Source of the DNA: Psammoneis japonica | Lineage: Eukaryota | DNA: 64,000 nt | Assembly (NCBI GenBank): GCA_008632985.1 | Contig: QPGO01000125.1 | Coordinates: 62,001-126,000, forward strand | Direction of reading: 5' to 3' | Shown: in pieces, positions 1-64,000 of the stretch | How positions within the stretch are numbered: the first letter of the stretch is position 1 | How the letters are laid out: each line of letters opens with the position of its first letter | Translations under genes and position numbers: made by a program | The notes under the pieces: model-generated | The model's input: the letters and a program-made list of their open reading frames with translations, nothing else | The model's database searches: none | Told to the model about the DNA's origin: nothing

Positions 1-979
1 ACTGCACCGACCTGCAGTGCAGTGCAGTGCAAAAAGTACGTACAAACGGCTGATTTTTGAATCGGAATTTGTAAATTTTTGTGCGCGTGCGTGCTGTCAC
101 CCGTTTTTGAAATCTCCTGGTCTGCCATTGCAGGCGCTGCGTCGCGTGCGTGCTCGGTGCCATGAATTGGTGCGCGCGTCGTCAGGCAGGTAGGTAGGTG
201 CCAGTTTTTCCGACGTCTGTACTACGAATTGCAAGACAATTGCGCGATTCACGTGCCCGAAGGGTGATTAATTGTTGAAATTCGTGCTTCGCGCACGTAG
301 AGCCTGTAGAAAATGTACCAGCCAGCCCGAAGCTCCGATTTGCGTAGATCACGTAGGAGAGTACCACAAGGTCATTTGATGAAATGACTGGGACGATTTA
401 GACGACCAAAATGAAAATTTTGATACCACATCATACGTAGAATTGACATCTGCGCGAAGGGAGAATGTTGCTTCGGGCAACGATATTCCACCTTCGGGCA
501 CGTGAATCGCGCAATTGTCTTGCAATATTTATTTGTAGTATGTACCGTGTCGCTCGAAACATAACAACGTAGCGCAGCGTACCAAGGCAGAAATGTGGTT
601 CAAGACTTACAGTACGTACTTGTTCCGTTTCCTGGCTTTGGCTTTCCATCTGTCTGCTGCACCCTCTACTCTAGAGTTTTTTCCTTGCGTTCTATTCTCG
701 TTCGTGAAAAGTCTAAACACGATTGCCAGCATATTTTTAGTTCGTACAAAGCACCGTTCCGCTCTAGTAGAGTTTTGCGTGAGTACAGCACTAGCCTACA
801 AGAGTAACCGGTAACCGCAAAACATGGTAACTTATAAATTTAAATGTTAGTTACCTCATTATCTAGTAGAAATCTAAAAGGTCCGCTAAAATGCACTATG
901 TTTCTGGCAGCAAGCATGGGGGTTCCAAACAGCACCAACTGCATTCGTCAAACAAAAGATGTTGTTTAGTCCACCATGC

Positions 980-2710
980 TTAGGATGAAGCAGCAGCGTG
1001 AGAAGGTCGACCAACAATACCGTCGTAGTCGCGACTGTAGTACGAACCAAGGTACTCGGCTACCAAGTTGGATTTACGAGACGGATTCTCGCCCATATCG
1101 TCGAGTAGCTGGTCGAAGTAGTGAATCTGGTGTAACAGAACCTGCGCGGAACGGGAGGAGGTGGCGGGCATCCAGGAGCGTGCAAACTCCTTGAACGCAT
1201 TCGCGTCACGGGCGAGTGATTCCTTGCAGAGGTCTGCCTTTGTTTCTCCAGCAAGGGTTCGCGCCAGCCATTCGGCCTGCAAACCAGAGCTCACACAGTT
1301 GAAGATGGTATACGTCTCGGCGCCCACAAAGGCAAGCCTATCAATGGACGGTGGCAAAATTCGTTTGTACAAATAGAGTCCGTCGTTTTGCACGTCCAAC
1401 GACTTGATGATTTGAGGTTGAAAGAACTTTCCATAGTCTTTGCCGAAACCAGTTGCAAAAATGACTTGATCGGCAACAATCTCATTGCCTTGAAAGCGCA
1501 CGCCGCTTTCCGTGAATGAATCAATCTCTCCAAGATTGACATTGACTTTTCCTGAGTTGCGTAGTTTCTTAAAGCTGTCGTCTTGTACCCCGCCATAGCC
1601 GTAAGAATCCTCAACAAGTCCGGTCCTGGGCCTCAAGTCACCCTTCAGTCCAAGCTGAAAGGCAAATAGCATCTCGACAAGTGCAAAAACGGCTCCCATG
1701 ATTCTTTTAAATAAGTAAGCACAAGACTTGCTTCCCGGAAAAACTCCTACCTTGGCTTCTACGAGTGCTTGGCCCAAGCGACTCATAAACACGTGTTGAA
1801 ACGGAATGACTCCTGCAATGTTCAGTGGCGTGGGCCAATGAGCGTGACGCTGAACGACAGAGACAGACTCGGCACCGGCATTTGCTGCACTCGTGGCGCA
1901 ATCTGTAGCACTCTTACAGCCTCCAATCACCACGACACGCTTTCCCTTGACAGCATCGGCATCCACGAATTCGCTGCTATGCACTACCAATCCAGAATAC
2001 TCCTCCTTCCCGGGAACTTCCGGGACAAACGGAAAGGTCGAATACATGCCTGTCGACACCACGCAATAGTCGAAGTCATGCGCTTCGCCATTTTCAGTAT
2101 GAAACGTCCACGTCCCGTCCGCCTTGCGCGAAACCTTGTCAATGCCCGTGTTGAGCTGAACGTCTCGATTCAGATCAAACTCGGACGCAAAGCGCTCAAT
2201 ATACGCTTGAACCTTAGGACCAGATGCTAGCTCACCCCACTTGGCTTCAGTCATTTCCAAATCTGGGAATTCGAAACACTGCTTTGGCACTTGTAGACCA
2301 AAGTTGGCATAGTTTTTGCGCCAGAGTCCACCGACACTGTCCGCCTTGTCAAATGCGGTTACGTTATATCCCCGAGCACGCATGGACCGAATCACTTGAA
2401 GACCGGCTACGCCACATCCAATCACACCCACGCGACTGCCCGGTTCGAGTTGCCTCGCTAAATAGTGTCAGAAGAGAAAGTGAGGTGAGATCTATACGAA
2501 AGAAAACCGACATTTCAGATATAGATACAACAATGCAAAACATAGCAATACACCACAGCCCAGAAACGAGTTATGTGGATGTGTGGAATATCTTATATCG
2601 TAGAGCTCACATGTTCTCCCTTGCAAGCGAGCATTCTTTGACTCATTATTCCACCCCATCGAGCCGATCGCATCGTTCCAGCTATCAGACGCTTTTCTAA
2701 ACGTACCCAT
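980..2710 (-). CDS. Flavin-containing monooxygenase (FMO family); predicted exons 2710-2611 and 2457-980
   Basis: Rossmann GxGxxG (VGVIGCGVAG), GGLW, FMO fingerprint YSGLVVHSSEF, second dinucleotide motif VVVIGGCKSATD and FATGF. A phase-compatible GT-AG intron (2610-2458) joins an upstream ATG exon. Confidence 0.9.
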
Positions 2711-2762
2711 GGTGTGTTTGTTCACGCTGTTCCCGGTATCTTGTGGTGAGGTGATGAAGTGT

Positions 2763-3261
2763 TGTTGCAAATGCGAAGCCAGACAAAAGATACAATGACC
2801 CTAACGCATTAGATAAGCCTTGAGTATTACTGTATTGGTACAAGAGAGAGAATAGAATTTTGTGGTTGCGGGATTTGGTGGAAGTCACGTTACTGTTGCA
2901 AATGCGAAGCCCGACAAAAGATGCAATGACCCAGATTTCTGAGCCTGTGGGCGTACTGCAGCAGCCCGGTACACGTACGTAGCCAGAAATAGTGGCAGTA
3001 CAGTACTTAGGGCCCTCTACATTTTTAAAAACTTCGGTCATAAATGTTCGTGCCCCTGCTGCTAAGCCTCTATTAAAATTATCATAAATATTCACAAAAG
3101 ATATAATGACCCATATCTATTCGTACGACTGCATTACTGTAAAACTATAATATCCATTTTTTCTCTTCATTTTTTAAATGCAGGTTAATTAAGGCATATA
3201 ATATAAAGAGTTCATTTTGTGGTGTAACATACAACGTCGGTCATTAATGTTCGTGCTCCCC
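2763..3261. repeat. Short dispersed direct repeats in the FMO/terpene synthase divergent intergenic region
   Basis: TGTTGCAAATGCGAAGCCnGACAAAAGATnCAATGACCC at 2763-2801 and 2894-2932, with a partial third copy ACAAAAGATATAATGACCC at 3094-3112. A second pair TCGGTCATwAATGTTCGTGC lies at ~3033 and ~3237. Confidence 0.8.
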
Positions 3262-3538
3262 AAGATCGAACATCAACCATAAAAAACTAGTAAAATGGGT
3301 TCGCATTTGAGCCAAACTTCCGAATCTTCTTCCTCATTCATCTCTGGAAGTTGAGTAGACGCGGTCACAAAGGACGCACTGGACCACAGTGAGGTTGCAA
3401 ACTGGTGCTCTCACATTTTTTCTAACTTGCTGACTTGCCAACGTCGCACGCGTCGGCAGGAGATAGAGTGAGAGAGTTCAGAGCGCAGCCGTCGGTGACA
3501 CCGAGTCTTTTTTCTTTTGTCAAAAGGACTGACACTGC

Positions 3539-4804
3539 GTGACAGACCCGGGCCCAACTGCCTTTGTCACATTTGGCAAGAACTCTGCGATCGAAGCAGG
3601 AGCAGCCTCAACATCCTTTCACGATCTCCTGGCTCGGGAAGGACTGTGCGTTGTTCCAGCTCCCGAAGTTCCATCTCATTGTCAGGTTGTGCGGCGATTT
3701 GTAGAGCTCCCTTCGCATTGGCTGCCTTCCAAGATCTGCACGAAGAGTGATGCTGAGAAAATCAAGGAGAGCGTCCGACAAGAGGCGCAGCATGCAGGCG
3801 TGTTCTCGGTTTCTAAGATGAAGAGAATCTTTGAACACATCGATGCCCGAATGGGTGGACGAGCACAAATTCAACCAGGGGAGACGGAGCTGGGTCGCTT
3901 CCACATTCATCAATTCGTTTTTGTTTTTGTCTTGTGGGACAGTCTGATTGAATCTGATGAAGAAGCCGGTCTTGAATCTGTTGAACGTCTAATGCGACTC
4001 ATCATGACCACCACTGGGAAGAATGATTTCGCATCCGCAAGCAAAATTGTTGTGGAGAACTGGAACTTTGATGGACCCACTGTGGTTTGGTGGCTTCAGC
4101 ATTTTGCTGCTGTCTCTTCCGTTCACGGACCAAGCAGCAGGAGTTGTCAGCGGCATGTTGGTAGCGTTCTCACTCTGTGCGTCGCCATGAAGGAAGAATT
4201 TGAGCACCTCGGTGCCCTTGCACCCAACAAGGAAGATCTGCAAGACCCATGGGAAAACAGAATCCTTGCTGCGGGTTGCTTGCCCGCATTTGACCTTCTT
4301 CTTGACGCCCACAAGTTCGATCCCTCGGATGAGCTCTACGAGGAACTTAAGTGCATCTCATTCCTGCACTCTAAACTCCTGCGTGCAGTGAATGAAGTGG
4401 CTTCGATTCCAAAAGACATTCATGACGAATGCGGCAGCCTCTTCACATCGACAATGACAGTTGATGGTTTGTCGCTTGATGAAACTGCAGCGAAGTTCTT
4501 CCAGACAATCCATCAAACGATTGAAAGCTTTGACAAGGTCAGCAACAAGCTGTTGGTCTCGCAGCCATCGAGCAACAAGAGACAGCTCCTTGAGGACTTT
4601 CTTAGCGGAGTCCGTCACAGCATAGTTGGTGCCATCGACTGGCATCTTGGTGGTGCGGAAGGTGCTTCTTCAGAGCGTTATGATGGCTTGAAGATCACAT
4701 GCCCTTCGAAGGAGGCTGTCACGCAGTTCGGCATGCGGCAGAACAAGCAGTTCGACCATTGGGAAAATGCCATCTCTGAACGAACTCCGTGGTGCATGCA
4801 TTAG
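3539..4804 (+). CDS. Class I (microbial-type) terpene synthase-like protein; start codon uncertain; TpA-hypermutated
   Basis: Aspartate-rich motif variant FVLWDSLIE, pyrophosphate-sensor-like WENRILAAGCLP, NSE-like NEVASIPKD and C-terminal DWH...SSERY, in the correct order and spacing. Only 2 Tyr in 421 aa. The ORF track starts at GTG. Confidence 0.7.
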   Translation: MTDPGPTAFVTFGKNSAIEAGAASTSFHDLLAREGLCVVPAPEVPSHCQVVRRFVELPSHWLPSKICTKSDAEKIKESVRQEAQHAGVFSVSKMKRIFEHIDARMGGRAQIQPGETELGRFHIHQFVFVFVLWDSLIESDEEAGLESVERLMRLIMTTTGKNDFASASKIVVENWNFDGPTVVWWLQHFAAVSSVHGPSSRSCQRHVGSVLTLCVAMKEEFEHLGALAPNKEDLQDPWENRILAAGCLPAFDLLLDAHKFDPSDELYEELKCISFLHSKLLRAVNEVASIPKDIHDECGSLFTSTMTVDGLSLDETAAKFFQTIHQTIESFDKVSNKLLVSQPSSNKRQLLEDFLSGVRHSIVGAIDWHLGGAEGASSERYDGLKITCPSKEAVTQFGMRQNKQFDHWENAISERTPWCMH

Positions 4805-4949
4805 TTTGATGTCATCAAAGAGCAGGGCCCTGTCGAGATCCTCTTACGTTTTGCATCAATGACTGGTGTCGGTCACGGCAATTAGCACCGTTCTTTCAAT
4901 GTCTAGACAGCGCCACCGCATCGCAACAGTGCGAGCTTTAGACAGTCAG

Positions 4950-5720
4950 ATTGTGTCGACGGATTTGAATTGAGAAGGACACGTCCTCTCATCATCTACG
5001 CTCGCTCGCGTGTCCACATGTTGGCAAAGCAATGTCACAAGCCTTGTCCCGCAATGCGTGTGTTTGAAATCAAGCGCACGTTTCTCCAAAAAGGTAGACC
5101 CCCGTCTCGGTTTTGGTGGAAAAGGCATGCTGCTCAAGCAACTCTCGTCCCTCGACATTGTCTTTTCCAGCAATTCCCGTGGCCGCCCATGACGGACATG
5201 CCGATGCAGCGAGAACATCACCAGAGCGTTGTCGATTCAACAAACATGCATGCCAGACCTGGGCCAGCTTGGTGTTGGAAAGTTTGGGAAGAACTTTTTC
5301 TGCCCAGAAAAAGTGCCCCTGTGACAATTGATGGAGAAGCACGCGTCGTGTCCTTGACGAGTCGTTTTGGCGACATTGGCCACCAAATCATCTGCATCCG
5401 ACACGGAACCCCAATCGCTGAAGCCCGACACAACGGGAATGATTCGCTCAGGCACTGCCTCATCATCATTGATTGTGTCAACGAATCTCTTCAACCACGT
5501 TTGTCAGCGCCTCTTGATGATTCAGGTCGACGGCAATTGCGGTTCCTCCCATTTCCACCACAACCTTGCAGACCGTCGTGCCAATGCCTCCCGTTGCTCC
5601 TGTTGTCGTTGTGAAACTTGCACTCTTGGAGGCTGGCACGTTGCATTCCCAGCGGCTGCTGGGTTTCACAAATGACTCAAACCAATTCGGCGTTCTTCCA
5701 TTCTCTTCTTGTGTCGTCAT
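4950..5720 (-). pseudogene. Short-chain dehydrogenase/reductase (retinol dehydrogenase/WWOX-like) pseudogene
   Basis: TGATGGIG cofactor motif (5580-5603) followed by AIAVD. IIPVVSGFSDWGSV and TRQGHDACFSINC...GHFFWAEKVLP match the family pattern TxxGYExxFxVNYLGHFLLTxxLLP. The match is split across several frames. Confidence 0.7.
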
Positions 5721-8312
5721 TTCTAAATGCGTGCAGTCGTTGCGTTGTAGCGCGTCTCTTGCATGAATCAGGAAGCGACGAGAAAGCATGGAATGATGCT
5801 GAAAGAAAAACGAAGGCCAAGCAGAGTGCTCCACACGTGAAATGGATGTTCGATTCTGTTTGTCATGTAAATTCATCCCTGCAGCATGGCAGAGCCATGC
5901 CATCGCATCATTGGTTGGCAGATGCATGGCTCTGGCTGCTGGCTGGTGGCTGCGCTGGGAGATTTGCTCGCTTGCGTCAGCAAATGTGCACCGGCATGAG
6001 TTGGTCGTGCACGTGTGGGTTCGAAGGAACCGCGAAACTGGCCACACCCTGCAGGAGAACAGCTTTTGAAATTAGGGCATTGCAGTTGGCAAGTTGGAAC
6101 GTCGGAGCACAGGAGATTCGAAATGTGCTGCTGCAGCAAGGCAACTGATTGTTGATCAATTGGCGACAATGCAGCATGTTGGATGCACAGAAGTTTGTTG
6201 CAGTTTGTGTTCTGCGGCGCTCTTGGAAGAAAGTTTGCTGTGTGGCTGGTGGAAGATGAGAAGAGCTGCACAAAAGAACTTTTGTGAGGGATCACAGAGA
6301 GGGCAGCTCACCAAAATGCTGTGATTCTTGCCACTGATGCACAGGCACAAGTGTTGGCTGCCCTGCTCCTGTGCTGCTGCGTGAACAGAAGCATCTTCTG
6401 CACAGCACAGACAAGGGTTTCAAGCGAAAGCAAACAACCATCACAGAAGCAACAAAACACACACTGACAAGCCCAAAACAATTCATGGTCAAGTCCAGAA
6501 CAGCCGAGACATGAACATTTTGTGGCATTTTCTGTCAACTGTTGCATCGACAGCTTTCTCTGTCCCACTCACTCCAGCAGGCTTTCGACAGAGATGCGTT
6601 GTCGTGTCAAGGACAAACAATGCAAGTGGCCATCACAGAAGACCTTGTGCCTGCATCTGTGCTGTGCATGTGGCAACACTCCAGACTTGTCTTCTAAAAA
6701 CTTGCAAAATCTTGTCCAAACCAACTCCATTTTGTCAGCACTGGCTGTGCGCAGGGATCGGCAAGCTTGAGTTTGTGTGACTCCTGAGAGCCCCTCTCCA
6801 TCTTGTTGGTCCACCCAGTTCCTTCTGGAGGCTTGGTGCACTCGTCAAATTTGTCAAGTGCAGTCTTGTCATTTGGATCTGCGGCAGCTGCTGAGAGCTG
6901 CAACATGCCACACTTTTTCCCTCCATGCTCCACATCAACATGAAAAAGTGTGCATCATCCTGCAATCCAATCATCATGGGCCACAGAATTTGTGTGACAA
7001 GGTGCTCTCCAAGGTGGGTGGTTGAGCAGAGGCCAAGGGAGCAATGCCGGCCTCCAAACCGGCATCCTCCATGGGTGCATCATGTCAGAGCCAAACGCAG
7101 GCATGGAGATGTTCTTGATGTCCATGATGTTGCCAATGCTCATGTTGCCAGCACCATGAAAGATGGTTGTTTTGCACTGAAAAGCAAAAAACAGTGGCAC
7201 AAAGAGCAAGGGCAAGCTGGGGAACATGAGATGGGACAAAGGACAATCCAATGCACAACAGAGCAATGGTGTTGTGATGTGTGCTTGCCTGTTTGTTTGC
7301 CACTCCACTGGACTCCATCCTGCTGATGACAAAAACAGCAACACGGATTCTGTTGATGACAGTTGGTCACACCTGTCAAAATGCAAGAAATGCCAATGCA
7401 AGACGTGTTCCAGACACAGGTGGGAATCCGCGTGACATTGAGCCCATGGAATTCTGCGTGCGAGCTCCACAGCAAAATTGCAAGCAATGAAAATGTCAAT
7501 GATCACCAACAGAAAATGAGGCAATTTTGCAAATGCACAAACTCGTCCATCATTGAAGTGCATCATTTTTTGCTCAGCCAGCTACATTCTTCAGACATTG
7601 AAGAATGCAACTCTGTGGTGCATTGTTGTTTCTGCAAATTCGTCACACAAAATGTTTGGGGGGCTTCACAAAAACAGCGAGTCTGGACAATTTTTTTTTG
7701 GAATGTCACAAGCAGAAATGCACACGCAAAACATGTGACGGATGACAAAAATTGTTTGTGTCACACGTCAGCACTGCGAGCTCCCACCCAGGGAGGCTGG
7801 AACACGTTGCGACAGCAGGCGAGACAAGATGTGAAAAAACAATGCCAACACGCAGCAACAAACCAAACCAAGCCATCACAACACACCTTGCCATGTTGGC
7901 GATCACCCGGCATGGCATGGGGGGTGCCATCTGTTGCAATGACTTGGAACGGCGACGCTCCATCTGTTGTGTTGTTGGTGGTGGCCATGTTTCGCTGCAC
8001 ACGAAAAAAAAAATTGGGCACCTGTCGCTGTGGCAAACAAAGATTTAAAGAACACAACCATGTGTTCTCATCATGTCCGAACATCATTGTGCAATCAACA
8101 TCACAGCTCTGCCTGCAAGGTGTGGCTAGTTGCACGGTTGCATCGAACCCCGAACCCCAACGTGCGCGACCAACTAGCTGCCGGTAGCCCGGCTAACTTC
8201 AAATTTAACATAAGGGATTGGAGATGTTCATAAAAGATACGAACTATTGAAATTTCGAGCTCTCTCGAGTGCGTGTTTCGACTTGCTGAACACAACACAT
8301 GCGTGCAACACC

Positions 8313-8785
8313 ATGACGACGCTTGCAGCACGACGATTGGCCTTGAGAAGGGTTACGCATTCCTTTTTGCGATCCCAACAACCCGCACGATGCTTTACTA
8401 TCCATAAACTTGCTGGTCAGGATGATAGTGATTTCAATCTATGGAAAAAGACTCCAGAGGTATGTTGTGTTTTGCGACTCTGTCTGACGTAGGACTAGTA
8501 CTGATTCTACATAGATCGGTACTTTTCGTTCAATCTCACTTGCTTTTCGAACTGTTTTGTTTTCTATTCCAGTACGCACTCGGAAAACATCGTTCCAATG
8601 CTTTGGAGCTTGTAGAGCAGCAAGATATCATCGAAGTGGACGGCGACATGGCAATCTGTGACGGTGGCGGCGGAGCTCTCGGACACCCGCTCGAATACAT
8701 CAAGGTGGGACACCGAGCGCCTGGCGAGTTTAAAGAATGCATTTATTGTGGATTAAAATATCGAAAGAAGCAAGGCGCACATTAA
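8313..8785 (+). CDS. NDUFS6: NADH dehydrogenase (ubiquinone) Fe-S protein 6, zf-CHCC subunit; exons 8313-8459 and 8573-8785
   Basis: CDGGGGALGHP..YI...CIYCGLKY motif, Arg-rich N-terminal mitochondrial presequence, and an in-phase GT-AG intron. Confidence 0.92.
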
Positions 8786-9427
8786 GAAGTGGCTACACAA
8801 ACTTGTAGAGAACAGCCTTGTGCCTGATCTTTTTTACTGATTTAGGTTTCCTCATTTCGAGTCTTCGCACCTTAGCTTCCGTTTTCAGTGATCATTCTCA
8901 CACCTGACATTATAGTCTCGATTTTCTCCTTTGATTCCTTGTTTCTTTGCTCTATGCAATTTCCTATTGTGTTTTAAAACCGCTAGTAGTGCTGCTAATA
9001 GGCTCTCTCTACTTCGCTCGTGATACGTTATTTAGAGAATCTTCGACTATTGCTCGCAACTTACCAACATGAGAAGTAAAAATCAAGTGTTCGGGAAGAT
9101 CTTTGTTACCTCCAGGCGTACCTTGACATTCTAGAGAATGGCGCCCAATTCATTTCACACATTTAGCATTGACTTTGGTCAACCTAACTTTTCAGAACTT
9201 CGCTCGCACCGAGAGTTGGGGTACTGTACCGGCCAGGTTTTTCTCGACTTAGGTTTGAAGGTCGCATCAGCGCATTTCCCTCGTCCCACACTTCGATCCG
9301 CCTCCATAATTCAAGCGGATCCATTTTAATTTTCTTCTTCTCCACAACTTTTGTGGCCTACAGTAACTACATCATCCATAACAGACCGATGTTTGTTGGT
9401 TATCTAGCAGCTAGGTTTGGACGGCAT

Positions 9428-11068
9428 TTAGAAATCTTTCGATTTGAAGCTCCCCAGAATGGCGCTAAAGACAAACTTGATTGCGTTGTACCACGATGGC
9501 TGCAGGCTAATCTTAACCAAACCTGCCACTGTAGCATCAAAGACGGACTTGTTGAATTCAATTAGATGAGCTGGAGTGACAAACTGATCATAAATGATGC
9601 TCTTCTCCACATTCTCGTATCCAAAGGGGTTGCCGAAATTGCCTCGTCCTGTTTCAATTTCAGCTTTGGTCTCCTCCCCACAGCCACCCCATGTCAGGTG
9701 CGGTATGGCCCATCCCATGGCTGCGGTTCCATTTGCCGCAACTGTTCCATATTTCAAATCCGTAATGGCTTGCTCCAAGGCTGGGGTATGAGCTTTCTGC
9801 GTTGCCCCATCAATCAACACCGTGCAGCACAAACTACCGAAGAGTTTGTCGTTGCAGAATGGGACAGCCTCCTTCAAAAACGAGTCCGCTGTTGGCTCGG
9901 TATCCAAGGGAATCTCGCAAAAAACCTGCGTAAACGCCTCGTTGCGACAGGCATACGTGTCTTTCTGATCAAGCCCGGGGATCCAGAGACAACGGAACTT
10001 ATCGCCGAGCTTGCCCTCTTGTGGTTCAATGACAACCGAGTCGGGATATTCCTGCTGAAATTTGGCAAACGTTTTATCGGCACCCGGATACCAGGCGCCG
10101 ACTCCCGGTGTCAGACTCTTCAAGGCACGCACCATGCAATCCAAAAACTCCTGACGCTGCGGCCAGTTTTTCGAAGTGACAATCATTTGAGGACGTGCAC
10201 AGATCGCTCCACCCAAATGCTTGCCGATGGTTGCAATAATCATGGCTTGGTGTTCCATCTCGGCAGTCGTCCACGGCTTGTCACCGGGCACCACAATGAC
10301 GGGATTGACCCCACCGCATTCAGCGACAAGGTGTGACTTGATGGACTTTTCTATGAATCTCGCGTTGTTTGTCGAGCCCGTAAAGTAAACATGAGCGATG
10401 CGATCGTCACGGCAAAGGGCAGGACCGTCGTCTGCCTTGCAAAAGCTAATTGCCTTGTGTTGAGCAAGCGGCTCCAGAATTTTGATCCACACCTTATCAG
10501 ACTCCACGTTGAGAGGATGAGACTCGTAAACCACCACTCGATTGTCGAAAAAGAGACTCTTGAATATTTCCACAGCAGACGCAGTATTTCCTGCTCCTAG
10601 AATGGCAACAATTTCAGCAGGCTTGTCCATTGGATTCTTGACGACGGGTTCCTCGTCTGAAGACACACGAAGAATCATTTTATAAGTCGGATACAAAAAG
10701 GTATCCAAGTATGTTTTCGGAAAGGCATAAACATCATAGCTGCCGTCGGAAACCTTTGTCACGGAGTTTGGTTCGAGGGGGGTACCGTACTTTCTCAGGC
10801 TTTCGTACAGATCGATGCACGTTTTGACGTTTCCGGACGGAGCAAGCAGACATGCAAGAGAAACACTGTCTCCAGAGTAGGCATTTTCTTTTCCAATCAT
10901 CGTGTTATGCGCTGCCGCAACTGCTTCCTTCAATTCGTCACCATAGGCAAGCATGTTGGATCGGACTTGGTAGAGCAACGCAAGTCGATCCTCGATGCTC
11001 GTTTTAGCCCACGCATCCTTGTCGACAGAGTCAACAGCTTCTTTTGCGTTAGTGACTGGAGGGCTCAT
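9428..11068 (-). CDS. Aldehyde dehydrogenase family protein (intronless)
   Basis: AILGAGN, HVYFTGS, AECGGVNPVIV (ELGG-like), catalytic-Cys region GAICARPQ and NEAF. First ATG at 11068. Confidence 0.85.
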   Translation of the reverse strand: MSPPVTNAKEAVDSVDKDAWAKTSIEDRLALLYQVRSNMLAYGDELKEAVAAAHNTMIGKENAYSGDSVSLACLLAPSGNVKTCIDLYESLRKYGTPLEPNSVTKVSDGSYDVYAFPKTYLDTFLYPTYKMILRVSSDEEPVVKNPMDKPAEIVAILGAGNTASAVEIFKSLFFDNRVVVYESHPLNVESDKVWIKILEPLAQHKAISFCKADDGPALCRDDRIAHVYFTGSTNNARFIEKSIKSHLVAECGGVNPVIVVPGDKPWTTAEMEHQAMIIATIGKHLGGAICARPQMIVTSKNWPQRQEFLDCMVRALKSLTPGVGAWYPGADKTFAKFQQEYPDSVVIEPQEGKLGDKFRCLWIPGLDQKDTYACRNEAFTQVFCEIPLDTEPTADSFLKEAVPFCNDKLFGSLCCTVLIDGATQKAHTPALEQAITDLKYGTVAANGTAAMGWAIPHLTWGGCGEETKAEIETGRGNFGNPFGYENVEKSIIYDQFVTPAHLIEFNKSVFDATVAGLVKISLQPSWYNAIKFVFSAILGSFKSKDF

Positions 11069-12698
11069 GATAGTGCTTGCGTTATTCTCGCTTCTGTTTC
11101 TCCTCGGATGATTCGATTCTTTGTGACACTGTGGCACAACAGCAAACTCAGCGTTCCTCCTCGCGTTTCACCCCTGATTCCAACTCCGCGAAAAGGCGAA
11201 GCTCAAAGCTGCACAGAAGAATAGAACGATGGCGATGACATAAAAATCCTTGGCGATAACTCCTTCTGCTTTCCGTCCCAGCTCCATGATGCCACGTGTA
11301 AAAATTAACCCCCCGTTTTTAACCAAATACCCACTTCGATCGACTAACAGTATACAGATACGAAGTTCACAACACTTTTGGGGGCCTAGAATGGGGGTGA
11401 ACGTTAGTTTTTACCCAATCACTGAAAATTGACTCTCGCACTTTCCCGTGCAATAAAGGTGCTCCACGAAAGTTAGTTCTATTTTCAAATACTAGATACC
11501 ATGAACAATACATACTTAATACATTCTCGTAAGACATCGGTTTAAAGAGTAGGAGACTGATAATGCTCATATCTTGTTTATTTTGTGGCTCTATCGGGGG
11601 TCAAAGTCTAGTTAATTCTTCCAAAAATTTCGAGTCGTGTAGGTCATACGGGATTCAAGACACGTGACTCACTGTACGATGAAGGGAAATTGACCCTTTC
11701 TCGACAACGAGATTAGATGATAACATCAACACAAGGCCTATTTCATGGCTATATTCTATTCTCTAATCCATGGCTGGCCTCGTGACAACTATATTTGACA
11801 TCTTTTATGCTATAAATTGGCGAAAGAATCCATGAATACTCATTTACAAGATACACTTTTCTATTTTGAGATTTGACATTTGTGTCTTTGCGATGAATCT
11901 AGAGTAGATACAAGCCAGGGAGGAGCTCTATTCACTACTATTAGTCATTATATAGAATAACAGCATAAGAATAATTTTGTCAACATTGTTTGAATTCTTT
12001 TTTCTTGAACGGTACGCCAACTTCATTCTGCATTTTCACTGCCATCCGCCCGACTCTCTCCCATTCAAGAATACTTGGCTGAATGCATCACAGTTGCTTT
12101 ATCAAAGTCTTAAGAATATTTGTCTGATCAATTACATTTCTCAAATGGGTTTGACGATGTGTCGTCATTGGATTCTTCGTCGATGTGCTCATGCTAGGAA
12201 AGACAATTAGAATTGGCTGCGGCGGTAAGAAGGTCGAGTAAGACAACAAGCGGTGAGCCTTGGACACATTGACAACACCATTTCGATTTTCAATTTACTT
12301 GCCTTTTTATAAAGTCGGACTTTAACGCAGCGGGTGCCGGAAATCCGGTTGGTGGCGGGCGCACGAAGAATCGGCACGAGTCATCGCTCCACAACGAAGC
12401 GAAACGGTATGTTTCAATATTTCTCACCAAATTGTACGTCTCCGAATGGACGATTACAACCTTATATCGATGAGGGTCTAATAGAGCTTCTGTTGTAATG
12501 GTCCAAAAAAAGACGAATGTTTAGACACCTTATCTATGGCGTCAATGTCATCGTCGGCTCCGGCGGGTTTTTGACAATTTCTCCGTGCTGTCACCACGGT
12601 GGTGGTCTGTACGCTCATCCGGAGCGCGCCTGCCATGCCAGTTTGAAGTTACCGGTACGGTATTGTAGCAGCACAACAACACTTTGCACGAAAACACC

Positions 12699-13736
12699 AT
12701 GGCGACACCGATTGGCGGCGGTACCGGCGCTTCTGTAGCTCTGCACTCGAATCCTGGTGGATCGAGTGGTGGTATGGATGAACTTTTGCCACTTGTGCTA
12801 CAGCTTACGAATCCTGACCAGGTAAGTTACTCTGAGTATGAGAGAATTAGACTGCGTGTGCATTTTGAAATTTGTCGCTCTCAAACATGCCGAATTTACC
12901 CTCTTCTGCTTCTTCTTGTTTGATAGAGAGAAGTAGTGCTGCTGGAACTGTCTAAGAAACGGGAAAACTTTGTCGATTTGGCCCCGATTTTGTGGCATTC
13001 CTGCGGAACCGTGGCGGCTTTGCTTCAGGAGATTTGTTCAATTTACCCCCTCCTGACACCGCCGACATTGACGGCGCATGCTTCCAATCGCGTCTGCAAC
13101 GCCTTGGCGCTCCTGCAGTGTGTAGCATCCCATGCAGATACCCGTGCACCCTTTTTGGCAGCGCACATTCCGCTCTATCTCTATCCCTTTCTCAACACGC
13201 AGTCCAAGTCGCGGCCCTTTGAATATCTGAGGTTAACAAGTCTAGGTGTGATTGGTGCGCTAGTCAAGGTGGATGATGCTGAAGTGATTGCATTTTTGCT
13301 AAAGACTGAAATCATTCCACTGTGTCTCCGCATTATGGAGACGGGATCCGAATTAAGCAAGACAGTCGCCACCTTTATTGTTCAAAAGATTCTGCTGGAT
13401 GAGACTGGCTTGGCCTATGTTTGCGCCACTGCCGAACGCTTTTATGCCGTGTCTACTGTTTTAGCCAACATGGTGGCCTTGCTGCAAGTCCATCCCTCGA
13501 TTCGTCTCTTGAAACACGTTGTGCGGTGCTTTTTGAGGCTTGCCGACAATGCTCGTGCACGAGAAGCCTTGCGGACAAACCTGCCGTCGGCCTTGAGAGA
13601 CAATACCTTTCAGGCGTCTCTACACAATGATGCAACGGTACAAAAGTGGCTGTCGCAATTGCTTGCCGTAGTGGGTCCCGCACCCACGGAGATAACTGGA
13701 GCTGACAATGGTTTCGGAACCGAACCGAATCAATAA
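12699..13736 (+). CDS. CNOT9: CCR4-NOT subunit 9 / cell differentiation protein RCD1; exons 12699-12821 and 12927-13736
   Basis: Highly conserved [45 protein letters not shown] and [17 protein letters not shown]. In-phase intron. Confidence 0.97.
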
Positions 13737-14923
13737 CGTGGCATCATTTGAAACCTCTGCGGTGGTTTTGCCCGGTGAGTTAACGTTTGTTGGCTACGAC
13801 TACAGTAGTTGGGTAGAGCGAAAGAAATAGTTCTAAGGACTCGCTTTTGTTATGCTTTGCTGTATTATGTCGTACGAGTACGTAGAGTCCCTTGCTCCTC
13901 GGCATACATCAGGCGAAAGGACACGTGAAGGGTTGTATTCGGGTGAAAAATACTACAGTAGCAGCACTCGTTGGAGCGGCTTACAAAAAATGTAAACTTG
14001 GGTTGCATAATAGACTGGTTTAAACGCGATTGTGTCCATGTGTATTTGGTAAGGTTGGCTTCATATAAGTCTCTATCTGTAGCTGGATGAGGAGATGTGC
14101 GGTGGCGCAATCATGCTACGCTCCAGCGGCGAAAGAGTAGTGCTCAGCAGTGGTGCAATATACTTTTTCGACGGGCTACAGTTGTTCTCTAGCTAGTTCC
14201 AATCTGAGGTTCTGGGTCTCGTGTTGGCTCCCTAGAGCCTTACTCTAGAGATTATCTTGGTTTTCTATGAGGAACCGTCGAGAAGAGAGGGGCATGCTAG
14301 ACTGCCACAACAGAACATCGTCCGGTAGACAATTTCTCCTGCGCACAACACAACATTGCAAATTTCTCTTTCTGACATGAAAGCAAGCTTTTTTTGGTGG
14401 CTTCAATACTCTCTAGAGTATGAGAGTAGAACTCTTTGTTTAGTTACTTCTTTTATCCTCATCATTTGCTATATAATATGTAGAATCTAGAGAGTGCTCC
14501 TCTGTCGCAGCATGTGGTGTTCCTGGTAAAAAGGTGATCCTCCTTCTACAGTACCGTAAGAGTTTCTAACCCCTAACATACCAAAGTTGTTGAAAGCATC
14601 TCCGTTGAAACGTTCACGCTAATGTAGAGTTTTGGGTATAGCCCCTACTACTAGAAGATAGATTCATCGAAGATTCTATAATACGGGACTCGCGGGTTCC
14701 GAAGACTTTGAACTTTCGTGCTTTAGGAATAGATTGAATTGTGACCGACAACAGGGATTGGCAACCAGCGGAGAAACAGACGATAAGAGATGAATCTACT
14801 CTCTAGATACGCTTGATAGCAAGATTGAGTATATGTCATAGCGTCTATTGGGTCTTTATATTACGTAAGGTAGCATCGTTGTTGAATGATATAGCATATT
14901 GTGTGTGTCCCCGAATGATCTCA

Positions 14924-15373
14924 CTAAGCTAGCACCACCTTTTGTCCGGGTTTCAAGTGAGGTAGACAAGGAGCTGGCGCCAAGGGTCGTCCCACGGGTA
15001 GCCCCTCAATTCGTGGCAGGGCCGGGCTTCTCATTCCTCTCAAGGGTGGTGAAGGCATGACGAGAGCCGGAGTGGCTCTGGATCGCTCATTTGCTTCCAA
15101 CACTCGCCTCTTTTTCTGCTGGGGTCCGTCTTCATCATCAGAAATCGCAGCTGCATCAGCTCGTCGCACTTGCTTCTTCGGAAACTGAGAAAAGGTCGAT
15201 GGGTGGAAGAGAGGTTTGAACGATGACTTCGGAGCCGATCGAAGTGCCAATAGAGCATTGGCGGTATCGGCAATCAGAGCTGGCGGCTCTTCCTGATGAT
15301 CGGAGCACGCGCCTCCTCCTTCTTCGTCGGGTTCAATAAGCGCCGCTGGCTTATCAATGCTGGTTACTGTCAT
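14924..15373 (-). CDS. Hypothetical small protein (acidic patch, KKRR NLS-like, Pro-rich C-terminus)
   Basis: 149-aa ORF from ATG 15373 with ANALLAL, SDDED..QKKRR and GRPLAPAPCLP segments and protein-like composition. No family recognised. Confidence 0.6.
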   Translation of the reverse strand: MTVTSIDKPAALIEPDEEGGGACSDHQEEPPALIADTANALLALRSAPKSSFKPLFHPSTFSQFPKKQVRRADAAAISDDEDGPQQKKRRVLEANERSRATPALVMPSPPLRGMRSPALPRIEGLPVGRPLAPAPCLPHLKPGQKVVLA

Positions 15374-16242
15374 TGTAGTGACTTGTTGTGGATAAGAACT
15401 GTAATCGTAAAAGGGTTCGGAAAGGGGACATGAACAAGAAGTGCGAATGAAAATGCGGGTAAAGAAAAATCGACGCCGAGGAAGAAAAGTGACGGGAAGA
15501 ATTGTTTTGAGGCTAACATACTGTGACACCCGTAGAATCTACGTAACGTACCTTGATCCCCTCAATCTCACGCAAGGCGAACCCTTTTTCCTTCCTGTCA
15601 ACTTTTCGGCACTTCTGTGCCACACAACACTGCCATACATTTCTACGAGAGTTGCATTTGCATTCGAAGGAAAGCCACTGATTGGCGAAGGATGTCGCAC
15701 AATCGTCCGTTTTGATCGCGCCTCTGATTGGGAAGTACATGTCGACGTCATCCAAGATTCGATGATTCAAAATTATTATTGGTCTAAAGTGTCTAAAAGG
15801 GGATATACGTCAGCATGATGACACATCAGCGGAAGATTCGATTCTTGATTTCGTTCCTTCTTCTTCCCTTGTAAAAATTGGAAGTGAGAATGCGAACTTC
15901 AGGAAGAAGAACGGTTCTTTGATTACGCCTTGGTGTAACTTCAAGTTATCATTTGAATTATCTTTTGACTAAAGGTGTCAAAAACTAATTGCCCCAGATA
16001 TCCTTTTGACATCTTGGTTGAAGTACAACTTCCACGTGGCGGTCTCAGTGTGGCTCATCAACAGTTTCGAATGCTTCGACTACCCTTTGCGCGCGAGGTA
16101 GTCTTGTTTTCCTCGTCGGTCATTCGTCCGGTACCGCTCATCCGATGAGCCTGTGGAGCCTTCCTTATTATTGTTTTCGAGTTTGTTCCTACCGTACAAC
16201 GGTACTGCAGTTCACTCTACAGTACTCGCTAGCTAGCTCACC

Positions 16243-17940
16243 ATGAACCAACGCCGGTCTCAAGGACGCGGCCGAGACAATCGCCCCGCTTGGTTAGTAC
16301 AACAGGAAGAGCATCGTAATGGAGACATAGCACCAAGGAAAGATTCGCCATCGTCTGCTCCTCCACGAAAGAAAATTCGGGTCGAAACAGTTCCAGAAGA
16401 AAATCTCGCTGTTGAGACCATAAACAATAGCAACGATGAGGCATCGGATAGTGAAGAATTGATGCGTGTCATGGAGGGAGACGACTTTATCAGTGAAGAA
16501 GAAAGGGAAGCACGAGCAGCTGAGCAACGACGACGCTTACGAAAGCAGAGGTTACAGCATCAGAAAAAAGAAGAAGCTCCCGTTCCTCCTCCACCTACTA
16601 CTTTTGATCAGGAACCGAAACCTGCAGAAACTGGTTTCGACATGATCAACGAGGAAGTTCAGGAGGAAAGCAATAGAGAGGACGATGATGACGATGGGTT
16701 CGACATGTTTTCTCCTACTTCAGTGTCGCCACCCAAGGTAGAAAAGAACAGAAAGACTGTCAGTGCTGACGCTTCCAAGCACCACCATCAACAAGATTGG
16801 GATGATGCAGAGGGCTATTACAAAGCAACCATTGGAGAAGAAATAGATTTACAGCACAAGAATGCTAAGTTTCGTGTGTTGGGTATTGTAGGGAAGGGAG
16901 TATTTTCCACAGTCCTCAAGTGCGAAACACAAGACACATCGAGTGACTTGCCGACTCCGTTGGGAGTCAAGTTGATTCGCCATAACGACACCATGGCCAA
17001 GGCTGCTCTGGATGAGATTCGTCACTTGCAAAAATTGCGAAACTGTAGTGGAATTGTCAACTTACACTTACCAAAGCAGCAGGAAGTGTTGGAACACCGA
17101 GGTCACATTGCAATGGTTTTTGACTATGCGCCCTACAACTTGCGGCACGTGCTTCGTAAATTTGGCCGTGGAGTGGGACTGTCTCTTACGGGGGTTCGCG
17201 CTTACTTCTTTCAACTGATACAGGCGTTGTTGCATTTAGAAAAACACAAGTTGGTTCATGCTGATTTGAAACCCGACAACATTTTGGTGAGCGAAGACTT
17301 TAGTACGCTGCAGTTGTGCGACTTTGGTTCCGCCTTTGAAGAAGGGTCTGACGCCATACCCACGCCATACCTTGTGAGTCGCTTCTACCGTGCTCCTGAG
17401 GTCATTCTGGGGCTCTTGCCAACTACCGCCGTTGACTTATGGAGTGTTGCGGTTACGATTGGCGAACTGTTTCTGGGGAAAGTGTTGTTTGATGGAAGAT
17501 CCAACAACGACATGCTGTTACAGTTTATGAATGCATTGGGGGTGTTCTCCAACCGTCTCTTACGACAGCATGCCACAAACTGTCAAAAATTTCCGCTGGA
17601 CAAGCATTTTCAAAGCACAAGTACGAGTGCATCTGGCGGCGGCGGGACCTTTTGGTTTCTGCACAAAACATTGGACAAGGTGACGGGGCAGCCGGTGACT
17701 GTAAACATGACTCTTGTTCAATCCAATTTCCCCAAGACACCCTTGCAACAGCTACTACTGTCCGCAAAATCACCTGGAGATTCGAGAGTAGAGTTGCTGC
17801 AAATGTCAGAACTCATGCTCAAATGTCTGTCGCTTGATCCGTCACGACGAATCGCATTGAAAGATGCTTTACGCCATGACTTTTTCCAAAAGGCGACCAG
17901 TACGTCATCCACTACAACTGTCAAGACTTCATCCACTTAA
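16243..17940 (+). CDS. PRPF4B: Serine/threonine kinase PRP4 (CMGC)
   Basis: WDDAEGYY, GKGVFSTV, HADLKPDN, LCDFGSA, TPYLVSRFYRAPE. Confidence 0.93.
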   Translation: MNQRRSQGRGRDNRPAWLVQQEEHRNGDIAPRKDSPSSAPPRKKIRVETVPEENLAVETINNSNDEASDSEELMRVMEGDDFISEEEREARAAEQRRRLRKQRLQHQKKEEAPVPPPPTTFDQEPKPAETGFDMINEEVQEESNREDDDDDGFDMFSPTSVSPPKVEKNRKTVSADASKHHHQQDWDDAEGYYKATIGEEIDLQHKNAKFRVLGIVGKGVFSTVLKCETQDTSSDLPTPLGVKLIRHNDTMAKAALDEIRHLQKLRNCSGIVNLHLPKQQEVLEHRGHIAMVFDYAPYNLRHVLRKFGRGVGLSLTGVRAYFFQLIQALLHLEKHKLVHADLKPDNILVSEDFSTLQLCDFGSAFEEGSDAIPTPYLVSRFYRAPEVILGLLPTTAVDLWSVAVTIGELFLGKVLFDGRSNNDMLLQFMNALGVFSNRLLRQHATNCQKFPLDKHFQSTSTSASGGGGTFWFLHKTLDKVTGQPVTVNMTLVQSNFPKTPLQQLLLSAKSPGDSRVELLQMSELMLKCLSLDPSRRIALKDALRHDFFQKATSTSSTTTVKTSST

Positions 17941-18164
17941 GTAGAAGAATCTAGGGAGAAAGAATGCAGGTTTGCGGGGATTGAGGAAGCGGCTGCTAAA
18001 ACTGACATTCAAGTAAGCAGAAGCTATTACGACGGTGAGTTGTCTAATCGAGTATACCGAGTACCACCTATCGCGGCCCTGCGGCTACAAGACTACACCC
18101 ATCAACCGGAAATACAGTATACGAGAGCTTTTTCTAGCGCGATAAAAGATATTTCTCTATTGCT

Positions 18165-20835
18165 TTAAACAGCTAGAATATTGTAGTGTCTTCGGATCAA
18201 GAATATGCTGAGAATTACAAGGGCCATTCCTGGAATTATGAGCAAGTTCAACAAGTTCCGTACACTGATCAGTCCCATAAGTGTGATAAACAAGTCACCT
18301 GTGGCCCTCCCAGACTATGTATGAATCGAATGAGAGACTAGAGGTAAGCGTGACGCATCGCCGTCAGAAGAAGCACCAAACCCACTCCACTGTACGTACC
18401 GTGCCCACCAGAGTTGTCAACAGGCCAGAATTGAAAGTCCCCACGGCAAGAGCAGAAGGCACAACCTTGGACATGAGGGAGGCAACATAGCTCTCACACG
18501 CTTCGATACCGCTAAAGGCAATAAGACTCCCGGCAACGTACTTGGCAGGGCCGACGGCGAGCCAGTGACCTTCGTTGTACGTATCATTGTCAGTCGATAC
18601 CAAATCCGTGAGATCGACCATGAAGCACATACCAAACAATGTCACGCCGAGTAGCCATATCGAAAGATAGCGATCCTCGTAATATTGAGATAGCCATCCC
18701 GAAAGAATAGAGACAGGTATCACGATGGTGCCGTTGATTGTGTGGAGAATTCCGACGTGCTTGATTGTCCAACCGTATCTATTCTTAGTGATGACCGAAG
18801 TCGAGCCAACGATGCTTTCTAATGCAATGCGCTTCATGAATATGAGCGACATGCACAATGCAACGGCGACTGTCATGTTGCGAATGCAATGGAGAGGACT
18901 AGTGGTGTTGGGGGGGCTTTCATTCTCGCCGTCCAACCTGGATTCAGCGTCATCTGCTGTCACATCATCAAAAGAACACTTTGACATGTCCATGGAATTC
19001 ACGTCACTGTTGCTATGAATAAGAGATGAATCTTGAGATGATGCTCCCGATGCTGCTGTCATCTCTCGTTTCTTGAGCTCGTCAAGACCAGAACGACTTG
19101 GTTCCTTGAATGTTACAAGAATTGCAATTGCATAGATTGTCCACATTAATGCCATGAAGTAGCCAGGACTTTAAACAGACGAAGAAAACAAACGCATCAG
19201 TCACAAAGCGTACGATGTCTCATTGTATTTATGAGTGATTTCACTTACCCAGTCATGCCGTTAAAGTATTGAGTTCCCAACAGCGGTATTTCAAACTGAA
19301 ACTCAAAAAGATCTAACACAATCGCCATTCCCGGTCCGAGTGCAGCGCCAAGGGCGGTTGCTAACGCAAATGCCGCGCTAGCTGCCGTTCGGAGGCTAAA
19401 GGGAGTTGCATCGGCAACGTACCGTCGGTTGATAATGCGTGGAGCGCCCAATCCCGTAATGGCACGGCCTACAAGGCACATCTCCATGGATTTGAACGAA
19501 TATGCATTTGAATAAAGAAGGTTCCCAACCAGCATGAGGCATGCTGCAAAGAGAATGGGTTCCTTGTACGAGCGGTTGGTCCAAAACGAATAAGCGACAG
19601 CCGATATTAACGCCATCCACGGGGCTGCACCAATCATGATTCCAGACATGGCGTCGTTGCTTCCCAACGCTTCAGCGTAATACGCCGAGCTCGGTTCAAT
19701 AATGTAGTTATTCATCATAAAGAGAAAGCAGGAGATAAGATTGAGAGCCAGAGGCAAAACGTTTTCAGGGTCTATTCGACGATTACTGCCATCGTCTTCC
19801 TCCGCTGATCCCTTCTCTCGCCACCGGGCAATCGTTCTCATTTCTTCCTTGAGATGACGTCCCTTCATGAGAAGGATATTGGGTTCCATGGACAAGCTTG
19901 TAAATACAGATCCCATTAGAAAGTACCGCCTCAACGTGGACTGATGTAACGTAAAAGCAAAAATCGTGAGCGAGTTCATCCCTGCTGAAGCCTTCAACCA
20001 CACACGAAAAAAGAAACAAGACGCAACTTACAATGACTTTGTCTCGAAACACCACATGTCCACCCGCAGCTCTCTCCATGGAATCAAATGTCTTGTCCAA
20101 CAAGTTGCGAAACTGTTGAAATTGTTTAGTAAACTCGAGCCTGTAAGCGTCTTGGGGAGGCAACTTTTGCAGATAGGATGCTTCCATTTCAAACAAAGAA
20201 TCCAAATCCAACAAGCTGCAATCTCCGTTATTTCCTCGTAATTGTTTCTGTAAATACCAATCCGACAAGGGCTTGGCCTTGTAGGTTCTTACAAAAGCAT
20301 CATAGCGCAACAAAATCTGACGTAACGCAACGACATTGACGACCATGAAACTAAACACCTCCAGAATTTCTTGTCCCAGGTCTTGCAGTCCATCATTATT
20401 TGTGGTGGCGTTGCATGTCTTGGAAACAAGAGCTAGCTGACTAGAATAAAAGACAGCCGCGTTGTTCAGCTGACTCTCCAATAAGTTGCAAAATTCATTT
20501 CTTTCCAATGTGGATATCCGATCCAACACTTGATTCTGACTTAATCGTTCGTTTCCAGCGTCATGCGCATCCTGGTATTGAAAGTACCCATCTGTTTCAG
20601 CGTGAGAAGCCTCGTGATGAACAGAAATATTGGTCTTGTCGAGTAAATACGACTCCAGCAACAGCGTCAATTCTTCGTGATCTAATTCAATGCTTCCTTT
20701 TGCTAACAATTCTTTTCTCTTTTGTGAATAGGAACGGAGTTGTTGCTTCAATAGGGCGTAATCCACATAGTGAGCTGACCAATCTACTGGTTCTCTTCGA
20801 ATTGAGCGTTGCAGATAGGAATCAAAGTCCTTCAT
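18165..20835 (-). CDS. SPX-MFS domain protein (vacuolar phosphate transporter-like), multi-exon
   Basis: N-terminal SPX (MKDFDSYL...WSAHYVDYALLKQQL, VNVVALRQILLRYD) followed by MFS helices (MNNYIIEPSS, GRAITGLG, INRRYVAD, GPG). Last exon SGRATGD...LAV* ends at 18165. Confidence 0.88.
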
Positions 20836-21294
20836 ACTGTTTTCGAATCTATTCCTCTTTAGTGCACAACTGCAAACCTTGTCTTTTTCATTTACACCGA
20901 ACCCAAAACCCAAGTCGCATCTGTTACGCTCATCGGTCTCCTCTTTCCTTTGTCTCTTTGTGATCGGCGGCAGAGACGAAAATCGTGTCGCCAAATTTTT
21001 AGATATTTGACATGAAATATTGTATTCATTGATGTATAATTCAAATGACGTTCAACCGTTTAACGGCAGTTGTATCAGAAAAAGAGAGCTTGTCCAAAAT
21101 GTCCGTCTGTTTGTCGGAAGTTTCTTGTCTTCGACGTTTCCGTCATTTTTTGAAAGCGAGACTTCGTTTTGGCAGTGTGGACGATGTCGACCGACGATAG
21201 ACGGACCTTAGCGAGAATGTTTTTCGTTTTTGTGGCATTTTGTGTTGACTGCACGATGTATCGATTGTAGTGCAGTGCGTTAAAGATAGAAACA

Positions 21295-23219
21295 ATGGGA
21301 ACTACAGCATCATCTACAGCGCAGAGAAAGTCAAAGGAGCATGAGGATATTCGTTATCTTGGAAATCGATATCCCTTTGGCGATGCAGAGCTGAAGCGAT
21401 TGTATCGATGCTATTACCTGCTGCGTGCGTGTCCGAATCGCACGTCCTTTATACTCGATTGGGGAATTCACTGCGCAAGTCAGGTAGAAAAAAGACAAGC
21501 ACCTATACTCGAGAAGAGAATCAAGAACGAAATGATTATATCAAGGGAATTGAAGCACAGATCTTACCTGAGAACTTTGGAGAGAGACTCGAACGTGTGG
21601 CCTTTCTGCCTGCTCATTATTCTCAGCAGCAGTTTATGAAATCGTCAGAAAAAGATGCTGCCAAACCAAGCTTATCGTCTCCTCCACCATCAAGACAGAA
21701 GCTTATGTATCGTCGTCAGCTCAAAAGTCCAATAGCTCGTGTAGCGGGTGTTTTTTGCCATTTTCAAAGCAAGATGCGTTTTCTCCGGAAGAACGGATGC
21801 AACTTATTGAAGCGACGCTTGCTGCTAGCCAAACGGATGATATGGAAGGTCTGGAAGCCTTTTTGGAGGGTGTTGCAAACTGCGGACGTCGTGGTGTACG
21901 AAATGCGCTTGGTGTGCTTTTTGATTGCTGTGCAGCAACTTGCAAAGAAAAAGACTCGGCGAATGCCGCTGAGCTCTTGGATTTGGGATATCGCATTGCC
22001 GTAGCAGGAGCCTTTCTCGAGAATGCCTCTACTGATAATATCGAAATGTACTTGCCAGAAGCGTCGAATCATTTTGGGTTAAAAGCATTGACAAACTCTC
22101 TCCTTGAATTTGCCAAGAAGCAACGTTCTTCTCCACATTCGTATGGTGGCGAAACCAACACGAGCAACTTGGACGAAAACACGGTGACAAGGATGGAATT
22201 CACGTCGTGGGCGGAATCGACGGCACCACTACTATCCTCGGCATTGTCGACATTGACCCATGCCATTTTCTTCCCAGACAAACCGTATCCGCCATCAAGA
22301 ACAGCGTTCAAGTTTCCCACCCTTCACAAGACTTCGTCCTTTTTCGAAGCTCCCACGTCGCCTTTGCTATTTAGCTTTGCTTGCATGTCATCCTCTTTGG
22401 GGGAATGGTGAGTCACAACATGACTTCTACATTATGTCTGTTGTGTATTTTAACTATTGTATGAGAGTCTCACACTCCCGTGCTATTTCAACCACAGTGG
22501 CATCGGCTCTTCACGTCGGATAGTGACGGCTTGAGTTTCAATCGCTTGCAATTAGCCTTGCTGGGATACGGTGGTCCTACCTTGCTGGTCGTTCGAGAAC
22601 TAACAATGGCGGAGTATTTGGTGCATTCACAGCCTCGTCGTGGAAGGAAACAAGAGATTTTTATGGAAATTCGGATTGTTTCTTGTTTCAATTGTACCCT
22701 CAGACAGCCGTATACCATCCCAGTGGCAACGGAACCAATTACATGTACTGCAATTCAAACGCCAGATCCAAGGGCTATGATGGTTTGGCACACGGAATCG
22801 GCTTTGGCGGAACTGCAGATCAGCCGCGACTTTTTATCGACGAGAGTCTCGATAATTGCGTCGCCTTGTCTGCCGACATGACGTTTGAGTACGGATCTCT
22901 CTTGCCGACACCACCCAAAACAGACGATGAATTCTATAGTGGCAATGCGAAAAAGAGGTTCGACATTGATGCTCTCGAGGTTTGGGGAGTCGGTGGGAAC
23001 GAGGTGGTTGCCGCGGCATTGGGTGCACGCCAAGCGCAACGAGAGGTGACAGCCGCCAACATTCAGAAGGCGCGCAAGGTTGATAAGGCTGCATTTTTGG
23101 AAGATTTTCAGACAGGCTTGATTGAGAGCAAGGCATTCAAACACCGAGATCAAATTCGGGGACGCGCCGACGCAGCAATTGACGATCGACACAAGAATGG
23201 CTATGTCTACGAGAAATAG
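21295..23219 (+). CDS. TLDc domain protein with putative N-myristoylation site; apparent frameshifts
   Basis: MGTTASS start. TLDc motifs WHRLFTSDSDGLSFNRL, GYGGPTLLVV, GGVFGAF, FYGNSDCFLF, GIGFGG and LEVWGVG. Intron ~22409-22497. Frame changes near 21500, 21750 and 22600. Confidence 0.8.
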
Positions 23220-23349
23220 ATAGAAAGAAATCTTACAAAGCCAGGGAACGTATGTAAAAACATGCGTTAACTAATCACACTCTCTAGAGAAGCCAGTCTG
23301 AAATTGCCATTCATAGTGCCAACGCTTCAGAATGAATAAGATAACAACG

Positions 23350-26300
23350 CTGCTGCTTAGCCAGCACCCCTCTGAACAGGTGCAACTCTCCTCAGTCTTC
23401 CTTCTCTGCTGGCAGCAACAAGTGTGTCCTCCCTCCCCTTTGTGAGTTGCTGCACCATTGCCTTCTTCCAAGTCATTGTCAGCATTTCATGGCTGTTCCC
23501 ATGAGTGACTTTTCAATGCACCCCCCCAGTTGCCAGCCCCCCAGTTGCCAGAAGTTCAAGATCAATCAAGACGAGTCACGCACCTGTGCAAAGGCTTGCA
23601 CTCTCTTCTGTCTGAGTCAACTGTGCAGTCATTCTGGCTGGTGCAGCCTTCCTGGGATTGCAACATGTGGAAGGAGTTGCAACAGATTTTGCACATGGTG
23701 GGTGTTGCCAGCAACAAAAGCCAGGATGTTTCAATTTGATGCAAGCACAGCCAATGGCGCGTGATGCATGCACGGCACAGGAGCCATGCAAACTGCACAA
23801 TTTTGTGATGTTTTTTAGGTGGTGGAGCATGAGAGCCATCATCAACATTCTCACATCCTCCCCAACTTAATTTTGTCCCTTTTGGTTGTGGTGCCTGCAG
23901 AGCTGACATGAAGACAAGCTGTTGGCTTTTCCACACAATGATGATGTTTTGAAAGGGTGGTGATGTCATGGGCACTTGTTTGGCTGTCAGCAATGAAGGT
24001 CCTGTTTGAGTGCACTTCTGGGGAAAACATGGGCTCAAACAAAAAAGACAAGGCGGACTTTTTGGCCCAAGCCATCAAATCAAAATGATCTTCACCAGCA
24101 ATGCTGTGCCCACAATGAGCACACCAAATGAAACCCATGTCTGGTTTTGAGTGCTGCGCTGCACCATTTGCTGACCACTCCAGATCACCAAAGGCAACCT
24201 GGAGCAACAAGACTGTCCATCTAATGCACAAAAGATCTGTTGCAAGATCATGTTGGGAAGGTTCAAATGTCAGAGTCAAATCCCAGCCATTGCTTGCAAA
24301 CCTTGAATCAACCCTGCTGGCTTGCCAGCGGCCTCACAACTCAGCAGCCTTTTCAGCTGCATCTCTCTCTCTCTCTCTCCTCACACTCCTTGGCACCGTT
24401 GACCAGCAAGGCCAGCACGGGTTGACCTGCACACTTCCATCACACACACATGCAGCGGAAGAAGAGTGCAAGCATTGGTCAAGGTCAGCACCACCTTGCA
24501 GCGATGCCCACCTGAGGCAACTTGCAACAAAAAAATGTTGCTTTGTTTGGGGCTGGAACCATGGCAGCTGTGCCACAACTGCAAAAAACAGTCATGCTCA
24601 GAAATTGGCTCAACAGGATTTGTTGCTTTTTTTGGAGCTGGAACAACCATGGCAGCTGCGCCACAACAGCAAAGAACAGAGTCAAGCTCAGATCTTGGCT
24701 CAAGAGGAGCACAAGATCTGATGATTTCACACTTTTGAGCACCACAACAAAGGCAAAAAGTTTGCCACACAGACCTCAGAGCTTGACATGCCAGCAAGCA
24801 ATGAGAGAGGGTTTGTCAAGGGCTGGAATGAGGCATGAAGGTTGGTTCAAACTCACACACATGAGTGCCACAGTGGAGACAGCACTTTCACACAGAGACC
24901 ACAAAAGCTGCCAGACGTGGACAGAAGCAGTTCAGAGACATGACAAGGTGGGCATTGGAGGTCATTTCTGAAGCATGCAGGATTTGCACTGCTTGGAACC
25001 TGTGCAGAAAATTTGCCAAATTGGTGGAAAATTGCAACAAAGGACAACAAGCTTGCAAACCACAAGGCATCAATGCCAGCCATTTTCCACTGGAAAATGT
25101 TGCTTGTTGCACTGCAAGAATGAAGTTGTGTCATTGGCAGAAATGGCCAAAATCAGCTTGTGAGACAGCAAAACACTGTCTGACAAGAGCAACATCAGTG
25201 CTGGAGGGTGCAAAGAAACACATGTGCTGAGCTGAGGGCAACTGGTCTGGCTCCCAGCCCCAGTAAAATGAAATCTGCCCAAGTTCTCCTTCACTTTTGA
25301 TTTTTTCAATGTTGCAGTGTGGGTGCTCAAAAAACAATTTCTTGTGTGGGCACTCAGCCCACCTTCCTTCTTCCTTGTGCTTTTGGAAAAATTCAAAGCT
25401 GAGGGAGGAATTTTGTGGAAAAGCAAGGCCAGTCATTTGGCAGATGGCACACAGATGTGTGCCACCTGGAGCTGGAGCAAGCTGGCATCAACAAGTGTGT
25501 GCATCCCATGTGTGCGCAGTTGCCAGGTTGTCTTTGTGTTTGTTTGGCATCTTGAACAACAATTGTTGTTCTTGATGTCTCTGCAAGACTTGCTTGGTCT
25601 GCTCCTCCAAACCACACATGATGGTGTTGAAGACAGACTTGTCACCAAGGGTCAAAGATCACAGTTTCAATGAGCAATGAGCCCACGCTGCCAGATGTCT
25701 GGGCCAAAGTCATTGGCTGCACCCACCAGCAGTGCTTTGGCTCACAATTTGACAGCAAAGGATCTTTTGCTTGCACTGCTTTTTTTGAAACTTTGCAGCT
25801 GTTGTCCACACACCCCAGCAGCCTCTCCACTGTCTTGACAGCTGATTGGATGCTGGATTTCAGCAAACTTGCCCACAACGCATGTCTGTCTTGGGGTTGT
25901 GCCCTCTGTGCACTGGCTCACAAGCACAAATTGATGCTGCCAGGCTTGACCTTGAGGCCCAGTTTGGTTTCACCCATTTGGGAGATCCCCCAAGTGGCCA
26001 GGGCAAGAGAGAGCCCTCTTGCCCTTTTGGGGAACACCAAGGAAATGAAAGCAATTTTGCAGGAAGGAATGCTTGAAAGGGCCCAGGGGAGGAGAACAAG
26101 AAAGAAACAAGAAAAAGAAGGATTGCGGCAATTGCACAATGACTGTTTTTGAGCATGCGCAATTTTTTTTTTTGTCCATGAGCACTCTGCTGCACACCAA
26201 AGCCATGTGCAGCTTCTCAATGAGATGCAGAAGACTGGGCACTTTGGCTGCAACAGTCTGGGAAGCATGTCACACACATGATGGTGTTCAGCATGAATGA

Positions 26301-29300
26301 CGGCACAGGCCAAGGCCAACAACAAGCACAATCAGCCGCACAAGAAGGGCCCACAAGCAGGGTGGGTGTCAAGGTTTGTAAAAATGCAAGAATGCACAAA
26401 GTGGCTCTCCTCTCTCTGCAATCCAAGCACTGGAAGTCATTTTGCAAATGACAAGACCAGCTTTGATTGATGGACAATGTGACAACTCTGCCAGTGGGTC
26501 AGTCAGGCAATTTGGGCTGATGGAGCTGCAACACATCATCTCCAGGAGCCACATTTTGTGTCAACCTGCAAGAAGTGCAAGCCCTGCTGAGTGAGTTTGA
26601 AAACTGAGAGCTGACAATTTTGTTGCCTGGGCTCACCTCTTTGACTTGGTGTTGCTGTTGGAGCATCTCAAGTGCACTCAAATCTGCCCAAGCAGCAAGA
26701 AACTGGCACAGCCTTGTGGAGATCTAAAACAATCACTTGAGGCCATGATGCCCAACCAAAAATGAGACCCCTGACTGTGCTCACCTTGAATCTCAGAGTG
26801 GCAATCTAGCCACAGCTGACACAGACACCAAAAACCAACACCAAAAAGGTGGGTCACATGGGCTGACATGACCTGCACTGAGGTGAGAAACAGCACAGCC
26901 CATGAGCAAGCACACTTCTTGCAAAAACAAAAAGTCTTTTTGTGACAAGCACCAAAACAAGGGCTCTTCTTCTCAAACAAAGACAATTTGCAAGATGACA
27001 ATGAAGAGAGTTGCAAGGTGCAGTGGAGGTGAGCAGACAGCAAAAGCCAATGATGCACAATGTCAGCGCCAACCAAAAAAGTGGTGGTGTTGCACTCATT
27101 TGGTCTTGGACAAAATGGGGAAAAACAACTGCTGTTTGTTTGTTCTGTTCATGGTGCACTTCTGCAAAAAGTTTGACAACAGCTGTCAGACAGGGCACTG
27201 GCTTTGACAACGCAACGCAGTTGATCATCAGCACATTTTCACATGACACACAACCAAGGCTCAAGGTGGAGAGTGCATGGGAAGCACAGGGAATTGCAAC
27301 ATTGCAAGAATTTGCACACATTTCTGTGGCACACACATGACAGCATTTGCGGTGATTTCCCAGAAACTCATGCTTCTGCAGAAGAGCATGGCAAGAGGTG
27401 GCAATCCCAGAGAATTTCAAGGAATCCCACCACAAAAGCAGGCCAAGCTTCAAAGTGGCTGCTCTCCAGCTGACTTCACACTTTGCAACATCTCCAACAT
27501 TTTTCCTGCATGTGGAGCTCACAGTTTTTTGGCAGCAGCTGGGCAACAGATGAAGTTCCAAGCAACAGCTCAAACAAGTTTGAGACAGATGACATGCAGA
27601 GCCTCAGCACAGTTTTGCAAAGAGCAAGCTTGGTTGAAAAATGCCACCTTCACAAAAAAGTGCAGGACACGCACCAAGAACAGCTGCCTTGGCTTTTTTG
27701 GGTGCTGTGGTTTTGCAACCAAAATGGTGCAGAATGCAAAAGCAACTGACCACAAAAACATTTGCACCACATTGCAAAGTGCATGACACCTTGCACATGA
27801 CTCACACAAACCTCATGCAAATCTTGCAAACATGACTCATCTTGCAAACACCTTGCACATGTCTTGCACACATCTCGCACACATTGTGCAAACATCTCAC
27901 ACATCTCTCAAGCACCTCAAAAGCACATCTTGCAAACACCTGGCACACAACATCTTTCGCACGTTCTGTGAACACTTGCGCACATCTCACACAAACACCT
28001 TGCACACATCTTGAACAAATTTGGCTGGCCACACCTTGTTGTGACCACACTCTCTAGAAACAGCACAAAGAACAAACAAAGCAGCTACCACAATTGCATC
28101 TGTGAGACCATGACCAAGGCCTGCATGCATCTTGTGCACATTTTACATTCACCTCACACATGGCTTGCACACAACTTGCAAACACCTCAAACATGGCTCT
28201 TGTGCATGTCTTCCAAACATGCTGCCACCACCTCACACATGTCTTGCACACATCTTGAGCACAATGTTGCCTTGATGTGACCTCACACACAGCTTGCACA
28301 AATCTCACGTGCATGTTGCAAATGCCACACACACCTTGCACACAGCTTGCAAACACCTTGCAGCATGTCTTGTGCATGCCTCACACACATCTTGCGCTCA
28401 TCTCACAAACATCTCGCACACATCTTGCACACATGCAGTGCACACCTTGTGCACAACTCAAGCATGTCTTTTGCAAGCATCTTGAACATGTCTCAGTCAC
28501 AACCATCTCACCAACATGTCACACATGTCTGGCACACCGCACACACATTTTGCACAAATCTTCTTGCAAACACCTTGCACACATCTCACAAACACCTTGC
28601 ACACATCTTGCAAATGCCTCGCACATGTTTCGCACACATCACAGAAACAAGTTTCACACATCTTGCTCACATCTCATGCACAACTCACACACATCTCAAA
28701 AATGCCTTGAGCACATTTTGCGCACATTTTGCACACCTCACACATGTCTCACGCACATCTCAGAAACACCTCACACACACATTTCACACATGTTTTGTGC
28801 ACATCTCACAAACACCTCACAAATGCCCCACACACACCTTGCACACATCTTGCACTCATCTTGCAAACACCTCACAAATGCCTTGCACACACCCAGCGCA
28901 CATCTTGTGCACACCTGACAGACATGTCCCACACATCTTGTGTGCATCTGGGGAACACCTTGCACACATCTTGCAGTCATCTCACAAACGCATCACACGC
29001 GCAATCATGCAAACATCTTGTGCACATTCTCAAACATCTTGAGCAAGTTTTGCATGCACCTCACACACAGATCACAAAACACATTGTGCACATCTCACAA
29101 ACACCTCACACATGCCTTGCACAAATCTTGCAAACACCTTGCAAACATTTCACACACACCTGGCACACATCTTTCAAACACCTTGCACATGGTGTTGTCT
29201 GGCATGCATCTTGTGCACATCTCACAAACGCCCCACACACGTCTTGCAGACATCTTGCAAACACCTTGCACACATCTGACCAACATCTCACACATGCCTC

Positions 29301-32300
29301 ACACAGATTTTGCGCATGTCTTGCACACATCTCTCACACATTTTGCAAACATCTTGCACATGCATCTGGCACACATCTCACAAACATCTCACACGTGTCT
29401 GGCACACATCTTTCAAACACCTTGCACATGGTGTTGTCTGGCATGCATCTTGTGCACATCTCACAAACACCCCACACATGTCTTGCAAGCATCTTGCAAA
29501 CACCTTGCACACATCTGACTGACATCTCGCACATGCCTCACACAGATTTTGCACATGTCTTGCACATTTTGCAAACATCTTGCACATGTGTCTGGCACAT
29601 GTCTCACAAACATCTCACACGTGTCTTGCACACATTTCTCACACATCTTGCAAACACCTCGTGCATGTCTTGCGCACATCTTTTGCACATCTGGCACACA
29701 TCTTGTGTGCATCTCACACAAGGTCTGCAGGAAATCATGTTTTTGAGCAAAAAACAGAGAATCTGCTTGAGCTTCAATCATTTGCAATGCCAGCAGTGCA
29801 GCCACATGCACTTTTTCTGTGTGAGCTTGTGCATTTTTGACACAACTTTGACACAACTTTTGACACAAATCAAAGTTGTGCCACAGTTTCAAAAATGCAC
29901 ATCTCTGGGTGATTTTAGAATTCTTGCGAGACTTCCAGTGCAAACTCTGCGCAAAAAAACAAAGCCCGGGTGTGCATTTTGAAAGTTGTGCCGCACATTT
30001 TGAAGAATGTGTGCGCAGGTTCTTTCACATGCAGAAGTCCAGGAGTGCATTCCTGCACAGCACAAAAGTTGGGACATTTTCAATGTGAGCACATCCGGGT
30101 CTTTGCACAACTTTTTTGTCTCACACATTTTTTTGTGTCAAAAGTTGTGTCTAGAAATGTCTTTTCTGCAAGGTGGTGTTGGCAGCAAATTTGTCTTGTC
30201 CAACGGATTTTGTGCTGGCAGGCATGACTCACATCAATTTTGACATGCAGGTGGCAAACATGGCAATTTCCTGCAGACCCACACATCTTGCAAACAGCAC
30301 CTGCTCACACACATCTGGCACACATCTTGCAAACACATTGCACATGTCTTGCACACATCTCTCACACACATCTCACAAACACCTCCTCACACACATGTTG
30401 CAAAGATGTCACACATGTTTGGCACACATCTTGCACACAACTCATGCACACTTGCAAACATCTTGAACACATCTCAAAATCACCTGGCCAATGCCTCACA
30501 AACACTCCACACATGATGGTCAAACACCTTGCAACACATCTTGAAAATGGCCCACACACTTCTTTCACACCTCTTCACAAACATCTTCCAAACACCTCAC
30601 ACACATCTTGCACACATCTCACAAACACCTTTGGCACATTTTCACACATCTTGCACACACTTTGCACATGTTTCACGCACATTTTGTGCACATTTTGCAA
30701 GCACCTCACACACATCACACAAACACCTGGCACACATCTTGTGCACACAGAGTGCACGCTGTTTTGCAAACACCCTGCGCGCATGCTGCACACATCTTGC
30801 ACTCATCTTGCAAGTGCCTCACACAGGCTTTGTGCCCATCTCATGCATGTCTTGCACACATCTTGCAAACACCTTGCACATGTCTGGCAAACGTCTCACA
30901 CACATCTTGTGAACCCCTTTTGCAAACATGACTCATCTTGCAAACACCTTGCACATGTCTTGCACACATCTCACATGCGTTGTGCAAACATCTCACACAT
31001 CTCTCAAACACCTCAAAAGCACATCTTGCACACATCTTGCAAACACCTGGCACACATCTTCCACACGTTTTGTGAACACTTGCACACATCTCACACAAAC
31101 ACCTTGCACACATCTTGAACAAATTTGGCTGGCCGCACCTTGTTGTGAACCACACTCTCTAGAAACAGCACAAAGAACAAACAAAGCAGCTGCCACAATT
31201 GCATCTGTGAGACCATGACCAAAGCCTGCACGCATCTTGTGCACATTTTGCATTCACCTCGCACGTGGCTTGCACACATCTTGCAAACACCTCAAGCATG
31301 GCTCTTGTGCATGTCTTCCAAACATCTTGCCACCACCTCACACATGTCTTGCACACATCTTGAGCACAACGTTGCCTTGATGTGACCTCACACACAGCTT
31401 GCACAAATCTCACATGCATCTTGCAAATGCCACACACACCTCACACACAGCTTGCAAACACCTTGCACATGTCTTGTGCATGCCTCACACACATCTTGCA
31501 CTCATCTCACAAACACCTCACACACATCTTGCACTCATGCAGCACACACCTTGTGCACAACTCAAGCATGTCTTTTGCAAGCATCTTGAACATGTCTCAG
31601 TCAAACCATCTCACCAACATGTCACACATGTCTGGCACACTGCACACACATTTTGCACAAATCTTCTTGCAAACACCTTGCACACATCTCACAAACACCT
31701 TGCACACATCTTGCAAATGCCTTGCACATGTTTCACACACATCACAGAAACAAGTTTCACACATCTTGCTCGCGTCTCATGCACAACTCACACACACACA
31801 CACATCTCAAAAATGCCTTGAGCACATTTTGCGCACATTTTGCACACCTCACACATGTCTCGTGCACATCTCAGAAACACCTCACACACACATTTCACAC
31901 ATGTCTTGTGCACATCTCACAAACACCTCACAAATGCCCCACACACACCTTGCACACACCCAGCGCACATCTTGTGCACACCTGACAGACACATCCCACA
32001 CATCTTGTGTGCATCTGGGAAACACCTTGCACACATCTTGCAGTCATCTCACAAACACATCACACGTGCAATCATGCAAACATCTTGAGCAAGTTTTGCA
32101 CACATCTCACACACAGATCACAAAACACGTTGTGCACATCTCACAAACACCTTGCACATGCCTTGCACAAATCTTGCAAACACCTTGCAAACATTTTGCA
32201 CACATCTGGCACACATCTTTCAAACACCTTGCACATGGTCTTGTCTGGCATGCATCTTGTGCACATCTCACAAACACCCCACACATGTCTTGCAAACACC

Positions 32301-35300
32301 TTGCACACATCTGACCAACATCTCACACATGCCTCGCACAGATTTTGCACATGTCTTGCACACATCTCTCACACATTTTGCAAACATCTTGCGCATGTGT
32401 CTGGCACACATCTCACAAACATCTCACACGTGTCTTGCGCACATCTCTCACACATCTTGCAAACACCTCGTGCATGTCTTGCACACATCTTTTTCACATC
32501 TGGCACACATCTTGTGTGCATTTCACACAAAGTCTGCAGGAAATCAGGTTTTCAAGCAAAAAACAGAGAGTCTGTGTGAGTTTCAATCATTTGCAACACC
32601 AGCGGCACAGCCGTGCACACTTTTTCTATGCAAGCTTGTGCGCTTTTGACACAACTTTGCACAAATCAAAGTTGTGCCACAGTTTCAAAAATGCACATCT
32701 GGGTGATTTTAGAATTCTTGCGAGACTTCCAGTGCAAATTCTGCACAAAAAAACAAAACCCGGGTGTGCATTTTGAAAGTTGTGCCACACATTTTGAAAA
32801 ATGTGTGTGCGGGTTCTTTCACATGCAGAAGTCCAGGAGTGCATTCCTGCACAGCACAAAAGCTGGGACATTTTCAATTGAGCACATCCGGGTCTTTGCA
32901 CAACTTTTTTTTCTCACACATTTTTTGTGTCAAAAGTTGTGTCTAGAAATGTCTTTTCTGTGAGGTGGTGTTGGCAGCAAATTTGTCTTGTCCAACAGAT
33001 TTTGTGCTGCCAGGTGCAACTCACATCAATTTTGACATGCAGGTGGCAAACATGGCAATTTCCTGCAGACCCACACATCTTGCAAACAGCACCTCACACA
33101 CATGTGGCGCACATCTTGCAAACACATTGCACATGTCTTGCACACATCTCTCACACACATCTCACAAACACCTCCTCACACACATGTTGCAAAGACGTCA
33201 CACATGTTTGGCACACATCTTGCACACAACTCATGCACACTTGCAAACATCTTGAACACATCTCAAAATCACCTCACCAGCAATGCTGAAACATGCATTT
33301 TTGGTGATGCACAACTCAGCTTTTGCTGAAACATGCAGCAAAGGCAAGATGTCGTTCATTTCAGCAGATTGCCCGGATGGTGTTGAGCACATTTTGCACA
33401 CATCTTGCACACACCTCATTCACATCTCATGCACATTTTGCACACCTCTTCCAAATGCCTGAAACATCTCATGCGCACCTTGTGCACACCTTGTGCACCA
33501 CATCCAACAAAAACTTTGCACAACTGGCGCACATCTTGTGTGCGCTTTGCTCGCACATGTCTTGCAAGCACCTCACACCTCACACACACACACTGCACAC
33601 ATCTTGTGCACATCTTGCAAGCACCTCACACAGGTTTTGCACACATCTCATTCACACCTCACACAGCATCTTGCAAATGCCTTGCATGCATCTTGCACAG
33701 ATTGCACAACATCTCACACACACCTTTCATGCATCTCTCACATGTCCTGCACACATCTCACAAACACTTCACAGGTGTCTTGCGCACATCTCACAAACCC
33801 CTCACACATGTGCATCTTGCACATGTCTCATGCACATCTCCGACACATCTTGCAAACACCTCACACACTTCTCATGCACATCTCCCACACATCTTGCAAA
33901 CACTTCATGTGTGTCTCATGCACATCTTGCACACATTTTGCAAACACGTCGCACACTGCTGCTGCTGCTGACAGCATGACATTGCAAGAGAAAGAAAGAG
34001 CAACAGCATCCCATCCAGGGAGTGCTGAGGCTTTAAGGCTGCATGGGCACAGGAGGCTGTGCTTTTCAAGTCTCATGACAATGGGCTCACAAAGCCAGCA
34101 AGCCTTCAAAGCAGCCGCCAGCTTGACATTGATCAGAGCTTGCATCATTTTTGTTGGCTGCAGAGCAGCCGCACACTCTTGGGGGCATGCTGCCTGCAGT
34201 GGCTCCACACCCATTGCAGACATGGAGAACATTGCATCACTCAGGTCATCCCTGTGGTTGTTGTGTGTGGCATGATCAGCACCAGCGTGCCCGGCCCAAA
34301 TGTGCATGTGCAAACCCCCCGGCGCTGTGTTTCTGCCAGACAAAATCACAAAACACAGTTGACAACATGAGCTTTGTTTGCAGCAATCCATGGGATCAGC
34401 ACATGAGCTGATGCAGCAGTGAGGACAAGCCAACACCTTGTTGACAAGAGCAAGCAGTGATGATGGCACAACCAAGGCAAACTTGAGAACCGCCGCAGAG
34501 GGCCTGCAATCTTGGGAACACAACATCATGCGCGTGCACGGTCACAAGAGACTGCCCCAAACAGGGATCTCAAAAATGCCTTGAGCACATTTTGCACACA
34601 TCTTGAAAACACCTCACACATGTCTCATGCAGATCTCAGAGACACCTCATGCACATCTCACACATGTCTCATGCACACCTCAAAACCACCTCACAAACAT
34701 GACCCACACACCTCACGCACACTTGCCTCATCTTGAAAACACCTGACACATCTTGAGCACATCCAGCACACATCTTGCCTGCATCTTCTTGCAAATGCAT
34801 CATGTGCATGATCCTGCAAGCATCATGCAAACATCTTGTGTTTCTCTCAAGCACCTCATGCAATTCTTGTGCACATCTTGAACACAGACCACACACATGT
34901 TGCACAAATCATGCAAACAACTCACACATGTCTTGCACAAATCTCACAAACACCTTGCACAAATCTCGCACACATCTCACCACATCTCACACATCCACAC
35001 ACCTGCACATGCATCTTGCAAACACCCCACACACATCAAGCACGTCTTTCACAACTCTTGCAAACAAATCACACCCATCTTGCACACATCTTGCAACAAC
35101 ATCACACACCTGTTTTTTCACTTGTCTCAGACACATCACTCTCAAAGACAGATCACACACATCTCACACACACATTGCACACATCTTGCAAACACCTCAT
35201 GCATGTCTTGCACACATCTCACAAGCAACACCTCACACACATGTTGCACACATGATCTTGCAAACACCTGACACATGTCTTGCACACATCTCACAAACAC

Positions 35301-37300
35301 CTCGCGTGCATCACACAAACATGTGTTGCGATGTCTTGCACACACTTGACACACACACCTTGCACACAATTTGGGCACGCATCTTGTGCACATCTCACAA
35401 CCATCTCACAGCCATCTCACACATGTTTGGTGCACACCTCATGCACATCTTGCACACACCATGCAAACACCTCCCACACATCTCTCACACACATCTTGCA
35501 AACACCTCACACACATCATGAAAATGTGCTGCACACATCTCTTGCACACACTTGGCACACATCTTGCACACAGCTTGTGCACAACTCAAGGGCGTGTTTT
35601 TCAAATGTCTTGCACACATGTCTCACAACCACCTCGCACATGTCTGGCACACACCTTGTGCAAATCTTGTGTGCATCTTGCAAACACCTCACACCCATGA
35701 TTTTGTGCAGATCTTGGGCACATCTCAATCACATCTTGCAGACACTTTGCACAAGTCACACATGCACTCAAGTGGTGTCATGTTGAATCAAGTTGCCTTT
35801 GAACTTTTTGTTGGTGCCCCAGTGTGCAAAGTTCAAACATCTTGCACACATCTTGTGCAGCCCTTGCAAACACCTCACATGCAGCTCGCACACATCTTGC
35901 AAACACCTTGCGCATGATGTCTTGCACACATCTGGTGCACACATCTCAGAGTTGTGCAGGTCTCACACATGCCTCACACACAGCTCACAAACACCTTGCA
36001 AGCCTCTCCCCCATGCACCTTGGGCACATCTTGTGCTCATCTTGGGAATGACATCTCACAAGTGCCTTGCATGCATGCCCAGCACATGTCATCTTGAGCA
36101 CCTCTGACAGACACATCACACACATGTTGTGCACACCTTGCACCCATCTGACAAACACATCACATGCATGATCTTGCAAACACTGTGCAAACATCTTGCA
36201 CACATCTCTCAAACACTGCACACAAGCCTTTCGCACATCTCATGTGCACCCTGCACACAGATCAGGCACATGTTGTGCACATCTCACAAACACCCCCCCC
36301 ACACACAGCGTGTGGTGTGCACACCCCAGCTCTGCCTGTGTTTCTGCAAGACAAAATCACACAAAGCACAGTTGTGGTTGACAACAAGCACACAAGACAA
36401 TGACTCTGATTGAGTGAACAAACACTGATGCAGCAGCGAGGATGAGCCAACACCTTGTTGACAAGAGCAAGTCATGATGATGATGCAACCAGTGCAAACC
36501 AGGCCCTCTCTGTGACACAGAGGGCCTGCAATCTTGAGTGCACTGCGTTGTCATGCATGGCTGCAAGTGACTGCCCCAAAGAGGGACAGACCACTGCATC
36601 AGAGTTCACCCAGCAAAAGCAGAGTCTGTGCGTCGATCACGATGCATCTGCGCTGTTGGCAAAACCCTTGCCCCCCTTTGCAGCCTGCACCACTTCTGTC
36701 AGCAAGTCCACCTTGAGCCAACAGGTCTTCACCCCAACTGTCCTCTGAAGCACCCTGCTGATGTGGGAGGAACTCAATTTGCTCCAAGCTCCACACCTCC
36801 CAACGAACCCTCTGCGGGCCAGCAGCGCATTTCCATTGGTGTTGCAGCCCCCCTCCTTTTCCTCCTCATCCTGCACCTGGTTTGTCTGACCCTCCCAATC
36901 AAGTTGTGAAGGCTCACCTCAGCAGCACTCAGGACAAGATTCTTGGACCTGGTCTTTGAATGGCTCCTCCATCATCTCTGCTGTCAACCCCCCTCGTCCT
37001 TCTCCCTTTTGCCCTTGACCACCTTTGCAGCATTGGCCATCACTTTCATGTCTTCTTCTGTGGCCATTCTTGTGATGCTTCCTCCTCCATCCTGTCACCA
37101 CCTCCCAAGCCACCCTGGAAAGATCCTGCCGACTTTTCAAACTCCGACACCTCCTCCTTCACAGCTCTCGTCAATTTTCTCTCTCCTCTGCTCGACGAAC
37201 CTTGTTGCCCAAGCCAATGTCACCTGGTGGCAACTCTCTCCTGACCACTTCAGCTCCTCCTGTCACACCTCTGCTCCCAATCATGGGCCACCCAACTTTT
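23350..37300. other. TpA- and CpG-depleted block B (degenerate TE-like relics plus satellite)
   Basis: TA nearly absent for ~14 kb (none found by eye between ~34040 and ~37295). CG also scarce. Dense Cys/His-rich ORFs in all frames, almost all ending in TGA. Confidence 0.9.
27780..36300. repeat. Complex satellite of CACACATCTTGCAAACACCT-like monomers with a ~2.8-3.1 kb higher-order duplication
   Basis: Unique anchors recur: TCTCTAGAAACAGCACAAAGAAC at ~28051 and ~31157, and GTCTAGAAATGTC at ~30149 and ~32941. Internal ~240 bp tandem at 29160-29640. A further dispersed pair lies at ~34320-34520 and ~36335-36540. Confidence 0.9.
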
Positions 37301-37511
37301 AAGCCTTTCTACTCACCTTGCAACCCACCAATCCTTTCTAATTCGGCCTCCCGCGCGCCGCCGCGCCGCAATTTCAACCCTCCCGTCTGTCCGTACCTCC
37401 GGTCCTGCCTTCTTCCCATCATCTCCTCTCCGTCGCGTCGCACACGACACCATTATTCCCGCAAATTTCTCCTGACTCTCTTCCGTACCTAATTCCTGAC
37501 CTTCTTCAACA

Positions 37512-38651
37512 ATGAACATCAGCACTATGGCAGCAACGTCTTCGACAGCTCCTGGCAATCAGGCTAATGTCCACCTGTCAGCGCAAAGCGTTCCGGAACG
37601 AGCCGTTAAGAAATGTGAGGCTTGGAAAGCGTTCATGGCGGGATACTTCTTCTGGATTGGGCTCCCCGGTAGTTTTGTCGAACATTTCTTTTGCGTCGAA
37701 CACATGACAATCTGGCGCAGGCACATGATGTGGTCCAAGCAAGACGGAGAGCAACTCCGAAACATTTTAACACAGAGATTTGCTTCCGGCACAATCTTTC
37801 TTTCTCTCATGCTGAGCACTGAAATCGGCGTACTGTTTAGCCCGTCTGATCCAGCGTCGAATGTGCGTCAAGACCTTGAAGAACAAGATTATTCAACCGC
37901 TCCCTTTTACACCGGGCTTGTTCTTTGCGTTTCGATTTTCTTGACCATTGCAGCACTCGTTTCAAGCTTTACAGGTACGCAGTCTAACCAGTCGACTGAC
38001 TTTGATTTTGTTCTTGACTTAGATATATTCCGCCGACGTTCCTTCCTCTGGCAAAGCTTGGTCCATTGTTTCTGCTATTGGAAACAACAATGTTCATTCT
38101 GTTCTTCGCTCGACTCTTGGGCTATACGCAACTCAACTCCCTAGTAACCTTGCTATCTTGGCGATTTATTCTTTCTTTTTGTGGATAGTACTCTTCTGGT
38201 GGATCATCATGCCACCTTTGTGGGCTCTTCTACTGTCGCTCTCCGGCGTCATGACAATTTGCCACGTTGTGAGCACTTATTCCGCCCTGGGTCGAGTAAG
38301 TACCTTGCTCGACACACCCTATGCCCATCAGTTCTCCATCTGCGACCTCTCAACTTTGTGCCATTTTTTGAACAGCTAGTAATGCACACAGGCGCCATGG
38401 GGGACGAAAAAATCATCTCGGTTGAAGACCAGGAGTTCCAGACATCAGCAGAGCTGTATCAAACTTTGAACGAAAAAGCAAAGGCCGGAAAGAAGTCGGG
38501 GATACCTGTGGAAGAACAGTATAGAATGCACTATCAATCGGTAATACGGCAAATGGAAACGGTCCACGAAACCGAAGTCGACGATACTGCTGCCGCGACC
38601 TCAGGACTTAGCCAAAGCGCGGTCGTGGAAAACGAAAGCAACGGCGATTGA
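37512..38651 (+). CDS. Hypothetical multi-pass membrane protein; predicted exons 37512-37974, ~38058-38295 and ~38376-38651
   Basis: Several hydrophobic helices (TIFLSLMLSTEIGVLFSP, FYTGLVLCVSIFLTIAAL, IYSFFLWIVLFWWII) spread over three ORFs that can be joined by GT-AG introns. Confidence 0.7.
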
Positions 38652-38988
38652 CTGTCACTTGGACAACGCCGTAAAACAATTTTTTCCAGTGCCGAAATCC
38701 CCTCCTGCATCTCAGCCACGTGCTGAGATCTGTAGCAGCCTCTGACGAAATAGAAGTGTGGAGCGCGCTTTTTCCAGTAAAGAGGTACTCCTATATTATT
38801 TCTATTTTAAGTTTTGTAACGAGTGTCGAATGGTATGTAGTGCATCTCACTGCTCCGACATTCCATTGACTTTTGTTTGTAATTCGCAGATATATTGAAG
38901 ATGTAGTCTTGATTCTATGATACACGTGTAGCGAACGCAAGGGACATGAAATCTATTCTAAATGACGGCACCTGTAGGGAGTGATGTG

Positions 38989-39792
38989 TCAGCCAATATC
39001 CTGGTCAGATTCTGTTTCTCGAAGCAACCTGTCTCGACAACAAGGACATTCGTCCGACTTCTTCAGCCACAGCACTATGCAATCCCGGTGGAAAACATGC
39101 TGGCACTTTGAGACGTTAGAAATCGCAAGTTGTTCATCTTCCTGAAACGATTGAAGACATATTGGGCATGCCATAGCAGCAGTGGTCCCCGTATCACCGA
39201 ATAACTCTATGGTTCGACTGTGCGTGGGTTGCTGAATATTGACGCTAGAGTCATCGTTGCCCCTTAGATTGCTCGATCCACTAGTCTGACACATATCAAT
39301 GCTACCATCGGTGTTGGAAGATGTATCTGCTATTGTTGATAGGGCCTTTTGTCAAAGTAAACGCAAGAATCGGTTACTTCCTCTTCCGTTACAAAAAAGA
39401 TGCTGGCGACATAGCATACAGTACCTACCTTGAACTCCAGACAAGAGTCAATCATTGATTGTCTTTGCTGCTCCGAACTCGCTGCTTCGCCATTCTCGGA
39501 TGATTCTTCTGGTTGCTGCTGTTGGCGGCCAAGGACACCGAACTTTCTAAGTATGATGAAAAGTAGCAGGAGAAAAATCAAAGATAGCAAGACCAAGCCC
39601 TGTCAAAGATTAGCCGGGAATATTGATGTGAGTAAAGAAAGTGCTATGTGAGAATTCTTATTATGAAGCACTCACACAGATGATGGCTGCGCCATACTTG
39701 GCACCGCCTCGGCTGCCGGTGTTTTGATCGGACCCCCAACGAAGGCTTCGGATATCAGCGATGTTGTTGTTACCGGTACTCGGCAGAGACAT
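38989..39792 (-). CDS. TM + RING-H2 E3 ubiquitin ligase (ATL-like), tandem paralog 1, 3 exons
   Basis: CPICLQSF...CQHVFHRDCIVLWL...CPCCR, with an upstream TM exon LLSLIFLLLLFIILRK. Confidence 0.85.
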
Positions 39793-40691
39793 GGTCACTT
39801 CTTCTGCTACTGATCGTACCAATGGAATAGAAATGGGACTTCGTGAGATTCTTTGTCGCAACCCTCCGGTGAATCTCCATAACCCGAAACGATCGGATTG
39901 GTTCGCGAAGGTCAAAATGTGAGAAGAGAGTGAAGTCGGGGGCAATAAAGCGTGACAGATCTTTATTTCTACTTATTCAGACTTGTAGACCTTTATTACA
40001 AAGCTCATTAGACGTGTTGTTGTTCTTCGTTCTGACGCCGAGTTCCGAGTTTTGACATCATCTACAGTTAGTAGACGTAACCTTACTGTTCTTTTGGTTT
40101 TGTGTTAGTGTTTTGTTGTTTGCCAAATTAGCTATGTAGTGTGTAGTCTCATCGAGTTGTAGATGATCCAAAACGATCGCTCCAAAAATGGTTATTTGCT
40201 ATTCGACCGCGTTAAGCCAACGAGAAGGCGCAACAAAAGATCATCAGTTTTTCAACTGCATTCTCTGAGATGGCGAATAAATGTTGGTCTCCGGTCTCGT
40301 CTTTAACTTCCTTTGATCTGCTATCTACCATGCGTTTCAAGGAACTCCGCTCGACACACCGGGAATTCGCCGAGATATTTCAACCAATTCAGGACTCATT
40401 TGCCTTTAAACAATGCTTGCAGCAACCCGAACGCCCTGAATGCGCACAGCATCTTCTTCAGCTTCGAGAAGGAACACTTCCATGATGAAAGCACGTTCTC
40501 TCCAGTGACGAGAAGTGAATTTGGGTACTATGGTCGAGGGCATATCTGTGTCGCGCTTCTGCGGACCGCCGGTTTCTGTTTTGTTATACGCGGAGGTCTT
40601 TCAGATGCAGCCTTGATTCTACGATGTAGTCGTAGAGTAGAGCACGAAAGAGATGTGAAACCTTCGCTAAGTGTTTGGTTAGGATGAGATA

Positions 40692-41521
40692 TTAGCTACT
40701 CTCTTGGTTAGATTCTATTTCTCGAAGCAACTTGTCTCGACAACAGGGACATTCGTCAGACTTTCTCAGCCACAAAACTATGCAATCGCGGTGAAAGGCA
40801 TGATGGCATTTTGACACGTTAGAAATGGCAACTTGCTCGTCGTCCATGAACGATTGAAGACAGATTGGGCATGTTAGAGCGTCAGTGGTCCTGTTGTCTC
40901 CGAACAAATCTATGCTTCGATCGTGAATGGGGTGTTGAACACTGACTTCAGTGTTTTCGTTGTCATTTACGTTGCTTGAACCAGTAGTGCGCAGCGTATC
41001 GACGGTATCACCAGAGGTGGACGATGTATCTGTTCCTATTGAGATAATCTTGTGTCATCAAATTGAAAGGTCAAAGTAGATGCAAGCGTGTCAGTTCCTG
41101 CATTAGCACGGAAGATAATAACTACACAGCATGTAGTACCTTCGACTCAAGACATGAATCAATCATGGCTTGTCTGTGTGGCTCCGAATCTGTTACTTGG
41201 TCATTCTCGTCTGAATCTGCTGGCTGTTGCTGTTGACAATCAAGTAAATCGAACTTTTTAAGAATAGCGAAAAGCAGCACTAGAAAAATCAATGATAGTA
41301 AAACAAGACACTGTTTAGGAGCGAGTGTTCAAATAATGGAGATATGGTTGAGAAAAAGGGGTATGCAGGAATTTTCATTTGTAAAGTAGCGACTCGTGTA
41401 TGGATTCACTCACAAATATCATTGCTGAGCCGTTCTTTGCATCGCCGCGGGGATCAGAATCGGACCCCAAGCGAAGTCCCCGAGTAATGTTGGCGACGCT
41501 GCTCTTGCGGAGGAAAGACAT
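40692..41521 (-). CDS. TM + RING-H2 E3 ligase, tandem paralog 2, 3 exons
   Basis: CPICLQSF...CHHAFHRDCIVLWL...CPCCR. Exon structure and sequence closely parallel paralog 1. Confidence 0.85.
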
Positions 41522-42199
41522 TTTTATTTCTACTGCTAATGATGGCATTGGACTATCGAGGAATGTGAGTCGAGAATATTCTTTGACTCAAAGCTCGGGA
41601 ATTCCGAACCCCACATGCTAACAACCACTATCAAGTTTGGTTCGTGTCGCGAAAGCAAAAAATGTGATCGCGAACTGAACAGCGGCACGATTGCGGAGGA
41701 GGGGCAATAGAATGCTATTGGTCTTTTTAATCAGGTTTGGTTAGTTTCATTCTTTGCCGATGACGTGTCGTGTGTCGTCGTCTGATCGGGCAAATTTTTT
41801 GGGCTAGTTGGTGACCGTTTGAATTTAACGGCGAGCGAAGCGAGCCTCAGCGCACAAAAGTAACCCGGATGTTAAATCTTGAGTTTGTTGAAAGCACCGC
41901 GACATCATTGCGACGGTTGTCGATCGACCATGGCACCTTTGGTACAAGTTACAGAACACAACATCAACATTATTCCCGTTTCTTTTTTCATTCTTAACAA
42001 TATTTCCACAATCTATCCGACAAGGTTGGTCACATTTTGTGTCAATGAGAATTGTGGATTTGTGGTTTTGTCAAAAAGTGTGCCAGAAAATCGATTGTGC
42101 GATTCGAGACAGGCTAGCACTATTTCGATTGTCAATCACGCTTTCACCAATTTTCTCACTTATTTTTTGTTTTTCATTAATCTTTGTTTTTTACAGAAA

Positions 42200-45100
42200 A
42201 TTTAAGGGCATGGAATTGTTTTTGTGGCAATCTACAATCTGCTGCACACCACCTTCAGGAAGAGCAGCATTGCTGGAGGCACATGTGGTTGGCACGTTGG
42301 GGGACAAGGCATCATGTGATGGCAGTGCTCTGGTGGAAATACAGGTGGCACTTGTGATGGAAAGGCAAATGGCTGTGGGAGGAAGTGACCCGCGGGAGGG
42401 GGTGGAATCGTTGCAAGCCGGGACATCCTGCTGGCTGCAACAGCGGCGTGGCATCGACTGATTCCCAGGCAGCACGTGCAGGCAAGCTTCCTCCACTCAC
42501 ACTTTGTCAGCAACTCCTGGTGAGTGGAGAGAGGGAATGTGCTCTCATTGGTCATTCTCGTCCTCTCTGGCCTCTCGATTCTACCACCTTTTTACCGGCG
42601 ATGCTCTGCGGATGCGGCAGCTAGAGCAGATTGATGAGAAAACACACAGGGCCCTGCCATGTCACCCGTGTGACAAATTTACCTACGAGCTTGCTCTTGT
42701 CTGACAGAACTTGACGAACAATGGGTTGCCTTGGTGGTGTGCCCCACCGCATCAAGATTCGTTGTCGTCGTCAACAATGAAAATGCAAGAAGGCCACTTG
42801 GTCGGATTGCCCTGCTTTTTGAAGAGACTGCTGCAGACCGTGCCTGGAATGTGCTCATCCACCTTTTTTCTACATTTGCTGTGGCTGAGGTGCCGGAAAC
42901 GATTCAACTCACTTGCGGTGTCTGTTCAAATGACATTTCTCCGTTCAAAATTCCGCTTCGTGGGCCAAAAAGCACAGGATTTTTTTCACGGAATGACAAC
43001 AATGTTGAAAGCATTGACAACACCATGGCTGATGACTCATGTTGTTTTACATCGCAAAGCAGAAACTGAGATTGCAGGCTTTTGCATTTTCCCTGCTCTC
43101 GTCGCAAGCGCCGTGCACCAAATGACTTGAGTTTCGTGTGGCCGTGCGGAGCCAGACAGATCTCGCCACATCAACCAATCCGGAGAGCAACAATCCAGCA
43201 GAGATGTCACTGCAATCGGCATCGCTCACTGACGCGGTGAGCGTCTGGCAGAGCTGAGCAATGTTTGTGGTGCGAAAGCTGGAATTGTTTGTGATGCGAA
43301 AGCCAGAATCCAGCGCGGCTTCGAACGGGGCTTTCTCTCCAGCAGCCCCCCCCTGACTCACCTCGAAAGAAACTCTTTCCACTTCCCATGAGGAGTCATG
43401 GAAATGCGAGGCCATCCAGCACCTTTCCTGGCACCACCATTGCTGCCACGTTTGCTGGCCATGGTGAAGAGTGCGGCCGCAATGGCATTTGATGTGCTGT
43501 TTTGTTGGCCTTTTCTCTTTTAAAATTTGGATGCAACAGACACACATCGCATGCACGCAACAGTGCTGCTTTTCTAGAGATTGGCCATCCACAAAAGAGA
43601 ATCAATTTGTCATTGCGATTTTTCCAGAGGTCTAGAAAACTGGCAGTGCAGTCATTTTTCATCATCCGCGGAAAAATTGCGCGACACCCCCCAAAAATGC
43701 AGTGCCCAAAGCACAACTTTTGACCACACGTTCGCGCAGAACTCGCCAAGTCGAAAAACCACGAAAACACGCAGGTTTCTACGCAAATCCAGCACAAAAC
43801 GAATGGCAAAGCTCTGCCTCTTCCTCTTCACACACCGGGAAAAACACCTGCACATTTGATCACAAGGTCATTGCTGCATTCTTCTTTTCATCATTCAACT
43901 GAACCATTGTTGCCATGACATCGCAGACCTCCTTGTCATCTGCCGGCACTGAGATTGAGCAGCCGGAAACAATTGAATTTGCAACGGCTGCAGTTCAACA
44001 TCCTCAAGGGGAGGCAATGCGGAGAAAGAAGAATCACCGGGGTTCAACTGTCAGTGTGGTGCTGCCGTCACCAGATGAGCGCGACATGATGCCAGTTCGT
44101 CTTGGGGTGGAAGAGTGGACTCTTGTGAAACAGAAACAGCCAAAAGCTGGATCAGAAAAGAAAAAACAGTTCAGTCAACACGACTGCATTGTGGACCGGC
44201 CTGCCAGCAGCAACGGTCACACCAGCTCCTCTTGTCGACCTGGAGGCTCAATTTATCCTCATCACATTTTCTTCTCAAAAGTGAAATTGAGAGATTGCTG
44301 GAGCTTGAAGAATTTGAGTTTTGTGACAGAGAGAAGAAGAAGCAAATTTGCTGTCGGGAAAAGGCACTTGATAAATTCGACACACGAGAAACGAATCCCA
44401 GTGAGGATCCATTGATGTTTCTCCCTCCTGAGCCGGCACGAGATTGGAGCATTGGCGCCGGCATGCCGCTTGACAGATTCAAGGTTGTTTTGAAGCAGAG
44501 GCCCCCAGAGCCAGCTCATCCAGCGTCCCTGCTTTCATCAGATGATGAGTTGTCTGTGGATGATGAAGACATGCTGGATCATCATGAATCTCTGGAGGAT
44601 TGGAAGTCAGCGCCACGGGAAATCGATTGTGCAGTGCTTGACTTGCTCGTGGTTGCAAAGAGCATCGCGAAAGATGATGCCAGTGGTGGGGGGAGCCCTT
44701 CTTCAAATAAAAGGCAGCACACATCCTCTACAAGCCATGACGACCCTTTGCCAGATTGGTGCAAGAAACTGAGCGACGTTCGCGTTGCTCTCTTACAACC
44801 TGTGGTGAAGAGCACAAACAATGACTGTCTTCTCTTGGATGGCAAGCCCACTGTTGTAACCAACTTCTCTGTGTCGATTGGGGAAGACCCTGAGAGCTTC
44901 AAATTGGGTCACCTGCGACAGAGCGTTCTGAATCAGGCTGCTTCGCAAGCGAAGTGTCGTGGTAGACTTGGAATCAACTCCGCTCTGTTCTGCCAGACCT
45001 CAAAGGTTGACAAGCATGTGACAAGGCTCAACAGCACGGACCAAATGTGGAACTTTCTGGAGAACAAGTGCAGTGGTAAAAAGAACAACTGCAAGTGCCA

Positions 45101-47600
45101 ACTTCCATGCACACGTCGTTTGCCGTTTGCGATGGCATCATCTCTCACCATGACATTTTCTCATTGCTGCATTTTGTGATCTGTGGTTTTGAAGATGTGT
45201 CTGTGTTCCTTGCCCTTGGCTCAAAGCACCACAATGACGTCGACTGCGATGAGGAACAGTCGCAAATTGCCGATCCGTCGACACATGAGGACTCTCACCG
45301 GAGTGGCAACAACCAAGCTCTGTCTTCACCGGCAAAGACAGCATTCGACCCTGGTGCCAGCAACCGAAGACGTGGAAGGGCAGCTGAGAGCTCGCATTCT
45401 GTGAGCAGGGAGTGGGTTTTCAAACATCTCTGCATGGATGAGAACTCACCATGTCATCATGGATTCACCAATGAAATGCTTGCTGTGACGACGAGTTGTT
45501 TCAACGGCAAGAGGTTCCCACCGGAAAATCAACTCCCTTGGGAAAAATGGCCGTTGGGATGCGGTGAGCACCCAGAGATGACACAAATGCCTGCACATGA
45601 TGCACCGCACATGCAGAAGCAGATTGGTTCTGCCAAGCTAAAGAGGGGACAATGCCCTCTTGACGAAGCCACGGGGCTTCCTCCTTCTGGTTTAAAAACG
45701 ACACCAACAAAAGCTGCCGGCAGTGGCACAATCTTCTCTCCAACAACTGTCAACCCACTTGATCAACCAATCAGTGCCGGCCAGGGGATGGCAATTTTGG
45801 TGCAGTCGGATTGTCACTCGAAGCATGGGCTGGGAGCTGCAAGTGTCCCTGGAAGTTCGGTGGACCAATCTGCCGCCAAGCCAAAAACCAAGCCAGTGTT
45901 CACATTTCGTCGGAAGGTCGCAGATGAACAACATGTGAGTGAGACAGTTCTCATTGGGACGGAATGTGTGGATCAAAATGGAGCCTTGATTGACGCGGTG
46001 AAACACGTGGCCAATTCCAACAAAAGAGCATTTCATCGTCGTCCGGGGACAGAGATTCAGTTCATGCTTCGTTTGAGCAACAAAGATCCAATGGCATTTA
46101 CACTGGATGCTGCTCGCACGTGTAAGATTGCTGACCTTTTGGAGAGCACAGCAGGGGAAGCGTCACCATGTTTGTTTGATGTCGTCGAGATGGCGGAGGA
46201 CGTCGAGGAGGATCTAGAAGACGCAAGCTTTGATCAGCCGAGCTTGCAGAGATCAGTCAGAAATGCTTGTGCTGAGAATCCATTTGTTCACCCACTAGAA
46301 TTGAACAGTTTTCTACAGACATGTTGCACGCACCATTCTTCCCCAGCTGCTTCATCCTCATCCTCCTCTTCCGGAGGATCCTGGAAAAACGGAACGTTGC
46401 AGTGTCGAAAGATGTTGCGTGCCTTTGCTGGAGTGACGCTCATGAGAGCCTCCTGGTGGGCAGCCTCACAATCTGTTTTTGCCAGAACACGATTTCTCCT
46501 CAATGATGATTTGCATGAACAAAAGAAGTGCTCAATTGGGTTCAGATCAGGTGAGTGCCTTGCCGCAAACAGGATCTCAGCACCTGCGTTCCGCATGATC
46601 TCTGCAACCTCGGGATCGTGATGCTGAATCGCATTGTCCAAAATGACGAGAGAGTTTGGTTCCTGCTTGTCAAATTCACCAAGCTGAGGCACCACACACT
46701 CTGTCAACCATTCCTTAAACCGTTCTGTGTCAACAGTCCCTCTTGTGGGATCATTGTCATCTTTTCCTCGCTCTCGCAAAACAATGTCACAAGGTTCCAA
46801 GACAAAGCCATTGCAATTGGCGGCACCCATCAATGTGCGCCGCGTTTCCGCAGCATCAAATGCACGTGTAAATTCAGCTTTTTTGCCTTTTAATGCCCAG
46901 ATTCGACGACGACGGGCGCTCAAGCGGTCTTTTGCTGATTCGTCCAAAAACAAGGCCATCTCTGGGTTGGAAAGCAGGATCTCGAGAGTGTTTTGGCAGT
47001 CATCGTGCTCTTCTTGGCAACGTTGGGCTGCAATTTCCGTGACAACTTTGAGAGAGCAGTGCATTCGCTCTGTCAGAAGTCTCCACATTGACGTTGTCGC
47101 ACGTCTCACACCCGCAATTCTTTCGCACTCGTCCCGCATTTCGTCCAGATGGAACCCAGGGTGATCCTCAACGATGGATCTGACAATGTCAACCTGGTGG
47201 CATTCCCATGAGTGTGCTTCATACATTGTGTTTCACTTTCGCTTGCTCCTTTTCTTCAATTGCTCTTTTCTCCGTCGTGTCGCTTCGGGAACTTCCCCGA
47301 ATTGCTGACAATGGAGACACCAACGATGCAAAGTGGTTTCACTGATCTTCACAATGCTCGCACCTGTCACCTCTTCCAGAATGCAATCAAGAGGCTTGTC
47401 CTCAAATGGCCCAACCCTTGCAATCAAATGGCCAACAAGTGTCTCTTCCAAACGAAGCTGTCCGAGTGGACTTGCATGATTGCACCCTGCTGCTTCAACT
47501 TGAGGAATGAGCTCCGAGAAGACAAGGACCGCGACGATCAAGGCAAGAACGACTTCCAGCAACATCTTTTCGGTTTGCTGCAGCTTTTCTTCCAACGTTG
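42200..47600. other. TpA-depleted block C with CpG largely retained
   Basis: TA is rare while CG remains common (e.g. 46800-47150). TA returns at ~47610, still inside the element. Confidence 0.85.
43915..46280 (+). pseudogene. Degenerate second (cargo) gene inside the Tc1/mariner element, function unknown
   Basis: Overlapping long + strand ORFs (43915-44415, 44115-45179, 45095 onward) with protein-like composition and an acidic C-terminus (EMAEDVEEDLED). Convergent with the transposase; almost no Tyr. Confidence 0.5.
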
Positions 47601-47646
47601 CAATGTGGAATAACATGTGACGCAATGCTGCCATACAACGCGACAC
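46288..47646 (-). pseudogene. DD34E transposase (Tc1/IS630 type) interrupted by one in-frame TGA at 47233-47235
   Basis: HTH-like ISETTLHRW..., then PGFHLDE, FLDES, ILDNA...H and HSPDLNPIE (34 residues between the second D and the E). ORFs 47233..47646 and 46288..47226 are in the same frame. Confidence 0.9.
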
Positions 47647-48114
47647 GGTTTGCTACGTTTGGTTGTAAAGGTTGCAATGAGATGGACCTGCCGCTTGATA
47701 AAGGAAAAATGTACTAGACTCACGTAGAATCCTACGTGTTTTTGTCGTTTTTCGACTTAGTGATTTTCGCGGGAGGCTGGCGCAAAAGTTGTGCGTTAGG
47801 CAACTCTATTTTTGGGGGGTGTCGCGCGATTTTTTCCGCGGATGATGAAAATGACTGTATCGCAATATGGTACAGGTCAACCCGAGGTTACCCTAAGTAA
47901 TATCCGTTGAGAAGGGTTGTGCGAACACGAACCACCAACTAGCACGAAAAGCTTGCCTCTGATCGCGAAGGAGCAGGTGAGGTAAGATAGAGTAGATGTT
48001 GTTAAAATAACTATCGTCCCAATCCAAAAAGTTGCTATGCGACAGCATTAATCCAACACATCGCTTTCCAATTATATCAACTGCATTCCCTACGATGCAC
48101 GAATAACTCTTGGT

Positions 48115-48959
48115 CTAATCTTGATCTTGTACCTTTATTCTGTCATCTGTCGCAAGGAATTTCGCTCGACAGACTGGGCATTCACTGTGACATTGCAACC
48201 ATTCGAGGATGCATTTGCGGTGAAACAAATGCTTGCAACCCGACCGCGCTGAATATGCAACATCGTCTTCTCGAAGGAAAACTTCTAGGCAAATGTGGCA
48301 GGGCGTAGCAACGTCCGTCGTGTCAATCTCATTATTCATTTCTTCGTCACCGCTATTTTCCATCGAAGCACACGATTTTTGAGGCTTCAATGACGAAATT
48401 TTAGGAACAATATCGTCTGCAGTCAGTTCGGTCAAGTTTGTATCAGTTGTTGATGACTGATCAGCTTCGATGTCTCCAAATTTCTGCGCAAAACATCAGT
48501 CGCACATCGGAAGAGAAGATATTAATATCATACATAGTCTCAAGTCTCCACGCACCTTTACTACCAAACTTTCGTCAATCTGCCGTTGTCTATTTTCTTG
48601 TCTGCGCTGAGCTTGGGCTTCGTTGAACTCGTCTTGACGGCGTCTCCGGGCTTCCGCAATTGAACTTAGATCGGCATTGAATAAACCATCGAGAGGGTGC
48701 AAATATCCAAGTTTTCTCCAGAGAAGAGGCAAGAATACGAGAAGGCCAAAGGCCAATATGACTCCAACCTAGGAAAATGTTGAAAAAGAAAAATCAAAGC
48801 AGCTAAGTTAGATGCAGTTTACAATGAGAAAAATTTTCGTGTCGAGCGGCTACTACTCACAACAATGTTTACTGTACTGATTCCACCACCACTACCTCCA
48901 GCGCTTGTGCTGTCGCTTAAGAACCGATCCAACAATTGGACTTCGATTGTACTCGCCAT
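48115..48959 (-). CDS. TM + RING-H2 E3 ligase, tandem paralog 3, 3 exons
   Basis: CHICLEVF...CKHLFHRKCILEWL...CPVCR, with TM exon LAFGLLVFLPLLWRK...IDESLVVK. Confidence 0.85.
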
Positions 48960-49314
48960 TTTTCAAGGTCGATTCGTTGTGCTTCTGTGCTTCGCCGTCA
49001 ACACGTTAACGTATCATGGACTCATGTTTCACAGCTTGCAGAACTGAGAACACACACGTCGGCGGCAAAAAAAATTCGTACCATAGTAGTCTGTAGGTTT
49101 CTACGTAAATTTTTCTTTTATGTATTTATTAGAGACTGATATTTCTCATATCACGACGTAAAGCACATAAGCCCACAAATGAAATTTGGAGGACCTCAAA
49201 AAAGCAATGTTGAATATCGTATATCGTAGCTTCGTACGAGTACTGTAGGAAACGAACAAGGGCTCGGCTATTTTACGAGTACTGTAGGTCTGGTACGCGA
49301 TTCGACTCAGACCA

Positions 49315-50111
49315 TTATGCGTGTTCTTCATCTGGGAGCAAGGTACCTCGACAGAGTGGGCATTCCTCGTGTTTCTGCAGCCACCCTACGATGCAGTCGT
49401 GGTGAAAGCAATGCTGGCACCCCGAAACGCTCGAAAGCACAATCTCTTCGTCACTCAACATTTTTTCCAAGCAAATAGAACACGTCGTGGCGGTGCTGAT
49501 ATCTCTTGTATCGCAATCTATTGGAGTTGCCTCTGGAGTTGGAGTGGGTGTTGTCGTGGCACCTATTTCGATATCATCTGCAGAGTCATCAGAGGACGTG
49601 TCACTATGATCTTCAGCTACGACCTTTGAACGCACCAAAAAGGAATAGTCAGAGACAACGAAGATACTGGAGAAGATATCGTACGAATCAAGATGGCGTT
49701 ACGAACCTTCTTGACTAAGAACTGGTCAACCTCTCTTGGCTTTGCATCTGCGGGAGTTTGGGAAGGCATTTGAACCGGAGCTCTGTGTCTTTGCCTTTGT
49801 ACATGAGCTTGCGCTTCAACTAAATTACGATTCAGCTTTCGAAGATATCGTCTGAGTAACACTGGTAACAAGAGGATGAGAGCGGCGAACAAAACAAGAC
49901 CGACCTGACGGAGAATGAATACAAGTGTAGAAAGAAACGAGAAGGTAAGGCGTTAGGCAGCATGCCACACGCAGTAGCCAGCCAAAAACAGTCTAGACGT
50001 TATGAAATGCAGCTGCGATCAAGATACAAGAGTCTGGTAAGGCCACGAACTTACAACGATGCCGACAACCTGTTCCGTCCCAACGTCGTTGGTCGTATCT
50101 GATGCTCCCAT
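49315..50111 (-). CDS. TM + RING-H2 E3 ligase, tandem paralog 4, 3 exons
   Basis: CSICLEKM...CQHCFHHDCIVGWL...CPLCR, with TM exon LFAALILLLPVLLRRY...VDQFLVKK. Confidence 0.85.
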
Positions 50112-50459
50112 TAACCGCCCAATAGTTTCATACTGAATATTGACTTCTACACCCACTAGGCGTCTCATATTATTACTTTTTGAAAGCATTTTGTAGATTT
50201 CATATCATTATTTTTGCCTCATGCGGCTTTGTTTTTGCAAAGATGGGAAATGGGAATGACAGGTGTTGTCGTGTCGAAAATAGTCGGTGTCAAGATCGCG
50301 AATCGGGAAGCAGATGCGGGAGTGATGGCGGAGTTCTTTTCCCGCGCAAACTAAAAAATCCAAAGGCCTTTTACAGTATTCGAACATCGTGCTGATGTCA
50401 TCATTGAGGCGAGGCGCGCGTTTCTCTTTTCTTTGGTCTTTGGGCGAGCGGGGCGGGAT

Positions 50460-52870
50460 GGAGGCCTTTCCTCCGACGACCTGCCTCTCGCAGATCCCAT
50501 GCATCCCACGACTTTCTAGAGAAGCACAAGAGCCACAGTGCAGTTCCCACTGAAGTGCACAATGCTGTTGATGCAGTCATGACTGCCGCTTGCCACAGCT
50601 TGAAAGATTGTGCTGCTGGTTCTGACTCTTGCAAGACTTCAAGAATCAACAGCATGGCAGAGTGCCCAGGCACCCGATGGGACAAGGTGGACGACAGTCG
50701 AAAGCGAGCACAGGAAATTGAGGAGAGCAAGGATCTTTTCAAAGTTTGACCAAGGAAGAAATGGAGTGACCGTGTGGTGTGCGATCAAGCTCAGCTTTGT
50801 GTGCTTGGATTTTGCCACTCAGTCAAAAGCAAGAAGAGGATCTTGTGTCGATGTGCAGAGTCTCAATGGAGTTCACAAACTGAAGGATCCAACAATGGGA
50901 AAAGTTGTCACTCCTCCAGCTTGAGCATGGAATGATGCAACTCTTGAGAGCCAATTTGATGCATTTCAAAAATCGGGCGTGTGTCAGACGTGGCTGCTGC
51001 GCACCACACCCCCTGCGCGCATGACCCATTTGAACATTCTTTTTGCCTTGCTGAAGACTGGACTGGAGGAGTGCATGAAATCATTGAAGAAAGTGTTGAG
51101 CAGTCTAGGTGTTGAAAAGCAAACAGAAAATTGCACTTGCAACTCACACGCTCAAATGAGAGAGGATGAAGATGATGGGCCCGGTGCTGACAACATCTTT
51201 TTGTTGCCAGGAACAAAGCACAAACAACTTGTCCGAGCATCATGCTGCCCGGCAAAGGAGGAGCCAATGCTCTGCACTGAGGTTGAAGGCCATCTACCAA
51301 AGCCAATCCCTTGGAAATGAACACACAGGAACTGTCAGAGTTGTGAAGTCAAAAAGATGAAGCTGCAAGAGTGCAAAGCACTCGCCAAGCATGACATTGA
51401 GATCACCACAAAGGAGTGGTTGCCACCAAGAGCTGGGACAAATGCAAAAGGGAAACAGAACACACAGACAGAACCTGACAGATGTCAAGCTCCCAGTGAA
51501 AGTGGGCGTCTCATGCAGCGCATTGACACACATGCCTTTGCCCTTGAGGAGCCACTGATCTTAGAGATGACTTCTCCACAATGTGCAATCTTTGAGCCCC
51601 CCTGACCAACAATTGCTCTGTGGATGCCCACCCCATCCTCTGCACATTTGCTTCATTGCACTTGCCAAGGACAATTGCAGTGAAGCACAATGGCGTGGAC
51701 AAGAAGTGGTGAGCAAACAAATGCAACGTCTGGCACTTTTTTGGCAAAATGATGTCAAAAGGGAAGAAGAACAACTGCGTCTTCCACAATGCAAGCCTTC
51801 TAGAGATTGTTCAGCATTGCAAATGCCAACTCAAGTGCAGCAGTGTTGACTTGATGTGAGTGACAGTGTGGACCAACAAGTGTGGGCCTCAATGCAAGTG
51901 CAGCCAAAACTTTTTGAGAAATGCAAGATTTGCAAGCACTGTGAAAGGGGTTGCAGCAAAACTCGCCAGCTTGCCCAGAAATGCCATTTCAAAGGTGCAT
52001 GGAATGCAGCAGGGAAGGTGGTGAAGTGCTGCATGTGGCATGTGGAGCTCCGCAGAGTGAGATTGCCCACAGCATTTGAGTGCTTCAAAGCGATGTGACA
52101 AGAGCTCGGGAAATGCCAAACTTGTGACCAACTGGAACGCCCTTGAAGCATCCAAGCATCCTGATGTCCTTGCAAAGAAAACATTCATGGTGTCCAGAAG
52201 ATTTCACGAACATGCAACTGAAAAGAAAGAGCAGTTTGAGCTGTTGCAAAATGAACTCAAGAACATTGCATTTGCTGACCATGAAAATGCACCTCAAGGA
52301 ACCCGAGTCAAGGACACCCAGAAACTTCATCAAGTGCCCAGCTTTCTCAATCTGAAGCCACAGGACCCAAGCATGTGGAAGATCCTTGCAGCAAAAATGC
52401 CTTGTTCATGCCTTTGTTGTCAAAAGAAAGTGCAAGAGACCTGTCTGATCAAGCATGTCACAGATTCAAAGGCGCATGCTGGGTGAGGGAACAAATCGAC
52501 AACTCAGCAAAAACAGCAGAATTGCAAGGGCAGTTCAAGACATGCTTGCCACAACTTGCTGAGGTGTTTGGCATGAGTGACGTCACCAAGAAAATGATCC
52601 AGGACAAGCTCAGACTGCTTGGATTCAGGCCTCAAACACAAGGTTGCACAATGTCTTGTTGGCCACATCTCTGCTCCGGAAATGCAGATGATTTGCACCT
52701 GCTGCTTGCTGAAAATTGCACTGTTGTGGATGCTGACATGCACAATGATGAGAACAAAGACATGGTTTGGATGGTGTTGGAGGCAAAGGAGGCAGATGCC
52801 ATGGTGCAGACAACAAACTTGATGTCATTGATTGTTTTTTTCAGCGGGTCAAATGAGCGGTGCTGAGGGC
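50460..52870 (+). mobile_element. Degenerate DNA-transposon transposase relic, Sola2-like
   Basis: VTVWTNKCGPQCKCSQNF (~51860-51915) and AQKCHFKGAWNAAGKVVK (~51970-52030) resemble the WxDxCxxQYK and HGKGxxDGxGxxVK motifs. A Cys-rich region lies upstream. Many stops and frameshifts; superfamily assignment is from memory. Confidence 0.5.
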
Positions 52871-55199
52871 ACCCCAGGTGTTTTTTTTTGCACTCATGAC
52901 TCAAAGCTAAAAACAAAAACAAAATTTCACTGAAACGTTGCCCTCTTCAACTCCTGATTGTGGTGGGTGTCTGGGTGGTCAACGCATGAACTCACAATGA
53001 AGAGTGCTCCCAGCCCATCCTTTGTTGGCCCTCAGAGTCATGGCAGTGAGTGGGTGTGGTGTGCAAAATTTTGGCAGATGGACAACCAGCATGGATTTGT
53101 TGATTCTTTCAGCTGCGCATGTGACATTCAGTGAATTCAATTTTGCATGCCGATGGTCAACAGTCATTTCTCAATGACTTTGGAAGTTGTTGACAATGCT
53201 GTGATGATCATTGTCATGTGTTGCAAGCTCTGTCAAGTTGTCCCAGTCTTTCAAAGAATTCCCCAAACCCTCCATGTGTCAACTGCAGTGCTGTTGGGTC
53301 CCTGGGGGTTGTTCACATCAGGAAAGAAAATTTCCCAGGCTGCTGTTTGCATTCAAGATTGGAGCCGCAACCTGTGGTGAAGACTTGGTTTGACAGGTCA
53401 TTGCTGGGCGCTGCTCAAAGAGCATGATGGTGTGCAATCTCATCACAGCAATGCTCCCCTGTGTGCTCATCTTGAGCTTGCAGGTCTTCTTCAGCATGTT
53501 TTTGTTTCCTCCTTGTGTGGCTCCATTGATTGGCCAACCAGCTCTTGTCTTTCCTTCTTGGGGTGCACTGCAGGCTTCTTCTTGCTGTCAAAGCTGATCT
53601 CTTCCCAGCTGCTCTGTCAATGCTGTTGCTTTTGCACAATTGCCAGAATTGAAGTGTTGTCCCATGCAGAAGCTGGCATTCTCTTGGGTTGCTTTTGCAT
53701 GCTGCAAAGGCTTCAGCTTGCCCCACTGCTTGCTTTCTGTTCAGCCGCCTTGGCCAAGTGCGTGTGTCTCTTTTCTCTGGCTCTCACAACAACAGATGCA
53801 TGAACTCCAGTGCCATGTCACACCTGACTGGCAACAAACAACTGGTCAGTCATCACAGCTGAACTGACTTTTCTGTCACCTGCTCCTTTGCTGCTCTCAC
53901 ACAGAGCTGGTGTGCTTGTGTCAACTCCCGCTGCTGCCATTGCAGCAGAGACATGACCTGCAAAGACTCAACTCTGGCTGCCAAATGAATGCCGGCAGCT
54001 TTGATGCAGCAAATGAAGTTCCAGCTGGATTGGACCAATGGACAGCATGCCTCCACTTCATTGTTGCAGAAAAGCTCAACGCAATGCCACTCTGCCACCT
54101 GCCAACCCATTGCTTCACCAGCATTGTGCCCGCCACTTTCAGCAGTCTCATCTGACAAAGAGCTGACATCATCTGCATTTGGAGCCATCAAATTCTCCTT
54201 GATGTCTTGAGTCAGCTTCCTGATTTCTTGATCTAAGTGGCTCAACCTGGGCCCTCGATCATCAGCCCAGAGACAAAAAAAAAAACTCCAGTTTCTTGCA
54301 AAGCTTCAGCCAAACAATCAAGTCCTCACCTGCGTTCCAGATTGGTGCATCAAAAAAGGCTTTCAAAGTCGTCGCGACTATTTTCCCGAAAAAGTTCCTG
54401 AAAGAATTCATCCATGTCGCTGCACTCTCCCGCCTCAGTCCAGATTTTCGCGACTCGGTTCATTGTCGCGCAAAATAATTTAAGGGCCTCACTGTCCCCC
54501 GCCAACCGCCCACTCTCTAGGATGCCATCAAGAGCAGTGAGCCGGTCCTCATCCATTTGCAAGTCCTCGGGGGGATCAGAACTTAGAAATGCAGCTTGAA
54601 GAGGAACAGCCGACCCATCAATTTCCTCAAACTTCAGCCTGTGATCCTCCAGACTCTGCATCTTCAAGAATTTAAAGAAAAGAGAACCCTTGTCTCGGCT
54701 GTGTGATTTCAGCATTTTCTTTGCCCAATGAAGAGGCAAAGAGGAAAGAGGATTGGGCTCAGCAAATGAAAATGCAGACCTGCATGAAGTGGCAAAGTGG
54801 CAAGCATTCCATGCAGTCTTGCTTTCTTTCTTTCCCTGCACTCCTTCCTGTTCTGACTTCCTTGTTCAGACTTCTCCATTTCAACAATGAAAGCCAACCC
54901 CCTTGAACTTCACCTGAGTGGACATGATGGCAACCATCAGCTGAACTGTGAGCAAGCTGCAATGCAGTGGTGGGATTGACGGTGCTGTTGTTTTGTGCTC
55001 TCATGTTTGTTCTCTTTGTTCATGGTTGGGGAGCGGGGATCAATCCCTTGGGTTTGTTGGTCATCTCATTTGGATGGGAGTGATTTTGAGTTGGAATTTG
55101 GACAAGGGTGCAAATCGTGTGCATGTTTGGTCATGCCGGTGTGCTCGTGCATCTTGTCCAACAGAGAAATTTGTCATTGGCAACATGATTGCATGTGCT

Positions 55200-57500
55200 G
55201 CATCCACACACCAAAAAAGTCACCCAGCTCCTCCACAAGCTCCCTGAGCTTGCTTTGTGTCTTCTGTGTGGTCTTTTTTGAACTCTCAATCTCCAGCTCA
55301 TGAGTGTCTTTGTTGAGCTGCTCACTTTGTCCCTGACATTGGAGCCACTGCTCCTGGTGGTGTTCTGGACAGTGATTGCTGGCTGTCACTCTCTGCCCTC
55401 CTCTTCTGTGGCCTTGGCAGAGCTCCAAAACAACTGTGCTGGAACAGCCGGTGCATCCACTCTTTGGGTTTGGTTGGATTTGCAAAATTTCAAACATGCT
55501 GTGGAGAGAATCAGGCACCCAGAGGCAGTGCGCTCCTCTGATGGGGGTGTTGGAGTTGACAGCTGCTTTGGAGTGAGCCAAGCACACTTGTCTCTTTTGC
55601 TTGTTCACCTCTCACCCACCAGCCTCATCTTTTTTCTCTCACCACCACTGTTCTTGTTTTCATTTGTGGTTGCAGCTCCACATTTTGAGCCACAATTTTC
55701 AGCACCATTTCCCCTTGGATGTGTCTCATCATCTTTGTTGGGCATGGATTTGTGGCTGAATCTGCCATCTGCCATTGTTCTTTTTGAGCAGTTTCTGGGT
55801 GAGCATGCTCTTTGTGCTCCTCCAGCACCAGGAGTGGACCATTTTGAAAAATGTCTTGATGGTGCATTGTCATTCCCACACAGAAAGCAGACATCCATCA
55901 AGTTGTGAGCCACACTTTCATGACAGCAAGTGGCGGGGCTCCTCTGCCACAAAACAAAACAAAAGAGCTTGTCCCTTTGCACAATCTTTTGTTGACATTG
56001 GTGACAGATGTTCTCAAACAGAGCAACTGGCATTTCCATCACCATCACACTTGCCACTCTTGTCAGTTTCATTGGTTCAGATTTTGTGTTTGGCGCGGTG
56101 CTCCTTCTGCTTTCACACAAACCACATGACTTGCACTGCAACTCTGACCCCATCTGTCCTGTGAAAACCACCTCTGACCCCAATTTCCCAACACTCTTTC
56201 ATGTGAGTCATCAATCGATTGACCTCATGCACATCAAGCACGGGGGATGACACATGAAAACCATGCCACCCAACACCATGTCAACTTTTCCATTGATTCC
56301 CATGGCTCACATCATCCGACTCTGCCAACGAATGACCGCTGTGTGAGGACAATCCCTCCTCATGTGCCCAACTTTGTTGTGCTTCCAGCACACATCTTCT
56401 TCTTGTCATTCTGTGCAAAACTCATGCCCTCAGGTTTCTTGTTGGTCCCATGCCTGTCCAACACCTGCAATGCCTCCTCAGCTGAATTGGGGTGCATGTC
56501 AACCCCAGCCAGCATGAGCTGCCAATGTGGGTCTTTCAAGATGCATTGACAATCCTTGGCAGCATCCACTGGCTTCACTGCTGATGACTTGTTCCTCTCT
56601 TTGCTCCAGACATCATCAACATCCTTGTTGAACCCATCTTCTTTCTTGGCCATTTTTTCTGGGATGATCCTGCCATTTCAACCTTGCTCACAAACTGGCT
56701 GCAATGGCCTTGAAAAAGTGTTTCTCCTTTGTCTTGACAAATGAGCACCAACTGCTTCCAAGCCTCAACCCCCACCAGGACATGTGTTCTCATTTGCGTT
56801 GGCTTGAGAATGCTCAGTGGTGCCACCACATCCAACTCCTTTGTGGCTCTTGCAAACTCCACCACTCTTTCAAGCTTGTCATGATTGGCCTTCGTGCATT
56901 GCCCCACAATCATGTTCAATGCCTTTGCCTTCTGCGTCTTGTAGATTGAGCTCTGCTTCACATGGTGACCACACTTTTTGCCCCAGATTGCCTTGTCTTT
57001 CTCCAATGTGGTGTCTCCCAATGCATGATCCAGCTCTCCCAGCATGCTCTCCTGCCTCACAGATGCCAGTGCTTGCATCTCTGGCCTGAAGGTTCTTCTG
57101 ATGTGCTCGCCACCAGCATCATGCACCCACTTCTTCAGCTCTTTTGCCCATCTTTTCCCGGACTTGCATTGGAGTTCCATGGCTTGCCAACTGATGCAAA
57201 CTCTGTCTTGCTGACCCTGAGATGACCTTGCCCCACCCTTTTTTAGCAGACCCTCAACAGCTTCTTTAACAGCAAGGCCCTCCAGAGACCATTTCTTTCC
57301 CTCATCCAGCCAGCTTGCTTGCTGCAATGTGCCAACATGAGGCACACCTTTGGTTTCTTGTTGACCTCCTGGCCCTCTCCTTTTGTTTCCTGTTGACTCC
57401 CCAGCCCTTGTCTGCAGATTCCTTTTTGCTTTCCAGCCCTCACACTCTGTGGATTTCTCTCAACTTCCCAGCCCTTGTTCTGTGGATTCCTCTTGACTTC
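55200..57500 (-). mobile_element. Degenerate Ty1/copia (CoDi-like) LTR retrotransposon gag(-pol) relic
   Basis: KAKALNMIVGQCTKANHDKLE...DVVAPLSILK and LAGVDMHPNSAEEALQVLDRH match the diatom copia gag patterns (LIxGQCxxxMxxKLE...DxxxLLxxIK; GxDxYPxxxxxAxxxLxxY). No LTRs identified. Confidence 0.65.
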
Positions 57501-59607
57501 TTAGCCCTCAAATGACGCCACTTTTTTGAATGTTGTGCCATGACTTTTTGGCTTCTGCGTTGGAGCTTTTTGTGGCTTGTCAACTGGCGCACATTTGGCA
57601 TCACCATCTCCTGCTCTCTGTGTGGTTTGCAAACACATTGGCTGATGCCGCTGGCTGTCATTGCTGTGTTGGCTGGGTGCAGAAGCCAAAAAGCAAGCAC
57701 AAGACCTGCAACTCAATCCAAGTTGTGAGTGCAAACTTGCCATGTTGTCTGCAATTGTCAGCATGTCTTACACTGCAACTCTGTCTGTCTGTTCTGCAAA
57801 AACTGCCTCTGACCCCAATGTCCCAACATGATGATGGTGCAGCATGTGACAACCATCATTTTTTTGAGTGTGTGCCATGGCCAGAGAGGTGTGGTTGACA
57901 AGATGCTCTCCTTGGGAGCTGCACTCAGATTGAGCATCAAAATTTGAAAGACTGCAAGAGCAAACCACTCAAGCGAACCTCTGCAAATGCACACACATTT
58001 TCTGGCTCTTGGATGGAAATTGTGAGCCTGACACAGATGATGAAAAATGTGCAGCAGCTTCAGCCCCAATGAGCCCCATGCCCATCTCCATGAACAAGCA
58101 GCAGCAGGGAAAAGGCAGGTGCAAATGTTCTCAATCAAATGATGGCAACACCACATCTGCAGAGTTTGCTGGTGGAAAACCCAGAAAGATGAACACAAAA
58201 GCTCTGAAGGAAAGGCAAGAAGGAGAAGAAGAAAAATTCTTGGAAAAAAGAAGTGCTTAAAAGGAATGACAAGAAGGGCTTGTTGAAGAAACTGCAAGAG
58301 CTTGAAATCAAGCACGAGAAAGAACCATTTTAAAGAAACAGCAAGAGTTTGACAAACAGCAACAGAAGGAGTTGTCAAAATGACAACAAGAGCATGAAGA
58401 TGAGTTTGAGAAAGAAGAGAAGAACAACAAGGACTTGTTGAAGAAATGGCCTGCCAGAGCTTGAAAAGAAGCATGAGAACAATGTGCAGAAAGAACATGA
58501 AAAGTGGCAAGGTCACAAAAAAAAAGAGAAGCAGTGGAAGCAGCAGCAGTGGCAGCAGCAACGGCAGCAGCAACAACCATTGCCATGGCTGTGACAGCAG
58601 GCATCATTTTGCTGAAATGGCAGCTCCAAAAAGAGAAGAAAGCAACACATGGAGGAGTGAAAAATGCTTTCTGAGTTTGAACAACCAGCTGTTCAGTGTG
58701 CAAAGCTGATGACAACAATCAAGGTGGTGAGCTGCCAGGAGGCAAAACAACTGAGCACCAATTTGAGCCAGAATTCAACAAGTTTGTGGAATGGCAGCTC
58801 AAGCAGTTTTTTTGAGCAAGTGCAGAGGCAACAGGAGTCATTTTAAAGAAGGTGTCTTTGCAAGCACATCCAGGTGGTGTTCCCTTGGAGCTCTGGAGAA
58901 ATGCCGCTTTTGCTGGGTGGAAGTGCAGCAGCACTGAAAACACAGATTTTGTGTTTTGTTTTCATTTGGTTTCTTGCACAGGCCCTCAACTCCACCCCCA
59001 TCCCATCTTCTGTGTTTTTTCCATTTAAACTGTGGCACCACAGTCTCCAGATAATGAGGCAGTCTCTGCAACTGGCCCACCTTTTGAAGGCGATCTGTTG
59101 ACAACAAAATTGCACTTGCTCTTTAGACGCAAAGCTCGCCATGACGGCATCTGCCATTGAAATCGCCATTCCTTTGGTCTAAACTGGGAAAATTGTCGAT
59201 TGCACCCCCATTTTTAGCAATCACATCGATCTGTGGATGTCTTTGAGCGCGACACGAATGGCATGGCAAGATTAGATTGAGAGCTGTCGAACGACACAAA
59301 CTCTTCCCAAGGCCACCATCATGAAAGGCGATCCCACACCTTCATGTCGGTTTCTTGCATTCAAAGATCACAGATCTGTCAGGTTCATAGATTTGGGGGG
59401 CTGACGTCGTTATTTCGGCGCAAATATTTTTAGCTTTTATCATAGAAGTAATTGGTTAGGACTATCTCGAACGCTCCAGTGCGTAACTGTCTGTCAAATG
59501 GTGTGAATCAAGCCGCCTTGGATGTGTTTGCTTGCAGCGCCGACTCTTGTTACGTTGCAACGGCCTAACTGCTGTAAAGTAGCATATAAAAATAAGTAAA
59601 AAGAATA

Positions 59608-60540
59608 TCATGTGTTGCGAATGAGTCCCTCATCGCCTTCTTCACCTTCTCCAGGTAGGAAGTTGGCTCTGCAACATGGGCATTTATCTTGACGAAGCAG
59701 CCATTCGACAATGCACGTGCGGTGGAACAGATGCTGGCAACCAGAAATGTTGGATTGCACTAGCTCATCATCTGATTCAAAAACTTCCAGACAGATGTGG
59801 CACACCATACCGGGGCCACTCGCTTCGTGAACTTGCGGTTCCTCGAAAGTTGTGATGCCCCTTTCCTCTTGTCGTCCTGTTTCTGCTTCAGGAATCCCAC
59901 TAGAAGGAGTACTCCCACAATCATTAGACTCCTGAGAGGAGGTATCACTGTCAATAACAGTTGTTGGAGCACTATCAACTCGGCCGTTTTCGGCATTTTC
60001 AAGCTCGTCGACAGCACATTTCGAAACACATTTCTGAAGATATCAATACGAAGATTCAACGAAGTGAGAAAATAGCATGGTGAGCATGCGAAACGTTTAA
60101 CAGCTTGATATGATTCATCTAAATCAACCAAAGCATCATATACCTTTGATATGAGATACGAATCAATGATTTGTTTACGATTTGCGACTTCAGCCTCGGA
60201 CATGGCTATCGACGCGTTTTGGATGCCGCCGCCATTGCCATTCTGCGACGTCGATGAACCACGACGACGCCAAATGTCTAGTTTGTACAAGAAGAAGACC
60301 GCAATAAGACTTAAAACGAGAAAGCTACTGATACCAACCTGTTCAACAAAATAGATGATGATTAGTATTTTCGCATGACTGAGCAATGGCGGATAAGAGC
60401 AACAAGGCTTCTCTCCCCCCTCGCAGCCAAGCGCCTCAATCTTAAAGCCAATTTTTATCTTTTCAACTCACAATAAGTATGATCACATTGCGGCCATCGC
60501 CATCGCAAGAGTTTAAGCTATGGTCTGAACGAGCTCCCAT
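59608..60540 (-). CDS. TM + RING-H2 E3 ligase, tandem paralog 5, 3 exons
   Basis: CHICLEVF...CQHLFHRTCIVEWL...CPCCR, with TM exon VGISSFLVLSLIAVFFLYK...IDSYLISK. Confidence 0.85.
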
Positions 60541-61226
60541 GTTGCAGTTTCATCTGAGGCCGCTTTTGAGATGAGTAGCGGTTTGGAGGTTGAGATTCGC
60601 CCGGAGGATCTTTTTGTGTGAGCATTTTTGTCATTTGTTGTGACGTGATCAACGCCACGCAGAGCATAGTACTCTAGCCTACCGTACTACCGGTACTTGT
60701 ACATCGCGCAAAGCGGTGGCATTTGTGTACTGTAGAATTTTACAGAGGTTGACAAATTTAGCTGGAATCCCATCATCATCTTCTGACACAATAAATAAAA
60801 AATGTCATTATCGATCTACGTGAATTAATACGAAAAACTGCATTGAGACATAAGTATTCTTTGCGAAATAATGACCGACGCCTCTATCTCTCTCTCACCG
60901 CGCGCGCTCTACTCTCAACTCTGCATTGTGAGTGACGGTACTCTACTCTCTGTACTCTACCTCTAGTAGAGAGCTAGCTAGCATTAACTAAACTAAAACA
61001 ACTTTCAAACCCCATTACTACCATTGTCGTCCTAGTTCTACAGAACAATTGCATTAGCACAGATTTTGCAACCTTTAGAGTCGAACCGGATATCGATCTA
61101 GCATGTAAGTTTCAGGCCTGACTCTTTTCATCCTGCCTAGCCTTTCATCTTGACTTGCGCGCTGGCTTCTAAAGTGGTGATTCTTTTGCAATTCTTGTTC
61201 TTCATTACTTGGCATTTACAGAAAGA

Positions 61227-61877
61227 ATGAACACGAATGACAGGTGTCAGCAGCGACAACCTCGCTCACCATCGCGTGTGGCAAGAGGTGACGACCGCCC
61301 CATGGAACTCGATAGTCTTGAACGGCACAATTATGAATTTCAGCTTGTGTTAGAATACTGGAGTTCACGAGAAAGAGGATGCAAGGAAAATGATAATAGT
61401 ATGCAACTCTTCCCAACATCTGTTGTTCCCAAGAAAGATTTTGCGACATCTGAAGATATTCGACATCCGCACGCGTGGGATCATGGAATCAGGACCAAAT
61501 CTTCTACTCCGCTGAGAAAGCGTTCTTTCACATTGGTCGAGACTGATTTTGCAAGGAATGAGTTCAAGACACTTACAGAAGTAGAGCCGAATCCGGTAAT
61601 CGACCTACGAGTACTTTCAAAGGACACGTCAACAGACACGCGGACGGCATGCGAGACAAGCTCCTGTGACGCACAAGATGATAATCGCAAGGAAGAGATG
61701 ATAACATCACAAGAACTTCATAGAACACACGATGCAACAACCAAGAAACTCGAAACCAGGATGCTCCTCCCAAGTTCAACGTTGGTAGAGAAAAGTGCTG
61801 GCAATGCCAGGTTGTTTCTTACAAGGTTGGTTGCAATAATCAAGGACAGGCTTTCTCACTTCAGAAAGAGAACGTAG
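61227..61877 (+). CDS. Hypothetical protein
   Basis: ~216-codon ORF from ATG 61227 in normal-composition DNA. No family recognised; may have an upstream exon. Confidence 0.5.
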   Translation: MNTNDRCQQRQPRSPSRVARGDDRPMELDSLERHNYEFQLVLEYWSSRERGCKENDNSMQLFPTSVVPKKDFATSEDIRHPHAWDHGIRTKSSTPLRKRSFTLVETDFARNEFKTLTEVEPNPVIDLRVLSKDTSTDTRTACETSSCDAQDDNRKEEMITSQELHRTHDATTKKLETRMLLPSSTLVEKSAGNARLFLTRLVAIIKDRLSHFRKRT

Positions 61878-62044
61878 ATGTACACGACTGCTGCTGCACA
61901 TGGATGTTTCAACCGATTCCAGCGTCACAATAAGGACCACCCCATAAAAGACAAAGTTGTACCACAAATAAGGCCTCCTCCCCATAGGCGCGCTGTATAG
62001 GATACCTCTTTGAAACTCAACGAGGCATTCAGGAGCACCATCCA

Positions 62045-63799
62045 TCAATCATCGTCGCTGTCACTATCATCCCAGCGCGGTCGAGTTGGAGGTATCCATT
62101 CGTGCGGCTCTGTAGCACTTTTCTCTTGGTCACCATTTTCCTTCTTCAGTCTATCGTGATGGTTCATCCCTGACATCTGAGAGGTGACAACCTTTGAATT
62201 CTTCTTTTGTACCGAGATTGGGACATTGTGGGCGGCTCTGTCTTGTGGTCGGACTTTTGAGTTTTTCTCACCGCGATTTACAGTGGTTACTAATCCATGT
62301 CGTGATTTCGCTTTCGCACCACGAGCGCTTTCGACGCCGTCAGAGCCGTTGCTTGAGTTTTTGCTTTCAGTAATTTTCGAGATTACAACGCCAGATCGTG
62401 ATGTGGTTGCACTGCCTCTTGATTCTCTATTGGTAGCCCCAGGACGCGGTCGCCTTGTGTTCTTCTTTGACGCCGCAAACCGGCGTCCCTGATCGGACGT
62501 CGTTTCCCGCGAAGATCTCCCTGTTCCGTGACTATGCGCATTCGTCCACTTCGGATGTCCATCTTCTTTTTCCGTTGTAATATCGCTCATCACCGAGCCT
62601 TCATCTCTGTATCCCACGCCTTCTGTTCTTTTCCCACGACTATGCCCTCGACCTCGTCCCCCAACGAGTTTCGGAATTCCTTTAGCTGTGCTGGCCACCC
62701 GACTTGCTGACGCCACGAAGTCGCATCGCCTTGTTAATGAGCCTTGATGAGAAGGCAGTGACCGATTCGCATCTACTTCATGTACCTTCTTTCGATTCTT
62801 TCTCTCCACGACCTTGTTCCTTTTATCTTGTGATGGCTTCGTAGTAGTCTGCTTGGGATTCTTCGAAAGCATCCCATCCTTAGCTTTGCACTCGGCAGCT
62901 GCTCTGGCCAGGGACGATTTCGCATGAGGCACGATCGTCTTGTTTCCTAATTCACCTTGATTTAGATTGTTCTGCTTATGCTTGGTGTAGTAGGAAGCAT
63001 CGTGATCAGTCTCAGGTGATTTAACGGAGTCTGGGGCGTTGTTCGAAGATACGCCAATGCTTGGGAGGGAACTGCCTCCATCAGCACTCGAACGAGTCAC
63101 TGAAGTACGTGCCATTCGAGGAGTCGTCGTGAGTTGTGGCCCAACAATACACTCAGGGTTCTGATTGGGCCGAGAAGACATATTTATTCTGCCCTCATTG
63201 CTGGATTTCTTCTGCTGCCGCTCTTTCTCCGTGAGAACCGCCGCAGCCAGAGATGATAACGGTTGCTTTTTCTGCAAATCAAAACCACCAATCACGCCTT
63301 TTTCTGGAACACCATAGTACCATCCTGTGTCTCCGTGTATCCACCGCTTCTTTGGTAGCAACTCGGTAGTATTCGAAACAGGAGAAGGGACCGAGTCCTC
63401 GGCAGCTTCTTTGTCGCGATGTTTGTAGGACTTTGAGGCATCATCGGTCTGTGGTATTTCTAGCTTTGTGGGCGTTTCGTGTCGAAACGGACAAGCATCA
63501 CCTTTCCGACAATAGCCTTTCGCAAAGAACGAACAATTCACCTTTCCGCTATCTCGTTTTGAGCGGCTCTTTCTTGACGGTGGATTCCGATCACTCCCGG
63601 TGTGCGAGGAAGAAGTATCAAGCTCGTGCCGAAATCGACATGAGGACCCTCGCCGACAGTCTCCTCTTGCATAAAACGAGCACACGGGTACTTCTGACGA
63701 GGATTCAGTACGATAGGTCGAAGTTGGTGTACCGCGACCTGCAGCTGCTGCCGTTGCCAGTGATGATCTCACGACATGGTGATTCCGATGATCAGTCAT
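62045..63799 (-). CDS. CCCH zinc-finger protein (two C-x8-C-x5-C-x3-H-type fingers) with a long disordered basic tail
   Basis: CSFYARGDCRRGSSCRFRH and CSFFAKGYCRKGDACPFRH in a 584-aa open frame. Confidence 0.85.
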   Translation of the reverse strand: MTDHRNHHVVRSSLATAAAAGRGTPTSTYRTESSSEVPVCSFYARGDCRRGSSCRFRHELDTSSSHTGSDRNPPSRKSRSKRDSGKVNCSFFAKGYCRKGDACPFRHETPTKLEIPQTDDASKSYKHRDKEAAEDSVPSPVSNTTELLPKKRWIHGDTGWYYGVPEKGVIGGFDLQKKQPLSSLAAAVLTEKERQQKKSSNEGRINMSSRPNQNPECIVGPQLTTTPRMARTSVTRSSADGGSSLPSIGVSSNNAPDSVKSPETDHDASYYTKHKQNNLNQGELGNKTIVPHAKSSLARAAAECKAKDGMLSKNPKQTTTKPSQDKRNKVVERKNRKKVHEVDANRSLPSHQGSLTRRCDFVASASRVASTAKGIPKLVGGRGRGHSRGKRTEGVGYRDEGSVMSDITTEKEDGHPKWTNAHSHGTGRSSRETTSDQGRRFAASKKNTRRPRPGATNRESRGSATTSRSGVVISKITESKNSSNGSDGVESARGAKAKSRHGLVTTVNRGEKNSKVRPQDRAAHNVPISVQKKNSKVVTSQMSGMNHHDRLKKENGDQEKSATEPHEWIPPTRPRWDDSDSDDD

Positions 63800-64000
63800 G
63801 TCTCTGCGGTCTGCGGTAATCTACAATCTTTGCTTCCATAAAGTGAAACAGTGACATACCACAGTAAGTAGCAAGGACGACATCTAACTAATAGGCAGAA
63901 AAGATGATGACAGCAGTGTGTTCTTGATGCATAACGGACTTTCTGCTACACAGAGCACAGGGCAGTCGAAAGTCGAAGCTGGGTGTTGGGTGTCAACATT

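Follow-up and report, generated by a model that had tools for sequence, protein, structure and literature searches.

Evidence for domain-limited conversion of TpA to TpG and CpA in selfish and dead DNA of a diatom-like genome

Introduction

Why does about half of a 64,000-base stretch of DNA from a diatom-like stramenopile almost lack the dinucleotide TpA, and was TpA avoided there or converted? This stretch, whose diatom-like host was assigned from one protein search and which is analysed at its full length and called the window below, was the subject of a preliminary description that proposed an undescribed, repeat-targeted mutator changing TpA to TpG or CpA. To our knowledge, no cellular process was known before 2026 to erase TpA selectively in some regions of a genome. 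The mutator can no longer be called undescribed, as a 2026 preprint reports the same TpA hypermutation, consisting of A>G/T>C changes at TpA only, in mutation-accumulation lines of the chlorarachniophyte Bigelowiella natans (Mettrop et al., bioRxiv 10.64898/2026.01.13.699255). According to that preprint, 230 of 231 mutations in two regions were de novo A>G/T>C changes at TpA, and B. natans carries 124 TpA-poor, CpA+TpG-rich clusters, among which transposase and reverse-transcriptase domains are over-represented; its authors propose an ADAT2-like adenine deaminase. Diatoms are not mentioned in the part of the preprint text that was available, and our literature search found no report of TpA hypermutation in diatoms. 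The evidence presented here is a sequence footprint throughout.

Results

Four sharply bounded blocks lack TpA

Sliding 1-kb windows combined with the positions of the individual TA dinucleotides gave four TA-poor blocks, at 3465–8046 (block A), 23359–37300 (block B), 42341–47611 (block C) and 50518–59026 (block D), which make up 32,304 of the 64,000 bases (50.5%). They refine the bounds given before (about 3.5–8.15, 23.35–37.3, 42.2–47.6 and 50.4–59.35 kb). The blocks hold 90 TA, where ∼1450 would be expected, against 1434 in the other half of the window, and the longest stretch without TA is 3266 bp. The observed/expected ratio (O/E) of TA is 0.081, 0.018, 0.092 and 0.035 in blocks A, B, C and D, compared with 0.59–0.73 in the five host segments. 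TG/CA O/E is 1.48–2.12 in the blocks and 1.10–1.17 in the host segments, and GC content is 0.48–0.50 versus 0.46. These O/E windows and TA positions bear out the preliminary description in its picture of four sharp, TA-poor and TG/CA-rich blocks over about half of the window, with TA-normal host DNA between them.

CpG is also depleted in the blocks, to a variable degree (O/E 0.66, 0.19, 0.70 and 0.20 in A, B, C and D; 0.99–1.16 in the host segments), which had not been stressed earlier.

At 100-bp resolution the block edges are sharp to within 100 bp or less, and TA and CpG shift at the same places. When cut-offs of the B. natans type for TA and TG/CA were applied, both were passed in many consecutive windows by blocks B and D and by 5.0–8.0 kb of block A. 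In the 1-kb windows of block C (TA O/E 0.05–0.12, TG/CA 1.40–1.62) the second cut-off was passed by some windows only. TAA and TAG together number 2–8 per kb in the blocks versus 41 in host DNA. As a result of this loss the blocks are full of long false reading frames, which bears on annotation: of the 67 frames of at least 150 aa in the window, 44 fall within them.

The blocks contain a transposon, a satellite, unclassified DNA and gene relics

Block A, with 23 TA in 4582 bp (O/E: TA 0.081, CG 0.661, TG/CA 1.61), lies over relics of what look like ordinary enzyme genes. CpG is normal in its left part (3465–5500) and reduced in its right part. A 423-aa frame at 3533–4801 on the plus strand is still open and resembles terpene synthases (PF19086, E 1.8e-4). 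Its N-terminus is truncated at the block edge, and PF19086 is present in all six homologs, which are 36–41% identical to it. On the minus strand, 5481–6071 holds a weak short-chain dehydrogenase remnant (PF00106, adh_short, E 0.0013), which is below the curated cut-off and matches residues 157–196 only. Both agree with the earlier reading of block A as gene-like relics.

Block B is the most depleted domain, with 17 TA in 13,942 bp (O/E: TA 0.018, CG 0.187, TG/CA 2.12). It consists of unclassified DNA at 23359–27800 followed by a satellite and a C-rich tail, and its ORFs gave no Pfam match. The satellite, identified with Tandem Repeats Finder at 27801–36300 (plus strand), is degenerate and has an 11-bp unit with the consensus CACACATCTTG. 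Self-BLAST revealed a ∼3.08 kb duplication within it (27786–29469 versus 30869–32509, 88% identical).

Block C (30 TA in 5271 bp; O/E: TA 0.092, CG 0.696), in which CpG is only mildly reduced, spans part of an older repeat and most of a Tc1/mariner-like element lying in it. Word depth is multi-copy at 42.0–45.3 kb and single-copy-like (57–64) at 46.0–47.3 kb. Block D (20 TA in 8509 bp; O/E: TA 0.035, CG 0.197) is depleted of both TA and CpG, unclassified and partly multi-copy, with a word depth of 180–670 at 52.0–53.3 and 56.0–58.0 kb versus ∼60 in the flanks; no Pfam match was found in its ORFs. Pfam likewise detected no TE domain in 145 ORFs of at least 75 aa from sub-regions A2 and B1, the left part of C, and D, B1 being unclassified like D. 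The recognisable TE relics previously seen in blocks B to D are thus confirmed for block C, through its DDE_3 transposase, and not for the rest. Between the blocks lie five RING-finger paralogs, all TA-normal, two of which are 71% identical.

A block border inside one transposon reveals conversion in place

The element in block C was delimited to 43649–47857 (minus strand) from the inverted repeats I1, I2, I3 and I6 and an alignment of its arms. Its sequence features, namely a DDE transposase, long terminal inverted repeats (TIRs) and a TA target duplication of which the left copy now reads TG, identify it as a Tc1/mariner (DDE_3) transposon. The transposase frame of 314 aa at 46291–47232 (minus strand) matches PF13358 with E 1.4e-17 and has 14 homologs. 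The block border at 47611 falls inside the element, 94% of which is within block C. This inner part has 20 TA in 3963 bp (O/E 0.08), and the outer 246 bp have 11 TA (O/E 0.63).

TA is the canonical target of Tc1/mariner elements. The right target-site duplication (TSD; 47858–47859), outside the depleted block, still reads TA, and the left one (43647–43648) reads TG. The same difference is seen between the inverted-repeat arms of ∼150 nt, where the right arm (47710–47857, minus strand), outside the block, has kept its TA and the left arm (43649–43796, plus strand), inside it, is mutated. At the eight aligned TA of the right arm, TSD included, the left arm has TG twice, CA five times and TA once, and there are no reverse cases. 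The change thus took place after insertion, in the direction TpA to TpG or CpA. The transposase protein tells the same story: seven columns with a Tyr majority among nine homologs have become His (2), Cys (3), Arg (1) and Phe (1), with no Tyr left, and Tyr content is 0.3% compared with 2.0–5.9% in the homologs.

Could the blocks instead be natively TA-poor, as foreign DNA or as elements selected against TA? The relatives speak against this, since all 56 metagenomic relatives are TA-normal (O/E 0.43–1.03), so the family is not TA-poor by origin. Among the 40 of 164 matches listed, 16 rows concern block C, and in 5 of these the read set contains further copies with TA at sites where the window reads CA/TG. 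Nor would native poverty explain why one transposon changes from O/E 0.08 to 0.63 at a border within it, why its TSD copies differ (TG versus TA), why its arms differ at seven of eight TA, or why conserved Tyr residues are lost. For block C the idea is contradicted by the border, the TSD mismatch and the TA-normal relatives. It can point to B1 and D, which have no recognisable ancestor for comparison, and to the terpene-synthase-like frame, which is still open; overall we consider it extremely improbable. In that frame, nine homolog columns with a Tyr majority read Tyr (2), His (2), Cys (1), Phe (3) and Ile (1). Phe at three of nine, which a TpA mutator is unable to make, may be ordinary divergence at 36–41% identity.

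The preliminary description had named three internal controls for conversion, of which TIR/TSD and the protein motifs stand. The third, the duplicate satellite units, is non-discriminating. Between the two satellite copies, 10 of 13 adjacent double differences are CA<->TG, and single differences are CG<->CA/TG in 26 cases versus TA<->TG in 2. At the unit positions that are dimorphic for TG and CA we counted TG 85, CA 59, CG 4 and TA 0 at one, and CA 90, TG 28, CG 1 and TA 0 at the other. Because a few CG and no TA are kept there, CpG decay explains these positions no less well than TA conversion does.

Both strands are affected equally and reads agree with the assembly

In the blocks the gain of TG+CA roughly balances the loss of TA+CG. 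Taking host DNA as a proxy for ancestral block composition, which makes the mass balance approximate, the changes per kb in TA, CG and TG+CA are −36.6, +0.1 and +30.4 in sub-part A1, −39.3, −10.9 and +42.9 in block C, −42.6, −43.6 and +73.7 in block D, and −43.4, −49.1 and +89.6 in B1. TG and CA are strand-symmetric, with counts of 460/463 in A, 478/497 in C and 940/896 in D. Tests for strand-coordinated runs detected none (z −1.6 to +0.1, as in host DNA). The TSD and arms, the Tyr columns and the TG/CA counts together support the conclusion that TA was converted to TG/CA rather than avoided, as had been proposed. The conversion occurred in place, hit both strands and was confined to bounded domains of selfish or dead DNA.

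Modified DNA causes systematic basecalling errors, and the blocks might therefore be a sequencing or assembly artefact such as long-read miscalls at modified bases. We compared the window with the Logan contigs of sequencing run X1, which are built from exact 31-mers. At a word depth of ∼60, these read-derived contigs match blocks C and D with 0–6 differences per piece of 0.5–2.9 kb and extend across the left and right edges of block D, in agreement with the assembly. Among 1059 words sampled from 41001–51000, 85% were present. Run X1 may be the window's own assembly data, so it excludes consensus or polishing error and is not an independent confirmation; the changes at the protein and TIR level are coherent with real mutation. 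We give an artefact hardly any weight.

TpA loss precedes CpG loss within common borders

With host DNA only standing in for the ancestral composition, survival fractions are approximate; for TA and CpG, respectively, they are 0.19 and 1.0 in A1, 0.13 and 0.80 in C, 0.05 and 0.56 in A2, 0.05 and 0.21 in D, and 0.04 and 0.11 in B1. Thus A1 has lost ∼81% of its TA with CpG intact (8.4 TA and 55.0 CG per kb; host 45.0 and 54.9), and block C 87% of its TA and 20% of its CpG, a contrast that hints indirectly at a raised TpA mutation rate. TA loss precedes CpG loss, and the borders are common to both, which is a new observation. Probably 5mC methylation marks the same domains that lose TA.

One dual-specificity deaminase acting at CpG (C>U/T) as well as at TpA (A>I) would make the two depletions a single process. 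The borders, agreeing to 100 bp or less, and TG/CA as the product of both losses fit this, and the preprint cites ADAT2 enzymes that are said to deaminate A and C in DNA. The rates are separable, however, as A1 and C demonstrate, and the B. natans hypermutations (230 of 231) were A>G/T>C at TpA, without C>T. Moreover, DNMT5a is an established CpG methylase of diatom transposons (PMC9998398), and its activity is enough to account for the loss of CpG. We therefore regard a dual deaminase as very unlikely.

Surviving TpA shows a flank preference

TA survival also depends on the neighbouring bases, and mostly YTAR is kept, a further new point. YTAR makes up 49 of the 90 surviving TA in the blocks versus 283 of the 1434 host TA (p 2.5e-12), and RTAY 1 of 90 versus 392 of 1434 (p 6e-11). 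Survival follows the order TAT<TAC<TAA∼TAG in all five sub-regions. At Tyr codons the preceding base was G, G, G and C for His outcomes and C, C, A and T for Cys outcomes, in a small sample. The bias is relative, since 3–4 of the 7 converted sites in the repeat arms are in "resistant" contexts.

These contexts bear on two other sources of A>G changes, error-prone repair synthesis like that of pol-eta (A>G at WA) and ADAR-like editing of transposon RNA copied back to DNA. Both pol-eta-type synthesis and ADAR-like editing produce A>G with a 5′ T/U preference, and ADAR prefers a 3′ G. For ADAR, the preference on the 5′ side is mentioned in the B. natans preprint as well (bioRxiv 10.64898/2026.01.13.699255). 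ApA, however, is not depleted (78.3 per kb in host; 80.6, 78.7 and 86.3 in A, C and D), and both strands are affected equally. The 3′ neighbour order observed here, T>C>>A∼G, is opposite to a 3′ G preference, with TAG among the most resistant contexts, and the targets include a cut-and-paste DNA transposon, a host-derived target duplication and a satellite. The ApA count and the target duplication contradict both processes, which are almost certainly not the cause, and pol-eta-like WA mutagenesis drops out of the mechanisms put forward earlier.

Block borders are independent of element ends

The block borders are independent of element ends, which is also new, and because the two do not match, "repeat-induced" is not supported. 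Nor is the earlier term "repeat-targeted": a border runs through a transposon, word depth is single-copy-like over part of block C, and the five RING paralogs are TA-normal. Mutated copies diverge, which weakens the readings of depth and paralogy in such a duplication test.

Discussion

We propose that, after these sequences had settled at the locus, a DNA-level mutator would have turned TpA into TpG or CpA, by A>G or, seen from the opposite strand, T>C. It would work on both strands and only within domains that also lose CpG. The sequence itself shows the conversion, its direction, its occurrence in place, the limits of the domains, the strand symmetry and the flank bias. Such domains would most simply be silenced, cytosine-methylated chromatin, and their co-extensive CpG loss points to a heterochromatic status. 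TpA mutation would run to near saturation, faster than methyl-CpG decay, with ordinary 5mC-driven CpG>TpG/CpA decay superimposed. The far-side neighbour would matter, TAT and TAC (equal to ATA and GTA) being changed first and YTAR last, and targeting would follow chromatin state rather than homology. Taken as a whole, we find this explanation likely, with a probability of roughly 85% for the process as outlined. For the chemistry, our leading guess, put forward tentatively, is a putative TadA/ADAT2-like deaminase that is recruited to silent chromatin and converts adenine in DNA to inosine.

Since TpA is its own complement, an adenine deaminase and a thymine-directed process leave the same footprint and cannot be told apart by sequence; every result that fits "A in TAY" fits "T in RTA" as well. 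Thymine would be the mutated base if TpA in silent chromatin carried a T-directed modification (e.g., of the TET/JBP type, 5-hydroxymethyluracil-like) that leads to T>C through mispairing with G or faulty repair. Dinoflagellate 5hmU has been reported to favour TpA and TpC, and 5hmU:A pairs are not strongly mutagenic. A palindromic target would suit a mark copied like CpG methylation, and the borders of TA loss are those of CpG loss. No result here, however, speaks for a modified T, and the B. natans preprint, the sole paper on the TpA signature, prefers adenine deamination, likewise without proof. Thymine modification is thus unlikely in our judgement, and adenine deamination is kept as the working chemistry.

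It is conceivable, though unlikely, that in SAR algae (diatoms and chlorarachniophytes) a novel DNA base-modifying system acts on TpA within silent chromatin, either a chromatin-recruited adenine deaminase for genome defence or a heritable, palindrome-copied TpA modification alongside CpG methylation. If so, the blocks without TA would be the mutational trace that it left, and the shared CpG-loss borders and the TAY/RTA flank rule would be first handles on its targeting and active site. As constraints on the mechanism, this locus adds that flank rule, the CpG-shared borders and the independence of borders from element ends. A comparative test becomes available, for genes common to species with the footprint and absent from footprint-free species. 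Diatoms are genetically tractable (CRISPR, methylomes, histone maps), so candidate deaminases or modifiers are open to knockout.

Comparison with known systems

Fungal RIP of ascomycetes is likewise a dinucleotide-specific transition hypermutation that ruins selfish DNA, with sharp blocks and broken frames. Its product is the opposite, however: RIP makes TpA from CpA and leads to AT-richness, whereas here TpA is removed and the blocks have a GC of 0.48–0.50 against 0.46 in host DNA. RIP also leaks beyond the element, whereas here the border cuts through one. RIP is therefore rejected as the cause. Deamination of 5mC, with diatom transposons methylated by DNMT5a, accounts for the CpG>TpG/CpA changes within blocks B and D and within the satellite. 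As the sole cause it is rejected too, as it is unable to remove TpA and A1 lost TA with normal CpG. That neither process removes TpA had been argued before and is upheld. The AID/APOBEC cytosine deaminases, which hypermutate retroviruses and retroelements, offer a parallel in that the host imprints deamination changes on selfish DNA in specific sequence contexts; they convert C to U on single-stranded DNA in strand-coordinated clusters, in contrast to the A>G/T>C changes seen here, which form no strand-coordinated runs.

TadA and ADAT2-ADAT3 target an adenine that follows T/U, as A34 after U33 in tRNA, and the product is read as G. TadA-derived adenine base editors favour pyrimidine-flanked TA, a preference that may resemble the TAY bias found here. 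We know of no proof that TadA/ADAT deaminases naturally act on DNA in algae.

The closest system is that of B. natans. There the targets are giant-virus and virophage inserts; here TpA is lost from a DNA transposon and a satellite as well as from unclassified repeats and dead genes, in a diatom-like stramenopile rather than a chlorarachniophyte. Depletion is near saturation here (O/E 0.02–0.09), compared with a Rho of 0.45 for the hypermutable NCLDV insert of B. natans. The mutation rate was measured de novo in B. natans, where we have the footprint only. The CpG-shared borders and the flank preference are features of the present locus; the preprint, as available, has no mention of CpG, and its main text no occurrence of "context" or "trinucleotide". 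What the two share is the same change, TpA to TpG/CpA only and on both strands, local and with normal flanks. In the long term both leave TpA-poor, CpA+TpG-rich clusters that include DDE transposase sequences. Both also run GC-ward, against the AT-ward bias usual for the genome. The process described here is of the same kind as the TpA hypermutation of B. natans, now in a diatom-like host. TpA erasure is then not a one-species curiosity, but either old within SAR or evolved more than once.

Extent and base composition of the TpA-depleted blocks

The limits of the depleted domains were set from the positions of TA along the window. This gave four blocks, A (3465–8046), B (23359–37300), C (42341–47611) and D (50518–59026), which together make up 32,304 of the 64,000 bases and contain 90 TA, as compared to 1434 in the other half of the window. 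In 1-kb windows the TA-normal remainder (host DNA) carried 24–77 TA per kb versus 0–13 in block interiors, with at most 24 in windows overlapping an edge, and one run of 3266 bp was free of TA. The observed/expected ratios (O/E) for TA, CpG and TG/CA were 0.081, 0.66 and 1.61 in block A, 0.018, 0.19 and 2.12 in block B, 0.092, 0.70 and 1.48 in block C and 0.035, 0.20 and 1.73 in block D. The corresponding ranges for five host segments were 0.59–0.73, 0.99–1.16 and 1.10–1.17. CpG is likewise depleted in the blocks, to an uneven degree, and at 100-bp resolution TA and CpG switch at common points, e.g., 37300, 47600 and 50500. The O/E ratios and the TA positions thus bear out the preliminary description of four sharply bounded, TA-poor and TG/CA-rich blocks covering about half of the window.

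The stop codons TAA and TAG together number 2.1–7.7 per kb in the blocks versus 41.4 in host DNA. As this leaves TGA as nearly the sole stop, long frames crowd the blocks, which contain 44 of the 67 stop-to-stop frames of at least 150 aa in the window, many overlapping on both strands. The loss of TAA and TAG therefore affects gene annotation in TA-depleted blocks, where false calls by gene finders are to be expected.

One sequencing study contains the stretch. In its run X1, 85% of 1059 words sampled from 41001–51000 were present, and contigs assembled from exact words (depth about 60) spanned both edges of block D and showed 0–6 differences from blocks C and D in each of the pieces listed. 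Since the assembly may have been built from X1, this agreement is not an independent confirmation, but it does exclude an artefact of consensus calling or polishing, and we regard an artefact of sequencing or assembly as highly improbable. Many more contigs, of 90–95% likeness, cover parts of the blocks with a summed depth of 180–670, so that these parts are multi-copy. Contigs from a second run, X2 (listed as 'DNA?'), jump 72 bases at 48483/48556 and 83 bases at 49621/49705, with CT..AC ends. These gaps resemble minus-strand RNA splicing, and X2 probably represents the same sample's transcriptome; no run containing the stretch is listed as RNA. Its contigs match host genes only (48066–50250 and 59459–60000); the zero cover on blocks C and D was not counted as a sign of silence.

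Conversion of TpA after insertion

A Tc1/mariner-like element (43649–47857) lies nested in an older multi-copy repeat; it contains a DDE_3 transposase frame (PF13358, E 1.4e-17) and is bounded by inverted arms, each about 150 nt long. The border of block C at 47611 falls inside this element: its first 3963 bp hold 20 TA (O/E 0.08) and its last 246 bp, beyond the border, hold 11 (O/E 0.63). The block takes in the left arm and the left target duplication, whereas their right counterparts lie beyond its edge. Eight right-side TA, including the TA duplication, could be aligned to the left side, where they correspond to TG (2), CA (5) and TA (1); the reverse case, TA in the left arm with other letters on the right, did not occur in the arm alignment. 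Tc1/mariner elements duplicate TA upon insertion, and the left TG must therefore have arisen after insertion, at this locus.

The transposase points in the same direction. Conversion of TpA to TpG or CpA turns Tyr codons (TAY) into exactly TGY (Cys) or CAY (His). At the seven columns with a Tyr majority among nine homologs, the window has His (2), Cys (3), Arg (1), Phe (1) and no Tyr, and Tyr makes up 0.3% of the transposase versus 2.0–5.9% in the homologs. Nine Tyr columns of a terpene-synthase-like frame in block A (Y 2, H 2, C 1, F 3, I 1) appear to lend weaker support; the three Phe, beyond the reach of this mutator, may be plain divergence.

Could the blocks have been TA-poor natively? 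All 56 of 56 metagenomic loci of transposase relatives have a TA O/E of 0.43–1.03. Further copies in X1 could also be compared: among the 16 block C differences within the 40 listed of 164, the other copies have TA where the window has CA/TG at at least five sites, CA against TG at at least one, and CG where the window has TG/CA at at least four. We hold a native TA-poor composition to be very unlikely, and the arms, target duplication and Tyr columns show that the preliminary description was correct in its direction, TA being converted towards TG/CA rather than avoided.

A separate X1 contig (depth 60) links 43622 to 47873 via 37 other letters. By eye, its letters are CA at the target site and TG at two sites immediately to the right, all three being TA in the window. 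It resembles a further copy of the older repeat, one that lacks the Tc1-like insertion, and would be either an allele (empty site) or a paralog.

Flank bias and strand symmetry

Surviving TA are unevenly distributed over sequence contexts. YTAR (CTAG, TTAA, CTAA/TTAG) accounts for 49 of the 90 block survivors versus 283 of 1434 host TA (p 2.5e-12), and RTAY (ATAT, GTAC, ATAC/GTAT) for 1/90 versus 392/1434 (p 6e-11). Grouped by 3′ neighbor, survival was 0.00–0.04 for TAT, 0.01–0.13 for TAC, 0.08–0.27 for TAA and 0.05–0.35 for TAG; it was lowest for TAT in five of five sub-regions and highest for TAA and TAG, save for a tie of TAC and TAG in A2, the right part of block A. The most readily mutated base thus appears to be A in T-A-Y or, equivalently, T in R-T-A, on either strand. 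Among eight Tyr codons, the His outcomes (T>C) were preceded by G, G, G and C and the Cys outcomes (A>G) by C, C, A and T, a small sample that seems to fit 'A in TAY' over 'A in RTA'. The bias is relative only, as 'resistant' contexts were converted too in the repeat arm. We consider it a new detail of the signature, on which the supplements of the preprint discussed below may bear.

Both strands are mutated equally, as seen from TG/CA counts of 460/463 in block A, 478/497 in C and 940/896 in D. Strand-coordinated runs of TG versus CA were not detected (z −1.6 to +0.1 in blocks, −1.3 to −0.3 in host DNA) in a test that native TG and CA dilute. Polymerase or RNA-editing routes are hardly credible sources of this pattern: errors of WA-type polymerases are contradicted by the ApA level, which is unaffected in the blocks, and ADAR prefers a 3′ G, opposite to the resistance of TAG seen here.

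Separation of TpA loss from CpG decay

Per kb and relative to host DNA, the TA and CG lost approximately equal the TG and CA gained. The changes in TA, CG and TG+CA were −36.6, +0.1 and +30.4 in A1 (the left part of block A, 3465–5500), −39.3, −10.9 and +42.9 in block C, −42.6, −43.6 and +73.7 in block D, and −43.4, −49.1 and +89.6 in B1, the unclassified left part of block B. About 81% of TA is gone from A1 with CpG unchanged (55.0 vs. 54.9 per kb), and in block C TA is down 87% and CpG 20%. With host dinucleotide density as an assumed baseline, survival of TA and CpG was 0.05 and 0.56 in A2, 0.05 and 0.21 in D, and 0.04 and 0.11 in B1. From these values the loss of TA is separable from that of CpG, and much faster. 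A dual C/A deaminase, for which the common borders of the two losses and their separate rates both have to be considered, strikes us as improbable.

Block B holds an unclassified portion of 4.4 kb and a degenerate satellite 8.5 kb long (11-bp unit) with a duplication of about 3.08 kb. Its copies differ by CA versus TG in 10 of 13 adjacent double differences, and their single differences are mostly CG versus CA/TG (26), against 2 of TA/TG; the two dimorphic unit positions keep a few CG and zero TA. CG and TA ancestors fit alike, and we rejected the satellite duplicate as a polarity control, the one of three internal controls in the preliminary description that did not hold. A 29-nt motif occurs three times (50408–50436, 53752–53780 and 55576–55604). 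It is rich in CpG at the unmutated edge of block D, and within the block its two other copies have decayed step by step from CG to TG/CA, which we read as a small internal picture of the CpG process.

Cytosine methylation leads to CpG decay. Diatom transposons are described as carrying such methylation (PMC9998398), and the CpG loss in the blocks would be its expected effect. As TA and CpG depletion have common borders, the simplest reading would be a TpA mutator that acts within silent chromatin carrying this methylation.

Possible targeting of domains and content of the blocks

The preliminary description proposed that the mutator is targeted to repeats, which our data do not establish. The border of block C splits one element and spares its end as well as the stretch of older repeat next to it; the left start of that repeat seems to lie near 41789 (tentative inverted pair with 47933–47957), versus a depletion start at 42341. 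The depth at 46.0–47.3 kb is like that of its flanks, i.e., single-copy-like. Five RING-H2 finger paralogs between the blocks (38992–39351, 40695–41054, 48118–48495, 49318–49698 and 59611–60042, all minus strand; PF13639, E 2e-11 to 2e-13) are TA-normal, two of them sitting in a duplication of 0.7 kb with 71% identity; they form a dispersed array with blocks C and D inserted between members. In Bigelowiella natans the main hypermutation target is reported to be single-copy as well (bioRxiv 10.64898/2026.01.13.699255). A chromatin-domain rule would thus fit better than a homology rule. Because mutated copies diverge, the targets may still have been repeated in the past.

In block A, the terpene-synthase-like frame (3533–4801, plus strand; PF19086) is open over 423 aa and has six homologs at 36–41% identity. 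Its best-conserved motif region is intact, its CpG is normal and its TAG stop is in the 'resistant' TTAG context; the gene has either been silenced recently or is still exposed to some selection within a hypermutated domain. Block A also holds a weak dehydrogenase remnant. Pfam found no transposable element domains in 145 ORFs of at least 75 aa from A2, B1, the left part of C and D, and no matches at all among those tried from D and B1, so A2, B1, left C and D are left unclassified. Rfam gave 0 matches at gathering score across the window.

The DNA between the blocks carries ordinary genes with long, uninterrupted frames: FMO, aldehyde dehydrogenase-like, Rcd1, kinase, MFS transporter, TLDc and CCCH genes besides the RING-H2 paralogs. 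A small zf-CHCC domain gene (8432–8782, plus strand; PF10276, E 1.1e-12) is directly right of block A. The aldehyde-dehydrogenase-like protein (9431–11068, minus strand) has a few relatives at 52–60% identity, including the diatom Amphora coffeaeformis (60%); the diatom Epithemia is at 42%, and many other relatives, at 38–47%, are bacterial or metagenomic. Its best named matches are thus diatoms, which together with the long host frames makes a diatom host plausible, on a search with this one protein. The gene looks like an old bacterial transfer into diatoms.

Mechanism and comparison with Bigelowiella natans

The conversion of TpA to TpG/CpA occurred in place after insertion, is domain-limited, strand-symmetric and flank-biased, and outruns CpG decay. 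We infer that the domains are silent, methylated chromatin, a state that would recruit the mutator. Our tentative candidate, to which we give a probability of roughly 0.35, is a TadA/ADAT2-like enzyme that would deaminate adenine to inosine in DNA; the natural tRNA target of such an enzyme is also an A after U. The main rival is a thymine-directed modification at TpA, which we consider distinctly less probable. TpA is self-complementary, so sequence alone does not part this from adenine deamination.

The preliminary description presented the process as a candidate undescribed mutator, but a preprint already describes the same signature. In mutation-accumulation lines of B. natans, Mettrop et al. 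(bioRxiv 10.64898/2026.01.13.699255) report that 231 of 302 nuclear single-nucleotide mutations fell within two integrated viral regions and that 230 of these 231 were A>G or T>C changes, each of them within a TpA, at a rate of about 6e-7 per site per generation, 1000x background. They further report 124 TpA-poor, CpA+TpG-rich clusters in the genome, with DDE and reverse-transcriptase domains enriched in low-TpA coding sequences, and propose an ADAT2-like deaminase as a candidate. The preprint text, its supplements apart, contains no diatoms, no CpG and no context beyond the dinucleotide. A full-text literature search of sources outside subscription journals found no report of TpA hypermutation in a diatom.

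To the mechanism the present data add three constraints: the flank rule, borders common with CpG loss, and borders independent of element ends. The signature is the same in both systems, caught there with live mutations and known here as a footprint. In the present case, which we did not find in print, it is saturated, belongs to a diatom-like genome and affects dead genes and a satellite as well as a DNA transposon. We conclude that the finding is real and that it is the same kind of process as in B. natans, now in another major algal lineage.

Follow-up and report, generated by a model that had tools for sequence, protein, structure and literature searches.

A DD34E Tc1-type transposon lies across the edge of a TA-poor tract in the 64-kb stretch of Psammoneis japonica DNA analysed here (the window), and it is likely that this element inserted at a TA in a multi-copy repeat and that a 5.4-kb tract was later swept by TpA to TpG/CpA changes. 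On this explanation, the transposon would have landed within one copy of the repeat and duplicated the TA, after which a local process would have turned TpA into TpG or CpA (A:T to G:C, on either strand) over 5.4 kb, taking in the left flank and the element up to its last 247 bp. The left copy of the TA would have become TG, 6 of the 7 further left-arm TAs that are kept in the right arm would have become TG or CA, and conserved Tyr codons of the transposase would have become Cys or His codons. The right tip, the right copy of the TA and the tail of the host repeat, lying outside the tract, would have kept their TAs.

The Tc1-like element

The features of the locus are listed in Table 1. The left end of the element reads ...CTGGCAG TG CAGTCATTTTT (TG at 43647-48, first element base at 43649) and the right end ...AAAATGACTG TA TCGCAAT (last element base at 47857, TA at 47858-59); a sequence-only reading of the window had described these as Tc1/mariner ends with TG next to the left one and TA next to the right one, and they read as claimed. 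A repeat search found inverted arms of 21 nt (100% identity), 39 nt (85% identity) and 65 nt (77% identity). The terminal inverted repeats differ at 9 positions in their outer 78 columns, and the likeness extends to ~150 bp.

Table 1. Coordinates of the transposon, its target, the host repeat and the TA-poor tract in the window
Feature	Position	Strand	Remarks
Host repeat, left part	42000..43646		Multi-copy; insertion site of the element; TA-poor from about 42240 rightward
TA-poor tract	42240..47610		31 TA in 5,371 bp; edges approximate
Left copy of target duplication	43647..43648		Now TG; inferred TA (context GTAC) at insertion
Tc1-like DNA transposon	43649..47857	-	4,209 bp; inverted ends, DDE_3 match, contigs skipping exactly that span
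Left terminal and subterminal inverted repeat	43649..43796	+	Within TA-poor tract; 1 TA remaining
Dead transposase frame	46288..47652	-	454 codons, read through one TGA (47235-47233)
Unmutated right tip of element	47611..47857		Observed/expected TA 0.68, with 12 TA in 247 bp
Right terminal and subterminal inverted repeat	47710..47857	-	Beyond tract; 7 TA plus the target-duplication TA
Right copy of target duplication	47858..47859		Still TA
Host repeat, right tail	47860..47957		Unmutated, with 7 TA in 98 bp; past about 47957 other copies are divergent

The transposase, encoded in the right half of the element on the minus strand, matches the DDE_3 profile (PF13358; E = 1.4e-17, 64.3 bits vs a cut-off of 28.6), and its nearest Atlas protein clusters are without exception DDE_3/Tc1-like. 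The catalytic residues D237 (FLDES), D339 (ILDNA) and E374 (NPIE) are kept in DD34E spacing, with D339 and E374 invariant across the protein alignment. The element resembles members of the IS630-Tc1-mariner group in its DDE_3 domain, its DD34E spacing, its ends starting with CAGT, its 2-bp target duplication and the TA flanks of its relatives, but differs from them in its length of 4.2 kb, which includes a 2.4-kb part without a recognisable gene, in having one flank that is now TG, and in its dead transposase (a stop and lost tyrosines).

No recognisable gene was found in the left half, where Pfam searches of the reading frames, including those of the flank, gave nothing. Long open frames in this half (e.g. 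45080-46621, 513 codons) were not counted as genes, since such frames are expected where TAA and TAG have been erased. Second frames of related metagenomic elements had no Pfam match above the cut-off and no likeness to the left half of the element. Self-comparison of the 64-kb window found no second copy of the element, and a metagenome scan with the 21-base core common to both arms gave 0 matches. In the protein database, the 14 matches among 2,180 candidates were all at no more than 51% identity, and therefore included no copies of the same family.

Target site and host repeat

The window was compared with contigs in three runs, all from one sample; run X2 matched the flanks only and run X3 gave no matching piece. 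The contig differences cited here are those with the best support, a further 609 standing beyond the list. In one element-free contig, 43646 and 47859 are separated by just one C, which gives exact ends for the element and a 2-bp duplication. The target in the element-free contigs is CA, where the window reads TG (left copy) and TA (right copy). The second of these contigs, with 37 replaced letters, likewise has CA at the target, and at 43641-42 it reads CA where the window has TG, each being one transition from TA. The element-free contigs are probably paralogues rather than an empty allele. The left part of the host repeat has a summed contig depth of 430-1,460, compared with about 62 for single-copy DNA; within the 64-kb window, self-comparison showed neither a second copy of the repeat nor an inverted repeat between its two ends. 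A paralogous host-repeat contig has TA at 10 sites where the window has TG or CA, with 0 sites in the reverse direction among the 29 sites listed.

Related metagenomic elements have TA at both flanks in all 4 cases with both ends visible (L006, L010, L011 and L020), and another relative (L013) has TA at its one visible flank; this flank survey covered 17 of the 80 loci examined.

Composition of the TA-poor tract

The tract spans 1.4 kb of the left flank and the element minus its last 247 bp, and its edges differ from the ends of the element. The left flank has a TA observed/expected ratio of 0.14 and the element over 43649-47610 one of 0.08, as against 1.16 in the host-repeat tail to the right. 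Because the tract covers the left end and stops before the right tip, the two ends of the element are asymmetric. The neighbouring genes have a normal TA content (0.6-0.7); an Rcd1/CNOT9 gene, which is eukaryotic, adjoins the locus. CpA plus TpG is raised where TpA is lowered, in local tracts. As a separate observation, 62 CA were counted vs 33 TG at 43500-43999, an excess uncorrected for multiple windows.

CpG is mildly reduced in the tract (0.63-0.70), with an observed/expected ratio of 0.70 in the mutated part of the element vs 1.51 in the tip, and is 0.1-0.3 in other blocks of the window that show far stronger CpG loss and are probably older. The slower CpG loss would most simply be a separate decay of methylated CpG. 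Other TA-poor blocks of the window have TA observed/expected ratios of 0.01-0.03. In four TA-poor blocks of the window, 2 of 72 surviving TAs have the form RTAY vs 357 of 1,286 in normal DNA, and 37 of 72 have the form YTAR vs 243 of 1,286. TA sites with a pyrimidine 3' of the A are the most mutable.

Comparison of the two arms

Target duplications and inverted ends of transposons are identical by mechanism at insertion, and original symmetry of the arms is assumed for this element. Read from the tips inward, AATAG, CCTAA and TCGCG of the right arm stand opposite AATGC, CCCAA and TTGCG of the left. The sequence-only reading had reported that all three TA positions of the outer right arm (the duplicated target and two in the arm) are TG or CA on the left and that one CG is TG, and both statements agree with the arms as aligned here. 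AATAG vs AATGC also holds one G/C transversion, and the first 78 aligned columns contain a second transversion and 3 one-base indels besides the TA and CpG differences. That reading had also called this the strongest directional evidence, which is an overstatement, since only three sites are involved: the target-duplication argument is one site and the strict arm adds two more. Its two conclusions, an ancestral TA and mutation in place after insertion, are borne out by the Tyr columns described below, the element-free contigs and the TA-flanked relatives.

An end-to-end alignment of the arms has 156 columns, of which 122 are identical. Of the 8 TA sites in the right arm, 7 are changed on the left, 2 to TG and 5 to CA, with 1 TA common to both arms (43780) and 0 sites at which a left-arm TA is TG or CA on the right. 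The changes are specific to TA sites and affect both strands. The CpG differences between the arms, which include CG in the left arm and CA in the right arm at 43745 and 43763, are 2 vs 2 and hence give no direction.

The sharpness of the arm asymmetry hinges on the assembly, because at 47635, 47655 and 47713 the only contig aligned reads G for the A of the window's TA. These three TG readings would fit a right tip that is foreign to the copy, with assembly, past gene conversion or recombination having fused a mutated copy to the final 250 bp of an unmutated one; the asymmetry would then be no evidence of mutation in place. Other copies of the element ends do exist (summed contig depth 160-390 at the ends vs about 64 mid-element), and a second contig over 46739-47436 has 74 differing letters. 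Such a joining is nevertheless unlikely: i) the TA flank continues, with the host repeat's unmutated tail, into single-copy flank, ii) the longest flank contig equals the window over 47928-49000 with 0 differing letters, 47860-47927 being uncovered among the pieces listed, iii) the element-free contigs place the left and right flanks in one target, iv) even with those three sites read as TG, the remaining TAs of the tip are unaffected among the differences listed, and v) the Tyr-codon and whole-tract evidence is independent of the tip.

Between the arms there are in addition 19 substitutions outside TA and CpG sites and 4 indels, mostly past column 78 and of unassignable direction, as would be expected of ordinary neutral decay in an old element with arms that had never been identical and a TA pattern due to coincidence. 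This explanation is very improbable, since 7 of 8 TA sites changed, as against 23 of the remaining aligned bases, which number about 136 (Fisher p = 6e-5), the direction of the TA changes is 7:0 (sign test p = 0.016), the TA observed/expected ratio jumps from 0.08 to 0.68 within one element, and the adjoining genes are normal in TA.

Dead transposase and tyrosine columns

At the 12 Tyr-rich columns of its relatives, the window copy of the transposase has Cys at 4, His at 3, Phe at 3, Leu at 1, Arg at 1 and Tyr at none, so that Cys (TGY) or His (CAY) stands in place of Tyr (TAY) at 7 of the 12. In a version of the test with 9 columns, Cys or His was found at 5 of 9, compared with 4 of 97 in 11 relatives subjected to the same test (p = 1.4e-4). 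The whole frame retains 1 Tyr in 455 positions vs 6-22 per relative. Cys and His outcomes alternate along the transposase without strand runs. In the window copy, Arg (CGC) occupies one of the strongly conserved Tyr columns, and this is not one TA step away. TA is the ancestral state, and the changes are later than the insertion.

A shortage of TA is common in some genomes, and the element has no recognisable gene in its left half, so the tract might have been TA-poor by origin or through selection (foreign DNA, or constraint against TA) instead of by mutation in place. There is little chance of this, as the boundary of the tract runs through a single element, the flank paralogues hold TA where the window has TG or CA, and, with conserved tyrosines replaced and a stop in the frame, there is no selection for function. 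A reversed direction, in which RIP-like C-to-T changes in ordinary DNA and at the right end turned CA/TG into TA, has in its favour the formal symmetry of a two-copy comparison and nothing more, and is the least credible of these alternatives, since the Tyr columns of distant relatives set the direction, the TA level of the right tip equals that of the genes with no excess, and the relatives are flanked by TA.

Comparison with known systems and the nature of the process

Repeat-induced point mutation, or RIP, in Neurospora and other ascomycetes turns C into T, chiefly at CpA, and thus creates TpA; its dense transitions are limited to repeated or mobile DNA, kill transposases and leave a dinucleotide footprint with fairly sharp edges. 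The P. japonica locus is similar in having dense transitions in repeated and mobile DNA, a dead transposase and a dinucleotide footprint with fairly sharp edges, but differs in that TpA is destroyed (0.08), G+C rises and the direction is TA to TG/CA, the TpA excess of RIP not being encountered. As regards duplicated sequence, the tract here comprises a multi-copy host repeat, multi-copy element ends and a middle that is single-copy by contig depth (about 64) and is mutated too.

Adenosine deaminases provide a second comparison. TadA/ADAT2-3 acts at tRNA U33-A34, within a U-A-C loop in the bacterial TadA substrate, and ADAR favours a U 5' of the A that it edits; RNA is the natural substrate of both. 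The pattern described here shares with them an A that is read as G after deamination and a T/U preferred 5' of the edited A, and its preference for T-A-pyrimidine resembles the U-A-C loop. It differs in that the known enzymes work on RNA, whereas here the candidate activity would be on DNA. Chemically, adenine in the DNA may be deaminated to hypoxanthine, with a TadA/ADAT2-like or ADAR-like protein as the enzyme. What delimits the tract may be silent chromatin or small RNA and not the sequence of the element, and the process may be a defence against mobile DNA.

A literature search for the same signature in diatoms, or as a natural anti-transposon defence, found only a preprint on Bigelowiella natans (Mettrop et al., bioRxiv 10.64898/2026.01.13.699255). 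There, mutation-accumulation in B. natans is described as yielding TpA-only changes to TpG/CpA that arise de novo, TpA-restricted hypermutation as striking integrated giant-virus and virophage DNA, and TpA-poor genes as enriched in DDE-endonuclease and reverse-transcriptase domains. The two systems are alike in that only TpA is changed, to TpG/CpA and on either strand, in local tracts of foreign or mobile DNA in which CpA+TpG is enriched as TpA drops. They differ in several respects: 1) The process was watched as it arose in B. natans, whereas here it is read from the finished sequence. 2) Erasure is far fuller here (TA observed/expected 0.08, and 0.01-0.03 in other blocks) than in the viral region described (Rho 0.45). 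3) The tract here consists of a transposon and a host-repeat flank and ends within the element. 4) Here a pyrimidine is preferred 3' of the A, and no such preference is reported in the abstract, Results and Discussion of the preprint.

The three TAs just past the tract edge of the window that are TG in the sample (47635, 47655 and 47713) would fit an ongoing process, as would one ancestral TA (44474-75) that is CA in one version and TG in another; as a sign of de novo change, the TA/TG differences at the three sites are only a hint. It is conceivable, though we rather doubt it, that a TadA/ADAT2-like DNA adenine deaminase acting at T-A-pyrimidine is still rewriting silent DNA, guided by the chromatin domain and not by the identity of the element, with the edge of the tract advancing.

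Significance

This locus is a clean extra example of a known signature and no new kind of process, and as a single case it brings confirmation and some detail. Because the ends of the transposon were identical at insertion, an element straddling the tract edge provides a built-in before-and-after control, which dates the erasure of TA to after the insertion and shows that the tract is not bounded by the element's own ends. Taken together, the ends, the Tyr-codon test and the contexts of the surviving TAs give a fingerprint at the level of sites, namely T-A-pyrimidine on both strands with a slower, apparently separate CpG loss. This fingerprint could steer the hunt for the enzyme of a DNA-editing process for which the only account to date is a preprint on an unrelated alga.

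The element and its two ends

The Tc1-like element carries in its right half, on the minus strand, a DDE_3 transposase gene (PF13358, E = 1.4e-17) whose catalytic residues D237, D339 and E374 are all retained, the last two being 34 residues apart as in the Tc1 pattern, and whose frame is broken by a single TGA at 47235-47233. A Pfam search of the 2.4-kb left half gave no match. Two open frames on the plus strand, 45080-46621 (513 codons) and 44079-45179 (366 codons), are also without family match; since TAA and TAG are erased and TGA is the sole remaining stop, long open frames in TA-poor tracts are no evidence of genes. Small RING-H2 finger genes of one tandem family (zf-RING_2, E about 1e-12 in the two genes tested) flank the transposon island.

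A sequence-only reading had proposed that TA was ancestral at both ends and was mutated in place to TG or CA after insertion, at the left end only. As it had stated, the flanks read TG on the left (43647-48) and TA on the right (47858-59), the three right-end TA positions within the outermost 78 columns of the alignment are TG, TG and CA at the left, and one right-end CpG is TpG there. The same columns also hold two transversions and three single-base indels, absent from that reading, and further inward it had missed two sites with CpG at the left and CpA at the right; the CpG differences are therefore 2 versus 2 and without direction. Of the 8 TA sites that the right end has over the whole end alignment (156 columns, 122 identical), 7 are TG (2) or CA (5) at the left, compared with 23 substitutions among about 136 other bases (Fisher test, p = 6e-5). 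One TA is common to both ends, and no left-end TA faces TG or CA at the right, giving a direction of 7:0 (sign test, p = 0.016).

Independent tests of direction

Because the proposed change turns TAY codons into TGY or CAY, tyrosine columns of the transposase test the direction independently of the ends. The protein was translated through its stop (as X) and aligned with 11 database relatives (30-46% identity). Its frame holds one Tyr in 455 positions, the relatives 6-22 each. Tyr is present in at least 40% of relatives at 12 columns, none of which has Tyr in the window: the residues there are Cys (4), His (3), Phe (3), Leu (1) and Arg (1). In a 9-column version, Cys or His occupies 5/9 columns in the window versus 4/97 positions in the relatives (p = 1.4e-4). 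At one column with strongly conserved Tyr the window has Arg (CGC), which does not fit a single step.

Contigs were compared from the only sample containing this DNA (three runs). The DNA left of the element and positions 47860-47957 belong to a multi-copy repeat (summed depth 430-1,460, versus about 62 in the single-copy right flank), and three contigs bridge the insertion site without the element, with the junction letters listed for two of them. The first passes from 43646 directly to 47859 with one C between, which fixes the element ends, demonstrates the 2-bp duplication and gives a target reading CA. The second, with 37 replaced letters, likewise has CA at the target; at 43641-42 it reads CA against TG in the window. 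The simplest ancestor of a homologous site that occurs as TG, CA and TA is TA. The contigs themselves probably represent paralogues and not the empty allele. In a left-flank paralogue, 10 of the 29 differing sites listed, a best-supported subset beyond which lie 609 further differences, have TA against TG or CA in the window, none shows the reverse, and unrelated changes account for 13.

A metagenome search gave 124 relatives in 598 pattern matches, of which 80 were kept. Flanking inverted repeats were sought at 17 of these 80 loci and pairs were found at seven; those of L005 and L021 were dropped as low-complexity. No pair was present at the other ten, most of whose contigs are shorter than 2.7 kb. 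Five elements were convincing. In four of them, L006, L010, L011 and L020, both ends can be seen and both flanks are TA, and the single visible flank of L013 is TA, indicating that the clade targets TA. The related metagenomic elements are 3-4 kb long and carry a second long reading frame that converges with the transposase. These second frames contain no Pfam family and show mutual similarity only between L020 and L011. The window element shares this arrangement, with a left half matching none of these frames. The proposal that TA is ancestral and was mutated after insertion is thus supported by the tyrosine columns, empty-site contigs, left-flank paralogue and metagenomic relatives.

Extent of TA depletion

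By dinucleotide observed/expected ratios, the window is a mosaic of ordinary gene-bearing DNA (TpA 0.5-0.75, CpG near 1) alternating with four blocks in which TpA falls to 0.01-0.2 and TpG/CpA rises 1.5- to 2.7-fold. Mapping of TA positions showed that the borders of the tract containing the transposon (about 42240-47610) and of the element are not the same, which accounts for the difference between the two ends. Directly left of the tract, 42000-42234 has a summed contig depth of about 1,460 and normal TA content; the alignment of other copies ends at 42234, about where the tract starts.

Features of the window and second reading frames of metagenomic relatives
Feature	Position	TA observed/expected	Remarks
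Tc1-like element	43649-47857		4,209 bp; inverted ends start CAGTCA
Left flank	42240-43648	0.14	
Element left of about 47610		0.08	20 TA in 3,962 bp
Right tip of element	47611-47857	0.68	12 TA in 247 bp
Adjoining right flank	47860-47957	1.16	98 bp
Further TA-poor block	5000-8000	0.01-0.05	CpG 0.1-0.3
Further TA-poor block	23500-36500	0.01-0.05	CpG 0.1-0.3
Further TA-poor block	51000-58000	0.01-0.05	CpG 0.1-0.3
RING-H2 finger gene	38992-39351		minus; flanks island
RING-H2 finger gene	40695-41054		minus; flanks island
RING-H2 finger gene	48118-48495		minus; flanks island
RING-H2 finger gene	49318-49698		minus; flanks island
Second frame	L010:1701-3857		convergent with transposase
Second frame	L013:2086-3873		convergent with transposase
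Second frame	L008:1260-2618		convergent with transposase
Second frame	L020:2158-2961		convergent with transposase

CpG in the tract is only mildly reduced (0.63-0.70) where TpA is nearly gone, so that TpA loss precedes CpG loss. The far greater CpG loss of the other three blocks suggests that they are older tracts in which CpG decay caught up.

Context preference and possible mechanism

Both strands were changed, in the left arm (2 TG and 5 CA) and along the transposase, where Cys and His alternate. Surviving TAs in the four depleted blocks are rarely RTAY (2/72 versus 357/1,286 in normal DNA) and often YTAR (37/72 versus 243/1,286), indicating that A with a 3' pyrimidine is the preferred target, with an expectation taken from genic DNA that is imperfect for transposon DNA. 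No GTAC or ATAT survived (106 and 98 in normal DNA of similar length); CTAG and TTAA survived best. The left target copy would originally have been in the most mutable context, GTAC. The right copy, GTAT, is equally mutable but intact, an argument that mutation of a copy depends on where it lies relative to the tract and not on its sequence. In the chemistry we infer, a TadA/ADAT2-like or ADAR-like deaminase, which may be guided to a silent chromatin domain, would convert adenine in DNA to hypoxanthine, and this would be read as G.

Chemically, this TpA loss runs opposite to fungal RIP. The tract's signature matches that reported in a preprint on Bigelowiella natans, in which mutation-accumulation lines showed TpA-only, A:T-to-G:C hypermutation emerging in integrated giant-virus and virophage DNA and the authors put forward an ADAT2-like deaminase (bioRxiv 10.64898/2026.01.13.699255). 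Our literature searches found the signature described nowhere else and no report from diatoms.

Possible variation within the sample

Inside the element, near-identical contigs have a depth close to that of single-copy DNA (45525-47557, 64.1 and 63.1; 44039-44525, 124.1). The 11 differing positions among those listed comprise window TA versus contig TG at 47635, 47655 and 47713, window CA versus contig TG at 44474-75 (one site, two positions), four CpG versus TpG/CpA differences and one odd TG/GA pair (two positions). Nearly all lie at TpA-derived or CpG sites (44474-44475, 45960, 46035, 46038, 47635, 47655, 47713). This suggests allelic or within-culture divergence through the same two processes, and a version of the locus with a tract extending further right may be present in the sample. 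Possibly the contigs are instead close paralogues, a distinction that the contigs alone cannot make, and the window's right tip would then need confirmation. If the tract does extend further right in the sample, the process would be recent or still under way. Remarkable as it is, the underlying phenomenon has been described once already; the element is a clean, mechanistically anchored example of TpA erasure, adding a tract that ends within a transposon, a comparison with empty sites and confirmation of the 3'-pyrimidine preference.

Follow-up and report, generated by a model that had tools for sequence, protein, structure and literature searches.

A probable dead Tc1/mariner-type transposase gene in a TpA-depleted tract of Psammoneis japonica

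The element and its surroundings

The window, a stretch of 64,000 nucleotides on contig QPGO01000125.1 of Psammoneis japonica (assembly GCA_008632985.1), contains a transposase gene that very probably belongs to a Tc1/mariner-type DNA transposon, now dead, that inserted into another repeat and underwent TpA conversion after insertion. The features discussed below are as follows, with coordinates as positions in the window:

43649..47857, minus strand (that of the transposase): Tc1/mariner-like DNA transposon, 4209 nt, delimited by inverted-repeat ends and empty-site contigs
46288..47646, minus strand: dead DDE_3 transposase frame with one internal TGA and conserved Tyr/Ile recoded
47233..47235, minus strand: codon 138, an in-frame TGA that arose from CGA
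46555..46557, minus strand: His364, CAC, in HSPDLNPIE (Tyr in 10/12 relatives)
43649..43796, plus strand: left terminal inverted repeat, hypermutated, one TA kept
47651..47857, minus strand: right terminal inverted repeat plus the 5' leader, lying beyond the mutated tract, with 10 TA (o/e 0.67)
43647..43648: left member of the target-site duplication, host-derived, now TG
47858..47859: right member of the target-site duplication, in which TA remains
42300..47650, no strand: TpA-depleted tract (block C), from TA positions and the block table
27800..36300, plus strand: degenerate 11-nt satellite with unit CACACATCTTG and periods of 11/22/33/44 (block B, 8.5 kb)
56578..57459, minus strand: Gag-like LTR retrotransposon relic with TpA and CpG signatures (block D)

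The transposase frame matches the Pfam family DDE_3 (PF13358) with an E-value of 4.2e-17 and a score of 62.8 bits (cut-off 28.6). Its catalytic residues D235, D337, and E372 are intact at invariant alignment columns, with 34 residues between D337 and E372, a D, D, E spacing (DD34E) that is a signature of Tc1/mariner. As an earlier note on this DNA had described, the frame is whole save for one stop: there are no frameshifts on the minus strand of 46288-47646, no TAA or TAG, and only two TGA, one internal and one terminal, against 7-22 TGA in the other five frames. The note's suggestion that the internal stop arose from CGA also holds, as position 47235 is G on the plus strand in two paralogous contigs, which makes the codon CGA there. 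Among the Arg codons of the transposase, 26 of 38 are still CGN.

The inverted ends of the element begin with CAGT and are about 150-200 nt long, and the arms at 43649-43796 and 47710-47857 are 77-100% complementary, depending on the segment. Contigs from the public run X1 (runs X2 and X3 gave almost no coverage) include paralogous empty sites that join 43646 to 47859 across the element, as well as internally deleted copies with joins 44563>47481 and 44670>47528. The empty-site paralog carries a single CA at the left target-site position, which, together with the TG of the left duplication copy, we read as mutated TA; the target site would then have been TA. The DDE_3 domain, the D..D(34)E spacing, the TA duplication, and the CAGT ends all resemble Tc1/mariner DD34E elements, whereas the length of 4.2 kb exceeds that of the compact members of this family, about 1.3-2.4 kb. 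The excess length may represent a nested or captured insert. The ~2.4 kb that separate the transposase from the left end have no Pfam or Atlas match, and a 508-aa plus-strand ORF at 45095-46287, possibly spurious, likewise has neither a Pfam match nor an Atlas hit. A Pfam scan of 142 stop-to-stop ORFs of at least 90 aa in blocks A, B, and D and in the left part of C detected no mobile-element domain, nor did a Pfam search of an earlier set of 32 ORFs.

Recoded residues and the loss of TpA

The protein was compared with 12 relatives (P0002-P0013), and because even the closest share only 29-41% identity with it over the alignment, ancestral codons are deduced rather than seen. None of the eight Tyr-consensus columns retains Tyr (three Cys, two His, one Arg, two Phe), against 86 of 113 consensus columns other than Tyr and Ile that keep their residue (Fisher p = 2.6e-5); Ile is retained at two of the six Ile-consensus columns (p 0.039), with ATG at three. 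Cys378 occupies a column that is Tyr in 12/12 relatives, Cys217 one that is Tyr in 10/12, and M351 one that is Ile in 10/12. Over the whole protein, Tyr accounts for 0.2% of residues versus 3.9% in the relatives (range 2.5-4.7), and an excess of His and Cys of 3.6% matches the Tyr deficit of 3.7%. There are exceptions: Arg270, whose codon is CGC, can be reached from the Tyr of its column only in two steps, and Phe, a residue also seen there in relatives, stands at two Tyr columns.

The earlier note had predicted this recoding from motifs, and the alignment to DDE_3 relatives that it called for places Tyr and Ile, rather than His, Cys, or Met, at the supported columns. Where it expected YSPDLNPIE, His364 (CAC at 46557-46555) does face Tyr in most relatives; the His of FHLDE, taken to derive from xYLDE, faces Tyr in 9/10; and the Met residues placed at likely Ile sites face Ile in 8/11 (M170, DEM) and 9/11 (M187, TSM). 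Its likely Tyr sites in MHCSLK and TLHRWCLHC stand only in part: the Cys of LHC (residue 113) aligns with Tyr in 6/10 relatives, and the Cys of MHCSLK falls at a Tyr/Trp column with Tyr in three, but the His of MHC lies in a variable column, and the His of TLH and the Cys of WC correspond to Tyr in only 2/10. A metagenome scan for relatives, in which 451 of 597 matched stretches encode one, left 80 loci, three of them close enough for comparison of the DNA (L001, L002, L009); the other 77, distant and mostly short matches to residues 227-420, were dropped. In the three relatives, the same gene region has a TA o/e of 0.59-0.71, compared with 0.09 here.

The coding sequence (1359 nt) contains 8 TA (o/e 0.09) and 65 CG (o/e 0.79), so CG is indeed still abundant, and the central contention of the note, that TpA loss outpaces CpG loss, is borne out by these ratios, by the left arm, and by bins across the window. 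The left inverted repeat has lost 7/8 TA versus 2/10 CpG. The eight TA of the right arm read CA (5), TG (2), and TA (1) in the left arm, with none in the opposite direction; the right arm, whose TA are untouched, also shows two CpG-type differences. About 17 further differences between the arms are not of TA/CG type, meaning that the arms were not identical at insertion and that some of the TA-vs-CA/TG differences may be ancestral. Among 128 bins of 500 nt, none combines normal TA with low CG, while 13 are low in TA with CG kept and 49 are low in both. Loss of TpA far ahead of CpG in the element is thus supported, and the ratio of the two rates would be roughly 6-9 fold per site if the starting composition was host-like and loss was simply exponential.

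TA o/e is 0.60-0.67 in host stretches and 0.02-0.14 in depleted tracts. The tract at 42300-47650 does not coincide with the element, beginning ~1.35 kb to its left, in another repeat, and ending ~200 nt inside its right end. The non-coding flank at 42300-43648 is depleted too (o/e 0.14), and TA loss has spared a RING-finger gene that lies ~260 nt away from the element. CA (386) and TG (353) are nearly equal in number. CA/TG are enriched 1.5-fold, and by arithmetic on the block table, about 83-86% of the TA and CG deficits taken together is made up by the CA+TG excess. GC goes from 0.46 in the host to 0.50 in TA-only tracts and to 0.48 where CG is also gone. A change from TA to CA or TG introduces only C or G, and the sole stop it can reach, TGA, arises from TAA; no new stop codon is ever made, and the intact frame, which the earlier note took to mark a young element, is therefore not evidence of youth. 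The lack of frameshifts is a more suitable indicator of low general decay, albeit a weaker one.

Transitions make up 188 of the 232 places at which the paralogs vary. Among the 40 places shown of the 232, in which changes are unpolarised, 34 fall in the TA/CG/CA/TG exchange class, and CpG-type differences (17) exceed TA-type ones (7), an excess that fits TA saturation and also shows that CpG decay, taken by itself, is not slow. Places with TA against CA/TG differ between paralogs in both directions. Over 45525-46678, all three differences between window and contig are CpG transitions, and at 47635, 47655, and 47713, the single covering contig, either an allele or a paralog, has TG where the window has TA, the only hints here of de novo change at a raised rate.

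New here is the context of the surviving TAs, which are enriched in YTAR, with RTAY gone. Shares of YTAR/mixed/RTAY are 19/54/27% for host TA, 36/58/6% in TA-only tracts (n = 50), and 69/31/0% in TA+CG-depleted tracts (n = 35), and within these tracts the survivors differ in context from CA+TG (p 0.006 and 9e-10). A strand bias of the mutator was dropped as an idea, with CA 386/TG 353 and two Tyr>His versus three Tyr>Cys being numbers too small to carry it.

The earlier note also ranked blocks B and D as older, which stands in part. Block D is further along: its Gag relic (35 relatives, best E 4e-25, with a CCHC knuckle in three of eight scanned relatives) retains Tyr at 1/12 columns and has no CGN among 17 Arg codons. 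Both signatures and the more extreme survivor contexts there fit a longer or heavier exposure, although a difference in CpG methylation could give rise to this contrast too. The unit of the block B satellite (27800-36300) contains neither TA nor CG, and the satellite's composition says nothing on age.

A proposed process and its rivals

The changes are mutational, run from TA to CA/TG at the DNA level, postdate insertion, affect TA before CG, and are biased by the flanking bases. We propose that they came about in the following way:

(i) After insertion, a tract-limited process would have acted on both strands over 42300-47650, changing TpA into CpA or TpG and removing about 85-90% of the TA steps from the tract.

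(ii) In the protein, Tyr (TAY) would have become His or Cys, and Ile (ATA) would have become Met. Because such a process is unable to make stops, the frame would have stayed open, with the sole stop supplied by a separate, slower CpG>TpG decay (CGA>TGA).

(iii) The mutator would prefer TA followed by a pyrimidine, with RTAY lost first and YTAR last.

(iv) The chemistry is most likely adenine deamination in double-stranded TpA, and the tracts may be targeted through silent or repeat chromatin.

More tentatively, and with our doubts somewhat outweighing our confidence, we suggest a dedicated, still-active mutator aimed at that adenine, with this flank code, which disables mobile-element proteins by recoding Tyr and Ile without stops and runs about an order of magnitude faster per site than methyl-CpG decay; survivor contexts could then be used to gauge how long silent chromatin has been exposed.

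The contrast between blocks might instead reflect methylation state rather than age, with TpA erosion proceeding in all silent tracts, CpG eroding only at methylated cytosines, and block C keeping its CG because it is unmethylated. Different element classes can differ in methylation, and the block C element is a DNA transposon whereas block D holds an LTR-retrotransposon relic. However, block C does lose CpG, as seen in the TGA that is CGA in paralogs and in the 3/3 CpG transitions over 45525-46678, and the more extreme survivor contexts in CG-poor tracts imply greater exposure to the TA process as well. The Gag relic also keeps 50/102 other consensus columns against 86/113 in the transposase, a weak comparison, as families and thresholds differ. 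We regard methylation state as a rather unlikely source of the contrast. A single mutator converting both palindromic steps, TA and CG, to CA/TG with a preference for TA would agree with the confinement of CG loss to TA-depleted tracts (no normal-TA/low-CG bin in 128), with the common tract borders and CA/TG end products of the two losses, and with the editing of both A and C in DNA by ADAT2-type enzymes mentioned in the preprint text of Mettrop et al. (bioRxiv 10.64898/2026.01.13.699255). It would nevertheless have to combine opposite chemistries (A:T>G:C and G:C>A:T), and the two extents are decoupled within one 150-nt arm (7/8 TA versus 2/10 CpG lost), while the right arm has CpG-type differences with its TA intact. 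In Bigelowiella natans, moreover, 230/231 hypermutations given in that text are A>G or T>C, each of the 230 falling at TpA, and we consider one shared mutator improbable.

Two further readings are very hard to reconcile with the data. Were a TA-poor composition native to the transposon family, through codon choice or selection against TA, His, Cys, and Met would be its normal residues; P0008 does have Met at the DEI column, and Phe or Trp occurs in relatives at some Tyr columns, yet the relatives otherwise carry Tyr and Ile at these columns and a TA o/e of 0.59-0.71, the right end of the element itself has normal TA (0.67), the target-site duplication and foreign flank are also affected, and TA-vs-CA/TG differences among paralogs run both ways. 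ADAR-like A-to-I editing of transcripts, fixed in the genome via an RNA intermediate, has a comparably slight chance of being correct. The upstream-U preference of ADAR, as described in the preprint text of Mettrop et al., resembles the TA motif, but the element is a cut-and-paste DNA transposon, untranscribed flank and target-site duplication are affected on both strands about equally (CA 386, TG 353), and a tract border lies inside the element.

Known systems and implications

The process proposed here, mutation of TpA at the DNA level, invites comparison with other scars on mobile DNA. RIP, in Neurospora and other ascomycetes, inactivates transposons by repeat-associated hypermutation of their DNA through transitions, with a dinucleotide scar as its trace; it turns CpA into TpA, raising TA, lowering GC, and making stop codons. 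The locus resembles RIP in its DNA-level, repeat-associated transitions and dinucleotide scar, but the direction is opposite, with TA erased, GC rising, and no stop possible, so it does not class as RIP; its tract borders, unlike those of RIP, do not follow repeat borders. Methylated transposons undergo CpG decay by deamination of 5-methylcytosine, which accounts for the slower signature (CGA>TGA, the CGN Arg loss in block D, and a CG o/e of 0.2) but leaves TpA untouched and has the opposite effect on GC.

The literature searches gave one description of TpA-directed hypermutation, a 2026 chlorarachniophyte preprint, and, judged by titles and abstract starts, nothing describing the process in work on TpA depletion in diatom transposable elements or on TpA hypermutation and A-to-G genome defense. 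According to the preprint text (Mettrop et al., bioRxiv 10.64898/2026.01.13.699255), TpA>TpG/CpA hypermutation was measured de novo in viral DNA integrated in B. natans, and DDE endonuclease and RT domains are over-represented among TpA-poor coding sequences. The dinucleotide, the direction, the action on both strands, and the confinement to tracts of foreign or silent DNA described there are alike here: 7/7 arm TA-site differences are CA or TG, 5/8 Tyr columns hold His or Cys, 3/6 Ile columns hold ATG, and the neighbouring RING-finger gene is spared. The two cases differ in lineage, in targets (transposons and adjoining DNA here, integrated viral DNA there), and in extent, as we see a fossil signature near completion, with a TA o/e of 0.01-0.09 against 0.45 in the B. 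natans NCLDV region described in that text. Neither CpG nor flanking context nor stop codons come up in the preprint text, though its supplements might hold context data.

The element provides internal controls: among the inverted repeats, as in the TA target duplication, one copy is mutated and the other is not. It adds three points absent from the preprint text: a pace several-fold faster than CpG decay, the absence of stop creation, and a flank preference. Because no stops are created, the process leaves long open but dead frames, which gene finders will call, and any candidate enzyme must reproduce the flanking-base preference. A near-complete run in a second, unrelated lineage suggests a eukaryotic treatment of mobile DNA that is widespread.

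The transposon and its recoded transposase

The features on which the analysis rests are:
43649-47857: whole element, 4209 nt, with inverted repeats at both ends, starting CAGTCA
47646-46288, minus strand: transposase frame, 453 codons, without frameshift
About 42300 to 47650: TA-poor tract (block C), from 1.35 kb left of the element to ~200 nt inside its right end
48115-48435: RING finger ORF, neighbour of the element
27800-36300: degenerate satellite, 8.5 kb, 11-nt unit CACACATCTTG, periods 11/22/33/44
57459-56578, minus strand: Gag relic, 35 relatives, best E 4e-25

The transposase frame matches DDE_3 (PF13358, E 4.2e-17), and its translation contains one internal TGA (codon 138) and a terminal TGA. 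Catalytic residues D235, D337, and E372 are all kept in the alignment, with 34 residues between D337 and E372. The element is flanked by TG at its left end and TA at its right. The public sequencing run X1 contains the locus (share of words 0.81), and in some of its contigs 43646 runs straight into 47859, with one CA where they meet; such contigs represent insertion-free paralogs of the surrounding repeat. Further contigs, with joins 44563>47481 and 44670>47528, represent internally deleted derivatives of the element. These contigs, together with the ends and flanks, identify it as a multi-copy Tc1/mariner-type transposon inserted at a TA within another repeat.

That surrounding repeat (42300-43648 plus 47858-47957) is itself multi-copy, with an X1 depth several-fold over single copy. 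TA is depleted in its left part while 8 TA remain in its right 100 nt, and its other copies carry CA or TG where the window copy has TA, and vice versa. No recognisable content is present in the ~2.4 kb of the element that separate the transposase from the left end (43850-46287); contigs end at 43871, 44335, and 44412, a pattern suggestive of nested or mosaic repeats. The adjoining ORFs are ordinary eukaryotic genes (protein kinase, FMO-like, CCCH zinc-finger, RING finger).

The earlier note had read His, Cys, and Met in the transposase as recoded Tyr and Ile, and an alignment with 12 protein relatives (P0002-P0013; 29-41% identity over the alignment) bears this out. None of the 8 Tyr-consensus columns retains Tyr: three hold Cys (TGY), two His (CAY), two Phe, and one Arg (CGC). 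By contrast, 86 of the 113 columns with another consensus residue are conserved (Fisher p 2.6e-5). Of 6 Ile columns, two still read Ile and three read ATG (p 0.039). Phe (6/6), Trp (4/4), and His (3/3) are intact, and 10 of 14 Arg columns hold Arg, 8 of them with a CGN codon. Tyr makes up 0.2% of the whole protein vs 3.9% in the relatives, a deficit equal to the His+Cys excess. Over the same gene region, the observed/expected ratio (o/e) of TA is 0.59-0.71 in DNA of three metagenome relatives vs 0.09 in the transposase gene here. The His of HSPDLNPIE (CAC, 46557-46555) is verified as His364; three lesser examples (H of MHC, H of TLH, C of WC) fall in variable columns and were excluded.

DNA-level change and the order of TpA and CpG loss

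Because the tract stops short of the right end, the right inverted repeat (10 TA, o/e 0.67) is unmutated and the left one mutated. The right arm and target copy hold 8 TA. Five of these are CA in the left arm and two are TG; the remaining one is the left arm's sole TA, which both arms share. CpG-type differences number 2/10 in each arm. About 17 additional places differ otherwise, so the arms were never identical, and the weight of the comparison rests on the 7:0 TA asymmetry. CA (386) and TG (353) are near parity in the element; therefore, both strands were hit. The TpA change is DNA-level and post-insertion.

Base composition by region:
Host stretches: TA o/e 0.60-0.67, CG o/e 0.99-1.13, GC about 0.46
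Element part inside the tract: TA o/e 0.088, CG o/e 0.71, GC 0.50
Block D: TA o/e 0.035, CG o/e 0.20, GC 0.478

TpA loss had been proposed to run ahead of CpG loss, and it does: dividing the window into 128 bins of 500 nt gives 60 normal ones, 13 with TA below 0.2 and CG of at least 0.6, 49 low in both, and not one in which CG is low while TA is normal. GC is maximal in TA-only bins (0.498) and down to 0.479 in CG-lost bins, a rise and fall predicted by TA>CA/TG followed by CG>CA/TG. The CA+TG excess amounts to about 83-86% of the summed TA and CG deficits. Assuming that both losses are simply exponential and began at values like the host's, we infer, rather than measure, a per-site TpA:CpG loss ratio of about 6-9 (arm about 9, ln 8 / ln 1.25; coding sequence about 8; element about 6).

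At least 80% likeness placed 112 X1 contigs on the window, with 232 variant places, 188 of them transitions. Classes were assigned for 40 of the 232, adjacent places being paired:
CA-versus-TG doubles: 10 places (5 adjacent pairs)
CpG-type: 17 places (CG in window 9, in copy 8)
TA-type: 7 places (TA in window 5, in copy 2)
Other: 6 places

At 47235, two contigs carry G and thus read CGA where the window has its TGA stop, confirming the guess that this stop arose from CGA. At 47223, where the transposase keeps its sole Tyr codon, the same two contigs read CAT. Over 45525-46678, covered by one contig, the 3 differences from the window are all CpG transitions, and at 47635, 47655, and 47713, at the tract edge, single contigs have TG for the window's TA; these contigs may be alleles, strain variants, or close paralogs. 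Across the right edge (47635-47890), five window TA, all in TAC context, are TG in X1 contigs, a pattern that could come from ongoing spread of the tract or from paralogous contigs.

Elsewhere in the window, a direct-repeat pair (38876-39593 / 40580-41304; 72% identity) lying where TA and CG are normal differs mainly by transversions and ordinary transitions, so hypermutation does not reach every duplicate in the genome. The A-left tract (3533-6100) is TA-poor with CG retained and overlaps frames weakly matching terpene synthase (PF19086, E 9e-5) and short-chain dehydrogenase (PF00106, E 1e-3), which may be gene copies trapped in a mutated tract.

Flanking bases and blocks B and D

We scored the 85 TA surviving in non-satellite tracts by flanking base (Y pyrimidine, R purine) and found their contexts to be non-random.

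Flanks of TA:
Host DNA: YTAR 19%, mixed 54%, RTAY 27% (n=1201)
TA-only tracts (A-left, C): YTAR 36%, mixed 58%, RTAY 6% (n=50)
Tracts with CG also lost (A-right, B1, D): YTAR 69%, mixed 31%, RTAY 0% (n=35)

The survivor spectra depart from the CA+TG context of the same tracts (p 0.006 for TA-only, 9e-10 for CG-lost); therefore, survivors are not merely new TA from CA/TG. The mutator prefers TA with a pyrimidine directly after it, and Tyr was wiped out because all its codons (TAY) are such favoured sites. As a second indication, one independent of CpG, the graded series places B1 and D ahead of C in the process.

The earlier note had taken blocks B and D, which lack both dinucleotides, as older. 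This fits D, a complex sequence with no mobile-element domain found in ORFs of at least 90 aa. A CCHC zinc knuckle in 3 of 8 scanned relatives of frame 57459-56578 marks it as an LTR-retrotransposon Gag relic. It keeps Tyr at 1 of 12 Tyr columns (His at 3, Cys at 2), has CAG at a conserved Arg and an excess of Gln and Trp, and encodes Arg by CGN in 0 of 17 codons (transposase, 26 of 38). The Tyr and CGN losses together indicate that both processes acted on block D, although different methylation could mimic its place in the order. The age reading does not carry over to the satellite of block B, which is without TA and CG because its unit lacks both. Two satellite copies (94.6% identity) differ by 28 CpG-type events, 10 CA/TG doubles, 2 TA-type events, 17 other transitions, and 18 transversions, so CpG decay is active there as well. 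The unit looks like TA/CG-free, CA/TG-rich DNA amplified afterwards. The satellite also has a strong strand skew (CA 1674 vs TG 790; GC skew about -0.3).

Stop codons and the known process

Every TA>CA/TG change introduces a C or a G, so that the sole stop obtainable is TGA, from TAA alone; TAA and TAG are also eliminated. The process therefore never breaks a frame and leaves long empty ones: TAA/TAG number 0-3 per frame here vs 5-13 in a host gene's off-frames. The intact frame had been taken as a mark of youth, an argument that fails since missing stops are uninformative. General decay of the transposase nevertheless appears modest, judging from the few sense-frame TGA (2, against 7-22 in other frames) and the lack of any frameshift relative to its relatives. 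A 508-aa open frame (45095-46621, plus strand), antisense to the transposase 3' end, has no Pfam or Atlas match. With TAA and TAG erased, TGA alone closes frames, and long frames of this kind are perhaps mutator artefacts; this one may be such an artefact or a second gene with an erased stop.

TpA>TpG/CpA hypermutation has been measured in Bigelowiella natans (bioRxiv 10.64898/2026.01.13.699255), and the process in the window matches it. The main text of that preprint mentions neither CpG nor diatoms and is silent on flanking context and on stop codons. Literature listings gave no other work on the TpA process. To the known process, the window adds the transposase, inverted-repeat, and target-site-duplication controls, the order of TA before CG, the no-stop property, and the flank rule.

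Follow-up and report, generated by a model that had tools for sequence, protein, structure and literature searches.

The window, meaning the whole 64,000-nt stretch of DNA analysed here, contains four blocks depleted of TpA (Table 1), in which the observed/expected ratio of TpA was 0.00-0.1. The window profile, segmentation and Pfam searches placed the loss exclusively in foreign or repeat DNA, with genes being spared. The core of block D contained only 21 TA per 8648 nt, and low TA continued until about 59350. Pfam gave no match for its dispersed repeat, and no credible match for 38 of the 42 listed block D ORFs that were scanned. One ORF in the multi-copy relic (56575-57459), also without a Pfam match, has by eye the look of what we take to be a copia gag. 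The transposase frame in block C had a Tyr count of 1 per 314 aa.

Table 1. TpA-depleted blocks of the window, their parts and the residual TA sites of block D (residual counts are YTAR/mixed/RTAY)
Feature	Position	Strand	Description
Block A	3465..8126		TA-depleted; residual 13/11/0
Block B	23359..37299		TA- and CG-depleted; residual 12/5/0
Satellite in block B	about 27800-36200		11-nt-based
Block C	42234..47610		TA-depleted, CG mostly retained; residual 10/19/2
DDE_3 (Tc1/mariner-type) transposase frame	46288..47232	-	Pfam PF13358, E 1e-17
Block D core	50378..59025		TA- and CG-depleted nest of repeat relics (HMM segmentation, profile)
Dispersed repeat, unclassified	50507..52971		Relatives on G000 C110 (83%), C2, C188, C6
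Short multi-copy repeat	53016..53400		Copies 75-83% identical, many contigs
Multi-copy repeat relic	56127..57830	-	57 genome matches
Block D YTAR sites, first part	50517, 51106, 51562, 51801, 52908, 54234, 54481, 54518, 54584, 54673, 57244
Block D YTAR sites, second part	57267, 57502, 58258, 58331, 58844, 59026, 59124, 59180, 59215, 59273
Block D mixed sites	51295, 54379, 54476, 56942, 57769, 59052

Between 50390 and 59350, 27 TA remained, of which 21 were YTAR (TTAG 7, TTAA 7, CTAG 4, CTAA 3), 6 were mixed (ATAA 2; CTAC, CTAT, GTAG and TTAC 1 each) and none was RTAY. This count bears out the original prediction, in which about 18 of about 24 sites were YTAR, about 6 belonged to these same mixed classes and RTAY was absent; its cited coordinates were correct to within 2 nt. 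The motif was nevertheless wider than the predicted YTAR, as 15/27 sites were YYTARR. Host DNA of the window differed significantly from block D (277 YTAR, 756 mixed and 390 RTAY among 1423 TA; Fisher p = 1.8e-10). A match to the background after normalisation had been named as the outcome that would speak against the bias; the expectation from dinucleotide frequencies (NT and AN) within the block itself was 9.5/13.0/4.4 (YTAR/mixed/RTAY; p = 1.7e-5), so the bias persists. The same bias had been claimed for blocks A to C; it was present in A and B, but only weakly in C, where by itself it was not significant (p = 0.16). At 28 other loci with a repeat family also found in block D, 57 TA were distributed 34/23/0.

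An aligned relative was available for 18 of the residual block D sites. TA was found in any relative at 6/18 and in none at 12/18, where the relatives were 69-83% identical and 8/18 sites depended on a single relative. In short-read contigs of run X1, the sites at 51295 and 51562 were CA. These contigs reproduced the TA-poor sequence with 12 differences per 9583 nt; all 12 were at TA, TG, CA or CG inside blocks, which is only suggestive of recent activity. Some of the residual TA look newly made, and the description of these sites as surviving therefore holds only in part. The residual TA of old blocks are a combination of slow-context survivors and newly made TA, both subject to the same filter.

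The loss itself was followed in repeat alignments elsewhere in the genome, comprising 39 copies from 13 families with 1410 visible TA-origin sites. Families F, G, H, U and V were excluded for higher divergence, strong CpG decay or transversion load, or tandem-like arrangement, and L014, a 99.5% copy of L011, was omitted from the transition/transversion and some context counts. Because the copies are not fully independent, site-level p-values are optimistic. TA-origin changes comprised 815 transitions (TA to TG or CA) and 21 transversions. TA was retained in 29% of copy-states at RTAY, 46% at mixed and 66% at YTAR sites, which directly demonstrates the predicted order of loss. In two comparisons of less- with more-mutated copies, TA was changed at 66/180 and 89/214 sites, AA at 10/269 and 11/254, and GA at 2/248 and 2/136. 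The excess of TA over AA was about 10-fold in these pairs and 27-fold in singletons, and AA shared the preference for a 3' pyrimidine (AAY 45/4995, AAR 7/6419).

Where the context was mixed, 388 changes fell on the A followed by a pyrimidine and 167 on the other A. Per-strand rates of the A (with the T of TpA at -1) gave the following weights: at -3, A 1.51, C 0.84, G 1.27 and T 0.62; at -2, A 1.63, C 0.88, G 1.08 and T 0.65; at +1, A 0.50, C 1.79, G 0.59 and T 1.89; at +2, A 0.69, C 1.41, G 0.88 (CI 0.78-1.05) and T 1.16. Thus, purines at -2/-3 and pyrimidines at +1/+2 made an A faster, and RR-TA-YY was lost first and YY-TA-RR last. The purine/pyrimidine ratios from a family bootstrap were 1.9, 1.8, 3.4 and 1.6, with every CI above 1.3 (Y/R at +1, 3.4, CI 2.9-4.1), and the weights recurred in two halves of the families. 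Effects outside -3/+2 were small and nominally significant and are not trusted, and C at -1 (CA to CG) is inseparable from CpG decay. The 16-context fit used 1242/1410 sites, polymorphic flanks being removed, and the extended fit 1409. A strand-specific -2/+1 model was the best (6 parameters, -lnL 2470.8), followed by a duplex model that split direction 50:50 (9 parameters, 2510.4), +1 only (2539.1) and -2 only (2719.3). These results show that TA loss in repeats is flank-dependent, each strand's A having its own rate that is the product of its flank weights.

The copy-derived rates predicted 22.2/4.8/0.1 for block D out of sample, close to the observed 21/6/0, so the context order does work as a fingerprint of the mutator, as proposed. 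A single exposure for all four blocks overpredicted YTAR (77.5 versus 51 observed), and block C was better fitted by a gain-loss steady state than by pure survival. Overall, the loss order and the fingerprint of the original prediction stand and its TadA assignment does not, and the signature in fact covers six bases and is strand-resolved.

Both strands were altered about equally. Strand coordination of hits was absent from 3 to 4000 nt in the 39 copies, with a slight excess of per-copy strand bias (sum z2 61 over 39 copies). The A at -2 was co-mutated in 21/412 cases on the same strand, 1/462 on the opposite strand and 4/412 where TA was intact, and TATA was converted to TGTG or CACA in 63/89 cases (47% expected). 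Hits are therefore independent by strand, except that a same-strand A at -2 is sometimes or often converted in the same event. CG loss, which is only a proxy for silencing or methylation, showed no extra local tie to TA loss, the odds ratio staying near 2 at distances of 2 to 400 nt. CpG loss had a weak parallel flank trend (RCGY 134/935, mixed 243/2181, YCGR 107/1137).

The alignments show that, after insertion, repeat DNA undergoes A:T to G:C transitions at TpA on either strand, whereby TA becomes TG or CA. Our best guess at the agent, which we hold at about even confidence, is a candidate deaminase of adenine in the duplex DNA of repeats. The enzyme would be recruited to silenced chromatin of repeats and deaminate adenine in duplex DNA to hypoxanthine, and replication would then fix G; it would read T at -1 almost strictly and accept A there only weakly. 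The flank weights are almost palindromic, which suggests that access is set by the local duplex, through ease of opening or base flipping, rather than by a single-stranded tRNA-loop motif. The fingerprint is poorly matched by known adenine-editing enzymes. Counting against this reading, the deaminases found in the genome are ordinary or widespread: the 9 PF00383 matches were all of housekeeping type, and a second A_deamin paralogue is conserved in many diatoms.

A Pol iota- or Pol eta-like polymerase that puts G across from a template T during very short patch repair of heterochromatin is an unlikely source, yet the least unlikely of the alternatives. In one report, Pol iota places G across from T more frequently than it places A (PMC3031609), and the Pol eta signature is WA to WG (PMC11507097), as in somatic hypermutation and SBS9. 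Genes are present for a Pol iota-like protein (G000 C22; best PDB matches Pol iota, E 2e-26), Pol eta (C18) and a further eta/iota-like polymerase (C19), although the presence of Y-family polymerases is not specific. The A to G change and the TA > AA > GA order are shared with these enzymes, AA with its +1 Y bias being the second-best target. Tandem hits at -2 and TATA together with weak AA activity also suit an error-prone polymerase. However, AA was 10-27 times lower than TA, transversions were nearly absent, and signs of gap-filling patches, namely strand coordination and proximity to deaminated C, were not found in the copies. The pol-eta signature proposed for comparison is therefore a poor fit. 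Our literature search found no usable context spectrum for dG:T misinsertion by Pol iota.

It is improbable, more so than a polymerase, that the target is instead the T of TpA, oxidised or O4-alkylated in repeats, with an R-T-A preference as seen from the T. Such modified thymines mispair with G. The spectrum would be formally identical, and the CpG loss with its weak parallel flank trend fits. A Tet_JBP search of the genome gave no match, weak evidence as control genomes were also blank, and no precedent for TpA-specific T modification was found. An altered A and an altered paired T are indistinguishable by sequence alone, which counts against the deaminase reading.

We give marginally less credence to ADAT2/3 (TadA family) moonlighting on DNA, as proposed for Bigelowiella natans. 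The T at -1, which is strict here, the pure A to G change, bystander edits and an acceptable +1 C are shared with TadA, ADAT2-ADAT3 and adenine base editors; +1 C was fast in the repeats (1.79), and an ADAT2-like gene lies at G000 C26. In contrast to the TadA motif UACGA (PMC8052359), the repeats showed no preference for +2 G (0.88) or +3 A (1.09), +1 T was as hot as C (1.89 versus 1.79) and the best flank was A at -2, so the UAC(G) likeness originally noted is not supported. The +1 A/G preferred by fungal Tad2/3 on mRNA (PMC11156358) is the cold class here, and adenine base editors perform worst where A or G precedes the target (PMC8989541), yet AA is the second target here. The near-palindromic weights also argue against this enzyme, although its preference could shift with cofactor or DNA substrate. 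The remark that TAY are Tyr codons holds as a consequence and not as a cause, because both strands and non-coding repeats are changed.

It is highly improbable that the YTAR excess arose solely from biased TA creation (C to T at CAG/CAA) or assembly error. The sites without TA in relatives and the two CA sites in run X1 fit such an origin. However, young copies show the differential loss directly, block D would be expected to hold 6.6/14.4/6.1 if TA were gained equally and lost regardless of context, and the run X1 contigs agree with the TA-poor sequence. As a sole cause it is refuted; new TA do contribute in old blocks. The chance that an ADAR-type enzyme hyper-edited element RNA and that reverse transcription fixed the changes is close to negligible: the A to G spectrum and two A_deamin genes are in its favour, but ADAR favours UAG (PMC10661471), whereas +1 G was cold (0.59), and neither a UAG hot spot nor editing of one strand per molecule was seen in the repeat copies. 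Because the targets include Tc1/mariner, PiggyBac and Harbinger-type DNA transposons, without an RNA intermediate, as well as satellite, this route is refuted for DNA transposons.

Returning to a deaminase, diatoms may possess, we suggest tentatively, a dedicated genome-defence editor: a natural dsDNA adenine deaminase with RR-TA-YY preference and occasional ATA/TATA double hits that does not follow the substrate rules known for TadA/ADAT2 and ADAR and is possibly shared with Bigelowiella. If true, such an editor would be of importance to the biology of genome defence and to base editing. Enzyme candidates must reproduce RR-TA-YY >> YY-TA-RR, TA >> AA > GA and same-strand ATA double hits, and a simple ADAT2 hypothesis is already disfavoured by the signature. 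The fingerprint can be used in hunting the mutator, and the flank rates allow repeat copies to be ranked by exposure.

RIP in ascomycetes is similarly confined to repeats and wrecks transposons by dinucleotide-specific transitions. RIP changes C to T and creates TpA, whereas the diatom process removes it, and no rise in TpA was found in the blocks. RIP runs in strand-coordinated rounds, which have no counterpart in the diatom copies. The closest system is B. natans, a rhizarian unrelated to the diatom-like stramenopile host, in which the available text of a preprint describes TpA hypermutation in NCLDV and virophage DNA that has integrated into the genome, and the same TpA-only spectrum measured de novo (Mettrop et al., bioRxiv 10.64898/2026.01.13.699255). 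This was the only work found in our search for diatom TpA hypermutation or a flank signature, in which subscription journals were thinly covered. Here too, A:T to G:C transitions occurred almost only at TpA and on both strands. Both systems convert TA to TG/CA on both strands in foreign or repeat DNA only and have lost TpA over the long term, DDE and RT sequences included; a deaminase is proposed for B. natans. The diatom process differs in being near saturation over transposons and satellites, with CpG loss. TpA hypermutation is thus known, having been measured in one alga; the preprint's main text, as available, does not analyse flanks, trinucleotides or tandem changes. Should the six-base, strand-resolved weights found here also hold for the 231 B. 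natans mutations it reports, the process would be common to Rhizaria and stramenopiles.

In the block D interval (50390-59350), 27 TA sites remain, of which 21 are YTAR, 6 mixed and 0 RTAY (21/6/0; the same order is used below). The host DNA of the window has 277/756/390 (n = 1423; Fisher p = 1.8e-10), so the YTAR excess and the absence of RTAY in the original prediction were borne out. Residual NTAN also failed to match the background after normalisation, because block D's own dinucleotides predict 9.5/13.0/4.4 (p = 1.7e-5), and the bias stands. It reaches one base beyond YTAR: YYTARR made up 15/27 residual TA versus 70/1423 host TA and, within YTAR only, 15/21 versus 70/277 (p = 3e-5). The further claim that blocks A-C share this bias held for the four blocks pooled (51/40/2, n = 93) but only weakly, below significance, for block C by itself (p = 0.16).

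The window corresponds to G000 C124:62001-126000. The assembly is eukaryotic, 91 Mb in size, and is termed diatom-like because the named homologues of one gene in it come mostly from diatoms. The DNA surrounding the blocks carries host genes (Rcd1, kinase, TLDc, FMO, aldehyde dehydrogenase) at a TpA observed/expected ratio of mostly 0.5-0.8. The four blocks have sharp edges, TpA o/e of ~0 and elevated TG/CA, and consist of repeats: a DDE_3 transposase, whose frame has 1 Tyr in 314 aa, a satellite and dispersed relics. The satellite is 11-nt-based, CA-rich and strongly strand-skewed, with almost no TA or CG, indicating that satellites are also targeted. Two ~740-nt stretches in host DNA, 71% identical to each other, are TA-normal, indicating that this old duplication was not targeted.

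Young-repeat copies were gathered by DDE_3, PiggyBac and DDE_Tnp_4 searches and aligned; 39 natural copies in 13 families were retained and five more diverged families (F, G, H, U, V) were excluded. Copies ~95% identical differed chiefly by TA/TG, TA/CA and TG/CA, indicating that an ancestral TA was resolved independently in each copy. At the 1410 visible TA-origin sites, 815 transitions were found versus 21 transversions. TA was retained in 367/1287 RTAY, 968/2116 mixed and 496/754 YTAR copy-states, which gives the order of loss (RTAY > mixed > YTAR) that had been proposed. Partly mutated copies were patchy (L141 versus L143; L067 versus L075), with TA present in one half of L141 and lost in the other, which suggests domain edges inside single elements.

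Because the direction of change (TG or CA) resolves the strand of the mutated A, mixed contexts could be read by strand: the A with a 3′ pyrimidine was mutated 388 times versus 167 for the other A. In a likelihood model of 1242 sites, with exposure per copy and per 600 nt and a correction for invisible sites, the best fit gave each strand its own -2 and +1 effects (T being -1 to the target A), ahead of +1 only, -2 only and a duplex rate with 50:50 direction. Single-strand rates spanned ~13-fold, from CTAA (0.18) to ATAT (2.38). Clear extra effects appeared at -3 and +2, and the four-position weights held up both when the families were split into halves and under a family bootstrap. The weights are near-palindromic: the bases rank A>G>C>T at -2 and, in mirror image, T>C>G>A at +1, with a rougher mirror relation between -3 and +2.

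Applied to host-like starting DNA, these rates predicted 22.2/4.8/0.1 for block D, where 21/6/0 was observed (Spearman -0.93, ten contexts). A single exposure imposed on all blocks fitted less well (77.5/15.4/0.2 predicted versus 51/40/2 observed). Survival fitted blocks A, B and D and a gain-loss steady state fitted block C, with 28 other loci of a block D repeat family (copia gag-like by eye) intermediate. Calling the residual sites "surviving" was thus only partly right. Among block D sites with alignable relatives, TA occurred in any relative at only 6/18 (weak alignments); two residual TA read CA in the short-read run X1, where a new CTAG is seen at 55440. From these observations and the block-specific fits, the residue is a mixture of survivors and filtered newcomers, and the class counts are nearly unaffected. 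Six X1 contigs of single-copy depth differ from the assembly at 12/9583 nt and a seventh at 0; all 12 differences are TA/TG/CA/CG transitions within TA-poor blocks, in both directions, and do not separate mutation still in progress from differences between strains or errors of assembly.

Strand coordination was absent from 3 to 4000 nt (same direction 0.47-0.51) and present at 2 nt, where TATA became TGTG/CACA in 63/89 cases (sequential hits expect 47%; p = 9e-6); family B had no such excess (16 versus 14). A non-TA A at -2 read G in 21/412 copies whose TA was mutated on that strand, versus 1/462 mutated on the other strand and 4/412 unhit. This co-mutation occurred in nine families (AATA 14/166, GATA 5/204). 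ATG as a simple second hot spot was ruled out, since invariant RATG changed at only 31/2423. A>G outside TA was at a low level, 10-27 times below TA; it favoured AA over GA and, as at TA, a pyrimidine at +1. TA loss showed no local coupling to CpG loss. The flank trend of CpG loss itself pointed the same way but was weak (14% versus 9%). In young transposon families CpG loss was ~10% per copy where most TA was gone; TA loss ran well ahead of it, and block C had the same order.

Features located in the assembly (G000) and in the window
Feature	Location	Locus	Remark
Second A_deamin (ADAR/ADAT1-fold) gene	G000 C79:344558-345390	L158	first one on C40
Pol iota-like gene	G000 C22:252628-253293	L148	
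dCMP deaminase, two copies	G000 C41 and C317	L115, L116	99% identical; possibly a haplotig
Satellite	window 27800-36200		
71%-identical pair	window 38876-41304		
Six X1 contigs	window 45525-56604		
Seventh X1 contig	window 57720-60500		

The process at TpA is repeat-confined, post-insertion, DNA-level and transition-only, with a six-base preference. We give an even chance to adenine deamination in duplex repeat DNA: an enzyme brought to silenced chromatin would act on A, the flanks would determine how readily the TA step opens, and a second edit might occasionally occur within one binding event. The deaminases in the genome are nine PF00383 matches and two A_deamin genes, among which no candidate stands out; the PF00383 matches are of the housekeeping kind, the TadA-like one being the only one not identified by eye. 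Many diatoms, both centric and pennate, have close homologues of the second A_deamin gene, and these homologues carry PF02137 only; the gene is a lead and not evidence.

Misinsertion by a Y-family polymerase is unlikely, though the most probable of the alternatives, and in its favour the genome encodes Pol iota- and eta-like genes; the five Y-family loci are Pol iota-like, Pol eta (C18), eta/iota-like (C19), REV1-like and Pol kappa-like (the last two named by eye). Pol eta makes WA to WG changes during gap filling (PMC11507097), and Pol iota has a habit of inserting G opposite T (PMC3031609); a context spectrum for Pol iota was not found in the literature consulted. A modified T is less probable still, with moonlighting by ADAT2/3 hardly behind it. 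Biased gain of TA or assembly error as the sole cause is very improbable, and RNA editing even more so.

The flank bias is real and belongs to a mutation kind just described: in B. natans, TpA-only A:T to G:C hypermutation was measured and ADAT2 proposed (Mettrop et al., bioRxiv 10.64898/2026.01.13.699255). None of the terms flank, context, trinucleotide or diatom appears in the main text of that report, but information on flanks may lie in Fig. 2B and Table S2; our literature search found no description of the process in diatoms and no flank signature. Adenine base editors are most active when T precedes the target and least active when A or G does (PMC8989541). ADAR favours UAG (PMC10661471) and fungal Tad2/3 favours A/G at +1 on mRNA (PMC11156358), whereas both contexts are cold here. 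The suggested resemblance to TadA, whose RNA motif is UACGA (PMC8052359), was not supported, as G at +2 has no effect or is faintly disfavoured and TAT is hit as readily as TAC. The flank preference provides a testable fingerprint for the mutator, and one that counts against a TadA-like reading.
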